A stretch of DNA of 64,000 bases from Chiloscyllium plagiosum (lineage: Eukaryota): contig NC_057758.1 in assembly GCF_004010195.1 (NCBI RefSeq), forward strand, positions 2,046,029 through 2,110,028, read 5' to 3'. Below the pieces are notes generated by a model. The model had not been told where the DNA came from and made no database searches. It saw only the letters and a program-made list of their open reading frames with translations. Both the position numbers and the translations under genes were made by a program. Every line of letters begins with the position of its first letter. Within the stretch, counting starts at the first letter, position 1. Shown piece after piece: positions 1-64,000 of the stretch.

Positions 1-190
1 TCACCTTAACCTCCTTCCACCTATCGCATTTCCAACGCCCCTCCCACACATCCCTCCTCCCTACCTTTCATCTTAGCCTGCTTGGCACACTTTCCTCATT
101 CCTGAAGATGGGCTCATGCCCGAAACGTCGATTCTCTTGTTCCTTGGATGATGCCTGATCTGCTGCGCTTTTCCAGCAACACATTTTCAA
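1..190 (+). mobile_element. Penelope-like element 3' terminal repeat (pLTR), family A, cut by window edge
   Basis: Near-identical to 10130-10320 (+) and to the reverse complement of 4098-4212. Contains a hammerhead core. The same family abuts a GIY-YIG C-terminal remnant at 4218-4345. Confidence 0.8.
102..129 (+). ncRNA. Minimal hammerhead ribozyme motif (PLE family A)
   Basis: CTGAAGA-t-GGGC(tcat)GCCC-GAAA-cg-TC. Conserved core is intact, stem II is 4 bp, stem III is a palindromic ACGT. Only about 2 bp of stem I are visible. Confidence 0.7.
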
Positions 191-997
191 CAGGAATGAG
201 AGCGTCTTTTGAGTTGTATTTGGACAGACACATGAATGAGCTGGGAGTAAATGAATACAAATTGTGAGAAAATGGGCAGCAGGAATACATCGAGGATGTG
301 GAATGGCGCAAGCTTGGATGGCTGAATAGCTGGCTCCTCCCATGTAATGTACTTTGTTCTTTCTTCTTTGTAATCAAATATCTCTTTTCAATGGTGCAAG
401 CTTTATTTGCATCATTCTCAGGCAAAGTGTCATGGTGCAGAAGATGTAAACAATCTGTGTATGAAATACTATCACCGTAACCAAGAGGGTCAGATGGACC
501 ACGCAGGGAACACGTTAGTATTGTGCGACTAATAACTGAGTGCAGCAATGGTCACCATCCCAACATTGCAGATTACTCGTTTTCTCACTGCTTTTAGTGT
601 AGCAGAAGTGCATCTTCTATTCTTCTCACACAAGCTCATTACAAATGCTGGGGACAGAATGGAACAACACATTAAAGACAGCAACCTTTCAATACCAACT
701 CATGTCTGGCTGGAACATATATTGATGCTCTATCCCACATATATTGGAGACACAGGTTTGTGTATTACTGCCAATGTAAGCTAACCAAACGGGTAGCAGA
801 AATGTGCACCATGCTTCATTGCGGTCCACCTTATTTATCTTGAGACCAGTTTTTAAAAATCCTACCAGGTAGAGTGGGAGAAGAAGAGTGCAAAGTTGGC
901 AGCATGTTTCGCCCAATGTAGATTGTGACCAGACGAATCCACAGAACTGCCGTTGTGGTCTGCCAAATGTTTCCAATAAGGTTCATGGTGAAAACTA

Positions 998-1312
998 GGT
1001 AAAAACAATAACTGCAGATGCTGGAAACCAGAGTCTAGATTAGAGTGGTGCTGGAAAAGCACAGTAGTTCAGGCAGCACCCAAGGTGCAGTAAAGTCGAC
1101 GTTTCTGGCAAAAGCCCTTCATCAGGAATACAGGCAGAGAGCCTGAAGGATGGAGAGATAAGTGAGAGGAGGGTGGGGGTCGGGAGAAAGTAGCATAGAG
1201 TACAATCGGTGAGTGGGGGAGGTGATGAAGGTGATACGTTAGGGGGGAGTGGATAGGTGGAAAGGAAGATAAGCAGGTAGGACAAGTCATGGGGACAGTG
1301 CTGAGCTGGAAA
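998..1312 (-). mobile_element. Penelope-like pLTR, family A variant
   Basis: Homologous to 9998-10354 and 23790-24128 in reverse orientation. Carries a hammerhead core. Possible degenerate TSD catggtgaa at 984-992 and 1322-1330. Confidence 0.75.
1098..1125 (-). ncRNA. Minimal hammerhead ribozyme motif (PLE family A variant)
   Basis: Minus strand reads CTGATGA-a-GGGC(tttt)GCCa-GAAA-cg-TC. The closing base pair of stem II is mutated. Confidence 0.6.
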
Positions 1313-1569
1313 CTCATGGTGCATGGTGAACCCATTGGGTAGATGGAGTGCAGCGAGATGGGCAGTTCATCCAGTGTACTCTATGCAAGTTGCATGCAAA
1401 CATGAATGAGAGGGTGAGTTTGAGTTGCATGCTCTTTGGAGAGTCTGTGTGGAGTTTTTGGTCCAAAAGTCCTGTTTCTGCACTGTACGGGTGCTATGGT
1501 TCTATGATTGCACAAGGGGTTTGACACAAACCGAACATTTCTTTGATTAAATGAAAATCTGAATGAAAC

Positions 1570-2775
1570 TTTGCTCACTGAGCTACACGGTTCGTTTTCA
1601 AAATTTTCGTCAACATTCTAGGTAACATCATCAGTGAGCCTCCAGTGAAATGATAGTGTTATGTCCCGTTTAAATTGAACGTGTTTTGGCTTCTTTGATT
1701 TGGTGATATCATTTTCGTTTTTATTCTTCAGAGGGTAGTAGATGTGGTCCAAATCGATGTGCTGGTTGATAGAGTTCCAGGTAGAATGCCATGTTTCTAG
1801 GATTTCCTGTGCGTTTTACTCTTTGCCTTGTACGAGCATGAATGTGCAGTCACAGTCAAAGTAGTGTGCCTCCTCATCTGCATATAAGGATACTTGCGAT
1901 AGTGGGACATGTCTTTTTGTCGTTGGTTGATGTTCATGAAACTAGTTTGTCCAACGCAGTGTCCGTTACCGTTCTTGCACAGCATTTTGTTAATGACGTT
2001 CACTTTGCTTGACTGTATAGGATAGTTTAGGTTAATTAGCCGCAATCTGAGTAACTTAGATGGGATATCATGATGGAAAGAGGTCTGAGTTGCTGGCGTT
2101 TATTTCCGAGATGTCTATGATATAGGGGAGAGTAATTAGGGATTCTGGGCGCCTTTTGTCTGCTTGCTTGGGTTTGTTGTTGTGAAATCGGCAGACTGTG
2201 TTCATTGTGAACCCGTTCTTTTTGAATACATTGTACAGGTAATTTGCCTCTATCCTTCGTGGTTTCTCTGTGCTGCAGTGTGTGGTAGCTTATTGAAATG
2301 ATGTTCTAATTCAGTTTCGTTTGTTCATGTTGGGATGGTTGTTTCTTTCGTTCATTATCTGGTCTGCATGTGTTTATTTCCTGTTGATGCTGATTTGTAG
2401 GCCCCCATTGACGGTTCTTTCTACTGCGACATCAAAGAATGGCAGTTTGTTTTCGTTTTCGTTCTCTTTTGTGAACTTTATGTCAGTAAGGTTATTATTG
2501 ATGGTCTTGAAGGTTTCTTCCAATTTGTTTTGTTTCGTGAATCCAAAGGTGTAATTCACATAGCGAATCCAAAGTTTGCGTTGGATGGTTGGCAGAGCCG
2601 TTCGTTCGAGTCCCTGTATTACTGCCTCTGTGAAGAAGCCTGATATCGTAGATCCCATGCGTGTTCTGTACGTTTATTTGTAGGTCTTATTATTGAAAGT
2701 GAAGTGAGTGGCAAGGCATAGGCCCATCTGCTTGACGTTGTTGTACTTGCTGATGAAGATGATGGTGTTTGCTGT
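1570..2775 (-). mobile_element. Decayed Penelope-like element: RT C-terminal half, GIY-YIG endonuclease and pLTR
   Basis: ORF 2374-2658 (MGSTISGFFTEAVIQGLE...LWIRYVNYTF...IKFTKENENENKLPFFDVAVER...INRK) matches the PLE RT pattern MGSPxS...WxRYVDD...LPFLDV...VYRK. ORF 1797-2045 (NVINKMLCKNGNGHCVGQT) matches the GIY-YIG pattern NVIYKIPC..C..YIGQT. Stops and frameshifts present. Confidence 0.9.
1601..1634 (-). ncRNA. Degenerate hammerhead motif in PLE pLTR (family D)
   Basis: Minus strand reads tca-CTGATGA-t-gttacc(tagaat)gttgac-GAAA-at-TT-tga. Stem I tca/tga is retained; the stem III palindrome has decayed. Confidence 0.55.
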
Positions 2776-2779
2776 TTAT

Positions 2780-3774
2780 ATTATCAGTAAATTAGCTGAG
2801 ACAATCATATAGACTGATCATAACACAATAAGGTTTGTGGAAAATTTTAACGACAAATGTACCAGACGATTCAGATGGAGTTTGTTGTTACAGTCATTCA
2901 TATTGAAACCAATGCATCATGCGGGAAAACATGATTGCTAATGCATTTGCAAGGCTCGAATGAGAAATGGAGGCGTTCGGTGTCAGGAATGGAACAGATG
3001 GAAATGGAATGTAGTTGAGCATGTTTGCACGTTTTTTCGTCAATGTAATGCATTCGTCCATTTTTCGAGAACTCACTAAATGTAGGTCAAAGGGGTTTTA
3101 AAATGACGCCATGCTTGGATACTGATGCATCTTAAGGGAGAGGTTCTGATGAGATTAATCCTTTAACAAATTTATGCTGTCCTTGGCTTTTTTTTTCAGA
3201 GTGTCGTAAGTGGCACAGGAACCGAAAGGTGTCGTGTTGAAGGGTTTAGGTGCAAATTTATTACTAGCTGACAGATACTGCCTCAAGCAGAAGGCTTTCA
3301 ATTTTGAAATACATATGCAATGAAAGCGGAGTGGCCAATTCGCCCATCTCAGTTTTACTCTGGTTTGATTTGTGTTTTACAGTAGTGTGGATAAAGCCTT
3401 TGGACACAAGGAAGCAGGCCGAGACTGGAACTCCCTCTCTGACATCTATCAATGAATAACTGGTGTTTGATTTTAACTTTTGTACCAATGTTTTAAGCGT
3501 ATTAACTCGTTGCAAGTATTTGGAACAGCATCATTAATACTGATAGATCTGTTTGGCTTTCAGAGAGTTTAATTTATTCAGTATTACGTTTTCTATTATT
3601 TTTGTTTCATTCAGTAGTCTTGTAAATAAATCCTATTTTGTTTAAAATTAAGTGGTTTGACCATCTGATTCTCCCCTGTAATATACATTTTATGTTTGCT
3701 TAAAAGAACTAGCAAAGTTTGCGTCTGGGCTGCCTTCTTGAAATGATTTGGGGTGTCTTAACTGGTCCACAACA
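2780..3774 (+). mobile_element. Gypsy (Gmr1-like) LTR retrotransposon 3' end: RNase H remnant, PPT and ~630-bp LTR
   Basis: 2798-2960 translates as ETII*TDHNTIRFVENFND...RRFRWSLLLQSF.../NMIANAFARL, the Gypsy RNase H C-terminus (YTDH.PL...RL.RW.L.LQ...N..ADALSR). Purine tract aagggagagg at 3134-3143. LTR about 3145-3774 ending cacaaca, with AATAAA at 3625-3630. Confidence 0.75.
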
Positions 3775-4057
3775 AGCACCAACCCCTATCTCAGGGTAAC
3801 CCATCAATAATAAAATATTTCTGCTGATGGGAATTCGATTTTCTGGAAAAATAGCTGACTGGTCATTGAGTTTCCTCGTTGTCTTCTTGCTATAGTACAT
3901 TGTTTGCATTGAATGTCATCTTGAAAGGCTTTAAGTAATTAAGTACAGCTAATTCTGGGATTAATACCACATGGCCCAGGAATGTGAATTGGGCTATGGA
4001 GAATGCAGTCTTAGCCTGCCTCCCGTAGGAAATTGGGATATTCCATAAAATCTTCTA

Positions 4058-4405
4058 GGAGAAAGTGAGGACTGCAGATGCTGGAGATCCGAGCTGAAAA
4101 TGTGTTGTTGGTAAAGCGCAGCAGGTCAGGCAGCATCCAAGGAGCAGGAGAATCGACGTTTCGGGCATGAGCCCATCTTCAGGAATGAGGAAAGTGTGCC
4201 AAGCAAGCTAAGATAGAAGGACATGCAGGTCCTTGGACTCCTCCATCGCCAGAACATAACAACACGACGGCTGGAGGAAGAATGCCTCATCTTCTGCCTA
4301 GGAACCCTCCAACCACAAGGGATGAACTCAGATTTCTCCAGTTTCCTCATTTCCCCTCCCCTACCTTGTCTCAGTCCCAACCCTCGAACTCAGCACCACC
4401 TTCTT
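4058..4405. mobile_element. Penelope-like element family A: inverted pLTR (minus, 4058-4217) joined to GIY-YIG C-terminus and pLTR start (plus, 4218-4405)
   Basis: The plus ORF 4223 (QVLGLLHRQNITTRRLEEECLIFCLGTLQPQGMNSDF) resembles a PLE endonuclease C-terminus. The upstream segment is the reverse complement of about 70-190. An inverted 5' pLTR is typical of PLEs. Confidence 0.8.
4155..4182 (-). ncRNA. Minimal hammerhead ribozyme motif (PLE family A)
   Basis: Reverse complement is CTGAAGATGGGCTCATGCCCGAAACGTC, identical to 102-129. Confidence 0.7.
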
Positions 4406-4925
4406 AACGCTCTTTATTATTTCCAATGAGATCTTCTTTTCTGTAACCACTATTTAACCCAATTTGTATTTGCACAGTTTGAAATTGAGATGAGAAGTCA
4501 AGCTTTGATTTATAAACCAACTTATAATCATCAGACATTTTAATTGCTAATCCAACAGTTTTACCTGTTATTTCTTCTACATTGGTTCTCACGACTTCAA
4601 AAAGTGAACGTTTGAACTCTTCCAAAATAATTATCTCTCTTGGAGCGTCATATATTTGATTCATTTCCGATGTGCTTATTAAAATTACGTTAATTAATCC
4701 TTTCAAACTCCATGTGGGTTTTGAACAGGTACATTCCTCTCCGCTACTGGCACGAGCTTATGTGCACTTAAGATGGCTTTCTCCGCCTCCTCGCACTCCT
4801 CAGATGCCTCCTCTAATAGTGATGCAAATATCTTACTGGTTCTACTCACAAACACAGTTTGCATCAACAATACCTGCATGTTCACCGTTTCTTCATTTGT
4901 TTAGACACTTTCTCAAATTTGGCAG
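4405..4925 (-). mobile_element. Decayed gag fragment of a Gmr1-like Gypsy retrotransposon
   Basis: VLLMQTVFVSRTSKIFASLLEEASEECEEAEKAILSAHKLVP and REIIILEEFKRSL.EVVRTNVEE..GKT..LA..MSDDYKLVYKSK resemble Gmr1-type capsid motifs (LL...L.GRA......VK.AIL.AYELVPEAYRQ...LILLEEFK...AA..ADDY). Confidence 0.7.
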
Positions 4926-4942
4926 TTGATGAGGGACAGAGG

Positions 4943-5176
4943 GACAGGGAGGTTTTTACTGAGATGGTGTGGTAAGGGAATCGCATGATTTTCCTCAGCG
5001 GTTGTGATGAGGAAGGGGAGATATTTTACTGGGAGGCTTGTGCTAAGGGAGGTGCACATTCTTTCAGAGTGATGGGTAATGAGGAGGGAGAGTTTTACTT
5101 TGCGGGTGGGTGCTGTGAGAGCGGGATGCTTTTTTTTCTGAGGGAGTGGTCAGGGAGAATAATGTTTTTACATGGG
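4943..5176 (+). repeat. Degenerate ~35-bp minisatellite (about 6-7 units)
   Basis: A tttt(a/c)ct...gtg..gagg-like unit recurs about every 35 nt. Confidence 0.45.
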
Positions 5177-7559
5177 TAAAATTGTATATATTCTATCCAG
5201 TACTACATAGAAAACAACACGAATATCTCCTTACAGTCCAATTGAACACTTTCCAAATTTGCGTTTTTTTCTTCCAGTTTTCGATGCAGATTGCTTCAAC
5301 TAGGTGCAGTAAAATAATATTACGCATGGACTTAAAACTTCTAAAGGAGGCATACATCCATTTCACAAAATGGGTTAATTAGTAGTAACCTATCAAAGAT
5401 TTCTTACTATTTGCATTTTTAAAGTAACTTTATAATCAACAAACCTGATCATCTGGAATGAAATACTCTCTCAAGTGTAAAATCAGTACTTGAAAGTTCA
5501 TTCCTGGCCAGTAAATGAAATCCCAAACCTGATTATTTCTGGAATTAAGAATCCACACAAATCCAAAATGAACAAGAAGCTAATTCCAAAAGAGCTTTAC
5601 AAACCAACTTTTCAAATCAACATTTCGTTGCCGACTTCTGCTTGTACAAAAGCTGAGTTTCTTAAATGGAGAGTACATTTACCATAATTGTCCCGTACTC
5701 ACACATGCACATCATAACTCTAAATCGCCAAATATCTCCAAAATGCAAACAAACTTCCAGCATTCCCAGTTCTCGAGATCTAAGGAACAGGAATATACAA
5801 ATTGCACAGGGGAACATTTAACAATCAACAAACCAAGTAGTGTCAAACCAGGCTACTAAGTGTAAACTCTTCTACAAGATTTAGTGAAAGAGCAGATACG
5901 AGGTATTCTTCTCTGTGCCATACTTCTAAATACCGCATCTTGCCTCTGTGTCATTTTCCTTGTAACATCATCTGCAGAATGGATCATTCTGGACCCCAGC
6001 AGCCCTTTCCCAAGTTCTTTTCTGCCATTCTCCCGACTGTGTCTGCTGCCTCTATTATCGTATTTTTGAAGCTTTTCAACCTCCTTTTGATCTCTTGGGC
6101 AGTTGTTCTCTTTGTGCACCCGAGCATTTCTGGCACTTATTTATCTTTCTTGCACGCCTTCTTTGCATGCCTTGTTTTATTTTCGCGGCCTTCACGCGGG
6201 TGTTGAAACCCTTGTAGTTTTCATGATTTTATATCCTTAGAGCAGGTTTTGCAACCCCCTCTCTGTTTCTTCGTTTCACACAATCAGCACTGCAGCCTCT
6301 TTTTGATCACTCCTTTCTTTTGTGGTTTTGCGCATGAGAACACTGGACCTGACTCGTCTTCAAACATTTTAGTCCAGGGCGGCATTGCGCCATTTTGTGT
6401 GCTTCCACGATATTTCATGTGTTCACGTCCTTTTGCGTGCTTTCATGTTGGGTGCCCTCTTCCCTTGTGCCGGTGATCACACCTCGCCATTCGTTCCAAT
6501 CGAAATGTTATTTGTGTGCTTTAACGTACAGGAACCACCCGATCAAGAACCATGCCATCTAAAAGGTTGCTAAACAAATGTTCTCACTCAAATGATGGTG
6601 AAAGGTGAGCTGGCTCCAGACAGGGCACGCTACTCACAGTGCTGTACGTTTTTCCCCAATCGGGATTGAAGACTCAGAATACAGACAGTTTTCAGTCAAA
6701 TGGAAGATTTTAATTCAAGCTGAATCAAATTAATGCAAATAGAGGGCCAGAAGAACCAACAATTGCTCCTCTTTGAAATTTGTGATTAATGAGCGATGAA
6801 TGTTGCACCTGGAGGTCATTCATTTCCTTGGACAATTATCCTTTGATTAGTAAAGCTGAAAATATTCACTTGTCTGTTTCATCGGCATGCTGTTATCAAA
6901 AACTGTCTGGGAGGGGTACACAAGCACACTTTTGCTTACTTGGAGGAGCTCTGTTCAAAGGTGCCTTTGTTTTCTTTATTTAATCGCTGGAAGAGACTGT
7001 TTGACTTGTTTATCTATTGTCAGCCATCTTCTGCCTTAATGCTCGGGTTGTCTGTCTTTCTTAGCTTGTTGGCCATATTGTGTGAGAAATCTTGGGCCAT
7101 TTTCTGATAAGCAGGTACGGGTCACCCAACACTCTCAATTTATACTTTCAAATGAGCATCGGTGCATTCTCACACATAAACAGTGAGAAACTCACAAAAA
7201 TATCCAAACTGTTACACTCGTAGAGACAGAGTCCAACAGCACGGAGGCATTCTCTTTGGCTTAAACTGGTGCTCGCTTTTCAACCCGCAGTTAAATAATG
7301 TGCAGATTAAGTGAATTCCACCTGGCCAGGCTCATTTCTCAACACCAGGTCCAGTATGGCCCATTCCAGAGTTGGGCTATTTACATCCTAATCTAGAAAA
7401 CACTCCGGGATGCTCTTACAAATTCTGCATCATGCAGACCTCTGATGCAAAGTGAATCCCCAGTCAATGTTGGGAAAAATGAAATCTCATAACACCACCA
7501 CCCTTCTGCTCCGAGACCTTTCTATTATCTCTCGACATATTTGTACCTCCAATTCACGT

Positions 7560-8515
7560 TCGCAGTTGGAGGCCCTATAGCACAATCCCGACATTCTTAC
7601 TGCATCCTTTCTGTTTCTGAGCTCTGACCATATTCATTCCCTGCTCGATTCATCCATAGTGACCTCCTCCCGCAGAGGTGTGATATCTTCTTTAACCAGT
7701 AATGCAACTCCTCCACCCATTTTACCTCCCGCTGTACCTCGCCTGAAGAATCGATTTCCTGGGATATTTAATTGACAATCATGCCCTTTGTTCTAGCAAG
7801 TCTCAGTAATAACAATAACATCATACTCCGCGGCACTAATCCAGCCCTACGCTCATCTGTCCTACTTGCTGTACTTCTTGCATTAAAAAAACAAATGCAC
7901 CTCAAACCACCAGACCCTCTGTGTTCACTCTCCGATTCCTATCTACTCTTCCGCTTACTCACGCTGTCTTCATTACCTAGTTCCTTACTGGCTTTAGTTA
8001 CTACCTCCTTGATGTCCACCAGCCTCCTAAATTGGTTCCCATGCCCTGCCACATTTGTGTAAAACCTCCCCAACGGCATTTTCAAAAGTACCCCAAGGAC
8101 ATTGCTTCCAGTCTGGCCCAGGTGTAAACCATTTAATATTTAATACTCTCACGTCCCCCAGAACTGGTTCCAATGTCCCAATAATCTGAAACCCTCTTTC
8201 CTTGCACCATCTCCCAAGTCACACATTCACTCCAATTATTCTATCATTCCTATTCTAACCAGCACGTGGCACTGGCAGCAATCGTCGATTACTAGCTCTA
8301 AGGTTGCACTTTTTAACTTTGTTTCCTAAATCCGTAAATTGTTCTTGTAGGACCCCATCCATTTTTCACCCATATCATTAGTGACTAGATGCACCACGAT
8401 AACTGGCTGTTCAACCCCCCTGTTGAGAATTTTCTGCAATTGACACAAGACATCCCTGACCCGTGCACCTGGGAGATAACATTCCATTCGGGAGTCTCGC
8501 TTATGATGACAAAAA
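7560..8515 (-). mobile_element. Decayed CR1 LINE fragment (ORF1 esterase to start of ORF2 endonuclease)
   Basis: Nucleotide similarity to the reverse complement of 24600-25550, e.g. the GGGVALL-type segment accagtaatgcaactcctccacc and the CLPGARV-type segment near 8460-8480. Confidence 0.7.
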
Positions 8516-8740
8516 CGACTATCCGAATGAGATGGGCGGGCACTATTTCGTTCGGATAATCGATTATTTGGTTAATCGATTATATGCCTTCCCTCTGAGG
8601 CTCAGAGTTTTTAAACTCTTCTCCTCATTCAGGAAACTGCAGCAGCACACAGCACGCGAGCTCCCGCCCTAATACCGCCCACCGCCTGCCCCAGCCCGCC
8701 TCCAAACCCCATCCAACACCACCCGGTCCAGCACACAGCA
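8516..8740. mobile_element. Probable terminal fragment of a pogo/Tigger-like DNA transposon or MITE
   Basis: Imperfect hairpin cgactatccgaatgagat / atttcgttcggataatcg, two copies of the palindrome taatcgatta, then a GC-rich tract. It truncates the adjacent CR1. Confidence 0.4.
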
Positions 8741-9997
8741 TTTTTATGAGGAAATTAGACCACTATTTAAAGCGTGATACATCAAAAGTTGCTTTGGACA
8801 TATTTATAGAGTCCTCGATTGACTTATAGTTATTGATTTCGACAGATGTCCTCTGTGCCTGTAGATCTGTAACCAAAGTGATGTTGGAAGTGTCCTTCCT
8901 TAAATGCATTATTAAATCAATTTTTTAACTTAACAATGGCCCTTAGTCCAGATTTTCCACCATTTTCAATTGCACAGAGGAAGGGTTACTGCACATGAAA
9001 CGTTAACATCTTCTCACACATGCTGTCAAAGCTATGGATCATTCTTTGTGAATTATAGTAGTATTACTTGTAGTAAAGCATTCCAGTTGAGATCATTAAT
9101 CTTTGTATTGGCTTCCTACTGGTTCAATTCGAATTCCACACCTTCATTATTTGGGTCATGATGACGGTACTTAGGCACACAGTTCAGAAGTATATGCTTT
9201 TATCAGATTCAGTAACAATGATGTCAGTGAGGATACACCAGAGCAAGTAACTTACAACAGGCAATAAGTTTCTGAGAAATGCTGTTATTTGTTTTGTTAC
9301 GCTTTTCGTTGGTTTAGTTTCTAAAGCTTCTTCATTTGTATTTTCATTATTTATCCAAATCATTCGGATGAAAGGGTATCAACAATACTCCGATAATTGT
9401 AAACAGATGTTATATGTGCAGTATTCAAATTTATCGATATGTATGTAGAGATTTTAATTTTAATTCTATTTGCCAGCTATCCTGTGCTCCACGTGGTAAT
9501 TTGATTTTTTTTAACCTTTTACAATTTTTTTAGTGATAGGCTGTTTTTCACGACACTGACGACCGATGTACTTTATGCTATGACGATACTGGCTTGTGCA
9601 CGTATTGATCAGATTTGTTGAAAAATGTTTCAATTGTGAATGGATAAAAGCCTGGAAGAACTCTGAGAACTGTTAGAAATGATTGAGTTCATGTGAAGGA
9701 CGGCATATGGAAGTGTGATAGACTGCAGGTTTAAAGCTGTCCAATTTTGCAACTGTTTCGAAATGGAAGGCCAAATGGTAAACCTCCTCTGGCTTTGAGA
9801 TGGAACTGTTGGTGTTAATTACTCTTGGAGCTGAGTAACAAGAGAACTCCTCCAAAACATTGTAATGCTGATTTCACTATTTCCTGATTCCACTGCTCAA
9901 TCTGTTACATTCAGACACATTTTACTGACCAGAAATTTAGCCCGCAAGAGACTCCTAACTCGCAGGAACGGCGAGGTTCAGCAAGACACTGAAATAC

Positions 9998-10354
9998 TGA
10001 TTTCACCAGTTTCCTCATTTCCCCTCCCCCAGCCTGTCTCAGTCAAATCCATCAAATTCAGCACCGCCTTCCTAACCTGCAATCTTCTTCCCGACCTCTC
10101 CGCCCCCCCCAGTCTGACCTATCACCCTCACCTTGACCTCTTTCCACCTATCACATTTCCGACGCCCCTCCCCCAAGTCCCTCCTCCCTATCTTTTATCT
10201 TAGCCTGCTGGACCAACTTTCCTCATTCCTGAAGAAGGGCTAATGCCCGAAACGTCGATTGTCCTGTTCCCTAGATGCTGCCTGACCTGCTGCGCTTTTC
10301 CAGCAACACATTTCCATCTCTGATCTCCAGCATCTGCAGACCTCACTTTCTCCT
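9998..10354 (+). mobile_element. Solo Penelope-like pLTR (family A) with 11-bp TSD
   Basis: Flanked by direct repeat cactgaaatac (9987-9997 and 10355-10365). Contains an intact hammerhead core. Confidence 0.85.
10229..10256 (+). ncRNA. Minimal hammerhead ribozyme motif (PLE family A)
   Basis: CTGAAGA-a-GGGC(taat)GCCC-GAAA-cg-TC. The loop differs from 102-129 while the stem is conserved. Confidence 0.7.
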
Positions 10355-11714
10355 CACTGAAATACAATGCCAGGAAAAAAAACTCACTGGTTTTGAACGC
10401 AACTAATTTTAATTTGTCACGGTCGATATTAATGGTGTTTTTTTCAATGATGCCAGAAGTATTGTATGCGGTGCCATTCTTTGTATTTTGTATTATTTTG
10501 TGCAGAAACTTCATGTTGCTTCACCTCAGCTGCTGCACAAACATCGTAATTTCTGCTCTGAACCGAACCAACTTCAGGCAGCAGTTAAAGAATGCGCTTA
10601 AATATCCAGTTATTGAAATTAATCAGTAAATGGCGTTCACTAATCAATCATTTAATACAAGAGTTCCGCATTTTAATTCAAACATGCAGCATTTAAGCAG
10701 CCTATCGCTATGGTTACAGATTGATGGTAATGCTACATTGTTCAAGCGTATAAAATCCGGAGTCAGTGATAAAGACAACATTGCAATAATGCTGACTATA
10801 ATTAAATATTGTAAATAATAAAATACTGCTAATTAAAACTGCCAAACAGCAGATCTCACTACACTGCCCTTGCTTTCATCTTTGAGTTTAAAAAAACTCT
10901 AAACTCTAAACTCGATTAACCTTCCACTCATTGTCACAGCTGCACTGCAGACCTGTGTCTTCATTACACCTTTTCCCTTTTCTCCTGCCACTACCCGCAA
11001 TTTCCTTCCACACACATTCTGGTTCACGCTCTCCCTGTGAACTCTCTCAGTCTTGTCCATTCGGAATGTTTTCAATTTCTCCAGACGTCTATTTCTCTGG
11101 TCCGCTGTCTCTCTTCTGCCTTTCTCCTTTTTACGCCATCATTTTCTGCGATGTTCTCTCCCTCTAGATATCTATCACTTTCTTCCTCCCTTATGCCTTC
11201 TTTTGCATTTGCGACTTGCCTGCATTTTCTATCCATTCCGTTCCATGCTTCACTCTCTTTTTTTTTCTTTTTCCCTATCGCACTCTGTCTTCACCACTCT
11301 TTCCTTCTCTCTGTCCCTCAATTACACAGACAATTTCTTCAGAGCCATGTGGGTTGAGAATCCTGCTCTGCCATCACGAATGTTTTTCTTCAGGAGGCTA
11401 GATTCCTGTGTCGGCCGGACAGCGCCTTACTTTCCACAACACTTATTCACCCTGGTTTCGTTGAACATTCCCTTCTCTAATTTTACAGCGATTTCATCTG
11501 CCTTCCTGTGTTTGCTACCAATGTCGACAACACCACAATCTTTTAAAAAAAACATGTCAGCAATGCATTTACCAACTCAATCTTTGCATTTATAGCGATG
11601 TGCTTATCTATCTGGGCAGATATATCCTTGTGTGTCTGCTTGCATGAGATTTGTATGACTGTACGTTGGTTATTTCATATTGTCGTTTGTGTTTATAAGT
11701 CTGTTGTAGCGGTT

Positions 11715-12050
11715 TATAAAGTGAGGAGTTGGAAAGGCTGAAAAGCCAAGGTGTTTTTCCGAGGTTTCTTGGCCCGCATCTACTGAGCAAAGCCATAAAG
11801 AGAGTCTTTAAAAAGACAGGAGCAGTAAAATTTTGCACACAGGGTGATGTGTATATGGAACAAGCTCCTGCAGGAAGAGGTGGGGGCGGATACAATTGTA
11901 ATATCTAACAGGCATCTGGATGAGTATAGGTAAAAGAAGAGTTGCAACAGTTATGGTCCAAATGGTGGCAACTCGGTAAACGTCAGATTGAGGTCTCTTT
12001 TTGGTGTGGACGAGTTGAATCTAAGCGTCTATTTCCATTCTAAATGACTC
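11715..12050 (+). mobile_element. Highly decayed CR1 3' end
   Basis: ttttgcacacagggtgatgtgtatatggaacaagctcctg (FTQRVV..WN.LP motif) and a tail-like gactctatg. Confidence 0.55.
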
Positions 12051-12266
12051 TATGTCACTGCGTCTGTGTATTTCTCTCTTTGTGTGTGCATATGCATCTT
12101 TCTGTTGGTGTGTGTCTATCTGTGTGTTGCTATATGCATCTCTGGGCATGTATTTTGTGCATGTTAGTGTGCATAGCGATATCTGTATATGCCGCTGTGA
12201 CTGCAATTTTGTGATAAAGTGTTTCAGTTGTTTTTTTTTCTGTTTATCCTTTGCTACGAGAGTCAA

Positions 12267-12309
12267 TCTCTCTCTCTCTCTTGTGTGTGTGTGAGAGAGA
12301 GAGAGTGAG
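12267..12309. repeat. Compound microsatellite (CT)n(GT)n(GA)n
   Basis: Directly visible. Confidence 0.85.
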
Positions 12310-13380
12310 ATACATAGAGTGTTGAAAATGTCGGGGGCCAGCTTCATTTTGTAAGTTGGGCAGGTTGTTTGCAAAGCAGTTTAAATACAATTCCCGACAA
12401 CAGTGAATTTAGCATGAAAGACCCTCCTTCTCACTGTTTATCGTAAGTTTTAACGGCCTTCAAGGTAACTTTAACGCCAGCCTTTCGTTCTTTAATATGA
12501 TAGAGCATCCCTCTGATCACGTAGAACTATGGCAACTCACAATCACACATTTAAAAGGATACAGTTCTGGCCTCCACACTTCACTGCGCAAGCACCACTT
12601 TCATTTTGCTTTTTGTTTGATTGTTCTGCTGATGGCATCAATTGTTGTGAGTCTCTCAAATTTGGCACATCGATCAGCCAATTCTCCAGTGGGGATGTAA
12701 TACTTCTCAATCATACCGATCTATTCCCATTCAGAATGATCACCGAGTCCTCCAGTCCTCGATCAATTGATGAGGAGGTGGAAAAATTGAGAAAAGTAGA
12801 GAATGATCACAAGTGGATAAGCTGCTCCCTTGTCTTTGTTTTGCAGACTAGTGATGGAAGTGAAAAAAAAAATGTGTTTCTTGGTGTATTAAGCATCATC
12901 ACTGCACAATAGTGTAACGTGTTCTGATTCGAACGCTGATACGACAATTTTAATCACGAATAATTAGCGAGAGGCGATAAGTACAGAAGTCCCAAAAGGA
13001 AGAAATCTTAATATAATTGTTTCTTTATTTCGTAATCGATAGTTGACAGATTGAAAGAAGGTGTGACACTACAAGTAGGAATTCATCAGCAGTTGTTACT
13101 GAATGATACATTATTTTTAGAGAATTCATATTCCACCACCTGCCAGGTGGGAGTCAAAGACACCAGAACAGTTCACTGAGTTTCTGGATTAACGAGAGCC
13201 CAATATAATGATGATGACAATAAAAATTAATAATAATAATTTAAGAAAAAAGTCTATCGATTACACCACAAGAGCCAATCGACTTCACCTTTAGTATCAC
13301 CCAGCAGTCAAATTAAGGTTTTTTTTTTGCAAGTTCACTCGTGAGTTGTGTGTATTACTCATTAAACAGCGAGATAAACC

Positions 13381-13430
13381 GAGAGAGAGTTAGAGAGAGA
13401 AAGGGAGAGAGAGAGAGAGAGAAAGAGAGA
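13381..13430. repeat. Imperfect (GA)n microsatellite
   Basis: Directly visible. Confidence 0.85.
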
Positions 13431-14029
13431 AATGTGCCAAGGGAAAAACAAAACGACAGAACGTGCAGGAGAGAAAATTCCCGAGACAGCAGATAGAGGG
13501 AGAGAGAGACTTACTATCGTTTGCTTTTTGCTGATGGCCTTGGATGTTGTTCAGTAAACGTCAGCTCGAAGATTCTTCTGCCTTCTTCCTACGCAAAGGT
13601 CCTTGTTCCTTACATTCATGTATGCACGCTTGCAAAAATGGAACAGTTTCACAGTTGGCTCTCTTGAGTGGGGCAGGTTATAGCGATGGATCTTCTTTCA
13701 GTGGCAGGGGCAAGAAGCCGGTAAGGGCATCAGAATGCAGTGTCGATGAAAAAAGACATTCCACAGATTAGCTCTCTCTAATACCTCAACATCAGTGTCT
13801 TGTATAATCTTCCTTTCCTGCTCATTCATGGACCGTGGTGGCGCTTTCCAGTCCGGTATTAATCTCCCATGGCAAGCTACCCCTTGTCAGAATGTGGGCT
13901 TTGGGAAAGCGTGCCATTTTGAACTGCTGCAGCCACTCTCATGCCGGCAGGGCCATAATAAACCATCAGGGAGTGAATTGCAAGACTTTCACCCAGTGAC
14001 ACTGAAGGGATAACCAATATATAAGGTAT

Positions 14030-14717
14030 AGGTTTGCTCGCTGAGCTGTAGGTTTGATATCCAGAAGTTTCATTACCTAGCTAGGTAACATCATTAGTGG
14101 CGACCTCCAAGGGAAGCGAAGCTGTTGTCTCCTGCTTTCTATTTATATGTTTGTCTTGGATTGGGTTCCTGGGGTTTGTGGTGATGTCATTTCCTGTTCG
14201 TTTTCTGAGGGGTTGATCGATGGTGTTTGTTTATGGCGTTGTGGTTGGAGTGCCAGGCCTCTAGGAATTCTCTTGCATGTCTTTGCTTAGCCTGTCCCAG
14301 GATAAATGTGTTGTCCCAGTTCATCCATGTGTAGGGATACGAGGGAGAGAGGGTCGTGTCTTTTTCAGACAGACAGTTGCGCCTACTCTGAGCCGAAAGA
14401 GGGAAAGAATCAAACTGAACACAGAAGAAAGGAAATCCCTAGAAAACCTCAAAAAAGACAAAAACATTGTTATATTACCTGCAGACAAGGGTCGGTTCAC
14501 AGTCATCCTGAACAGAGGGGACGATATAGAGAAAGTCAAAAAACTACTCGCAGACACCAACACCTATCAACAGGTGGCGCTAGACCCGACCCCACAAATC
14601 GGAAACAAAATTACATATCTCCTAAGAAAATTACACAATTCCGGACAATTAAACAAGACGGGATTCCAGAAAATGCAACCGGATGGAACCAACACCCCAC
14701 AATTCTACGAACTACCA
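14030..14717. mobile_element. Penelope-like element: inverted GIY-YIG C-terminus and pLTR (minus, ~14030-14330) joined to RT N-terminal part (plus, ~14330-14717)
   Basis: Plus ORF has KNIVILPADKGRFTVILNR...LLADTNTYQQV..DPTP...TPQFYELP (PLE motifs PADKG and PxFYGLP). Minus strand has WDNTFILGQAKQRHAREFLEAWHS. Confidence 0.9.
14064..14097 (-). ncRNA. Hammerhead motif with a core mutation (PLE family D)
   Basis: Minus strand reads cca-CTaATGA-t-gttaccta(gc)taggtaat-GAAA-ct-TC-tgg. Stems I and II are intact; G5 is mutated, so it is probably inactive. Confidence 0.6.
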
Positions 14718-16674
14718 GAAAATCCTGAAAATGGGAAAAAAATGCGTGATTTCTCTAAAAGCTGAACTTCTTCTTTCGATGCTTAGACTTAAAACGCATC
14801 TCTGTGACCTGCTTTAATGTTTGCAGGAACACAGCGAGCCGTAATTGAAGCATTCTTTATTCAAATGTGAAGCAGTGGTTTTTCTCAATCCAAATAGCTC
14901 ATTAAGTTAAGCCAATCAAATTAAAACAGGCGCTAAGATAACAAACAAAACTACTAAATTTGCATCTGATAGATTTGATAACCTAGAACCAATCCGATTA
15001 TAAATATATCGAGATATCATCAATGGTATAAAAGATCACGGTATTTGGAAAACCGGGAATGTATTCAAGAAAGAAACCGGGAAAAATGCAACTGCCATCT
15101 GCCAAGAGGTAGCAGATTTCAGCTCTATGAGCAAGCACAATGTTTTACAGGTGCAAATTGATTACCTTAGAAATACAGAGGCACATCTTCTCTTTGATCT
15201 AGAATTCCTTCAGATTTATAACATACAAACTGTTTGTCTGGCGTTGTGGAGGGTTGATACTGGAACTGATGAATAAAAAACAGAATTTCACGTTGGGATT
15301 GAAGAGAATGGTTTACATTTGCAGACATGTAAAATGGTCAAAAAAAACAAAAGTATCCTGCTTGAATCACCAGATGTACAGCAGAGTTAATGATGCCCAA
15401 TCTTGAGAAAGAATGTGAAGACCCAAGGATAACCTTCTGTCCATTCTTGTAGTTTTCCAGTTCTTGATGTTAGATTTTGATCCATTGTTGGACGATTTAA
15501 ATTGGTTGCTGGCTGTTTCTGATTTCTTCTCTCTCCGGAGCTGGTGAGCTTGCCAATTTTTGTTTATTGGTGATGCACGACTGATAATGTAGGATAACAC
15601 ACTGAAATTAGCCCCTTTGAATAGAACAGTGATGCGATCCAGTGAGAATATCGTGATTCATGGAGACTAGCAATAGCACGACCGCTGAACAAACAGGTGA
15701 AGCAAACTCCTTCTAATAAATCACATGAAAGCAGAACATTTTCCTGAGCTGGATGTCGTATGTATAAGTGTCGTAATGGAAAGAAATGTTGGCAAGGCAG
15801 TATGATTCACAATAATCTCATTATTATAAAATTAGCGAAAGTAATATAAGAGAGGTAAAAAATCAGGACGCGAGTAGTTAGGATCTGGAATCCACTGCCT
15901 ATGAATGTGTAGGAGGCATGTCTACTTGAAGCATTCGAGAGGGCTTTGGTGATTATTTGGGTACAATTAATGTTCACGGATACTAGGAGAATACAGGATA
16001 TTGGGACGAGGTAATGATTTTCTTTGAAGAGTCAGTGCATGCACAATGCAATGAATAGCTTCTTTCTGTGCCAAACGTTTCCGTGGTTATATGATTATTT
16101 AGTTCACCATGATTATTAAATTACTTTATCGTGCCACTCCTTGGGCTGTAACCTGTCCATGAGATGAGTTTTGTCTTTGTGAATTTTGTCATCAGCTGCT
16201 GCGAGGCTGCAGTGCTCAATTGTATAATTGCATAATTGTATAATTGTAACATTGTCAACCATCAAGCTTTAAACTTCCTGAGAGTTTTGTTCAAACTGCG
16301 ACTACACACACTGTAATGTTAATTCACGTCCTCTGCTTGCCACTGATTGCATTTATTGCTTATTCCCAGTAAACTGAAAGAAGATAGTGGTGCTCTGGAA
16401 TTTCGAAATGCTGCAATCCATTGGCGCTGGCACACACAGAATACTGAAAAAATACGAAAAAGTTGAAGGTTCTGGAAATTAGAAGCAAAAACAATACTCA
16501 CTGCAAATTCTCACCAATTGTGGAGAGTAATCTGAGTGAAAGATTTAAGTTCAGTAACCATTCAACAGAACTGATCATGTATGGGTTTTATGCAGAAGAC
16601 ATGTTTGGGACAGGGGTGTTGGAATAAATGACAAAGCGCAAAAAGACAGACCAGCTACCAGAAAAGGAGATAAG

Positions 16675-16796
16675 TCACCTGACGAAGGGCGAGCACTATG
16701 AAAGATTATTATTTCAAATAAACCTGTTTGACTCTAACGTGGTATCGTGTGAGATATGATTTTTGTCCATCTCAGTACAACATCGGCACTTCAACG
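16675..16796 (+). mobile_element. Degenerate PLE family B pLTR end
   Basis: cacCTGACGA...GAAA...aaataaacctgtttgactctaacgtggt, homologous to 30988-31101. Confidence 0.55.
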
Positions 16797-17774
16797 TAAG
16801 GACAAAATAATGAATAATTATTAGCCAAACAGAATTAATTTCTGCAAATTGAGATTATTTTGAATAACAATCAGTTGTATGTAATAGCATTCCATGAGAT
16901 AGAGTTGTTTTCGGAGTTGAAATAATTTCAACCCTAAAATGTTGAACAGGATAATCAGTCCAGAAGGCTATAGAATTATCAAGAGAAAAATGAGGTGCTA
17001 TTCTTCCCGTCTCCTGTTAACAGTATACTACTTGGAAGGGGGGTTGAAAATGTTGATGCAATCATAGTAAAACATAGTGATAGCTTCCAACTCAGGACTG
17101 TGGATGTATTTGAAGGCAAACTGAAGGTTTGATTTCGCGAGGGCTCTGCTGAAAGAGTCATTTTGATGACGTTCCAACTCCATGCCCTTGGAAATAAATC
17201 ATTGTCATGCAAGAGTAAACTTGTTTTTTTCCCAGTTTAATGCTGATCACTTCAAACAGTGCAGCCGATTCTCTTTCAATCTACTTCACTCCGGCGGTTC
17301 GGGCGAATACTACTTGATGTCAAGAGGAGGTATTGTCACTTCACTTGCAAAAGCATTGGAACCACAACTTAACAGATAAAATCAAACGTTAACAGTTAGG
17401 TTGCCATCAAAGATATGTTAAACATTGCAAAAAAGAAAAGCTGTAAAACAATTTGATCAGTTCTCTTTTAATGTGATAGGCAATGTGTAACTTTGCTTTT
17501 CAGTCTTACCAATGTGTCAAACAACTGCATCAATCGTCACACAGAGGTGGGAATGTTAAAGTCTTTGAATGCAACAGGATTTCCAGAGGGCAAGAGGCTG
17601 AGGAATGTGAGGCATTGTATAGTCAAATGAAATCCTGTCATGTCCAATCCCACCAAATACTTTTGCTCATTTTATGAATTATGATATATTATCGAATAAT
17701 TTCATAAAATATAAAGGTACTTAAAACTTAACACCATTTCAAAGGTGCAAACGTTAGTGAATATACTGAACAAA

Positions 17775-20700
17775 CAACAGAAACCAACATAGAACAAAAA
17801 CAGGCCCTTTGGACCTCCCAGACTGCGCTGACACATTTTGCCCTCCTGTACTAAAAGTGATTTCACTATTTATAAATTCGTTCAGATGCTTCTTGAATGA
17901 TGGTATTGTGTCTGCTTCCACCATCCCCACTGGCAGCACGTGCAAGGAAAGAGACCACCCTTTCTTTGAGAAACCTATCTCGCTCATCCCTTTGTAAATG
18001 CTTCCTGCCACCCTGGACCTGAACAGGAGTCCCCTATTAGTGATTATTCCGCCCTGGGAAATAAAAAGCCTCATATTTTCCACTCTATATGAGCGATTCA
18101 CAATCTTATGAAATTCGATCAGGTCACTCCTAAACTTCCTGCGTTCTCGTGAAAACAAACGCAGTCTGTCCAACCTTTCTTCACAACAAAGATCCCCAAT
18201 ACCAGACAATACCCTAGTAAACCCGTGGAAAGCATCCACATTTTTTTGGTAGTGTGGTGCCCAGAAATGTACTCAATATTGCAAGTGGGGTCTGACTAAA
18301 GTTCGATAAAGCTGCAGAGTAATTTGCCAATTCTTGCATTCAACTGCCCTTCCATTGAAGATAAGCACGCCGTAGGTCCTTTTCACTACCTTATCTACCT
18401 GCACTGCCACCATTACTAATCTGTGGACGATGCACAGCCACAAACCTATGCATATAAATATTCAAAATGGTTCTGTTATTCACTGATCTTCCAAAATACA
18501 CCACCTCACTTTTCTCTTCCAACTGATCTGCATCCTACTGTATTCTCTTACAATCTTTATCACTATCTGCAACTCCCACAATCTTTGTATCATCTGTAAA
18601 CTTGCAAGTAGGACAGTCATGTTTTCTTCAAATCAGTCATATGGACCAGTGATATCAGACGTCTCAGCACTGAACCATGTGGAATAGCAATAGTCACAAA
18701 CCTCCACTCTGAAAAGCATCCGTCCACCGCTACCTTGAGTTTCCTTTGACTAAGCCAGTTCTGTAAACATCAAGACAGCTCACCCCTGCTATCAACTGAC
18801 TTCAACTCTTGTCGCAGTCTATCCTGAGGAACCTTGTCAAAGGCTTGAGAATAATCCATGTCGACAACATATACCTTTTTCCATCGTCAATCATCTCTGT
18901 CAACTACTCAAAAACTGGATCACGTTAGTGAGTTATAACCTCCCCGTCACCAAAACCATGCTGTCTATGTTGAATAAGTCCACTCACTTGTAAATACATA
19001 TAGATCCTGTCCCTGAGCATCTTTTTCAATGACTTCTCTACTACCGACATAAAGCTGACAGGCCTGTAATTTGCTGGAAATTTCATGGTAAACCTCTTTA
19101 ACAATGGGTGTCATTGGCTATCATCCAACCACCGGCCTTTTGACCCACAGAATTTGCAAAACCTTTTGTTATAGTTCCAGGAATTCATTCTCTTGCTTCG
19201 TTTAATATTAAGGAATAGTTTCCTTCAAGACCCAGGGACGTATCTACCTTAATACTTTTTAAAAGACGCGTAAGACCTCTCCATTTAAAAAAAAAAACCA
19301 TTTGGCTTAGCAATTCGACCGTCCCTTCCCTGAGATCATCCTCCATCAATTCCGTCTCTGTTGCGAATAACAACGCGAAATGTTCGTTAACCTTCCTCTT
19401 CTGGCTCCACATATAGAATCCTTCCGTTGTCTTTACATGAACCAAGACTTCTGCCGGGGGAATTCTTCCTTCATATGTAAGAATTGGTATTCTCCTTAAT
19501 CGTATTTGCTAAAGAATTTCCTTGTCTGATTTTAGCCATTTCTATTTCCTTTTTTAACATCGTTTCTACTTCAATGTCGTCGTCAGTTCCCATTTTCCTC
19601 GGCTTTATGTATGTTTCTCCTTCTCTCGCAATGGTAAAAATATCGCTGGTGAAACAAGATTCATGTACCTTGTCGTACCTATTCCTCATTTCCCGCAGTA
19701 ACGCACCACTCCTGAACTCTTATCAACTGCCGTTTGAAATGCTCCCATGTTTCCGTTCTGGATTTATCCCCAAAAAGACGCCTCCACTCAAAATCCTCTA
19801 GTTGCTGCCTACTATTGTCGTATTTGACTTTCCCTCAATTTAACACCTTCACTTGAAGACTGTTGTTATCCTTGTCAATGAGTATCTTAAACCTCACTGT
19901 AATATGGTCACCACTCCAGAAATACTCACCCCAGTTCACTCACCTGGTTGGGGTCATTTCCCAAAATCAGTTCCAGTTTAACCCCTTCCCGAGTTTAACA
20001 GTTTGCTGACTGTGCCATAAAAGCCTTCTAATTAGACCTTACAAATTATTTTTCAAGTACGTCCCGAGCATGAAATGAGTCCCAGCTTATATTGGCGAAT
20101 TGAAAATCACCTACCACAACAACACTGCTATTTATTACGTATTTAAGAAATCTGTCTGGATAGTCTTTCCAATATCCAGCGCTGGCTGTTTAGCGGCCTG
20201 CAATATATCCCCAACATTGTGTTTGTACCTTTCATGTCAAGATAATATATCCATCATTGCCTCGTTTTCTAAGTACTCTGATGTCTCTTCCTTCAGTACA
20301 CCTGTGAAATGCGTACTTTCTGGTAATGCTAATTCCTTACTGACTTTACTTCTCCTTCTATTTCACCTGAAACATCTAAATCCTGGGCCATTAAATAACC
20401 GTTCATGTCCTTCTTTCAGCCAAATCTCCGTAATCGAAATGATGTCACAGCTCCGAGAAATAACCAAACCTCTAAATTTAACTACCATCGTTATTGTGGT
20501 TCTCGTACTGCAACACATGCATTAGAGGCGACATCACCTGCTCTATTCAGAAGCGTTTCTCTGTCTGTTCTTTCTCTTAGTCATGTTTTTTTTTGTTTCT
20601 CTGTATCCACTGCATTACTCCGATTCCCATCTGCGAACATATTAGTTTCAATCATCTCCAAACAATCTACCATGTCCCCACCCCAAGGATATCCTGCACA

Positions 20701-21290
20701 GGTGTATCCGTCGAGTTTATGGAGCTCGAACTCCCGGACAACCTCCCAAAAAGCCCCATATATCTGAAACCATCCCCTTATACAATCGTCAAGTCACGTG
20801 TTCATCCTGTACATCGGCAGGTTCTCTTCTGACTGACAGATTACACTGATCATAATCCTGAGATGACTACTTTTGAGGTGCTATACTTCAAAGTTATTAC
20901 TGGTTCTCTATATTCCGCTTTCAGGACTTCAGCCTTTTTCTCACCCATGTCATAAATACCAAAATGTAACACGGCACGGCTGTTCGCCCTTCCCCTCCGG
21001 AATGGTCTGAAAATGCGACAATACATAATGAACACCTGCATCAGAGATGCAACACATCTCCTGGACTCTCTTTTACGGACACAGAAATCCCTATCTCTTC
21101 CCCTTACGATCAAATATCCTGTAACTAAAAGCATTTTGTGCTTATTCCCCTTTCTCTGCAGCAGAGCCAAACATGACCTCATGAATTTGGGTACTGTTAT
21201 TTTCCCATGAGAGGCCAATCCAATCAGCAGTATCCAACACAACGTATCTGTTTTGCAGGCGAATAGCTATAGGAGTTTCCTGCACAACCT
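17775..21290 (-). mobile_element. Long, heavily decayed CR1 LINE (ORF1 esterase, endonuclease, RT, 3' tail)
   Basis: ORF 20850-21242 (LVTGYLIVRGRDRDFC..RESRRCVASL...VVISGL) is ORF1-like. ORF 17754-18239 (EERLDRLRLFS.E.R..R.DLIE..KI) is the CR1 ORF2 C-terminus. Tail near 17775-17810. Confidence 0.85.
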
Positions 21291-21721
21291 GCTTTGCTCT
21301 ATTGGTCGACGAAATTTCTGAAGAAGGGGCAGCGCACTCAAAATGTTACCTCTGGTTTCTCCACAGATGTTGTCATGCATCCTGATGCTTACTGGTATGT
21401 ACTGTTTTTCGTTTCCAGAGATTGGGCGATTCTCAACGTTGCCATTACCTTGTTATGTCGATCAGCTGATGGCATTTCTGCGACTAGACACTGCCCTCTG
21501 CATCTAGCTTCTAAACACAACAACATGTCGATACCTTTCTGGTATTTAGAAAACACTTCATGTGTAAGCAGTGCAGCTCTTTGTGTCAATTGCATTCGCT
21601 GTTTACGATGTTGTATCATTTTCATGGTGGAATCCAGGCTCTATTCGAGTTACTGATGGATTACAACCTCCATTCTCTTCCCACGTGGTCACTACCTTCC
21701 AGAAGCTTCCTGTCGTTTCAA

Positions 21722-22520
21722 AGAAAGAACAAAGAGCAAATAAAATTCACAGCCCAGGAACAGGCCATTCGGCCCTCCAAGCCTGAGCCGATCCTAATGT
21801 ACTGTCTAAACCTGTCGGTCAATTCCTAAGCATCTGTAGCCCTCTGCTCCCCACCTATTCGTGCAACGTCCAGACGCATCTTAAATGAATCTACTGTGCC
21901 TGCCTTTATCACTCTGCTGGCAACGCGTTTCAGACTCCCACCACCCTTTGTGTGAACTACGTGCGGCGTGTATCCCCCATAAGCTTCCCACATCTCACCT
22001 TGAAAGCGTGGCCTCTCGTTATGGAATTCTTTAGCCTGTTTAAAAGCTTGTCTCTCTTCACCCTGTCTATATCCTTCCAGGTTTTGTAAACCTCAATCAG
22101 GTCCCCCAACCATCTCCTTTTTTCTAATGAAAATAAACCTGACCTACTCAACCTCTCTTCATAGCTAGTAACTTCCATACCAAGCAACATCCTTTTAAAC
22201 CTTTACTGCGCCCACTCCAAAGCTACCACATCCTTTTGGTAATGTGGCGATCAGAACTGTACATAGTATTCTAAATGCGGCCGAACCAATGTATAGTACA
22301 ATTTTAGCATGATTTGCCAGCTCTTGATCTCCACCTTGATCTCAAATTGACATCTTAGTCCTTGACCCACTGCACTTATCCAGTGAAGTTCAACGTAAGC
22401 CTCATTAACAATCCCTCAATTTTCATTTATTCATTTTACAGACTTTGGATCAATACTAAGCTCAATAAGTTCAGATGTAATGTCCTTGTCTCCTCATCTG
22501 AAGTATATTATTTGATTCTG
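21722..22520 (-). mobile_element. CR1 3' fragment
   Basis: ORF 21957-22190 (SYEERLSRSGLFSLEKRRWLGDLIEVYK...TRGH) plus tail stem caggccattcggccc. Confidence 0.85.
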
Positions 22521-23189
22521 ATTGCAATTCAGCTATTTCTGCGGAATGCCTTGCGCAGAGACAGCTGGCTGCTGCGAACTCTTTTGGAAAACAGACATGA
22601 TCAGACTGAGATAGACAATGGTGTCTGTTGTTCACAGTTATTGGATAAATTCTTTCAATGGCAGAATGGATTAGTCAAACGGTTATACATGTACTGATCA
22701 TGTTACAGGTTGTCAACTGTTTTCTTCGAACTGGTTGGAATTTCCCAATGGTGACCCTCTGATGTGCGCAATTACTTTTTAGTACATGTTCCCTCTTTAT
22801 CTGTAAGATATTTTTCTGGCTGGATGCACTCTAGTTTCTAATGTATATGAAGCAATGTACTCTGAATTGTATGTGAAATCTCTCAGTGGACACAGCCAGT
22901 GAGTGACCACAATAATTCCTCAATGTTAGAATGGTACTGAGACTCACAAAATTAACACTTCACTGCTTCGGAGTGTAGGGTGTACAGGAATTAAATACTC
23001 CAACGATTTGAGAAGAAGAAAGCAGGACATGTATTAGAGAACAGCCTCCCAAACTACTTTACAGCCAAAGAAGTACTTGCGAAGATTGTTTAATGTTGTA
23101 ATGAAGAGAACAAGGCAACTAACAAGGCGAATGCAAGGTTCCAGAAACAGTGATGGGGTAACCACCTAGAATATCTGGTTTGGGGTTAC

Positions 23190-23790
23190 ATGGAACATTA
23201 CAGCACAGTACAGGTCCTTCGGCCCTCGATGCTGCGATGAACTGTGGAACCAAAGTGAAGCCCAGCACACCGAAACTATTCCATTTTTATCCATATATCC
23301 ATCTAATAACCACTTAAATGCCATTAAACTTGACGAGTCTGTAATTGTTTCAGAAAGGGCGTTCCAAGTACCTACAACTCTTTAAGTACAGAAACTACGT
23401 CTGACATCTGTCTAATATTTCTCAGCCTTTCATTTAAAGTTGTCCCCTCGTGCGAGCCACCACTATCCAAGGAAAAAGAATCTCACTGTCCACTCTATAG
23501 AACCCAATGATTATCTTATATGTGTCAATTAAGTCACCTCTCAACGTTCTTTTTTCTAAAGATAACAGCCACTAGTCCTTCAGCGTTTCCTCATATGACC
23601 TTCCCTTCACACCAGGCTACAACCTACTGAATCAATTCTAAACCCTTTCGGAAATGTCCCATCCTTTCTGTAATGCCGTGACCAGAAATGAATGCAATAC
23701 TCCAAGTGTGGCAGCACCAAAGTTTTGTATAGCTGCAGAATGGCTTCATGGATCAAAACCTCAATCCCTCAACGAATAAATGCACATTCA
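23190..23790 (-). mobile_element. CR1 3' fragment
   Basis: Tail acagcacagtacaggtccttcggccc and nucleotide similarity to 35450-36050. Confidence 0.8.
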
Positions 23791-24128
23791 GACCAACAGT
23801 TTGAATCTGAACAGGACAATCAGTACTGACAACAACTTCAAACCTCCAGCAATGTTTCTCCTTCCGGAACCAGCGTCCATATTGCCCCTCCCCCCACCTA
23901 GTTCCAAACTTCCAGCTCAGCACCATCCTCACGACCCGCCCCAATGTTTCAGTCTTTTTCTCACTTATCCGCTCCAACCTCCCCTCCAACTTATCACCTT
24001 TACCCCACCTCCATCCACCTATTGCGCTCTCAGTTACCTTCCCCTAAACACCACCTCCCCATTCATCTCTCCACCCCCGAAGCTCTCAGCCTCATTTTAC
24101 TTTTCATCGGATGCTGCCTGACCTGCTT
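23790..24128 (+). mobile_element. PLE family A variant pLTR, hammerhead segment deleted
   Basis: Homologous to the reverse complement of 998-1312, but jumps from agctctcagcctcatt to ggatgctgcctgacctgc with no CTGAnGA...GAAA core. Confidence 0.65.
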
Positions 24129-24197
24129 GATTTTATAGCAATTGAATTATGCTTTCTTGTTTAGTATTGTGTGGGCGTACAGATAAGTGGGGTTGCT

Positions 24198-25094
24198 TGC
24201 TCCTCCTGCAGAATGTGGCACATGTCTCCGCTGGCGACATCTGCGGGAAATGCACCCAACTCCAGCTCCTTGAAAACTGTGTTAGGGAATTGGAGCTGGA
24301 GCTGGATGAACTGCAGATCATTCTGGAGGCTGAGGGGGTAATTGAGAGGAGTTACAGGTAGTTGGTCACTGCTGAGGCTCAGGATAAGGATAGATGTGTT
24401 CACAGTCAGGGGGAGGAAAGGGGACAGTGCAGGGATCCCCTGTGGACATTCCCCTCAGCAATAAGTATATCGTTTTGGATACTGCTGGGTGTGGGGGAAT
24501 GACCTACCAGAGGAAAGCCACAGTGGTCAGTTCTCTGGCACTGAGCCTTACACTGTGGCCCAGAAGGGAAGGAGGCAGAACAGAAAAGGGCTCGTGGTAG
24601 GAGACTCGATTGTTAGGACAATTGACAGGAGATTTTGTGGTCAAGGTCGGGATTCACGGAAGGTTTGTTGCCTCCCTGGTGCCAGGGTCTGGGACGACTC
24701 CGATCGGGTGTATAAGATTCTGAAAGGGGAGGGCCAACAGCCAGAAACGTTTATACATATTGGGACCTACGATATAGCCAGGAAAAGGATCGAGGATATA
24801 AAACGTGATTTCAGGGAATTAGGGTGGAAGCTGCAGAGCAGGACGAACAGAGTAATGTTCTCGGGTTTACAACCGGTGCCACGCGATAGCGAGGTGTGGA
24901 ACAGGGAGCGGACGTAGCTTAACACGTGGCTGCGCAGCTGGTGTAGGAGGTAGGGTTTCAGATATGTAGACAATTGGGATGCCTTCTGGGCAAGGTGGGA
25001 CCTGAACATAAAGGACGGATTGCACCTGAACTGGAAAGGGACCAATGTCCTGGGTGGAAGGTTCGCTCGAGTTGTTCAGGAGGGTTTAAACTAG
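24198..25094 (+). pseudogene. CR1 ORF1: CxxC...CxxC finger, leucine zipper and SGNH/GDSL esterase, disrupted
   Basis: CSSCRMW / ICGKCTQLQLLENCVRELELELDELQII; VVGDSIVR...VCCLPGARV...HIGTYD...DGLHLN. Confidence 0.9.
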
Positions 25095-25219
25095 GATGGA
25101 AGGGGGTGGGAATCTGAGCTATATACCGGTGGTGAGAGTTGATGGAGATGAGGCAATAGCAAGAGGCAGCACAACCCGTGGGAAGGACTTGCCTGGGGAA
25201 AAAAACAAGGGATCAGTTA

Positions 25220-27957
25220 AAGTGTGTTTGCTTTAATGCAATGAGTATTAGGAATAAAAGTGATGAGCTTAGAGCATGGATCAGTACCTGGTGCCAAGAT
25301 GTTGTGGCCATAACAGAGACGTAGGTTTCTCAGGCCAGGAATGGTTGCTGGATGTCCCAGGGTTTAGAACATTTAAAAAGAATGGGGATGGGGGAAAAAG
25401 AGGAGGCGGTGTTGCACTGCTAATCAGAGAATGTATCACAGTTACAGAAGTTACCATTGTCGAGGAGCGTCTGCCTACTGAGTCAGTATGGGTGGAAATT
25501 AGGAACAGTAAGGGAGCAGTCACCTCATTAGGGGTTTACTACAGGCCTCCCAATAGCAGCAGGGAGATTGAAGAAAGTATTGGTCGGCAGATTTTGGAAA
25601 AGTGTGAATGTAGTAGGGTTGTTGAAATGGGTGACTTTAACTTTCCCAATATTGATTGGAACCTCCTTCGAGCAGATGGTTTGGAAGGAGCTGCTTTGTA
25701 AGGTGTCTTCAGGAGGGTTTCCTAACTCAGTACGTTGACAGGCCGACGAGGGGAGAGGCCATTTCGGATTTAGGATTTCGGGGCAGGTGTCAGATCTTGC
25801 AGTGGGAATACAGTTTGGTGATAGTGACCACAACTGCCTCACATTCTACATAGCCATGGAGAAGGAGAGAAGCAGGCAAAATGGGAGGATATTTAATTGG
25901 GGAAAAGGAAACTATGATACTATCAGACGTGCGTTGGGAAGCATGGACTGGGAGCAATTGTTCCACAGACATGTGGAGACTGTTTAAGGAACAGTTGTTG
26001 CGAGTGATGCACAGATGTGTTCCTCTGAGACAGGCAAGAAGGGGTAAGATAAATGAACCTTGGATGACGAGAGTGGAGGAACTTCTCATCAAAAGAAAGA
26101 AGGCAGCTTACGTAAAGTGGAGGAAACAAGGGTCATGTTCAGCTCTAGAGGATTGCAGGCAGGCGAGGAAAGAGCTCAAACATGGTCCGAGGAGAGCCAG
26201 GAGGGTGCACGAAAAAGGCTTGGCAGGAAGGATTAGGGAAAATCCAAAGGCATTTTACACGTATGTGAGGAATAAGAGAATGATCAAAAGAAGAGTAGGG
26301 TCGATCATGGATAGCATAGGGAAATTCTGTATAGAGTCTGAGGAGGTAAAGGGAAGCCCTAAATGAGTTTTTTTCTTCTGCCTTTACTAAAGAAAAGGAC
26401 CTTGTAGTTAATGAAACCATTGATGTGCAGGTAAGTATGTTGGAACAGATAAGATTGAGGAAGCTGATGTGTTGAAAATTTTGACAAATATTAAGATTAA
26501 CAAGTCGCCAGGGCCAGACCAGATTTGTCCTCAGCTGCTTTGGGAAATGAGAAAGGTGATTGCTTCGCCGCTTGCGAAGATCTTTGCATCCTCACTCTCC
26601 ACCGGATTCGTACCTGAGGACTGGAGGGAGGCAAATGCAATTGCTCTCTTCAAGAAAGGAAATAGGGAAATCCCCAGCAATTACACACCAGTCAGTCTCA
26701 CGTCTGTCGTCTGCAAGGTGTTAGAAAGGACTCTGATGGATAAGTTTTATGACCATCTTGAAGAGCATGGCTTGATTAAAGGCAGTCAGCACGGCTTTGT
26801 GAGGGGCAGTTCATGCCTCACAAATCTTATTGAGTTCTTTGAGGATGTTACTAGTCAAGTTGATGAAGGTCGAGCGGTGGATGTTGTGTATATGAAATTC
26901 AGTAAGGCATCTAATAAGGTTCCCCATGGTAGGCTCGTTCAGAATGTCAAGAGGAATGGGATACAGGGAAATTTAGCTGTCTGGGTACAGAACTGGCTGG
27001 TCGACAGAAGACAGCGAGTGGTAGTGGAAGGAAAGTATTCTGCCTGGAAGTCAGTGGTGATTGGTGTTCCACAGGGTTCTGTTCGTGGGCCTCTACTATA
27101 TGTAATTTTTATTAATGACTTGGATAAGGAGATTGAAGGATGGGTTAGCAAGTTTGCAGACGACACAAAGGTTGGAGGTGTCGTTGACAATATAGAGGAC
27201 TGTTGTAGGCTGCGGCGTGACGTTGGCAGGATGCAGAGATGGGCTGAGAGGTGGCTGTTGGAGTTCAACCTGGATAAATGCGAAGTGACGCATTTTGGTG
27301 GGTCGAACTTGGAAGTTGAGTACAGGATTAAAGACAAGATTCTTGGCAGTGTGGAGGAACAGCGGGATCTGCAGGTGCATAGAACCCTTAAAAGTACCAA
27401 CCAGGTGGACATGGCTGTTAAGAAAGTATACAGTGTTTTGACTTTCATTAACAGGGGGATAGAGTTTAAGAGCCGTGAAATCTTGTTGCAGCTCTATAAA
27501 TCTTTGGTTAGACCGCACTTCGAATACTGTGTCCAGTTCTGGTCACCCTATTATAGGAATGATGAGGATGCTTTGGAGAGGATACAGAGGAGGTTTACCA
27601 GGATGCTGCATGGAATGGAAGGCTTATCTTACGAAGATAAGCCCTCCATTGACTGAGCTCGGACTTTTTTCATTGGACAAAAGAAGGAAGAGAGGGGACC
27701 TAATTGAGATGTACAAAATAATGAGAGGCATAGATAGAGTTGATAGCCAGAAACTTTTTCCCAGGCCAGAAATTGCTAACACGAGGGGTCGTAGTTTTAA
27801 GCTGTTTGGCGGAAAGTATAGAGGGGATGTCAGAGGCGGGTTCATTACGCAGAGTGTTGTGAGAGCGTGGAATGCGTTGCCACCAGCAGTTGTGGAAGCG
27901 AGGTCATTGGGAATACTTAAGAGACTGCTGGACATGCATATGATCACAGACATTTGA
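25220..27957 (+). pseudogene. CR1 ORF2: APE endonuclease and reverse transcriptase, disrupted
   Basis: GGGVALL, YYRPPN, MGDFNFP, SDHN (APE); KSPGPD, QHGF, GVPQGSV, FADDTK (RT). The 395-aa open segment 26469-27656 has YMKFSKASNK where the consensus is [10 protein letters not shown], so a catalytic Asp is lost. Confidence 0.92.
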
Positions 27958-28119
27958 GAGTTCGTACGTTAGGTTCAGCTCACATGAGGATCAATGATCA
28001 GCACAACATCGTGGGCTGAAGGGCATGTTCTGTGCTGTCTTGTTCTATGTTCTATTCCCTGTCATGAAATAAGAGAGACTGCAAAGTCTGAGAGACAGAG
28101 AACCAGTTATATGACTGTT

Positions 28120-29940
28120 TCATAGTTTCATAGTAATAGAAGCACGAAGAGACCATTTTGTCCGTGGACACTGCTGCATTAGGATTCTGGTTGATCTGTC
28201 CATCGTCTGAATTCCTCCGAACTGCACTATCCATGGAACACTTAATTCCGCTACCATGCAAACGCACCCCGAAATGTGTTTTGATTAAATTTAATGAAGC
28301 TGCCTCTTCTGCTTTTTTGGACAGAGAATTATATAGATTGACAACTCTCCCAGAAAAGCAAATCCTCCTCATCTCTGTCCTAAATCTACTATCGCTCATC
28401 TTGAGGTCGTGTCGCCTCATCCTAATCTCACTTACCAGCAGAAATAACTTGTCTGCCTCTATTGGATCTCAATTTTTCATTGCTGCATTTGTTTCTATAA
28501 GATCCCTTCTCATTCTTTTACATTCTCGCGAGTACAGAACGAGGCGACTCAACCTCTACTAATGGGGGATGGCCTTCATCTGCAGACCCAACCTGACGAA
28601 CCTCCACTGCGCCGCCTCCAAAACTAGCATTTCCTTCCTCAGGTAATGAGACCCGAACAATACTCCAGGTGCGGTTTCCCAAACAAGTTTTATAACTGCA
28701 ATAGTACCTCCCTGCTCTTAAATTAAATCCCTCCAGCAATGAAAGCCAGTATTCTGTTTGCCTTCCTTTTTACCTGTTGCACCAAAAATCATTTTTTAGC
28801 GATTCACATACGAACCCTCCAAAGGCCTTCTGCACATCAGCATGCGGCAATCTTTCATGATTTAAATATTACTCTGAACTACTATGTTTACTTCGAATGT
28901 GGATAACCTCATATTTAAAAACATTGTACTCCATCTGCCAGAGCCTTATCCACTCACTTAATCTCTCTGCAGACCCTCCACATCCTCTGCCCAATTTGCC
29001 TTTCCGCTCAATTTAGTGTCAAAAGCTAACTTCGATATGAAACACTCGACCTGTTTTTCCAAATCATTTGTATATGTACATCTGGAACAGTTGCAGAACC
29101 TAAATTGACACCTGCAGCACCTCGTTCACCATTAACCTACAACCAGAGAAACACACATTTATGCCAAGGTTCTGCTTTGTATTGTTGAACCAATCTTTAT
29201 CCATTCTCGCATAATCCACGCAACTCAATGCATTATTAGCTGATGGATGATTATTTTATGCAGCACCTTATTGAACGTCTTCTGGAAATTCAGGAGTATG
29301 ACATGAATCTGTTCCCCTCCATCCACCACGCTTTGTACCATCCTCAAAGAACTGCAGTAAGTTTTAGCAAACATGGCTTTCCCTTCTTGAATCCATGTCG
29401 CATCTGCCAAATGGAACCCTTTCCATTCACATATCTCATATTTCTTGTTTCATCAGAGCCTCCCACATTTTACTGAGTACAGATTTTCAGCTAAATGGCC
29501 TATGTTTGACGGCCTTTTCCCTGCCCCCTTTTTTAAATAACAGCGTGACATTTGCTGTCTTCCAGTCCAAGTGGACCAGCATGGAGTACAGTGAATATTG
29601 TTAGTTTAACACTAATGCATCTACTGCAATTTCCGCCATGTCTTTCAGCCTCCTGGGATGCATCCATCAGGACCAGATGACTTATCAAACTTTAGACCTT
29701 CAAGTTTGCATAATGCTACCCGTTTAGTTATGACAATTGAACTGAGATCCTCAACTCCGATCATATACCTAAAATCATTCTTTTACCTTTAAGGCACATC
29801 TTTCACTGTGAACACTGGCACAAAATCGTTATTTCAGCATCACCTATTATTAATTCCCGATACTCAGCCTGCAACGGAGCTACGCTCATTTTAGCCACCC
29901 TAATCCTTTTAAATACTTAGAAAAACTGTTCCTACCTGTT
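28120..29940 (-). mobile_element. Heavily decayed CR1 (RT to 3' end)
   Basis: LLNFQKTFNKVLH (ORF 29225-29410) and RRHDLKM..SRFRTEMRRI.FS.RVVNLYNSL (ORF 28052-28420). Confidence 0.75.
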
Positions 29941-30243
29941 TTTCTGTTTGTGTGATGGTTAACTCTGAGGCTGGGAAATAAGCAATGGAAGAATATATGC
30001 AGCTAGAGGCTTTAATATCTGTTCAGTTGAAACTTGATTGACGTGTGTCAACGTGTTTTACGTTGACACACTGAAAACGTACTGATAAATGACAATTGCA
30101 TTTTAAGAGGTAAACTGTGTTTCGTGGTGTCATCCAGGATTCATGAGTTTGAAACTGGCAATAACAAGAGAAGAAACAGCTGTAAAGGAATGGCTACTGT
30201 TTACATTAAAGCAGTAGACTGGAAGGAGAAATGGGAGATAAGT

Positions 30244-30566
30244 TTAGATTTTTTTTTTAGATTACATTACAGTGTGGAAACAGGCCCTTCGGCCCAACAA
30301 GTCCACACCGCCCCGCCGAAGCGCAACCCACCCATACCCCTACATTTACCCCTTACCTAACACTACGGGCAATTTAGCATGGCCAATTCACCTGACCTGC
30401 ACATCTTTGGACTGTGGGAGGAAACCGGAGCACCCGGAGGAAACCCACGCAGACACGGGGAGAACGTGCAAACTCCACACAGTCAGTCGCCTGAAGCGGG
30501 AATTGAACCCGGGTCTCTGGCGCTGCGAGGCAGCAGTGCTAACCACTGTGCCACCGTGCCGCCCAC
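30244..30566 (-). mobile_element. Full-length, young HE1-type tRNA-derived V-SINE
   Basis: Minus strand has A box TGGCACAGTGG, B box GGTTCAATTCCC, V-domain gtgtggagtttgcacgttctccccgtgtctgcgtgggtttcctccgg, LINE-derived gggccgaagggcctg and a taatct-type tail. Possible TSD aagtt. Confidence 0.92.
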
Positions 30567-30782
30567 AAAGTTGATTAAAAGAATTTGGAAGTGGAGAGCT
30601 GTAAACACCATTGCTAGCATATCGTGGAAGGAGGCAAATAAAGTTCCCAACAAAATACCATGGCTCCTTTTTTCTACCGCTCAAAAGTAATTATCCTCAC
30701 ATTTCCCAAGACCATCCTCTGTCAATTACTTTCTCACCCCCACACACTGAAACTGTGTTAACTCTCAACATCTTGTCAAGCT

Positions 30783-31101
30783 GACACCAATTGTTACAGT
30801 TAACCCGGGAATGTAACTTTTAAAAAAGCTTTGTGATTTACATGTGAAAGAAGTGAAAATATCATGGTCATTCCAACAGATGAGAGATTCAACCAACAAT
30901 CAAGGTATTTTTAAATGTATAATTTCAGTTACATTACACTAAATTTTTGTAATGAATTCTGTGTCTTACAATTGGGTCCTCCACAACCACCTGATGAAGG
31001 AGCGGCATTCCGAAAGCTAGTGCTTCCAATTAAACCTGTTACTATAACCTGGTGTTGTGTGATTTTTAACTTTGTACACCCCAGTCCAACACCGGCATCT
31101 C
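30783..31101 (+). mobile_element. Penelope-like pLTR, family B
   Basis: Ends ...aaacctgttactataacctggtgttgtgtgatttttaactttgtacaccccagtccaacaccggcatctc. Homologs at 16675 and 58370-58545. Carries a hammerhead motif. Confidence 0.7.
30988..31022 (+). ncRNA. Minimal hammerhead ribozyme motif (PLE family B), all core nucleotides intact
   Basis: cac-CTGATGA-a-GGAG(cggca)TTCC-GAAA-gc-TA-gtg. Stem I cac/gtg, 4-bp stem II, palindromic AGCT stem III. Predicted cleavage after 31019. Confidence 0.78.
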
Positions 31102-31689
31102 CGACCAAAATAAAAATAACGTTCGATAATTTTGTCAAAAAACACGGGAACGTTGAAAATTTGCGGTCAATTGAAATTGGGCTTTATAAAGATAAGTTTT
31201 CCCCATGGATCCTGGTGACTCGCCCTTGACAGCTGCGATATTAAAGAGGTAGGTTTGCAAATGTGCATGAGTTGAGTTTGCAAATTATAAATGTGCAGAT
31301 GTCGTTTTATACAAGTGTTGATAAAAAGGAAGGCTGTGACAATTTGGAGCCAGAGATTGACAGAACATGAAATTAATAAACCCCAATAATTTTGAAATTC
31401 CTGGACTGTATTCACGAGTGTTTTGAGAAATATTGCGACGGGGAAGGAACCTCGTAGAAATTTATAAAATTCGAACAGGACTGGATAGTATAAGCAGGAT
31501 AGGAATCTCACGAAAAGTAGCGATTCCAGCCGGTCACTGTCTAAGCATCTAGTGTTGGATGGAAATGAGGAAAACGTCTTCAGCTCGGGAATGTTGAGTC
31601 TGTGGACTTGTTTTCAAGAGAAAGAGTTTGAGACTAAAATACAGACTGTTTTCAGGATGGAGTTACATAAAGTTGCAAGGACTTAAGGG

Positions 31690-31832
31690 AGTCGAGAGTG
31701 TGGTGCTGGAAAAGCACATCAGGTCAGGCAGCATCTGAGAAGCAGGATAATCGATGTCTTGGGCATAAGCCTTTCAACATGAATCTGTCGAAGGAAATAT
31801 GCCCGAAATGGCGATTCTCCTGCTTCCCAGAT
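31690..31832. mobile_element. Head-to-head inverted pair of decayed family A pLTR ends
   Basis: atctgagaagcaggataatcgat...gggcata and tatgccc...cgattctcctgcttcccagat are mutually reverse complementary. Confidence 0.65.
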
Positions 31833-32114
31833 AAAATAAAAATAACGTTCGATGATAGTCCACGTGAGAGCTGGATGCAACCTTTTTGCAGTGACAACTA
31901 GATCCAATCACACTTCAGTGTGAGGTTGAACAAGTATACTCCCATCCTTCACATGTTTATTCCAGACTGAAACATCGACATGGAGAAACTTAGAGCAAGA
32001 CGAGACCAATCGGTCCTTCAAGCCAGCTCCACCATCCAGCTTGATCATGGTTAATCATTCAATCAACCTTCAGTTTCAGCTTTATCTTTATAGGCTTTCA
32101 CCCCTTCAGTCCAA

Positions 32115-32272
32115 GGAGATAGTGAGGACTGCACAGGTTGGAGATCAGAGTCGAAAGTGTGAGGCTGAAAAAACACCACATGGCAGGCAGCATCTGAGAA
32201 GCAGGAGAATCGATGTCTTGGGCATAAGCCTTTCATCATGAATCTGTCGAAGGAAATATGCCCGAAATGGCG
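32115..32272. mobile_element. Second copy of the same inverted family A pLTR junction
   Basis: Shares the junction catgaatctgtcgaaggaaatatgcccgaaatggcg with 31778-31813. Confidence 0.65.
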
Positions 32273-32275
32273 TAT

Positions 32276-32352
32276 TTCGGCGGGTCGGTGTGGACTTGTT
32301 GGGCCGAAGGGCCTGTTTCCACACTGTAATGTAATGTAATCTAATCTAATCT
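32276..32352 (+). mobile_element. 5'-truncated HE1 SINE (3' end only)
   Basis: ttcggcgggtcggtgtggacttgttgggccgaagggcctgtttccacactgtaatg(taatc)n matches the 3' end of the SINE at 30244-30566. Confidence 0.85.
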
Positions 32353-35300
32353 GAATAGAAGAGCAGTAGTCATTGGGGACTCGATAGTTAGGGGGACAGA
32401 TAGGAGGTTCTGTGGGGACGAGAGAGACTCACGGTTGATGTATTGCCTGCCGGGTGCCAGGGTTCATGATGTCGCTGATCGCGTTTTTGGGATCCTTCGG
32501 CGGGAGGGAGAGCAGCCCCAAGTCGTAGTCCACATTGGCAGCAACGCCATAGGTCGGAAGAGAGATGGGAACTTGAGGCAGAAATTCAGGGATCTAGGAT
32601 GGAAGCTTAGAGCTATGACAAACAGAGTTGTTTTCTCTGGTTTGCTGCCTGTGCTACGTGCTAGTGAGGTGAGGAATAGGGAGAGAAAGGAATTCAACAC
32701 GTGGCTACAGGGATGGTGCAGGAGGGAGGATTTCGGGATTTTGGATAATTGGAGCTCTTTCTGGGGTAGGTGGGATCTCTACAAGCAGGATGGTCTTCAT
32801 CTAAACCAGAGGGGTACCAATATCCTGGGTGGGAAATTCGCTAAAGCTATTAAGGTGGATTTAAAATAATACAGCAGGGGGATGGGAACCAAAAGACAGG
32901 TACAGAAGCGGATGAGTGTAGGGAGTTCCAAAATCAAGTATCTGACACTGGCAATCGAGAACCTGGATTTAGGTTTGTGTACTTCAGCGCGAGGAGCATC
33001 CGAAATAAAGTCAGTGAACTAGCAGCGTGGGTTGGTACCTTGGACTTCGATGTTGTGGCCATTACGGAGACATGGATAGAGCAGGGACGGGAATGGATGT
33101 TGCAGGTGCCGGGATTCAGATGTTTAGTAAGAACAGAGAAGATGGTAAAAGAAGTGGAGGTATGGCATTGTTGATCAGGGACAATATTACAGTTGTAGAA
33201 AGGATGTTTGGGGACTCGTTAACTGAGGTAGCATGGGCCGAGGTTAGAAACAGGAAAGGAGAAGTCACCATGCTGGGAGTTTTCTATAGGCCTCCGAATC
33301 GTCCCAGAGATGTAGTGGAAAGAACAGCAAAGATGATTCTCGATAGGAGTGAGAGAGGCAGGGTAGTTGTCATGGGGGACGTCAACTAACTAAATATTGA
33401 CTGGGATCACTACAGTACGAGTACTATAGATGGGTCAGTTTTTGTCCAGTGTGTGCAGGAGGGTTTCCTGACACAGTATGTAGACAGGCCTACAAGGGGC
33501 GAAGCCACTTTAGATTTAGTACTGGGTAAAGAGACTGGCCACGTGTTAGGTGAGCACTTTGGAGACAGCGATCACAATTCTGTCAGATTTACTTTAGTGA
33601 TGGAAAGGGATAGGTGTACTCCACCGAACAAGACTTACAGCTGGGGGAAGGGAAATTATGATGCAATTAGGAAAGATTTAGGAAGCATAGAATGGGGAAA
33701 CTGCAGGGGATGAGCACATTAAAAATGTGGAGCTTATTCAAGGAAAAGGTCCTGTGTGTCCTAGGTATGTATATACTTGTCAGGCAGGGGGGAAGATATT
33801 GAACGCGTGAACCGTGCTTTAATAAGGAAGTGGAATCCCTGGTCAAGAAGATGAAGAAGGCTTATTGTAGGACAAAATGAGAACACTCAGTTAGGCGCTT
33901 GTGGGTTACAAGGAAATCAGGAAAGACCTAAAAAGAGAGCTCAGAAGAACCAGGAGGAGACATGAGAAGTTGTTGGCGGATAGGATCAGGGTTATCCCTA
34001 AGGCTTTCCATAGGTATGTCAGGAATAAAAGAATGACGAGAGTTAAATTATGCCAATCAAGGGTAATAGTGGAAAGTTGTGTGTGGAGTCAGAGGAAGCA
34101 CTAAATAAATATTTTTCGACAGCGTTCACTATAGAAAATGAAAATGTTGGCGAGGAAGATACAGAGATATTTGCATCTAGAGTTGAAAAGATTGAGGTTC
34201 ACAAGGAAGAGGTATTAGAAATACTGCAGAGTGTGAAAATAGACAAGTCCCCTCGGCCAGGTGGGATCTATTCTTGGACCCTCTGGGAAGCAAGGGAAGA
34301 GATTGCCGAGCTTTTGGCAGTGATCTTCAAATCATCATTGTCTACAGGAACAGTGCCTGTGGAATGGAGGACAGCAAATGTGGTTCCCTTGTTCAAAAAG
34401 GGTAGTAGAGAAAACCCTGGTAATTACAGACCAGTGAGTCTCACTTCACTTGTGGGTAAAGTGTTGGAAAAGGTTATAAGAGATAGGATTTATAACCATC
34501 GAGAAAATAATAATCTGATCAGGGACAGTCAGCACAATTTTGTGAAGGGTAGGTCGTGCCTAACGAATCTTATTGACTTTTTTGACAAAGTGACCAAACA
34601 GGTGGATGAGAGTAAACCGGTTGATGTGGTGCATATGAATTCCCGCAAGGCGTTCGATAAGGTTCCCCACAGTAGGCTATTATACAAAATGCAGAGGAAG
34701 GGGATTGTGGGAGACATAGCAGTTTGGATCAGTAATTGGCTTGCTGGAAGAAAACAGAGGGTTGTAGTTGATGGAACATGTTCATCCTGGTGTCCAGTTA
34801 CTAGCAGCGTACCGCAAGGGTCGATGTTGGTTGTAGGTCATTTTTATAAATGACCTGGATGAGGGCTTAGAAGGGTGGGTAAGTAAATTTTCGGACGACA
34901 CTAAGGTCGGTGGAGTTGTGGATAGTGACGAAGGATGTAGCAGGTTGCAGAGAGACATAGGTAGGATGCAGAGCTCGGCTGAGAGGTGGCAAATGGAGTT
35001 TAATGAGGACAAGTGTGAGGTGATACACTTTGGACGGAGTAATCGGAATGCAAACTACTGGGCTAATGGCAAGATTCTTGAGAGTGCAGATGAGCAGAGA
35101 GATCTCGGTGTCCATGTACACAGATCCCCGAAATTTGCCACCCAGATTGACAGGGTTGTTAAGAAGGATACAGTGTTTTTGCCTTTATTAATAGAGGGAT
35201 TGAGTTCCGCAACCAGGATGTTATGCTGCAGCTGTACAAAGCTCTGGTACGGCCACACTTGGAGTATTGTGTACAGTTCTGGTCACCGCATTTATAAGAA

Positions 35301-35447
35301 GGATGTGAAAGCTTTGGAAAGGCTGCAGAGGAGATTTACTAGGATGTTGCCTGGTATGGAAGGAATGTCTTACGAGGAAAGACTAGGGGTCTTGAGGCTG
35401 TTCTCGTTAGTGAGAAGAAGGTTGAGAGGTGACTCAATAGAGACATA
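32353..35447 (+). mobile_element. CR1 LINE, 5' part of host copy (ORF1 esterase, APE, RT), interrupted at 35447
   Basis: YCLPGARV...HIGSN...[33 protein letters not shown]; ends ...RRRLRGDSIET. Confidence 0.93.
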
Positions 35448-38400
35448 AAACATAGAACATAGAACATAGAAGAATACAGCGCACTACTGGCCCTTCGGCT
35501 CTCAATGTTGCGCCGATCCAAGCCCACCAAACCTACACGAGCCCACTGTCCTCCATATGCCTATCCAATGCCCACTTAAATGCCCATAAAGAGGGAGTGT
35601 CCACCACTGCCACTGGAAGGGCATTCCATGAACTCACGACTCGCTGATTAAAGAACCTACCCCTAACATCTGTCCTTTCCCTACCACCCCTTAATTTAAA
35701 GCTATGCCACCTCGTAATTGCTGACTACATGCGTGGAAAAAGGATCTCACGGTCAACCCTATCTAAACCCCTAATCATCTTGTACACCTCTATCAAGTCA
35801 TCCCTAAACCTTCTTTTCTCCAATGAAAATAACCCCAAGTGCCTCAGCCTTTCCTCATACGATCTTCCTACCATACCAGGCAACATCCTGGTAAACCTCC
35901 TCTGCACCCGTTCCAGTGCCTCCACATCCTTCCGATAGTATGGCGACCAAAACTGCACACAATACTCCAGATGCGGCCGCACCAGAGACTTATACAACTG
36001 CAACTTGATCTCAGGATTCCGGAATTCAATTCCTCTACCAATAAAAGCCAGTACTCCATATGCCTTCTTCACCGCACTATTTAGGGTGGCAACTTTAAAA
36101 GATCTGTGAACATGGACACCAAGATCCCTCTGCTCATCCACACTACCAAGTATCCGACCATTAGCCCAGTACCCCATCTTTTTATTATTCTTACCAAAGT
36201 GAATCACCTCACACTTCCTTCCTCACTGTCAACAACTCCTCCGACTTTCGTATCATCCGCAAACTTGCTCACCCAACCTTCTAGCCCCTCCTCCAGGTCA
36301 TTGATAAAAATGACAAACAGCAATGGTCCCAAAACAGATCCTTGCGGAACACCGCTAGTAACGGCACTCCAAGATGAACCTTTACCATCAACTACTACCC
36401 TTTGTCTTCTTCCAGCCAGCCAATTCCTAATCCAAACCTCCAACTCACCCACAATGTCATACCTCCGTATTTTTTGAAGTAGCCTACCATGGGGAACCTT
36501 ATCAAACGCCTTACTAAAATCCATATACACCAGATGTACCGCTTTCCCCTCATCCACCTCCTTAGTCACCTTCTCAAAGAATTCAATAAGGTTTGCGAGG
36601 CACGACCTCCCCTTCACAAAACCATGCTGACGATCCTTGATCTCATTATTCCTATCCAGATGTTCATAAATCCTATCCCTTACAATTCTCTCTAAGTACA
36701 ATTCTCTCTAAGACTTTGCCCACAACAGAAGTGAGACTCACCAGCCAATAGTTACTAGGGTTATTCCTACTCCCCTTCTTGAACAAGTGAACCACATTTC
36801 TTAGCCTCCATTCTTCTGGCACTACTCCTGTAGACAACGAGGACATAAAATTCAAGGCCAATGGCTCTGCAATCTCCTCCCTTGCTTCCCAGAGAATCCT
36901 AGGATAAATGCCATCAGGCCCAGGGGTCTTATCTCTTTTCACCCTTTCCAGAATTTCCAACACCTACATACCTTAAAGCCATTAATTCTACTTAATTGTG
37001 ACTCAGTATTCACTTCGGCAACAATGTCCTGTTCCTGGGTGAATACTGATGAAAAGTATTTATTCAGTGTCTCCCCAATTTCTTCAGCCTCCACACGCAA
37101 CTTCCCACTACTATCCTTGACTGGACCTATTCCTACCCTAGTCATTCTTTTCTTCCTGACATACCTATAGAAAGCCTTAGGGTTTTCCCTAATCCTACCA
37201 ACTATGGAACTTTCATGTCCCCTCCTTGCTGCTCTTAGCTCTGTCTTCAGGTTCTTACTGGCTACCTTATAACTCTCAATCGCCCCAATTGAACCTTCAC
37301 GCCTCATCTTTACATAGTCCGCCCTCTTCCATTTAACAAGGGATTCCAATTCCTGATTAAACCACGGCTCGCTCACAGGAGCCTTTCCTCCCTGCCTAAG
37401 TAAGGTACATACTTATCAAGGACACTCAATAGTTGCTCCTTGAACAAGCTCCACATATCAATTACGCCCTTGCCTTGAAGCCGACTTTTCCAAGCCACGC
37501 ACCTAAGTCATGCCTCACCGCATCATAATTTCCCTGCCCCCAGCTATAACTCTTGCCCTGCAGTGCACACTTATCCCTCTCCATCACTAGAGTAAAAGTC
37601 AACGAATTGTGGTCACTGCCCCCAAAGTGCTCACCTACCTCTAATTCTAACACCTGCCCTGGTTCGTTACCCAGAACCAAATCCAGTATGGCCTCACCTC
37701 TTGTTGGCCTATCTACATATTGTGTCAGGAAACCCTCCTGCACACATTGGACAAACACTGACCCATCTAACGAACTAGAGCTATAGCTTTCCCAATTAAT
37801 AGCAGGAAAGTTAAAGTCCCCCATAACAACCACCCTATTACTTTCACTCTTCTCCTGAATCATCCTCGCAATCCTTTCTACGTTTCTAGGACTATTAGGA
37901 GGCCTGTAAAAATCTCCTAACAGGGTGAGCTCACCTTTCCTATTCCTAACCTCAGCCCAAACTACCTCAGATGGCGAGTCTTCATCCATCGTCCTTTCCA
38001 TCGCTGTAATACGATCTTTGACAAGCAATGCCACACCTCCCCCTCTTTTACCCCCACCTCTGACCCTACTAAAACATTTAAATCCTGGAACCTGCAACAG
38101 CCAATCCTGTCCCTGTTCTAGCCATGTCTCCGTAATAGCCACAACATCGAAGTCCCAGGTACCAACCCACGCTGCAAGTTCACCTACCTTATTTCGTATA
38201 CTTATTGCATTGAAGTATACACAGTTGAAGCCACTTTTCTGTTTACAGACACCCTCCTTTAAGATTGATGCCATGTTCCTAACCTCCCTACACTCCAGGT
38301 CATGCATCCTAAAGCTACATTCTAGGTTCCCATGCCCCTGCAGAGTTAGCTTAACCCCACCCCCCTCTTAACTCTGAGCTTCCAACCACCTCCCTGAAAG

Positions 38401-38854
38401 CCTGCCTAACATCTTCAGCGCTCCTCCTACCTATGTCATTGGTGCCAATGTGGACCACGACTTCGGGCTGCTCCCCCTTCCCCTTAAGGACCGAAAAACA
38501 CGATCACGTACCCTTGCCCCTGGGAGGCAACATACCAAACGTGAGTCTCTCTCGCCCCCACAAAACCGCCTATCTGTGCCCCGAACTATCGAGTCCCCAA
38601 TTAATATTGCTCTGCTCTTCTCCACCCTTCCCTTCTGAGATACAGGGACAGTGCCTGAGCCCCATTACTTACACTTGGTAAGTCGTCCCCCCACACAAGT
38701 ATCCAAAACGGTATACTTGTTCCTGAGGGGGTCCCTGCACTGGCTGCTTCCTCCCAGTGTCACCCATCTGTCTGCAATCTTTGGAGTTACTACTTCCCTA
38801 AAGCTCCGATCTATGACCCCCTCTGCCTCCCGAATGATCCTAAGTTCATCCCTA
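35448..38854 (-). mobile_element. CR1 LINE nested in opposite orientation, with a 7-bp TSD
   Basis: (catagaa)n tail at 35451-35471. ORFs 37462-38307 (APE), 36204-36701 (RT, FADDTK) and 38431-38850 (ORF1). Flanked by agacata at 35441-35447 and 38855-38861. Confidence 0.93.
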
Positions 38855-39206
38855 AGACATACAAGATAATCAGAGTGTGAGATAGGGTGGACAGGGAGAA
38901 CCTTTTTACAAGTATGGGAATGGCAAACACGAGGGGACACAACTTTAAAGTGAGGGGAGATAAGTATAAGACAGATGTCAGAGGTAGTTTCTTTACTCAG
39001 AGAGTAGTAAGGGTATGGAATGCTCTGCCTGCAACGGTAGTAGATTCGTCAAGTTTAAGTGCAGTTCCGTCGTCATTGGACAGGCAAATAACGTACACGG
39101 AATAGGGAAGGTGGGATGGGCTTCAGATTAGTATGACAGGGCGGCGCAACATCGAGGGCCGAAGGGCCTGTACCGCACTGTAATGTTGTATGTTCTATGT
39201 TCTATG
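38855..39206 (+). mobile_element. 3' remainder of the host CR1 LINE
   Basis: Resumes T-YKII...DRVDRENLF...TRGHNFKVRG...FFTQRVVRVWNALP, then gggccgaagggcctg and a (gttctat)n tail. Confidence 0.92.
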
Positions 39207-39289
39207 TAAATCAGAAAGTGTATTGCCGTTATAGATGGTAATATGTGGAATACATAATGGGAGGAAGTAGTGTTTTTTTTTCTAAAATG

Positions 39290-40654
39290 TGAAAGTGAAG
39301 AATTGGCGAAAAATTGTGAAATCGATGGTTGGAGCAATAAATGCGTTCTCTAGTCCAGCAATACTGTTTAGCCTTGGTAATTATGCAGCTGGGAGTAATG
39401 CGTACTGTCTTCGAAATGTCAGTTGCAAATCAGCAAACTCAGATGTTAAAGAAATCACATCCTGGGATTAGCCTAACGGTGTGCAAATATGAGGAGAAAC
39501 CACAAAATCAATATAAGAAACTTGAGCTTCAGTTATCAGTAAATGTATTCGAAGAAATGGCAAAGAAAAAAAAGGCACCAATGAAAGAAAACGTGCATAT
39601 TTTTAGTTCAGCTGAATTACAACAGAAAGAACAAGAACTTAAACAGTTGCATAGGTAGATGAAGTATCTGAGTGTATCTCAGAATGCTGCGACCGTAAAA
39701 CTAAAGTCTTGGTGAGGAACTGGGAAGTATCACTGATTTAATCTGACGCAAAAACATGTGCAGAATTTCATCAAGTTGTATTATCAGTGGTTTATAAAAA
39801 GGAGTTGCGTGTCCCTAGAGCTGTTGGAAAGAAAAGAAAAAAGAGATTACCTCTGAACTGTGCACTGTCTCACTTCCAGTAGAATGCCATGCTGAAGTTA
39901 AGTATACATATCTCGACAGTTATTCTGCCATGAGAAGTTGCACACGACGCATCTACAACATATTGAGATAATTGTGAAAAACACTTTTCTTGGAGCAAAG
40001 GCATTCAAGTTGCTTAAATAGACTGAGATCAGGTCTTAGAACAAAAAAGGAGTAATCCCACATTGCTGTGACATTAGATGGCATCTTCGGACAACTGAAA
40101 TAAATGCCATATCAGAGCAAAATGCTACATCAGAGGTGACAGAAGCAAGTGAGATTGAAGAACAGCTTCAAGCAAGCAAAGTAGTCGAAGGAAAAAGTAC
40201 CTTAGAGAGTGTCAATGCAACCGAAGACGAACCTATGCTGGTGAAATGCGTAGGAGTGGGGAAAACATGGAAGAGAGATGAGGCCAAGCAACAACCAACA
40301 GCGTGTTACCTGGGGCTTGTGTGTGCAGATGTTTTAAAACGTACACAGGAACATGGCCAATAAGTTACCAAAACACATCAGTGAGACACAGGAATTGTAC
40401 ATGTTAGAAGATAGTCTCGATCAGCAATTCTAGGAATACTTCGTGATAGTGCGATGACTCAAGAAAACATTGAGATTGTCGATTCTACAGACAGCATCCT
40501 TCATAAAAGAAATTCCAGCAGAAAATTGTTGTCTGCGGCAGTGGCAAAGATAATGTTTTGTCGGTGGAATGCACTGTTTGCGGCGTTGACCGCTTATGAA
40601 AACTCGGCATCTGAAAGTATGTCTTACAGGCTTTCCACATACGTGTGGAAATAA
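39290..40654 (+). pseudogene. Possible fossil large exon of unknown, E/K/S-rich protein
   Basis: Non-repeat and purine-biased. Three ORF pieces (39341, 40136, 40454) fall in the same frame, separated by stops. No recognisable domain. Confidence 0.35.
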
Positions 40655-41451
40655 AAATAACAATGACCGTGTAGAGCATAAATTCAGCGATAAGGAAAGC
40701 ACATTTGTAGCAGGATTGGAGACTTATAACTGCATTCGTAACAAAGCATAGCTAGATGAAGTTGTGTCACATGCAGTTTTAATTCTGAAATACGTTTTTC
40801 ATAGAACAAATTTTGTCGTAAGATTTATAGAGCTAACTATTTGTAGAGCTACGTGTCTGTTCTCACAACTTGCTATCTGATTGCCAAATTTCATCAGATA
40901 AATGTGAAACACAAGTTGTTAAAATTTCCAGCATTTGAAATTTACTACATATCTCAGGAGGGCATGTGAATTTCAAAGATTATTGGCAGTCTCTATTGAT
41001 GAATTGTTAGACAAACATCTCACTGAAATAAACACAAAGAAATAAGTACATCTGGCATAATCTGTGGGAAGAAGTTAGAATTTAGGTTTCCAGTCATTCC
41101 ATAGGTTGTTCCCAGTGATGAATCCCTGGACTCAGATCTTTAACTTCGCTTTCATCCCACAAATCCTGACAGACCTGCTTCGATTCTGTAGAATTTTCTG
41201 TTTCAGTTACAGATTGGCAGATTTGGAATTCTTTGTGTTATTTTTGAATCTCACTGAACATTGGAGGAGAAATATGTGAGGTGATTTGTGCGCTGTGAAT
41301 ATGGACTCCAGCAAAGACATGTGATAGATTTTATATGATTTGTGTATACTGATCATGCTCATTTGGAATATGCAGCTTTACCAGGAACGTGAAGTCGAAG
41401 TAGTGGATGAAGTCTGAAAGAAGAATGAGTAGCAACATTGAAAGTGGGTTG

Positions 41452-41720
41452 GTATGTGGTGACTCAGTATTTAGCGCTGCTGCTTCACAGCACTAATGGG
41501 ATTTGGGGTCAATTCTAGACTCTGGCCACCTGTTTATTGAAGTTTGCACATTATCGCCGTGTCAGCATGGTTTCTGTGTGTTATCTGGTTTCGTTCCACA
41601 GACCAAAAATGCGTAAGTTAGGTGCATTAGCCACGGGACATGAATGAGAACGGGAGATCAGGCTGGAATGCTCTTCAGCAAAACACTTGTTGGGCTGGAT
41701 GGCGTCTTTACACATTGTAA
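41452..41720 (+). mobile_element. Old, decayed HE1-type SINE
   Basis: tggtgactcagtatttagcgctgctgcttcacagc (A-box region) and gaagtttgcacattatcgccgtgtc (V-domain). Confidence 0.65.
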
Positions 41721-44143
41721 AGATTTTATGGAAATACAGACTTTAATACTAATTTAAAAAACATTTAAAGTGATCGTAAATTGATATTTCACTCTATTAT
41801 TTTGGTCTGCTCTTAACTTTATCTGAGTTCGTGTGAAAATACATTTGTTGAAAACCGAAGTCATAGTCTGAATCCCATTTGTTGGGCAACAGAGACAGCG
41901 AAATTGTTTTTTGTCTGTGTAATTAAATTTTGCAACATAATTGAGCATAAAATTAGAGAACAAAACGAGGAATGAAATGATTGTTTTACTTCGATTTTCA
42001 TTTCAGCGTCAAGATCATTTTTGTTTTTCCCAGGACCACGAAGTTCCCTCCAGATTCGTTTGGCTGCTGTAGTGCTGCTGACGATCAGATTATTAAATAC
42101 CTAAAAGCAAGCTATCGAAAGCAGAGGTGTCATCAGACTGTCAATACACTTACGCACTGTGAAAAAGGTTGAAGTGAAATAATCTGGTCTCCGTTTGTAA
42201 ACCCATGGTACATTGCCAATTAATGTTGAAAGAAGAAAGGACCTCAAGAAACTGATGATGCTCACCCAAAACAAATCGCAAAAACAAAATTATTGTAGCA
42301 GTATTTTGCTTTAAGTGTCTGGCAACGGATGGCTACAAAACGATCACGGGCAACTGGGAAACAGTTACAACAATTGAGGGCTGCAAGGCACAAGACGATT
42401 TTTGTGTAATTAACTGGTTAGTCATTGGTGAAAAAAATGTAATTAATTTGATTCAGTAAAACATTGAAAATGATGAGCTGTGGTCCGCTGTTGACATTGT
42501 CATTCTGAGAAATATAGACGGGAAGTCCACAGTTCCACCGTTTCAGGACCACAATCGCCGTTAAGATGACTGTAGGAAATCGAATTAAAGCTCAACAACT
42601 TCGTGCAAAAGTTATTCTTCCAATGCTCGCCCAATTAACAAAAAGTAGCTTTATATGGTTTAAGTTTGTGTTAGCTGTACCGTCGTTGTAAAAGAGTGAT
42701 TGCCTTTGTGCAGAGCAAGGCAATGCAATATTTCGGGACAACCAAGTTAAAGTTTGAGAAACATGATGGTTTATAAAAGACGGCAATAAATGGAATAATT
42801 CGAGTCAAACAAAACACAGGTATGCAATAAAATAGAACATTTTCCTTGTCAGACGCTGTCAGGTCATAACTAATAAAACCAGGGGTATTATTTCTATTTT
42901 TAGGCGATATTATGTATTGAAATAAAACTGTTAATGTGTGCAGTGCTTAAATACACTATCATGTTATTTTAAAACTTGACATGACAACAAAGTTGATTTG
43001 GAACGTTCTTATTGAAATTAATCCGGAGTTCTCAAAACTATCATTTAACTTCACTGACACATAGCTCCAAAGTAGTGGTGTGAACTTTAATAATGCTTTG
43101 TCTTTCATTAGAATTGAATGCATTTCACAATTAATACATTTAAGAGGATATTAAACAAAGAGGATTGAGATAATATTTTAGATGTTTACTCTACAAACAG
43201 TAGATTACCAAACAGAATAATGCAGCAAAGCCTTTTACTACAGCCAGACTGAGTGTAGGCTCTGACTGAAAAAAAATTGTAATCGTAAGCAAATGGTGAT
43301 CTACATAGCATTACGTGTGTTTTGTTATTTAATCAGTTCAGCTTTCAACGCTACCTCAAATTCACCCGATGGTTCATTCCTCACCTGTTCATTTCTCTCC
43401 CTATTCAATTCGCTGCAGTCTCCAGGAGGCAACTGCTGTTAAGGAAAGAAGAAATATTTCGAAAGTATAGTTGCATAGTAACTGATTCAATTTTGATGGA
43501 CGTATTCATGCTTTGATTATATTAGTAGACTAGACTGTGGTGAAATAAATAAAATCAAGATTGACATTGATTTAAATCGAGCTCTTTTTTGTAAACTGTA
43601 ACTATATAGAATTGTTAATGTTCCTATTTTGCATACAACGTGTTCAACAATTTTGGTCTGATTTTCTAATAAATGTAATGAGAGAGTTACGCAGTTGAAG
43701 ATGGCAGGGTTAAACGGTACTCTTTTAAAGACTCTTTGTGGTGTTGCGACAGATTTAATGCAGAAAACAAATGCACAGATTCGGAGTTTCTAATACGCTC
43801 CAAATAGCAATTTACCAGGAACAGTTAAGCTGAGTTTTTTGATTTCTTAAAATTATTATTATTCAGTAATCATAGCCGATCCTCAATTGCCCTTAAGACG
43901 TTGTTGATGAGATGCTTTTCTGGATCTACTAGTGTTGACCAACGATGGTAGGGAGTAAATGCAAGGATTTTGTCCAAAGACTGTGAAAGAACGTTTGTGT
44001 ATTTCCGGATCAGGGTGATGAGTGATTTGAAGTTGAATGTGCAGGTGGTGATGTTCTTAAGCACCTGCTTCGTTTGTCCTTCTGGATGGAAGTTGTCGTG
44101 GGTGTGGAAGATGCTGTGTGAGCATCTTTGGTCAATTTCTATA

Positions 44144-44689
44144 TGTGAGAAACAGGACTCACAATTCAATCAGCCTGAGACAAAGCCTTGGAAAGAAGAA
44201 CAATTTATAACAGCCTTGCATGACCGGACGCCTCTGCAATCAAGCAGAAATGCGCGCCAAAACAGAGCCTGTTAGCTTTCTTATTCAGTTTACATGTTGC
44301 AGAATCATGCCTCCCTTTTCCCGTCCTATCATAAGCCGATTACCTCACTTGTCAGTTATTTTCTTATCTGGCCATCCTGCTGTCCTTGTCTGCACTTTTT
44401 GTTCCTTTTTTGTTATAGCTTGTTCTTTTATCCAGTTTCTCTTATCATACTATAAGCTTTATTGTAAAATGCCCTTGCTGCTTCTTTTTGTGGTCAGCTA
44501 CAAACCTTCATAGTTATTTCCTAGCTTAAAACTATTTTCTTTAAAAGACCCTCTATACTCATTCAAGTCTTAGCCTTAGGTATGCTACATGCTACAAGAA
44601 TTCCGTGACCGTTTGTATAATGTTCCGCTTCCCTTCCCCTACTACACCCCCTCCCCCACCTGCAAAAACGACATTTCTAATCTCTCACA
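44144..44689 (-). mobile_element. ERV 3' LTR (546 bp)
   Basis: Bounded by the 7-bp inverted repeat TGTGAGA...TCTCACA (44144-44150 and 44683-44689). Immediately preceded on minus by a polypurine tract aaaaagaaaaaggaggaat. Confidence 0.85.
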
Positions 44690-44807
44690 ATTCCTCCTTT
44701 TTCTTTTTCTCTAACTGTTGTTTCTGCACTTACTTCGTCTCCTTTAATTCATTTTCTTATGTTCTGCCCTCTTAACCTTTTGGCGATGAGGTTCACAATC
44801 TTACAGT

Positions 44808-46159
44808 TTACACGTGTGTTGTTCGTCCCTCGAACTCTAGAAGCATTCTTTGACTTTCTCTTTGTTGCATATCACCTGCTGATTGTAAAAGCATCTGATG
44901 ATTTATTTGGGTTCCTTCCACAAGGGATGTCATCAGTAGGCTCATTACCCATTTTAGGACATTGAACCCTACCACTGGACCCACTAATATCAATAATCCA
45001 TAGATAGCTATATTGACTAACCACCTTCCCCAACCAGTCAATCCCCAATTCACCCATTTCCTTTTTCGTTCCAGTACCGATTACCGGCCTCCCTTACCTT
45101 GATGATTTTGTCTCACACATATTTGCAGATATCAGTAATGTTAAAAGAGACCTCAGGTATGTACGTACAACATTCCTCTCCAATTAGTGCACAGGTACCA
45201 CCCTTCTCTGCTAGAGTATAGTCCAGAGCCATCCTGTTGTGAAGATTCGTTAGCCTAGTGGCAATCATTTTGGTCGTTATGGCTGCAACTTGGGATTGGG
45301 TTTCAGCCAACGCATCAGCAGTATTGTGGGCCAACTCTTCCAGGGAAGCCACTAACTTTTGTATTTCTACTCCTGCTCGAGTGGTCCCATACATAGGTAT
45401 CAAAGTCCAGAGGAGGCGGTCTCGTTCAGTTACTTTCCGAGTTACTCGCATTCCTCCCTGTTTATTCCGAAGTATTTTTGGGCCTCTCTTTAACAGCCTC
45501 AAGTAGGGAATTATATATGCGAGGTAGCAGCAGCCACTCCAGCCTTTCTGGCTTTGAGGCAGTATTTGATCAACATCATAACATGCATGCATTCCTATAC
45601 ATTCAGTCACGCGAATGTATTTCGCCCCGGGAATAAATGGATAGGCCTTCAGGCCGCATACCCAATATGTTCCGTTTAATATTTGGTAAAAGGTTGTGGC
45701 TGAGGCTTGGCTGGTGTAGACACAAGATGATTTTCCTAATTGGAAGGGTGCGGTATCATTCTGATTACATCATTCTGATTACAGAAACAAGTGGTATTTA
45801 CTGCTCCTTTCGGGGGGAAACTCTAAGGCCATCAATAGCACCCAGAGTTTTCGGGACTGGTCGAGGGAACCAACCCGCAGTTATAATTACCCCTTTCAAA
45901 TCTCCAAGTCGTATCATTTGAGCACGAGTCAAATTGTTGTACATCGTACACTTCTCTTTTGGTAAGTGGTATTACCGTGAGAGGAATTCCGGATTTCCCA
46001 TGGTGTGGGATCTCAGCACATACCGAACAGTCGGTATGTCCCTTTAGTTTAGCATAATTCTGACATAAAGCGGTAAAATGATTTTTCCCACACCCCCCCA
46101 CCCCCCACCCCGGCAGCTGGCGCCAATATTATCGTGACAATATAAAATTGACCATTCAT
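44808..46159 (-). pseudogene. env: ERV gamma-type envelope (SU and TM), frameshifted
   Basis: Signal-like MNGQFYIVTIILAPAAG; SU CxxC motif TDCSVC; furin-like RVTR; immunosuppressive-domain-like LHNRMALDYTLAEKGGT; CX6CC (CALIGEECC); membrane anchor WLVNIAIYGLLILVGPVVGFNVL. Confidence 0.92.
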
Positions 46160-46278
46160 TTCAGCTCACAACCCTATCTGTCTATTCCATAACACTTTAA
46201 ATACCAGGGAGGAAGGAGTCCATGCAACACTTACAATTGTTTTGGGATACAGTTTTTTAACCAATCCTTAATAGTCTC

Positions 46279-47380
46279 TTATCTCAGTCCATTCTTTTTG
46301 CTCAGCTTGATTTTCAGAGGGTTGTCTGTAGGATGTGCGTGCCATTCTGCCGGAGGGGAAGGAGCGTCCACCGGGCCCTTAGCACAAGTGTGATGACTCC
46401 GCCCTTTTTCAGCAGTTCGGACGGCTGTTTCAGCAGTCAGTAGGAACGGTCCCTCCCAGCTTGGGTGCAGATTAGTATCTTTCCAGGTCTTTATCAGGAC
46501 CCAATCACCCGTTTGTATCCGATGTACTGCGAACTCAAGTGGAGGTGTCTGGGTCAACAGACCCTTCTTTCGAAGGACATACAAAGAAGAGCCGAGCGCC
46601 ACAATATAGTTCTTTAAAAACTTATCATTGAACTCTACAGTTAGTAATTCCCCCCTTCCATACAAGAAAGGTAATCCAAACATCATCTCATAAGGAGATA
46701 GGCCTATATCACGTCTAGGCGCAGTCCTAATGCGTACTAACGCGATAGGTAAACATTTTATCCATGGTAGTCGAGTATCTAGGACTAGATTAGACAATTG
46801 CTTCTTTAAGGTTTGATTCATTAGTTCCACCCGTCCAGAGGAAGGCAGATGACAAGGGGTGTGGAATTCCCAAGAGATTTCTAATCCCGCCATTACCTCT
46901 TGTAGGATCTTAGAGGTAAAATAGCTACCTTGGTCTGAATCTATACTTTCCACCAGTCCATATCCAGGAATTATATGTTCTAAAAGAGTTTTCACTACTC
47001 CCTTCGAGGTAGCTGAGGACATTGGAAATGCCTCCACCCACCCAGTTCGGTGATCCATTAGGCGTAATAAGTACTTTTGTTTCCCTAGTGGGGGTAATTC
47101 TATGTAATCTACCTGTATTCTTTGAAAAGGTGTTACCCCAGGGTTTCTTCCACCTCTTACACCCCCCCCCCCCGTTACTTTCTTATTAATCTTTTGGCAA
47201 GTCGGGCATCCTGCTCATACCTGCTTGGCTAATGTGTATATCCCTTTACATCCGTACTTCCTTAACACTGTGTCACACATAGCTTGGGAGCACCAATGAC
47301 TGCCTTGGTGCAAGGTGGTTATGATGTTTCTCATGACTGGTTTACTTAATAACTCCCTTCCATCCGGAAAATACATATTC
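46279..47380 (-). pseudogene. pol: ERV pol, integrase region (class I, gamma/epsilon-like)
   Basis: HHCC (HQGSH...CPTC, with an in-frame stop just before the Cys pair); D,D,E triad in IQVDY, IDSDQG and GRVELMN; LSPYEMMFG; GPY/F module GDWVLIK...WEGPF. Confidence 0.95.
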
Positions 47381-47381
47381 C

Positions 47382-50300
47382 TTGGGTTGTCTTATCCATC
47401 GTTATAGTTGCTGCACTATCCTCCACCCCAATTCCCCAACCGTGGGGAAAGGATGGAGTGCAATCATTCTATCAATTCTTTACATGGTCTCATATACTTC
47501 TGTAAGATATCCCTTAGCCTCCAGCGTTCAAAAGAAAAAAAAATGCCTATCTTGTCCAGAGTCTCCCGTAACTCAGAAACTTGAGTCCTGGCAACATCCG
47601 TTGTATGTTTCTGCTGCACTCTTTTCACATTAATGACATCCTTCCGATAGCAAGGCAGCCAGAACCGAACACAATACACCAAGCACGTCCTCATCAACGT
47701 CCTGTATAGCTGCAACATAACTTCCCAACTTCCTTACTCAATGCCATTGCTTATGAAAGCTAGGGTGCCAAAAGCCACTTTCACTGCTCTCTGTACCTGC
47801 GAGTCCACTTTCAGCAGACTGCATACTTGAACCCCAAGTTCCATCAGTTGCTCTAAACTTCTTTAGGTACTACCATTTACCAAGCAACTCCTACTTTGAT
47901 TTGAATTCCCGAAGTGCAAGACCTCAAACTTATCTGTTTAAACTACATTTTCCATCTTTCAGCCGGCTTCCCCAGTTGATCCAATTCCTGCTCCAATTTC
48001 TGATAATCTTCCTCACAGTCCACGAAACCTCCTATTTTAGTGTGATCTGAAAATGTCTTAATCATGCCTTGTACAATTCTCATACAGAGCATTTCCAAAG
48101 ATAACAAACATCAAGAGGCCCGGAACCGATTGCAAATGCACTCGACTATTCAAAGGCCACCAGTCTGGTAAGAACCCTTCCACTGTTGCTTTCTGCTTCC
48201 TATCATCAAAATAATTGTGTGTCTGATTTGCCATCTCCCTGGATTCCAAGCAATCAAAACCTTCAGAGCAGTCTCCGAAGTGGTTCCTTTTCAAACAATT
48301 TACTGAAATCCATAAAGACTCTGTGTCTACACTCTTCCCTCCTCAAGCAGACAGAGTATGTTTCAGAAAACAGAGAACAGTCATGCGCAGTACAGATCCT
48401 TTAGGCCTCGATGTTGTGCTGTCATTTTATCTTACTCTCAGATCAAGCTAACTGGCATATCCTTCAATTTACATTCATCCATTTGCCAGTCGAACTGTCG
48501 CTTAAACCTGACTCCAAAACCATTGCAGGCAGTGCATTCCACCCAGCCACCACTCTCTGTGTAAAGAAACAACCTCTGAAATCTCCGCTGAACCTTCCTC
48601 CAATCACCTTATAATTATGTCCGATCGTGATAGCCATTTTCCAACCTGGTAAAAGTATCTGTCTATCCACTATATCTATGACTCTCATCATCTCGCACAT
48701 CTGTATCAAGTCGCCTCTCATTCTTATTTGCTCCAGTAAGAAACGCTCTCATTCCCTCAGCCTTTCTTCATCAGAACAACACTGCATTCCAGCCAGTATC
48801 CCGGTAAATCTCCCGTCTATTCTCTTTAGAGTTTCCACAAACTTCCGATAATGAGGCGACCAGAAGAGAACATAATATTCCAGATTTAACCAGGGTTTGA
48901 CGGAGCCCTAGCATAACTTTGCGTCTTTCAAACACACTCCCCCGCAAATGAAAGCCAGCACACCTTATGCCTTGTCCACAACCCCATCAACTTGGACGGC
49001 AAAATTGAGGGACCTATGGTCGTTGACTCCAAGATCCTTTACTTCACACTGCTGACAATCCTTCCTTTGACCCTATATTCTGCAACATATTTGACAATCG
49101 AAAATGAATCACTTCACACATTTCCAGGTTGAACTCCATCTGCCACATCTCAGCCCAGGTGTGCTGAGTACCATTGCATCATGCAACATCCCTCCACTGT
49201 ATCCAGGACTCCACCATCGACAAACTTACTAACATATTTTTCCACTTCGTCTTCCAAGTCATTTCTAAAAATCCCAAAAAGATTAGGTCCCAGAACAGAT
49301 CTCTGCGTAACACCACTTGTTACTGAGGTCTAGCCTGAATACTTTCCATCAGCAACTACACTCTGTCTTCTATGGACCAGCCAATTATGTATCCAGACAA
49401 ACAGAAATCCCTGTATCTAATGCGTCCTTACTTTCTGACTGAGTCTACCATTGGGAATCTTCTAAAATGCCTTGCCAAAATCCATGTGCACCACATCAAC
49501 TGTGTGTACCTGCATCAATATATTTTGTCACTTTCTCAAACAATTCAATTAGCCTTGTGAAGAACAATACCCCTCATAATGTCATACTGCCTATCTTAAC
49601 CAAGATATTGTTTTCCCACTAATCATAAATCATAAATCCTGTTTCTCAGAGTCTTCTCCAGTAATTTGTGTAAGACTATCTTGGTGATAATTCCCACGGT
49701 TATATCTATTCATTTTCTTGAATGATGGAATGGCATTTGCCACCTTCCAATCATCTGGTATTATTCCAGCGGACTGTGAGGAGGTAAATATCATCACCAA
49801 AGGAGCAGCAATCTCTTCCCTCTCTTTTCGTAGTAACCTTGAGTATGCCCCGTCTGACACAGAAGAGGTATCTACTGTCATGTTATTTTTTTCAAAATTT
49901 TCAGCACATGCTCCTTCTTAACATTAACCTTCATCAGCCTGTTTCACGGTGTATTCAGAAATGATAAGTGTGTCTCACTACTGCAGCAACGTATTCATTA
50001 AGGACTCCCTGACCTCATCCAACTCCAGGCACATCTTCCCTCCACTATCCCTTATCAACCCTACCCTTGCCCGCCATCTTGTTTGTCAGATGAGCATTGA
50101 ATACTTAATGCTATCTGCTAATGCTTTTCATACGCCCTTATAGTTTTCCTAATTCCTTTCTTCATTTACTTCCTGGCGAATGTGTAGCCTTCAAGTCTGA
50201 TATTTGCTTCCTCAAACTTAAGTACGCTTTCTTCTTCCTGGCGAATGTGTAACCCTCAAGTCTGAAAATTGCTGCCTCAACCTTAATTAAGCTTTCTTCT

Positions 50301-51620
50301 TCCTCGTGACCAAATACTTCACATCTCTTGTCATCCAAGGTCCCGTCGTGCTACAATCTCTTCCTTCCCTAAGTGGAAAAATCCTATTCAGCACTCGCAG
50401 CAAGTGTTCCCTAAACAACCTCCACATGTTTGTCGTACATTTCCTTGAGAATATCTGTTCCCAGTTTATGCTGCGCAGTTCCTTCCGAATGGCATTGCAA
50501 TTCCCCCTCCCATTAAATATTTTCCCATGCCATCAGCTTTTATCCCGCTCCATGACTAAAGCAACTGTCAGGGAGCTGTTATCACTATGACTGAAATGCT
50601 GTCCCACCGAAATATCTGTTCACTTCAAAGAACTCAAACAAATTTATGAGCCATGATCTCCAAAGCAGAAAGCCATGCTAATTGTTCCCAGTCAAACCCT
50701 GCCTTTTTGAAAGGGTGCAAATCTTATCATTTCAAAGATTCTCATGTCAATTACGTACAACAGATGTTAGACTTACTCGTCGATAGTTCCAAGATTTTTC
50801 TTTGCAGACATTCTTAAATAAGGGCACGGCATTCACTCTGCGCCAGGCTTCCGGGACGCTACCCGTGGCTAAAAATAATGCAAAAATATCAGCTGGGACC
50901 GTCGCAATTTCTCACAGTATCTTTGAATATATCTGGTCAGGACCTGGGGATTTATTCACTGCCATACATTCTAATACATTCAACACCAACTCGAATGTGT
51001 TATGGGATGTATCCAGGATATGATCACTATCATCATACTTCATGTCTTTCACCACAGTAAACACAGAGCAGAAATATTTATTGAAGACTGCGGTTCTACA
51101 CATACTTCTTCCTTCAATATATTTAAAAAACGTCTTTGATTTCACCCTAATCTTCGCAGCCAAGCTACCACCTGCCCTCTCATGCTTTCCTCCTTCAGTA
51201 TTCTCCTGCTTGAAACTCTACCTCGAAGGATTCTCTTGAAGCAGCGCCTGAGTCATTCCTCTTCCTATTTTTCTGATAAAAGTCTCAAAATCTCTTGGCA
51301 ACCAGAGTTCACTGTTCCTGTCAACCCTGCCAACCCTTATTGGTACATGACGATCTTGAACTATAACTGTCTCACTTTCGAAGGACTCTCTCTGGCTCGA
51401 AGTCCTTTTGCCTGCAAAGAAACTACTCGAACTACTCCCTGCAAGCTCCTGTCTAATTCCATTTAAAAAATTACCTTGCCCCAGTTTAGACCATGAAACG
51501 GTCGAACTTCATCGCTACTTTAAAACTCATAGAACTATGGTCACTTCTCCAATGATCCTTTCCCTCTGCCTCCTCGGTCATCAGCATTGCTCGATTTGCC
51601 AAGAGGAAATGAAGGTCTGC
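47382..51620 (-). mobile_element. Stack of at least three decayed CR1 fragments (~47382-48350, ~48370-50620, ~50620-51620)
   Basis: LQLYRTLMR..LVYCVRFW.P.YRKD; GDLIQM..MMR.ID.VD...FFTQRVV..WNALP; REEIAAPL..IF.SS..G.IPDDWKVAN; NKSPGPDQIY. Confidence 0.8.
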
Positions 51621-51699
51621 ATGTTACCGAATTTATCTATCTGAAAAGATATTGGATACTCCATTATGTGTATGAACGATGAGAGACTAAGTGGCAGAT

Positions 51700-53135
51700 T
51701 TGAGCATCGTTGACATCGTCAAGGTGTAGAAGCTAGAAAAAAAGACACTGAACGGCCTGAATGAAGGTGTTTAAACTGGGCCAGATGGATTACAAAGAGT
51801 TCTAAAGGAAATAGCTGAAGAGAAATCAGCATTGTTCGTGGTCCTCTCTCAGGAATCGCTGGAGTCAGACACAGCCTAAGAGTGCTAGAAAATCGCAAAT
51901 GTGCCCCCTCCCCCCTTTTAAAAAAGAGAACAATGCAAAAGACATAAGATTACGACACGATTAGCCTTATTCCGGTCGTAGATAAAACCCTGAAGTCCCT
52001 TGGGAAGATATAGATTCCTGAATATTTGAAGATGCACGGTAAAATAGGATAAAGTCAGCATACTTTCACCAAGGGGAAGTCATGCCAGACAAATATGACA
52101 TTGAGGAAGGAGTGCCGATGTTCGGCTCAGGGGAGACAATGGATATCAACTTTCTGTCCTACAGAATGTGCCACACAAGAAGCTTCTGAGTAAAATAATG
52201 GCCTATGACGTTACAGGCAAAGCATTTGCATGAATACATGTCTGGCAGAAATCAGAGGATGGGGATAAAATGATCTTTCTCTGAATGGCAACCAGTGACC
52301 AATAATATTCCACAAGGGTCAGTGTTGGGATCACAACTTTTCATTTGTCTATTAATTATCTAAACGAAGGATTTCAGGATATTCTGGCCACGTTTGTAGA
52401 TGATAGAATGATAGTTAATGGGGAAGGTAGCATAGAGGAGGCGGAGAGGCTGCAGATAGGCTTGGACGGGTTAGGAAGTTGGGCAAAGAAGTGGAAGATG
52501 CTATAGTATGTGGAAGTGTGAGGTCATGCAATTCGGTCGGACGAATAGAGGCATGGACTATTTTCTAAACGGTGAGATAATTCAGAAGTTTGAAGTGAAA
52601 AGAGACTAGGGAATTGTAGTTCTGGATGACTTGAGCATAAATTCAGGGCTCTAACGCTGAGGTTTTAGAAAGCTCTGCTCCTCTCACATTTACAGTACAT
52701 GTGCAGTATTGGGCAGGAAACCTCATGAAAGTTCTTCTGGCCCTGGACCGTGGTCAGTTAAAGTTCTCACGAATGGTCCCAGGAAACGAAAGCTTAACAT
52801 ATCAGGAACGTTTGAGAACTCTAAGGCTGTATTCGATGTTGTTTAACAGGATGAGGGAAAATCCAGTCGAAACTTACAGCATACTGAACAGTGTTGACAG
52901 TTTCGATTTTTCGATTAAGTGGAAGATGTTTCTATTGGTAGGAGAGATTAGAACCGGAGGCCACAACGTTCGGGTAAAGGGAGCACATTTTATAACAGAC
53001 ACAAGTAAAAACTTCTTCAGTCAGAAAGTGGTAAATCAATAGAATTCACTGTTATGGAATACTCTGGGACGCGGGTATTTAAATATACAGAGATAGATAG
53101 TTATTGATTGTCAATAGGACCAAGAGTTACGGGGA
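51700..53135 (+). mobile_element. Heavily decayed CR1 (RT to 3' end)
   Basis: ccacaagggtcagtgttggga (PQGSVLG), tttgtagatgat (FxDD) and YQERLRTLRLYS...GHNVRVKG. Confidence 0.75.
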
Positions 53136-53139
53136 GATT

Positions 53140-53405
53140 GCAGCACTAGGGTCCCAGGTTCAATTTCAGCCTCGGGAAACTGTCTGGAGTTTGCACATTC
53201 TCCCCGTTGTTACGTGGGTTCCCTCCGGGTTCTCCCGTTCCTCCCTGAGTCCAAAGATGTGCAGGCCAGGTGAATTGGCCATGCGAAATTACCCATAGTG
53301 TTAGGTGCATTAGTCAGAGAAAAATGTGTCTTGGGTGGGTTACTCGTCGGAGGGTCGGTCTGGACTTGTTACGCCGAAGGGCCTATTTCCACGCTGTAGA
53401 GATTT
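53140..53405 (+). mobile_element. 5'-truncated HE1 SINE
   Basis: B box ggttcaattt, V-domain ggagtttgcacattctccccg and tail gccgaagggcctatttccac. Confidence 0.8.
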
Positions 53406-53419
53406 TTGTGCAATCTATG

Positions 53420-54370
53420 TATATGGCCGCTCGGCCCTCTATTTTGCGCCGACCTGTGAACTATTCTCACCTCGTCCCCCTACATTATCCTTCAGCATCC
53501 ATGTGATTATCTAAGGATTGTTTCAATCTCCCAAATATGGCGGAGATGACTACATTAGCAGGTAGGGCATTCCACACCCTTACAACTCTCTGCATAAAGA
53601 ATCTGACTCTGTCATATGTCTTAAATCACCCATCAATTTGTAGTTATGCCCCCTCGTACAAGTTGACGAGATGATCCGAGGAAAAATACTTTCACTGTCT
53701 ACCCTATCTAATCCTATGATCATTTTGTATGTCTCTATCAAATCACATCTTAGCCTTCTTGTTTCCAATAAGAACAGACTCAAGTCTCTCAGTCTTTTCT
53801 CATAAGACCTTCCCTCCAGACCAGACAACATTTTGGTAAATCTCCTCTGCACCATGTCCAATGCTCCACATCATTCCCGAAATATGGCGACCAGAACTGT
53901 ACACAATATTCCAAGTGACACCACACTAATGTTTTGTATAGTTGCAGCATGATATTGCAGCTCCGGAACTCAAAGCCTCTACAAATGAAACCTATTGCAG
54001 CTCCGGAACTCAAAGCCTCTACAAATGAAACCGAACACACCATATGGCTTTTTAACAGCACTATCAACCTGGGTGGAAACTTTCAGGGATCTAGGTAATT
54101 GGAGTCTGCACATCCACAATACCAATAATCTTTCCATTGACCCAGTACTCTGCCTTCCTGTTATTCTTCCAAAGTGCTTCACCTCACATTTAGTGCATTG
54201 AACTCCATTTGCCATCTCTCATCCCAATTCTGCAGTTTATCCAAGACCCTCTGAAACCTGTAACAATCTTCCAATCTGTCCACTACTCCACTGACTTTAG
54301 TGTCGTCTGCAAATTTACTAATCCATCCACCTACGTCTGCGTCTAAGTCATTTATTAAAATGACAAACAT
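53420..54370 (-). mobile_element. CR1 3' part running into the gap
   Basis: [56 protein letters not shown]. Confidence 0.88.
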
Positions 54371-54870
54371 NNNNNNNNNNNNNNNNNNNNNNNNNNNNNN
54401 NNNNNNNNNNNNNNNNNNNNNNNNNNNNNNNNNNNNNNNNNNNNNNNNNNNNNNNNNNNNNNNNNNNNNNNNNNNNNNNNNNNNNNNNNNNNNNNNNNNN
54501 NNNNNNNNNNNNNNNNNNNNNNNNNNNNNNNNNNNNNNNNNNNNNNNNNNNNNNNNNNNNNNNNNNNNNNNNNNNNNNNNNNNNNNNNNNNNNNNNNNNN
54601 NNNNNNNNNNNNNNNNNNNNNNNNNNNNNNNNNNNNNNNNNNNNNNNNNNNNNNNNNNNNNNNNNNNNNNNNNNNNNNNNNNNNNNNNNNNNNNNNNNNN
54701 NNNNNNNNNNNNNNNNNNNNNNNNNNNNNNNNNNNNNNNNNNNNNNNNNNNNNNNNNNNNNNNNNNNNNNNNNNNNNNNNNNNNNNNNNNNNNNNNNNNN
54801 NNNNNNNNNNNNNNNNNNNNNNNNNNNNNNNNNNNNNNNNNNNNNNNNNNNNNNNNNNNNNNNNNNNNNN
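54371..54870. other. Assembly gap (500 N)
   Basis: Run of N. The round length suggests a placeholder size. Confidence 1.
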
Positions 54871-54963
54871 TATGCTGAACGTTGAGACTTCGCTGTCTAA
54901 TATTCTGTCAATTCTACGAACTCCTTGTTTAGTACTCATTGAAATTTGAGCAAATTATTTGCC

Positions 54964-54995
<32 letters not shown>
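54964..54995. repeat. (TAT)n microsatellite
   Basis: Directly visible. Confidence 0.9.
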
Positions 54996-54997
<2 letters not shown>

Positions 54998-55605
54998 AAA
55001 TCTGCTATGTTTAATGACACCCTCCACTATAACGATAGCCACTTCCTCCACTGGAAAAGTAAAAGTCTCAATTTCTGTCATGATGTAAGAGTATTTTCAG
55101 TTAACCAAAGGAAGTTAGACTGAATGACTATCTATGTCTGGATTAAAAAAAAAACTTTCTACCCATACCCCCAGAAGTTACCAAACGAGAAGGTAATAAA
55201 TATCTTGTTGAAACAATTTGTCGAATTCAAACAATACTAACACATCAAATCCCAACTACGGAATCGCAGAATATTATCTTCTGTATTTGTTATCATGAAA
55301 CCACGAACAATTAAGATTGACACTCGATTATTGATCAAAAGAATCAATTATCGATTGAATTGTATTAAGGATTGCTTTCTCTTAAATGATGCAAAACTAA
55401 AATGGCGTAATCAATATCAAGTCCATGTTAAAAAGACTTATACATGAAATATGCTGTATTAAGTGATTTGATATTCCAGATATATATCTGACTACAACTA
55501 AAGACACGATACTGCATCATTTCAAAGTCACATGGGATGAATTTTAATAAACAGATAATAAGGGAATCAATTTTTGAAATTAGCAGTGTCTGCTTTCATT
55601 AAAAA

Positions 55606-57075
55606 ACATAGAACGTAATAGCACAGTACAGAACCCTCAACCGCCGCCCTGTGAAAACAATCTGAAGCCAATCTAAACTATACCATTCATTTTTCTCCCA
55701 TATGTCTCTCTAATAACCATTGATATGCATTTCAATCGGGCGGGTCTACCACTGTTGCAGGCAATGCGTTCCATGCCCCTACTACACTCTGAGTAAAGGA
55801 ACTACCTTTGAAATCCGTCCTGTGTCTATCAACTCTCAATTTAAGGCCATGCCTCTTTGTGCCAACCACCACCAACCGAGGAAAAAGGCTCTCAGTTCCA
55901 CCCTATCTAACCGTCCGTTTGATTTCTAGTTTCAATTAAGTCAACTCTCAACCTTACTATTTTTAACGAAAACAGCCTCAGGTCCTTCAGCCTTTCCTCG
56001 TAAGACCATCCCACCGTTCTCGTCAACATCCTAGCAAATCTCCTCTGCAAACTTGGCCAGAACTTCCAAATCCTTCCTAGCATGCAGTGAGAACTGTACA
56101 CATACCTCAAGTGCGGACGCACTTTTACAGTTGGTTTTGCACTGTTGCAGCATGACTTCACCTTTCCAAAGCTCAGTCCCTCTACGAATAGAAGCAAATA
56201 TACCATTTGTCTTCTTAACAACCCTACCAACCTTTGTGATAAATTTCTGGGATCTATGTGTATGGACACCGAGATTTCTTTGCTCACCAACATGACCAAG
56301 AATCTTATAATTAGCCCAATACACTTTATTCCTGTTACTCCTTCTAAATGAATTACCTCACATTTTTCCGCACTAATCTTCGTTTACCACCTCTCAGTTC
56401 AGCTCTGCAGTTTATCTGTGTCCCTTTGTAACCTACAACACATTTGTCACTGTCCACAACTCTACCGACCATACTGTCTTCTGTAACTTTACTCACCCAT
56501 TCTTCTACGACCTTTTGCAGTTCCTTTATAAAAATCACAAACGGAAGTAACCTCAAAGCAGATCCTTGCGGTACACTAATAGTAACTGAACTCCAGGATG
56601 AACACGCCCCATCAACTTCCAGCAGCTGTCATTTTCAGCTGGTCAATCTCTGATCCAAACCGCTAAATCACCTTGAATCCCATTCCTCCGCATTTTCTGC
56701 AATAGTCTACCGTGGAGATACTTATCAAATGCCTTAAGGAAATACGTATACATCACATCAAACGCTTCACCGTCATCCACCGAGATGGATGAGGGTAAAG
56801 TATATGATTTGGTGCATATGGGTCTTAGTCACGTTCTCAAAGAAACCAATAAAGTTTGTGAGGCACGACATATCTTTCACAACATGTTTGCTATCCCGAA
56901 TCAACTTATTCCTTTATAGGCGATTATGAATCTCATCTCTGATAAGCTTTACAAACATTTTACCCACAAACGAAGTAAGGCTAACTGGACAATAGTTACC
57001 AGGATTTTCCCCACTCCGCTTTTTGAACAAGGGAACAATATTTGCAAAACTCCAGTCTTCTGGCAGAATTCCCTG
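55606..57075 (-). mobile_element. Decayed CR1 (RT to 3' end)
   Basis: YWANYKILGHVGEQRNLGVH.HRS; SYEERLKDLRLFSL; tail catagaacgtaatagcacagtacag. Confidence 0.85.
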
Positions 57076-57740
57076 AGACACTTGCAATCAAACTAAATAA
57101 CATTTATCTCTGTAGTAACATGATGGCTTTATAACTAATTATCTGGTCTCTACATTTGTTTGAAAGCAATCATCTATTGCAAACTCCTGACATTTTATGG
57201 CCAAAAAACGATCCTGGAAGACAATATTGAATCACCCTGTCCAAAAAATGCAGTTCACAGAGCCACGTTTCCACTCGTGACTTTCTGAAGCATGACTGAG
57301 AACATAGCTCATGATGACTTAATAAAATTCGCTTAGAGCTGAACTTCTAATTGAATGTTAGTATTTAATTACATTACATTTGCTTTCTTTATATGAAATA
57401 ATGCGGGGTTTGAGGAACAACATCATGACTGTTAGAATGACCGTTGCAAATATTTCAAAACCAGTCACAAAAAATGTGTGCAGTATTGATATCGAGATGG
57501 TTTCACAGAATTATTACTTATTAGCGTAAGCTCTGACGTTCGGGTCGAAAACGTTAATCACGTTTTGCTAGAAGTGTTCAATATTCATGAGGTGGTAACA
57601 GCTCACGACCATTGTAAAATTTCAGTGAATATCCTGAAATCTGACATTATAATGAACAGATTGGTTTTGATAAGGCACAAGGTGTTCTGTGGACATACTA
57701 AACTGTTGTGGTTCTGTTCGCCGAGCTGGAAATGTTTTTT

Positions 57741-57780
57741 GCAAACTTTTCGTCCCCTGTCTCGGTGACATCCTCAGTGC
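57741..57780 (-). ncRNA. Hammerhead motif, left arm (PLE family C)
   Basis: Minus strand reads gca-CTGAGGA-t-gtcacc(gagaca)ggggac-GAAA-ag-TT-tgc. Core is intact; the palindromic CG loop is changed to AG. Confidence 0.65.
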
Positions 57781-57874
57781 TTGGGAGCCTCCTGTGAAGC
57801 GCTTCTGTGGTGTTTCCTCCGGCATTTAAATGCCGGAGGAAACACCACAGAAGCGCTTCACAGGAGGCTCCCAA

Positions 57875-57914
57875 GCACTGAGGATGTCACCTAGACAGGG
57901 GACGAAGCGTTTGC
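57875..57914 (+). ncRNA. Hammerhead motif, right arm (PLE family C)
   Basis: gca-CTGAGGA-t-gtcacct(agac)aggggac-GAAg-cg-TT-tgc. Stem I gca/tgc; A15.1 is changed to G. Confidence 0.65.
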
Positions 57915-58369
57915 AACAAAACTTTCCAGCTCGGCGAACAGAACCACAACAACGAGCACCCGAGCTACAAATCTTCACCCAAACTTTGAACATACTAAAC
58001 TTTCCCAGGACAACCTCTCATGGTATTGGAGGGATGAAAGGTCTAGTGCCAGAAAACGACATTTTCCTTTCTTGGGCTGGGAAGATAGACGTCTCGCGCT
58101 GTGCCTTGTCCCTTATTCTTTGACTGTAATCACAAATGTATCTCAATTTTGTATGAAATATTACTTTTATGCTTGAAGACATGTCCTCACTTCCAAAATG
58201 TGGTTTGATCTTTTTGGATGAGATAAAGATTGTGATTATTTTAGAAGCCAAAGAGTACGGACATATCGTAAGACGAACGGCTGTGCATAACCAATTGCTG
58301 TAAAACTGTCATTTGTTTGCAATGTCGACGGTGTGGACTTCTGGGATGTAAACTGGCTGTGTATCTTGT

Positions 58370-58545
58370 CCTCCATGTTATAGTGCAACAGGTTTATTTC
58401 GAAGCAGTAACTTTCGAAACGCTGCTCAACACTTGATAAAGGAGCTTCAAAAGCTAGTGCTTCCAAATGTACCTGTTGGACGGTAACCTGGTGTTGTGGT
58501 TCGTAACTTTATCCACTCCATTCCAACATTTGCGCACCGAAATCA
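58370..58545. mobile_element. Head-to-head inverted pair of decayed family B pLTR ends
   Basis: caacaggtttatttcgaagcagtaacttt versus aaagctagtgcttccaaatgtacctgttg. Both are homologous to 31010-31060. Confidence 0.65.
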
Positions 58546-58559
58546 AATATTGCACTCAT

Positions 58560-59870
58560 TCACAGGAAGAGTACTAAACTATCTAATTTTCTGTATTTAT
58601 TGTGACATCAAGGACAGATGTTCTGAGCCATTTTGCTCATACTGGACTTTTTCAGGATATAATGATCGGATTGGATGGAAAGGAAAAGATAGATGTTGTA
58701 TACTTCGACTTCCAAAATGCGTTTGATAAGGTGCCAAGTAAAAGACTCCTGAATAACCTATGGATGTATCGAGTTGCAGGAAATTTACTAACATGAATAG
58801 AAGATTGGTTAACCAATATATAGCAGAGAATTCGGATAAATGCATGTTTCTCTAGTGGAGATCATTGATGACCAGGGTGGCACAGCGGTCAGTGTTGGGA
58901 CTGCAACTGTTCATGATATATTCAAATGATTTGGAAGAGGTAACCAATTGTAACCATTCAAGTTTGTAGCTGACACTAAATTGAGTGAAAAGGAAAACAG
59001 TGCAGACGATGTGGAGGGTCTATAGAGAAATTTAGACAGGTTACGTGAGTGGACAAGGCTCTGGCAGATGGGTACATTACAATAAAATGTGAGGTTATCC
59101 AATTTGGAAGTAATAATTGAAGGTTATTTCCATAATGAAAGATTGCAGCATGTTTTTGTGTTCAGGGACTTACAAGTGTTTGTACACGAATCACTAAAAG
59201 TTGATTTGCAGGTGTAACACATAACAATGCAAACGGAAACGGAGTTTTAGTTTGCATTGTTAGAAAGGTTGAATTTAAGATCGGGACACTCTGCTGCAAT
59301 TCAGTAAGGTTTTGGTGAGACTACACCTGGAGAATTGTGCGCAGTTCTGGTCTCCTCACTTGACGAATGATATATTAGCTTTTGAGGCAGTGCATAGAAG
59401 GTTCACCTGGTTGTTTCTGGAGATGAGGGGTTAACCCTGATAAGATAGTTTGATCCACCTTCGGCTGTACTCATTAGAATTTAGATGAATGTGAGGCGCT
59501 CTTACAGAAACATTAAGATTATTAAAGAGATAGATAAGATAGAGGTGGACAAGTTGTTAAACGCTGGTGGGTGCGACTAGAATTAGGTGACAGGACCTCA
59601 AAGTTTAGAGGTGTATATTTAAAACAGAGAATAGGATGAACTGATTTTCTGTGAGCTGAGCGAATCTACGGAATGTCTGCTCAAGGAAGTAGCAGAGGCA
59701 TCTTCATTACATATATTCAATACACAGTTGAATAGATGTTTGCATAATAGGTGAATTAAGGGTTTGGGGTATTGCAGTAGGAGGAGTTGAATGAATGTAT
59801 AGATCAGCCGTGATATTAATGAATGGAGGAACAGGCTGCACGGGCCAAATGGATTATTACTGCTTCTATT
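58560..59870 (+). mobile_element. Decayed CR1 (RT to 3' end)
   Basis: IDVVYFDFQNAFDKVP (ORF 58602) and gcagttctggtctcctcac (QFWSP). Confidence 0.8.
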
Positions 59871-60439
59871 GTTACGAAATCTCTTGCTGTACGATTGGTT
59901 GCTTGTGTTGTCCCTGAGATTATCATGAGGGGCATACATATGGATTGTTAAGTGTTTCAGCGGCTTCTTAATGGTATATGGAGTGACTCAGTGTTGAGAC
60001 AAAACTAAGCCTTCCGTCGTCGGACAATTTTCTTATTCCATATATCAATAAAATAAATTTCTCTTGAATCGGCTGCAGTGCATTTTGATTCTTTCACGGA
60101 AGTATACATTTAGGTCTGACAAGCAAAATATTTGAGAAGTTTGTGAAATACTTTTAATCGATCTCTTTCACGAGTGCACCGGCCAGTGGGATACTATCAG
60201 TCATATTTATGCATAAATGGATAATTGTCGAAGGAAGTTCGGTATTGAAGAGATAATAATAATTGCCGATGAATTCTGAGGAAAGATCATTGGACCCGAA
60301 ATGTGAGCACTAATTTCTTTTTCCATGTGTGACCAGACATTTTGAGCTTTTGGAGTAACTTCTGCTTTTATTTTGGTCGATGAGAAATCTTTTTTTTTCA
60401 AATAATCATTTAACAGCAGTATAGGTCACAAACCTACAA

Positions 60440-60980
60440 ATCAGAAGGAGCAATAGTTGTTTTTTCAATCATCAGAGTCTGCTACACCGTTTAATAATAT
60501 CGCACATGGTCTGATGGTAAAGTCAAATCAACATTCCTGACCAAGTTTAAAAAGAAAAATAAAGTCACCGCCTCAGTAAAAAAGAATCCATGCATCAGTG
60601 CATTGAAACACTGTTTCAGCAATCTTTTCCAGGAAAATATTCAGGAAGTTTACATCCTTCTGAGAAATAAAACAAAACAAAATATTACGAAATCTATTGT
60701 CAATGGGTAACCAACGATGGTTAACAATGACCTCTGTTTCGAGATTCTCCCTATCAGGGATAAGGTATTTCAGAATTAATTATTATTTTAATCAAGTTAC
60801 TACTTGATCTCCAGCAGATGCAATAAATAGAGGTAATCTTGCTACAAAAGACTATACTGTTTCTATTCCACGGTATTATTCTCCTGAACATTCCTGCACA
60901 AAGCCTGCCCTTCTTAACCAACTTCCTTATTTTGCACATCAACTGAATAAACCTATCTTGAAACATAATTTCGATTCTTC
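60440..60980 (-). mobile_element. Very decayed CR1 3' fragment
   Basis: Weak nucleotide similarity to 28120-28700. Confidence 0.45.
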
Positions 60981-61039
60981 CACATTTAGATCTGACCAGT
61001 AAAATAAATAGTGGTATGTGAAATGCTTTCAAGCCACCT

Positions 61040-62320
61040 CAGGAACGAGAGCATGATTCAGTTCAATGCATTGAGTCACACTGAAGCAGAAATAGCAATT
61101 GTCGAAGGAAAGTGGATTATTGAGTCATACCTCAGAAATTTGTTGGGGTTCTTTGATAAAGTGCCCAGGAAGGTAGACGAAGGCAGGGCATTAGGCATTG
61201 TCCATATGGATTGTAGTAAGGTCTTTCATAAACTTTCACGTGGTATTCTGGACTGGAACGTTAGGTCGCATGGAATCCATGGCGAGCCGCAAATTGGATA
61301 CACAATCAGAAGCAGAAGGCAACAGTCGAAAAATGCTTGTCAGATTGCAGGCCTGAGCCGAGTCGAGGGACGTAGAGTTCGGTGCTGGTTCCTTTGCTGT
61401 TTGTTATCTACATCAGTGATTTAGATGAGAACATTCAAGGCATTAGCAGTAAGTTTGCAGACGACAACAAAATAGGTGGTTTCGTGGATAGTTAGGAAGG
61501 TTATCAGAAATTGCAGCAGGATCGTGAAATGTCAGGAAAGTGAGCCGAGAAATGACAGTTGGATTTTAATGTAAATAAGCGTGAGGTCTTGTTTTCTGGA
61601 AAGCCTAATCAAGACAGTAGTCTCATAGTTTATGACAGGACCTTATGGAGTATAGTCGAACAGAGTCATCTTGGACCACGCCAGCCTTCATCAGTCAGGA
61701 CATTGAGTATGGTAGTTGTTGGGAAGTTATGCTGCAGTTGTATAGGATGTTGGTGAGGTTACACTTGTGTTCAGGTTTGTCCACTGGACGTTACTAAACT
61801 GGAAGGACGTTACTAGAAGGACGTTACTAAACTGGAAAGGTTGCAGCAGGAATTTGCAAAGATGTTGCCAGGACTCAAGGGTCTCACTGGATGGGAGCGT
61901 TTGGACTACCTCAAACGTTTTTTTTCTTTGGAGCGTAGGAGACTTAGGGGGTAACGTACTGAAATGGAAAAGCTATGAGAGGCAGGGATAGGGTTAATGC
62001 ACTCAGTTTTGGAGAATCGAGGACTATAGAGCATCACTTGAAGTTTGGAGAGGCAAGAATCAAACAGCACTTGAAGAGAAAAGTTTTTTCACAGAGGTTG
62101 TTATGCATATGGAATGAGCTGCCTGCGGAAGTTTTTGAGGTGGACACATTAACAGGATTTAAATAACATTTGGACAAATACATGGATAGGAAAGCAGTCA
62201 AGGATGTGGGATAAGTGCAGAAAAATTGAGTTAGAGTTGACAGACATTTTGGTCGGCGTAAAGCAGTTTGAGCCAAAGCGTCTGTCTCCGTGCTGTCAGT
62301 CTGTATTACTTTATAACTCT
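61040..62320 (+). mobile_element. Decayed CR1 (RT to 3' end)
   Basis: LRNLLGFFDKV..KVDEGRA..IVHMD.SKVF; agtaagtttgcagacgac (SKFADD); FSQRLL.IWNELP. Confidence 0.8.
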
Positions 62321-62559
62321 TTGAGGCTCATATACATCTACCCTGAACTTTGAGGACTTGGGAACCACATAATCTGAGCCTGTTCACAGTCAGATGAATG
62401 AAACGGTCAGATTCTTTTAACTTACCGAATTAATGCTTCTGACTGCATGGGGATATTTGGCTGCCCCTTGAAGAGAAGGCAGAGATCCCAACACGGCAAC
62501 TCATCACCTTTTGGATAAAATGCTTTTTTTTCATCCTTCGTGCGAAAGTGTAAATTTCA

Positions 62560-63850
62560 GTCTTCTCCCTTATGTTCCATTAATTAAATATTTATCCAGT
62601 GCTTTCATATAGCGACATAATGTTGTAAACTCAAGTCCTCTTCAAAACGTTTTCACTAATGTTTGTGTCGCCAACAAAGTTTACAGTTCTATCTTCCATA
62701 CGTTTATCTGAATTATCCCTATATATTATAAGTAATGTATGCACTAGCAGTTTGCATAGTTGCATGATACTCACTACATATTTGCAAACTGAACGAAATT
62801 CATTTGTGCTTGCCCTGTTCTTCCAGTTCGCAACCGATTCTTCTCTTCGTCAAGTCAACCATCTGATAAATCTACGTTATGTTTTCATACATAGTCTCCA
62901 ATGTAACAACGTTCAGCTGGTCGATGAACAATGCAGAAGAAGGCGGAATGTGATCTACCATTTGCGTTTTGTGGTATTACTACTTTGCCAGTTGTTTGGG
63001 TATTCTTAAACAAAATAATTCCAAATGTTTTCAGTTTTAAGGAGTTCTGAAATTATTAATATGAGTCCATCAGTTTCACATGCCCTGCCAGTGAAAGCAT
63101 TCTGAAAAAGTAATGCTGTCAAGTCCTCTTCGAGTTTCATACATTTCAATACCATTATCTCTCATTTCTTTATCTCAATTCATTATGATATCTCAAATTG
63201 CATGATATAATTGTAATTCAGCTTCATCAGTCTTAAAATCGCCCTGGTCAATATGGTCTTAAATATGTTCCTGATTAAATAAATTTTATTACTGTTAAGA
63301 ATAGAGCTATGCAATGCATTTACAGCTGCACTGAGAGAAGATTTTGCATTCATTGTCGTATAATTTTAAGCTCTGTATTTCGCTAATTCGTTCTCCAAAC
63401 CTTTGGTTTTTTTTTCCCTCTGCTTTTCTGGTTTTCTTAAACTCGCTGCTCAGCCATGTGATTGCTCCATTCACATAATGTTTCTCTATTTTGATTGTAC
63501 TTGTACGATTGTTTCTCTTTAAACGTAACTACTCATCCAATATCACGGAGTTTCAACATGACTGACAAACAAACGTTTTGTTTCCGTTTACTCTTTGTTG
63601 TATTATGTTAATTTTGTTAAGTTGTGCCATTTCATTGTTTCGACTTTTTGCATTGTTCAGCATGAAATTATTTTGAGTTGGCCTTTGACGTTCCCTGCCC
63701 GATTTACCGTATTTGGCATATAAATATCAAAGCTCACAGCATTTCTGCGTTTATTAATAGCTTTTCCATGACACTGAACCGAATGTCCGAAATTCAGGTC
63801 GTTTGTTTCTTGGTCGCTTGTTTGTCTTAATAGAATGTTGAGAACAGTTT
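62560..63850 (-). pseudogene. Possible fossil large exon (helical or coiled-coil-like), unidentified
   Basis: Non-repeat and A-rich on minus. Protein-like pieces such as MVDHIPPSSALFIDQLNVVTLETMYENIT*IYQMVDLTKRRIGCELEEQ and MVLKCMKLEEDLTALLFQNAF are broken by stops and frameshifts. Confidence 0.3.
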
Positions 63851-64000
63851 TTCTTCTGATATTTTACAAAACTGGATGCGAAGTTGCATGTCAAGCTAGC
63901 GGACAATAAAAGTTACACTGAACTACAGAAATCAGAAGCAAAAATAGTGAAAGCTGCATTTACGCCTGTTGAACAGACAATCAGAAAGTGATACCAACAA

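What the first reader, a model, noticed from the sequence alone, without database searches (positions are those of the whole stretch)
102..60305. At least four distinct families of minimal hammerhead ribozyme motifs across the window, sharing a 1-nt core insertion and a palindromic stem III
Seen: family A at 102-129(+), 1098-1125(-), 4155-4182(-) and 10229-10256(+) with stem II GGGC/GCCC and GAAACGTC. Family B at 30988-31022(+) with GAAAGCTA. Family C at 57741-57780(-) and 57875-57914(+). Family D at 1601-1634(-) and 14064-14097(-). More decayed cores lie near 16679, 21318, 31785, 32243, 58432 and 60276. Stem II sequences differ between families but stay paired, and family A loops vary (tcat, taat, tttt) while the stem is kept. 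All have one extra nucleotide between CUGAnGA and stem II, and stem III reduced to a self-complementary ACGU or AGCU (decayed in some copies). Established: such stem-III-less hammerheads are described in PLEs and cleave as dimers. Inference: these short shark repeats are a very abundant ribozyme-bearing class, and sense-oriented intronic copies could cut host pre-mRNAs in pairs.
Basis: partly seen in the sequence, partly recalled or inferred. Interest (0 to 1): 0.7.

Follow-up and report, generated by a model that had tools for sequence, protein, structure and literature searches.

The report
Penelope retroelement stubs carrying minimal hammerheads
These motifs are real copies of a tiny predicted self-cutting RNA (a minimal hammerhead) already known from Penelope-like jumping genes, present over 100,000 times in this genome on short element stubs that were likely copied from the uncut front end of the element's RNA, so they are unlikely to cut host gene transcripts.

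Summary
The motifs are real (7 descriptor hits against 0.35 in shuffles) and belong to a published class: minimal hammerheads in the pLTRs of Penelope-like elements (Cervera and De la Pena 2014), for which the 1-nt insertion and palindromic stem III are already described. A and B lie downstream of Neptune-type ORF ends; C and D are two subfamilies of a Poseidon-type element; a fourth type (E) explains the hits at 21318 and 60276. Only 4 of the 9 listed motifs keep core, stem II and palindrome. Exact family-A and family-B motifs occur 88,166 and 13,290 times in the genome. Pairing covaries between lineages; individual copies decay about like their flanks. Family-A 5' junctions are 28 times commoner 4 nt before the core (6,522) than at the predicted cut (230), and family B shows a TATA box and an extra G at its equivalent point, so stubs were likely copied from capped, uncut RNA. 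Host pre-mRNA cutting is unsupported: no host exon was found, intact same-strand partners lie a median 26 kb apart, and RNA reads cross the site. The scan has reported this repeatedly, in this genome and others.

The parts
1..189 (+). Family A (Neptune-type) pLTR stub, running off the window start; intact minimal hammerhead core 102-129, predicted cut after 129
   Evidence: 93% to a longer copy
998..1288 (-). Family A stub with tail; hammerhead 1125-1098 with the G10.1-C11.1 pair broken
1552..2775 (-). Decayed 5'-truncated Poseidon-type PLE (RT end, thumb, GIY-YIG remains, pLTR); family D hammerhead 1634-1601, partly decayed
   Evidence: tblastn E 2e-52 to an RT piece, 1e-21 to a thumb/endonuclease piece
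4057..4408 (-). Family A stub 4220-4057 with intact hammerhead 4182-4155, joined to an inverted piece of the same element's endonuclease C-terminus (4217-4408, + strand)
   Evidence: tblastn E 1e-17
9987..10365 (+). Family A insertion 9999-10354: last ORF codons, 3' UTR, intact hammerhead 10229-10256 and tail, between 11-bp direct repeats at 9987 and 10355
14029..14365 (-). Poseidon-type remnant (endonuclease C-terminus plus pLTR); family D hammerhead 14097-14064 with G5 changed to A
16675..16792 (+). Decayed family B stub
21316..21372 (+). Decayed family E stub (a lineage that shares downstream sequence with A)
30782..31115 (+). Family B (Neptune-type) 3' UTR, pLTR and tail; near-intact hammerhead 30988-31022, predicted cut after 31019; this copy has lost the upstream TATA box
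31699..31832 (-). Decayed family A fold-back stub that starts at the ATTC junction point
32114..32272 (-). Decayed family A fold-back stub, a 91% duplicate of the one 459 nt to the left
57693..58001 (.). Family C (Poseidon-type, related to D): spacer-less inverted pair with 124-nt arms, one damaged hammerhead in each arm, a tail on the right arm only, 12-bp direct repeats at 57693 and 57990
58373..58529 (+). Decayed family B fold-back pair
60274..60369 (+). Decayed family E stub

Best explanation
The motifs are minimal type I hammerheads carried on dispersed, 5'-truncated terminal-repeat stubs of Neptune- and Poseidon-type Penelope-like retroelements, and the stubs were likely reverse-transcribed from capped, uncut element RNA that is predicted to start 4-8 nt before the ribozyme core. 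Likely cycle: a promoter in the pLTR starts the RNA just before stem I (inferred); the element's protein nicks DNA and starts reverse transcription internally at one of two points about 90 and 125 nt downstream (two 3' end classes seen here; mechanism shown for the anole element); it reads back through the uncut hammerhead and often runs off the RNA's 5' end, leaving a 90-130 nt stub, frequently with a fold-back inverted copy (junctions seen, steps inferred). The hammerhead is kept by selection in the few source elements, where it likely cuts slowly, as a dimer and with protein help (inferred from published assays). Inserted copies then decay about like their flanks and are likely inert.
For: Element identity: long family-A copies carry RT thumb, CX4CX2C linker and GIY-YIG (Pfam PF01541 E 9e-4, under its cut-off) about 180 nt upstream of the motif; family B lies 500-900 nt downstream of a C-X4-C-X2-C linker and GIY-YIG end in 13 of 25 loci chosen by ORF sequence; family D follows RT (PF00078 E 1e-7) and an endonuclease in which I saw no linker. 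PLE hallmarks: two 3' end classes 30-40 nt apart and divergent inverted partners in 74 of 178 A copies, as described in PMC8557442 and PMC11167929. Structure kept between lineages, in copies collected without a pairing requirement: 2.1-1.1 is C-G (A, B), A-U (D), U-A (E); 10.4-11.4 is C-G, G-C, A-U, U-A; G10.1-C11.1 is the majority pair in all four; within D, 2.3-1.3 is U-A in 47 and C-G in 14 of 68. Junctions: 48 of 170 A copies start at -5..0 and 5 at the cut; genome-wide 6,522 against 230 with equally strict flank filters. B has TATAAA about 30 nt upstream in 14 of 19 longer copies and G before the junction in 93 of the first 100 of 1,386. RNA reads cross the predicted cut with no pile-up of ends.
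Against: No full-length element and no cap or start-site data were obtained, so the start site is inferred. 72 of the 100 listed B junctions and 52 of the 100 listed A junctions have flanks that match a fold-back partner, which could supply the G; without them the excess is 21 G to 7 A for B (p 4e-4) but only 27 to 21 for A (p 0.03) (hand counts; test). A has no clear TATA box, and D shows no strong pile-up in 32 copies. The pile-up could instead mark an endonuclease cut in existing pLTR DNA (the anole enzyme prefers ATT) or a stall at RNA structure. Junctions at the cut are 1.6-3.8 times the two control positions after normalising, so a small share of cut templates is not excluded. Core positions are slightly less mutated than flanks in young copies (6 of 410 against 50 of 1,432), though not significantly within base classes, and the sample was chosen by alignments that cover the core. 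No cleavage was measured.
Confidence: 0.88

Rival explanations
1. The stubs are an independent non-autonomous class (a ribozyme SINE or non-LTR retrozyme) that is transcribed from its own copies, self-cleaves, circularises and is mobilised by PLE protein.
For: Very high copy number, fixed-looking ends and target-site-like direct repeats; retrozymes are reported as non-autonomous pLTR derivatives in vertebrates, including one chondrichthyan (bioRxiv 10.64898/2026.07.22.740005).
Against: Copies form a nested series reaching into the ORF with the same 3' ends; stubs that start at the junction lack the upstream TATA box; no two intact same-strand motifs lie within 1 kb in 1.064 Mb (45 motifs, 34 gaps, smallest 1,099 nt), whereas retrozymes are defined as tandem units; junctions are not mainly at the cut site.
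Confidence: 0.06
2. Sense-oriented intronic copies pair through their 4-nt palindromes and cut host pre-mRNA.
For: Intact motifs are common (24 of 41 young A copies); stem II is predicted to form in a stub with probability 0.99; A-like sequence is present in polyA RNA on both strands (2,378 reads); retrozymes are under-represented in Xenopus introns (preprint).
Against: No host exon was found by Pfam in 115 of 130 non-repeat window ORFs; unique DNA at 10405-12900 has almost no RNA reads; the only intact same-strand, same-palindrome pair in the window is 10,127 nt apart and the median gap in the sample is about 26 kb; the intermolecular helix is worth about -3.1 kcal/mol and stem I is not predicted to form in the stub; ACGU and AGCU motifs cannot pair with each other; the C pair is locked in a -240 kcal/mol hairpin; published activity is low even for adjacent dimers and needed protein in the anole element.
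Confidence: 0.04
3. Within the PLE the motif is kept mainly as a structural or protein-binding element or as part of the promoter; cutting is negligible even in source elements.
For: Most copies were made by reading through the site; hammerhead mutants do not affect insertion in vitro and no RNA-seq ends map to the site in the anole; Naiad PLEs spread without canonical hammerheads; majority stem I of family A has only 2 standard pairs plus U-U.
Against: All catalytic positions, a permitted base at 17 (C, A or U) and the CpGs in the core are kept in four lineages while position 7 and loop 2 vary; the anole motif does cut with protein and responds to C3/G8 mutation and rescue.
Confidence: 0.2

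Closest known systems
[quoted passage not shown]
   Same: Type I core, no helix III, one unpaired base between 9 and 10.1, G10.1-C11.1, palindromic 15.2/16.2, short helix I, several families per genome, mostly single dispersed copies, some close pairs on opposite strands.
   Different: Copy number: at least 101,000 exact motifs for two families here against about 4,000 in coelacanth and 9,000 in Xenopus there. Stem II of family A is 4 pairs, shorter than the 7-8 of Schistosoma. Sharks are not named in the parts read; the supplements may list them.
Poseidon element of the green anole (PAc), Frangieh et al. 2024 (PMC11167929; parts 1-2 of 4 read)
   Same: Two 3' end points that define a tail; uncut RNA as template; no RNA ends at the cut site.
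   Different: No protein or activity was tested here; A and B are Neptune-type; a pile-up of 5' junctions just before stem I with an extra G is not mentioned in the parts read.
Complex PLE insertions with inverted 5'-truncated copy and 30-40 bp tail, Craig et al. 2021 (PMC8557442; passages only)
   Same: Strong 5' truncation, adjacent inverted copy, optional tail, Neptune CX2-5CxxC linker.
   Different: Here most copies are so short that only the hammerhead-bearing end remains.
Non-LTR retrozymes (bioRxiv 10.64898/2026.07.22.740005; parts 1 and 3 of 5 and passages read, supplements closed)
   Same: Type I hammerheads derived from PLE pLTRs, non-coding.
   Different: Retrozymes are tandem units with at least two consecutive hammerheads; these are solitary or inverted.

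Membership tests
PLE minimal hammerhead (Cervera and De la Pena 2014) | CUGAnGA and GAAA boxes with a UH site directly after a 2-nt 15.2/16.2 insert | tested here: met
   kept in 4 of 9 listed window copies and in the majority sequence of A, B and D
PLE minimal hammerhead (Cervera and De la Pena 2014) | One unpaired base between A9 and G10.1; G10.1-C11.1 pair | tested here: met
   78 hits with 1 nt against 1 and 3 with 0 or 2 nt; G-C is the majority pair in A, B, D, E
PLE minimal hammerhead (Cervera and De la Pena 2014) | Self-complementary 15.1-16.1 tetramer | tested here: met
   152 of 212 descriptor hits although not required by the descriptor; in E mostly decayed to TG or CA
PLE minimal hammerhead (Cervera and De la Pena 2014) | Covarying helices I and II between families | tested here: met
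   (script counts anchored on each family's reference); four lineages only, no R-scape statistic
PLE minimal hammerhead (Cervera and De la Pena 2014) | Self-cleavage as a dimer | not testable with these tools
   needs an assay; RNA reads show no pile-up of ends, in a library poorly suited to the question
Endonuclease-positive PLE | RT followed by a C-terminal GIY-YIG endonuclease upstream of the pLTR | tested here: met
   D: PF00078 plus endonuclease remains; A: thumb, linker and PF01541 at E 9e-4, under cut-off; B: linker and endonuclease motifs read by eye
Endonuclease-positive PLE | Optional 30-40 bp tail and adjacent inverted truncated copy | tested here: met
Endonuclease-positive PLE | Full-length ORF between two pLTRs | tested here: inconclusive
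   no full-length copy among the loci fetched; several long A copies end at assembly gaps, none continues past the tail
Neptune clade (A, B, probably E) | CX2-5CxxC linker between RT and endonuclease | tested here: met
   A; B; E not linked to an ORF; no RT tree was built
Penelope/Poseidon clade (C, D) | No linker motif before GIY-YIG | tested here: inconclusive
   none seen in decayed translations; no RT tree was built
Non-LTR retrozyme | Head-to-tail units with at least two consecutive complete hammerheads | tested here: not met
   smallest gap between intact same-strand motifs 1,099 nt in 1.064 Mb; the rest of the genome was not screened for arrays
Rfam hammerhead families | Match to a covariance model | tested here: not met
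   no hammerhead hit at E up to 10

The most novel reading that the evidence does not exclude
In these Neptune elements the hammerhead is the capped first 30-40 nt of the RNA. Tens of thousands of stubs record reverse transcription running off that capped end and copying the cap as G, with at most 1-2% made from cut RNA. Cleavage would then act as a protein-gated decapping switch on the element's own message rather than as a step in making the template.
Probability: 0.5. Interest if true: 0.5.

Novelty: new member of a known kind. Interest (0 to 1): 0.27.

Why it matters
The motif class is published, so the finding as written is ordinary. What is useful is scale: with over 100,000 copies, junction positions can be counted, and they give in vivo genomic support for the in vitro result that PLEs copy uncut RNA, plus a testable position for the RNA start right in front of the ribozyme. 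The role of PLE hammerheads is an open question (PMC8557442). If host pre-mRNA cutting were real it would matter a great deal, but nothing found here supports it.

Tried and rejected
Rfam scan: no hammerhead; its best hit (mir-5856, 54 bits, under the gathering score) is the family C palindrome. Pfam GIY-YIG search of the genome: 1 weak match of 150 scored candidates, uninformative. Cleavage footprint: 230 junctions at the cut against 90 and 218 at two control positions; of 30 inspected, 20 are fold-back junctions sharing 1-2 bases with the partner, 3 are intact copies with one extra base, 7 are other joins, so inconclusive. Structure-pair count on the 12-motif MAFFT alignment gave 20% paired, below shuffles; the alignment is out of register between families and my structure string was misplaced, so I discarded it and counted pairs per family by script. 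Copy-level selection on the core: not significant within base classes (p 0.25-0.46). Run search: no RNA holder listed; run X6 laid no reads. Transcription of the middle and right of the window remains untested. Full-length elements: none found. Intronic strand bias: not testable without gene models. Literature searches for PLE start sites and cap-derived G and for intronic hammerheads listed nothing specific; I saw only listings for these. That reverse transcriptases can copy a cap as G, the TATA and initiator consensus, and the G5/G12 catalytic roles are recalled, not from a call.
Full report
Observation. All listed motifs are at the stated coordinates. A hammerhead descriptor with one inserted base finds 7 sites in the window against 0.35 on average in 200 dinucleotide shuffles, none of which reached 7; the strict version finds 4 against 0. 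Read base by base, 4 of the 9 listed motifs keep core, stem II and palindrome (102, 4182, 10229, 30991). The copy at 1125 has lost G10.1-C11.1, 14097 has G5 to A, 57878 has A15.1 to G, 57777 has lost the palindrome, and 1634 has a stem II mismatch. C and D are 69-75% alike and are one motif type. The decayed hits at 21318 and 60276 belong to a further type, E. Rfam has no hammerhead match here.

Abundance. The genome has 3.56 Gb. The exact family-A 28-mer occurs 88,166 times, a family-B 35-mer 13,290 times and a 32-mer from the A downstream region 185,911 times; the reversed-pattern control was 0 each time.

What carries the motifs. Long A copies show the end of an RT thumb, a CX4CX2C linker and a GIY-YIG domain, then about 180 nt of UTR and the motif (PF01541 E 9e-4, under cut-off). 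Of 25 loci found with the B ORF end, 13 have the B motif 500-900 nt downstream, and several show the linker and endonuclease motifs. The linker is the Neptune/Nematis mark (PMC8557442 passages). D follows RT (PF00078 E 1e-7) and an endonuclease with no linker seen; the window's copy at 1552-2775 still holds these remains. PLE hallmarks are present: two 3' end classes 30-40 nt apart in A and B, divergent inverted partners in 74 of 178 A copies in 1.064 Mb of contiguous sequence, and direct repeats of 11 and 12 bp round two window insertions. No full-length element was recovered.

Structure. In the contiguous sample 78 hits have the 1-nt insertion, 1 has none and 3 have two; among 212 distinct hits in all loci, 152 have the palindrome and 176 have at least 2 stem I pairs, neither required by the descriptor (the copies are related, so this amounts to four lineages). 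With copies collected by similarity alone, pairs swap between lineages: 2.1-1.1 C-G, C-G, A-U, U-A and 10.4-11.4 C-G, G-C, A-U, U-A for A, B, D, E; 15.2/16.2 is CG in A and D and GC in B. Within D, 2.3-1.3 is U-A in 47 and C-G in 14 of 68 copies. Within A, 10.2-11.2 is A-U in only 4 of 94. In A the common variants fall at position 7, loop 2 and flanks. Per copy, core positions differ from the majority in 34 of 928 cells against 191 of 3,266 in flanks, not significant within base classes; G12, in a CpG, is changed in 23 of 94; 32 of 94 copies are fully intact. Selection therefore acted on source elements, with little sign of it on copies. One alignment-based pair count went against pairing but was out of register and is discarded.

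How the stubs were made. With C3 as +1, 48 of 170 gap-free A copies start at -5..0, 37 at +1..+10 and 5 at +29, the base after the predicted cut. Genome-wide, with three non-matching flank bases required, 6,522 junctions lie at the A of ATTC and 230 at the cut, under filters of equal strictness; controls at +26 and +32 gave 90 and 218 under a looser filter. Normalised, these are 34,784, 1,227, 320 and 775. Of 30 cut-site loci inspected, 20 are fold-back joins and 3 are false hits, so a cleavage footprint is inconclusive and at most 1-2% of copies. After earlier notes suggested a TATA box and an extra G, I tested both. In B, TATAAA lies about 30 nt before ACAAT in 14 of 19 longer copies, and 1,386 junctions sit at that A, with G before it in 93 of the first 100. 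Leaving out 72 whose flank matches a fold-back partner, it is 21 G to 7 A (p 4e-4); for A, leaving out 52, it is 27 to 21 (p 0.03) (hand counts; test). D gave no clear pile-up in 32 copies. The simplest reading is run-off from a capped, uncut RNA that begins just before stem I. This agrees with the anole element, where uncut RNA is the dominant template, the hammerhead cuts only with protein, and internal starts make the tail (PMC11167929, parts 1-2). The start site remains inferred.

Host pre-mRNA cutting. Pfam found no host-gene domain in 115 of 130 non-repeat window ORFs; 15 were not scanned, 11 of them in a proviral remnant. Among 44 of 175 flanking ORFs scanned, the one clear hit is a single-exon 7-transmembrane receptor 15 kb past the window end. 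Short exons or a long intron could be missed. In one polyA single-cell run, of which about 2% was read, 2,378 reads lay almost wholly on the repeat at 9900-10404, only 81 of them at 99% or better, so they come mainly from other loci; no place showed a pile-up of ends, depth across the site was 664 before and 808 after, and unique DNA to 12900 was nearly empty. This library is a weak test. Among 45 intact motifs in the sample, same-strand same-palindrome neighbours are 1,099 nt apart at least and about 26 kb at the median; in the window the one such pair is 10,127 nt apart. The dimer helix is worth about -3.1 kcal/mol, stem I is not predicted in the A stub, and the C pair is buried in a long hairpin. 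Published dimers cut weakly (PMC4209133), and 8 of 9 Xenopus retrozyme dimers showed no product (preprint). I put host cutting at about 4%.

Comparison and novelty. Cervera and De la Pena 2014 (parts 1-2 of 4 read) describe the motif, the inserted base, the palindrome, several families per genome, single dispersed copies and opposite-strand pairs. Sharks are not named in those parts; the supplements, unread, may cover them. A 2026 preprint (parts 1 and 3 of 5 and passages; supplements closed) includes one chondrichthyan for tandem retrozymes. Searches listed nothing on the start-site pile-up, but I saw only listings and the library lacks most subscription papers. The scan holds 769 findings with these words in at least 36 genomes, including this genome. 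Verdict: new members of a known kind, interest 0.27; the junction statistics are the part worth following.

Noticed in passing
window 45113-47214 (-): Remnant of an endogenous retrovirus: env-like (PF00429, E 5e-7) and integrase (PF00665, E 1e-12) reading frames. Observed only.
   Followed up: no
L053:5223-6191 (+), 15 kb past the window end: Uninterrupted 323-codon frame for a rhodopsin-family 7-transmembrane receptor (PF00001, E 5e-21); its 5' UTR exons are unknown and could lie towards the window.
   Followed up: partly
window 4057-4080 (-) and other family A tails: The A tail often ends in a pyrimidine run followed by CTAG (8 of 75 tails continue to the AG), which resembles a 3' splice site; it could mark a PLE 5' UTR intron or be used by host transcripts.
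   Followed up: no
family B tails, e.g. L297:2151 onward: The long B tail ends at or just after an ATG in 6 of 26 copies, a candidate ORF start downstream of the predicted cut.
   Followed up: no
window 32964-35453 and 35729-38233; also 26195-27642: Long LINE copies with RT and AP-endonuclease frames in opposite orientations, 71-83% complementary.
   Followed up: no
C49 region about 149 and 173 kb past the window end (region positions 413337 and 436952): Two old A copies lack the whole hammerhead through a clean deletion between two GAT triplets.
   Followed up: no
G000:C16:42817618-42817933 and C5:58609948-58610357: Tandem arrays of a 42-47 nt piece of the A downstream region without the core: minisatellites born from the pLTR.
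   Followed up: no
window 54371-54870: 500-base run of N, next to a low-complexity stretch with long open frames on both strands.
   Followed up: no
window 60106-60236 and 60982-61110: A 70% direct repeat next to the E stub, not identified.
   Followed up: no

Follow-up and report, generated by a model that had tools for sequence, protein, structure and literature searches.

The palindrome at positions 57693–58001 of the window, the 64-kb stretch of shark DNA analyzed here, is best explained as two truncated pLTR ends of an abundant Penelope-like element (PLE) that lie head to head within a 12-bp duplication. We assign a probability of roughly 0.83 to this reading, under which the locus is likely a single abortive insertion and is probably inert now. 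The locus is a clean example of an insertion anatomy already published for PLEs.

Direct comparison of the two arms bore out the palindrome that had been proposed for this locus. Positions 57705–57827 and 57828–57950 are reverse complements of 123 bp each (124 bp if the T57704/A57951 pair is included) with zero spacer. They differ at six positions, which in right-arm coordinates are 57892, 57907, 57908, 57917, 57921, and 57922. All six fall within the outer 59 bp, five of them are transversions, and the inner 64 bp contain no mismatch (P = 0.011 for a clean run anchored at the center and 0.075 for one anywhere). The 12-mer ACATACTAAACT at 57693–57704 recurs as a perfect direct repeat at 57990–58001, and the unit in between measures 285 bp. 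Insertion as one unit with a probable 12-bp target-site duplication, as originally predicted, is supported, although that description conceals an asymmetry: 39 bp are present on the right side only and separate the right arm from the duplication. The predicted RNA fold of the unit reaches −243 kcal/mol (z = −35), with none of 100 shuffles equally good. Metagenomes scanned for a 39-nt right-arm segment gave no matches. A DNA-transposon MITE was rejected on account of the tail between right arm and duplication and of arms that come from a retroelement ORF; CRISPR-like or viroid-like RNA was likewise rejected as the identity of the unit.

Table 1. Features assigned to the palindromic insertion (positions in the window).
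Feature	Position	Strand	Remarks
Left copy of presumed 12-bp target-site duplication	57693..57704	+	Identical to 57990–58001; an X1 contig crosses from flank into arm
Left arm: inverted, 5′-truncated pLTR copy lacking the tail	57705..57827	-	Reverse complement of 57828–57950; frame matches
Minimal hammerhead, left arm	57741..57780	-	Core intact; 15.2 changed, with loss of the palindromic CG for dimer stem III
Head-to-head junction	57822..57833		TA at 57827–57828 is common to both orientations and lies within the TATAAA-like run of the family
Right arm: forward 5′-truncated pLTR copy	57828..57950	+	Last 21 codons of the PLE ORF overlap the start of the next ORF
Minimal hammerhead, right arm	57875..57914	+	G in place of core A15.1 (57907); cleavage predicted after 57911
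Start of the RT ORF of the element	57884..57991	+	ATG at foot of stem II; truncated after 36 codons where the insertion ends
39-bp PLE tail, at a single end only	57951..57989	+	Family ends pile up at both its sides
Right copy of presumed 12-bp target-site duplication	57990..58001	+	X1 contig 57966–58350, 0 differences

Translated matches identify each arm as the ORF-end/pLTR/ORF-start region of a single autonomous PLE family encoding RT and GIY-YIG domains. Two reading frames overlap within the arm. The frame at 57830–57991 matches residues 1–54 of P0009 (50/54 identical, 93%), a 656-aa predicted protein of Chiloscyllium punctatum that contains the DKG motif of PLE RTs and matches Pfam RVT_1 (E 3.9e-11). 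On the left arm, translation in the second frame gives 83% identity to the P0013 C-terminus, the best real match of four. P0013 itself extends from the RT thumb across the endonuclease region, and where it overlaps P0009 the two agree at 48/53 residues. Both frames can also be followed on the left arm, where the P0009 start is 90% identical over 41 aa and the P0013 end 81% identical over 42 aa. These matches support the proposed PLE origin and connect the family with an RT/GIY-YIG ORF, a connection on which the original proposal depended. The description of the unit as protein-free calls for a qualification: the arms consist of the last ~21 and first 36 codons of the element's ORF, the stop codon TAG lies in hammerhead loop II, and the two ends of the unit fall at +67 and +106 from ATG 57884.

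P0013 has no Pfam match at E ≤ 0.1. Its relatives P0005 and P0006 give weak GIY-YIG matches (E 0.0027 and 0.024) below the gathering score, and the putative endonuclease assignment draws on motifs together with these weak matches of relatives. Pfam searches of four fragments of the window returned irrelevant weak matches or none; identity came from database relatives, of which the nearest named proteins come from carpet sharks (Chiloscyllium, Stegostoma, and Hemiscyllium). The proteins P0012, P0014, and P0015 (34–39% identity) were set aside as low-complexity, P0014 being repeat-rich. Separately, the predicted shark host proteins P0001–P0004 and P0010 end in C-terminal stretches derived from PLE endonuclease or pLTR sequence, and are either gene-model artifacts or exonized PLE ends.

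Sequencing runs were placed on 57350–58350, comprising DNA runs X1 and X5 (organism A) and X10 (organism B), of which 84%, all, and 65% were read, and about 2% of one poly(A) single-cell RNA run, X21. The three DNA runs yielded 8771, 13895, and 8931 contig records, respectively. Almost all of them fell on the unit, where summed depths (which are no copy numbers) were 1e5–3e6 versus ~20 on the flanks. The PLE family is clearly present in great abundance in both species. Upstream of 57827/57828, contigs and reads of the family continue into ordinary pLTR ending CCACTA, with 60+25 loose contig ends in X1 and 75 loose read ends in X21; when translated, this upstream sequence continues the P0013 frame. 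Family DNA ends pile up at 57989/57990 (124 contigs in X1, with AT-rich neighbors), and family RNA read ends at 57952/57953 and 57988/57990. The end of the left arm is the mirror of 57950/57951. The ends of the unit are the family's long 3′ end (57989/90) and its short end (~57950–57953), 39 bp apart, and the right-side extra with its paired end sites is the signature of a PLE tail. Family RNA is strand-biased (~200 versus 22 reads), the majority strand likely being sense.

The locus itself is represented in X1. One contig (57350–57725, depth 20.9) runs from the left flank into the left arm by 21 bases with two differences, both in the flank, and another (57966–58350, depth 19.6) runs from the tail through the right flank with none. 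Given that these are independent contigs at flank depth, both outer junctions, which have opposite orientation, are real. A wholly artifactual fold-back was rejected. No empty allele was seen in X1, which holds the insertion; X5 and X10 have no coverage of the junctions, and the flanks were not seen in organism B (X10).

This arrangement closely follows what has been described for PLEs. Insertions typically carry an inverted 5′-truncated copy and a 30–40-bp tail (Craig et al. 2021, PMC8557442), an anatomy also described in PMC8969392, and inverted pLTRs, tails, 8–10-bp duplications, and abundant palindromes at inverted junctions have been reported (Arkhipova et al. 2013, PMC3846280). The unit shares with those of PMC8557442 and PMC3846280 the forward and inverted 5′-truncated copies set head to head, the tail at one end, a short presumed target duplication, the junction palindrome, and a pLTR that includes the first ORF codons. 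It departs from them in that both copies are shorter than one pLTR, the whole insert is palindrome, and the spacer is zero; its duplication is also 12 bp long, versus 8–10 bp in the rotifer examples (PMC3846280). A second likeness is to the Poseidon element PAc of Anolis carolinensis, in which the ORF also has its ATG at the base of hammerhead stem II and the main site lies at 111–118; the shark unit has two ends within the beginning of the ORF, at +67 and +106, separated by the length of the tail (PMC11167929). The anole protein nicks and extends both strands, and its two RT start sites lie on either side of the tail (Frangieh et al. 2024, PMC11167929). PAc is a full, active element, whereas the unit is a 285-bp remnant. 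Assignment of the shark family to the Penelope/Poseidon clade, in which a zinc-finger-like linker is lacking, rather than to Neptune/Nematis is tentative; the ATG is placed as in PAc, and by eye the P0013 linker has a single Cys. Animal non-LTR retrozymes are, like the unit, short, hammerhead-bearing, PLE-derived, and without a full ORF (Li, Clavereau, Pollet, bioRxiv 10.64898/2026.07.22.740005). This identity was rejected because retrozymes consist of units repeated head to tail, each with a type I hammerhead, and carry both motifs on the same strand, whereas the locus holds head-to-head partial units. In our literature searches we found no paper on this shark PLE family and no direct treatment of a shark PLE hammerhead or of twin priming with Penelope, although the supplement of metazoan motifs in PMC4209133 may include a shark one.

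By analogy with anole Poseidon, the endonuclease may have cut the two target strands at nicks offset by 12 nt. The two resulting 3′ ends would then have served as primers for reverse transcription, each at a different one of the two internal start sites that flank the tail. Each presumed primer ends in T opposite a template A. The unit ends on two family end sites, as expected if both nicked strands prime at the start sites seen in vitro for the anole protein. Synthesis of cDNA would have broken off prematurely in the pLTR's AT run; there, a cDNA end could have snapped back or annealed through the self-complementary TA/TTTAAA to leave a center without spacer, and repair would have filled in the remainder; this order of strand events is a reconstruction. 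The hammerheads would have traveled as passengers of the pLTR, each acquiring its lesion afterwards.

The step at which the two copies become joined admits two routes, snap-back and twin priming; this part of PLE transposition is called unresolved in PMC8557442, PMC11167929, and PMC3846280. Twin priming is known from L1 elements. A center formed from two independently truncated cDNAs in this twin-priming-like manner, on two RNA templates and with symmetry by chance, is possible but doubtful here. It would be consistent with both ends lying at family end sites, with the 57763/57892 arm difference, which is a common family variant, and with the anole protein, a predicted dimer that extends both strands (PMC11167929). 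Joints with offsets from perfect symmetry of up to 90–97 nt also exist, and among those listed the offsets span 0–97 nt. It is nevertheless improbable that two cDNAs would stop independently at one and the same base, and such palindromes have been interpreted as products of self-priming (PMC3846280). Near-symmetric joints moreover appear over-represented: 8 of 15 lie within 15 nt of symmetry, compared with 28% expected for independent ends (binomial tail 0.034), and 5 of 15 lie within 9 nt (tail 0.11), in a weak, post hoc count limited to the best-supported rows, namely 14 joints of the main list plus one further. Excluded from this count were a forward deletion (57917>57952), a go-back joint (57940>57885), 57728>57937 (offset +10), and 57800>57938 (+83). 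The excess leans toward snap-back, to which we give slightly more than half of the weight, with a quarter for pure twin priming and the rest for assembly or other effects. A single locus matters little, and its modest value is mechanistic. Carpet-shark genomes offer very many junctions of this family, whose offsets, tallied genome-wide, would discriminate between snap-back and twin priming.

The original prediction regarded the palindrome as a mini-PLE. In the sense of a distinct element moving as a unit, this view finds no support in the same joints. Among the best 15 of 42 joints, 14 run from left arm to right arm, and no two of these share a breakpoint pair. Of the 11 X1 joints among those listed, 9 have depths of 18.7–28.9, like the single-copy flanks. 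Since joints of the family thus occur at many different points and mostly at single-copy depth, the locus is likely a one-off product rather than a mobile mini-element. A symmetric joint (offset 0) and near-symmetric ones occur at other loci in independent contigs, and the zero-spacer palindrome is one end of a continuum of junctions. Among the joints listed, one is common to X1 and X5 and three to X1 and X10, as would be the case for old fixed insertions.

That the PLE machinery copied the palindrome as a non-autonomous element is, on this evidence, quite improbable. The unit is compact and duplication-flanked, and it includes the beginning of the ORF, a region on which binding and priming by the anole protein depend (PMC11167929); pLTRs can also act in cis for trans-mobilization (PMC3846280). 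Three joints are deep, two in X1 (depths 101 and 189) and one in X10 (114), at 57740>57929, 57810>57892, and 57731>57909; they may be present in several copies, or the depth may result from short contigs. Apart from the scatter and depth of the family joints, however, contigs at 57827/57828 continue into ordinary pLTR, a transcript of the unit would form a 120-bp duplex hiding the priming site, and no second copy of the 285-bp unit lies within the 64-kb window. A broader form of the idea, in which some shark PLE head-to-head stubs, this one included, are recopied whole by the RT/endonuclease and form a hairpin class that seeds dsRNA against the parent element, has similarly slim odds. The three deep joints, at 5–10× single-copy depth, would be members of that recopied palindromic class. 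Recopied units, or a real small-RNA source, would amount to a new non-autonomous class, and the evidence leans against it.

The abortive-insertion reading does not by itself account for the clean inner 64 bp, which would call for later arm-to-arm correction or an assembly effect. Correction between arms near the centers of palindromes is known, and either it or assembly smoothing could produce both the clean inner segment and the excess of transversions. We consider it unlikely that the insertion is real but that its zero spacer and 64 clean bp arose during assembly or polishing under the influence of a high-copy repeat. The confinement of all arm differences to the outer segment, with their bias to transversions, would agree with such shaping, as would the 500-N scaffold gap (54371–54870, 2.8 kb upstream of the palindrome) that marks a scaffolded assembly, and structures of this kind trouble short-read assemblies (PMC8557442). 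No contig among those listed bridges 57827/57828, and the exact zero-spacer center and clean inner 64 bp are known from the window's assembly alone. Arguing the other way are the two outer junctions in X1 contigs at flank depth and the symmetric and near-symmetric joints at other loci, and arm-to-arm correction offers an alternative.

Each arm carries a hammerhead motif of the form GCA-CTGAGGA-T-stem II-GAAn-nG-TT-TGC, and the letters of both arms corroborate the claim that the two copies bear distinct lesions. Compared with the core (C3 U4 G5 A6 G8 A9, G12 A13 A14, A15.1-U16.1, H17), the right arm deviates at 15.1, where it has G (57907), and the left arm is intact. A G at 15.1 cripples the hammerhead core. 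The left-arm lesion is an A at 15.2 (57747); positions 15.2-16.2 read AG on the left and CG on the right, and neither arm combines a palindromic 15.2-16.2 with a full core. Across the family, position 57907 is A in 404366/406173 of the summed depth in X1, in >99% of it in X1, X5, and X10 alike, and in 214/218 RNA reads, and the place of 57747 is mostly C (11271/14918 in X1, among contigs placed on the left arm). The majority letters satisfy the hammerhead core and, with A15.1 and C15.2, vindicate the reconstruction of an ancestral GAAACGTT. Among the rows listed, family variation spares the core and affects N7, loop II, 11.1, and H17 (T or C).

As in published minimal hammerheads, the motifs have a short stem I, an extra base between 9 and 10.1, and G10.1-C11.1; the common layout also comprises a palindromic 15.2-16.2 and a predicted dimer (PMC4209133). 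They are unlike them in that each local copy is lesioned, stem I has only 3 bp, and stem II contains an internal A-G mismatch. Dual minimal hammerheads on opposite strands, 100–700 bp apart, have precedent (Cervera and De la Pena 2014, PMC4209133). Back to back as they stand, the motifs, at 57878 (+) and 57777 (−), are on opposite strands with no two on one RNA strand, and they cannot form the cis dimer that such motifs need. Minimal hammerheads are described as inactive when monomeric and of low activity when dimeric (PMC4209133). The isolated motifs fold no better than shuffles (z 0.49 and 0.29), and a hammerhead-like fold lacking stem III lies 0.8–2.3 kcal/mol above the best fold of the 40-mers, a trivial difference compared with the −238 kcal/mol hairpin discussed below. 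No Rfam hammerhead match at E ≤ 1 was found anywhere in the 64 kb. Both motifs at the locus are probably inert, and self-cleavage is unlikely because each motif is lesioned and any one transcript holds a single motif in sense, paired to its own antisense copy. The X21 reads showed no accumulation of RNA ends that would mark cleavage, in a fragmented poly(A) library not suited to revealing one. For anole Poseidon, hammerhead cleavage is unnecessary for insertion in vitro and requires the protein (PMC11167929).

A read-through transcript from either strand has a predicted hairpin of −238 kcal/mol and would fold into a long duplex that buries the single sense hammerhead; the corresponding DNA hairpin is predicted at −154 kcal/mol. 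Palindromes with AT-rich centers can extrude cruciforms. The hairpin RNA, its feeding of Dicer or ADAR, and the cruciform that were envisaged for this locus are physically plausible conjectures. It is nonetheless highly improbable that the locus has been co-opted as a source of hairpin RNA (endo-siRNA, microRNA, or ADAR substrate) and that such a role keeps the inner arm perfect. Besides the stable hairpin and the mismatch-free inner 64 bp, the production of small RNAs by rotifer Penelope copies (PMC3846280) lends the idea some appeal. In the ~2% of X21 that was read, however, no RNA read fell on either flank and none of the 426 placed reads contained a joint, 95% of them continuing into unlike sequence. 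Rfam gave four generic microRNA-hairpin matches, including mir-5856 and mir-1343, all below gathering scores (54 bits versus 90), and the absence of the flanks from X10 also weighs against co-option.

Several other repeats share the window with the palindrome. At 14020–14364 (−) lies a related PLE end with a GIY-YIG C-terminus, a pLTR, and a hammerhead at 14097, joined head to head at ~14365 to an RT fragment (14367–14720, +) that is 49% identical to P0009. A decayed 5′-truncated PLE at 1552–2775 (−) retains the RT end, GIY-YIG, and a hammerhead at 1634, and is 53–54% identical to Stegostoma P0005/P0006. The 14-kb remnant showed no flanking duplication, and the repeats next to the 1.6-kb one were 8–9-mers at chance level. 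Positions 31689–31832 hold decayed head-to-head hammerhead-like ends of a second repeat family, with arms 73% alike; the pair recurs at 32148–32272, 459 bp apart and 91% identical, likely as a local duplication. The joins at ~14365 and 31689–31832 thus show the head-to-head habit again within the window. A scan for hammerhead-like motifs gave 10 sites in the window, some probably due to chance, and single repeats with hammerhead-like cores (CTGA.GA, a stem, and GAAACGTC or GAAAGCTA) occur at 58–189, 1012–1129, 4057–4219, 10185–10360, and 30991. The window is otherwise animal DNA rich in LINE-type RT remnants, and at 45113–47214 (−) it contains a retroviral remnant with integrase (Pfam rve, E 9.5e-13, and MLVIN_C) and envelope (TLV_coat, E 4.8e-07) matches.
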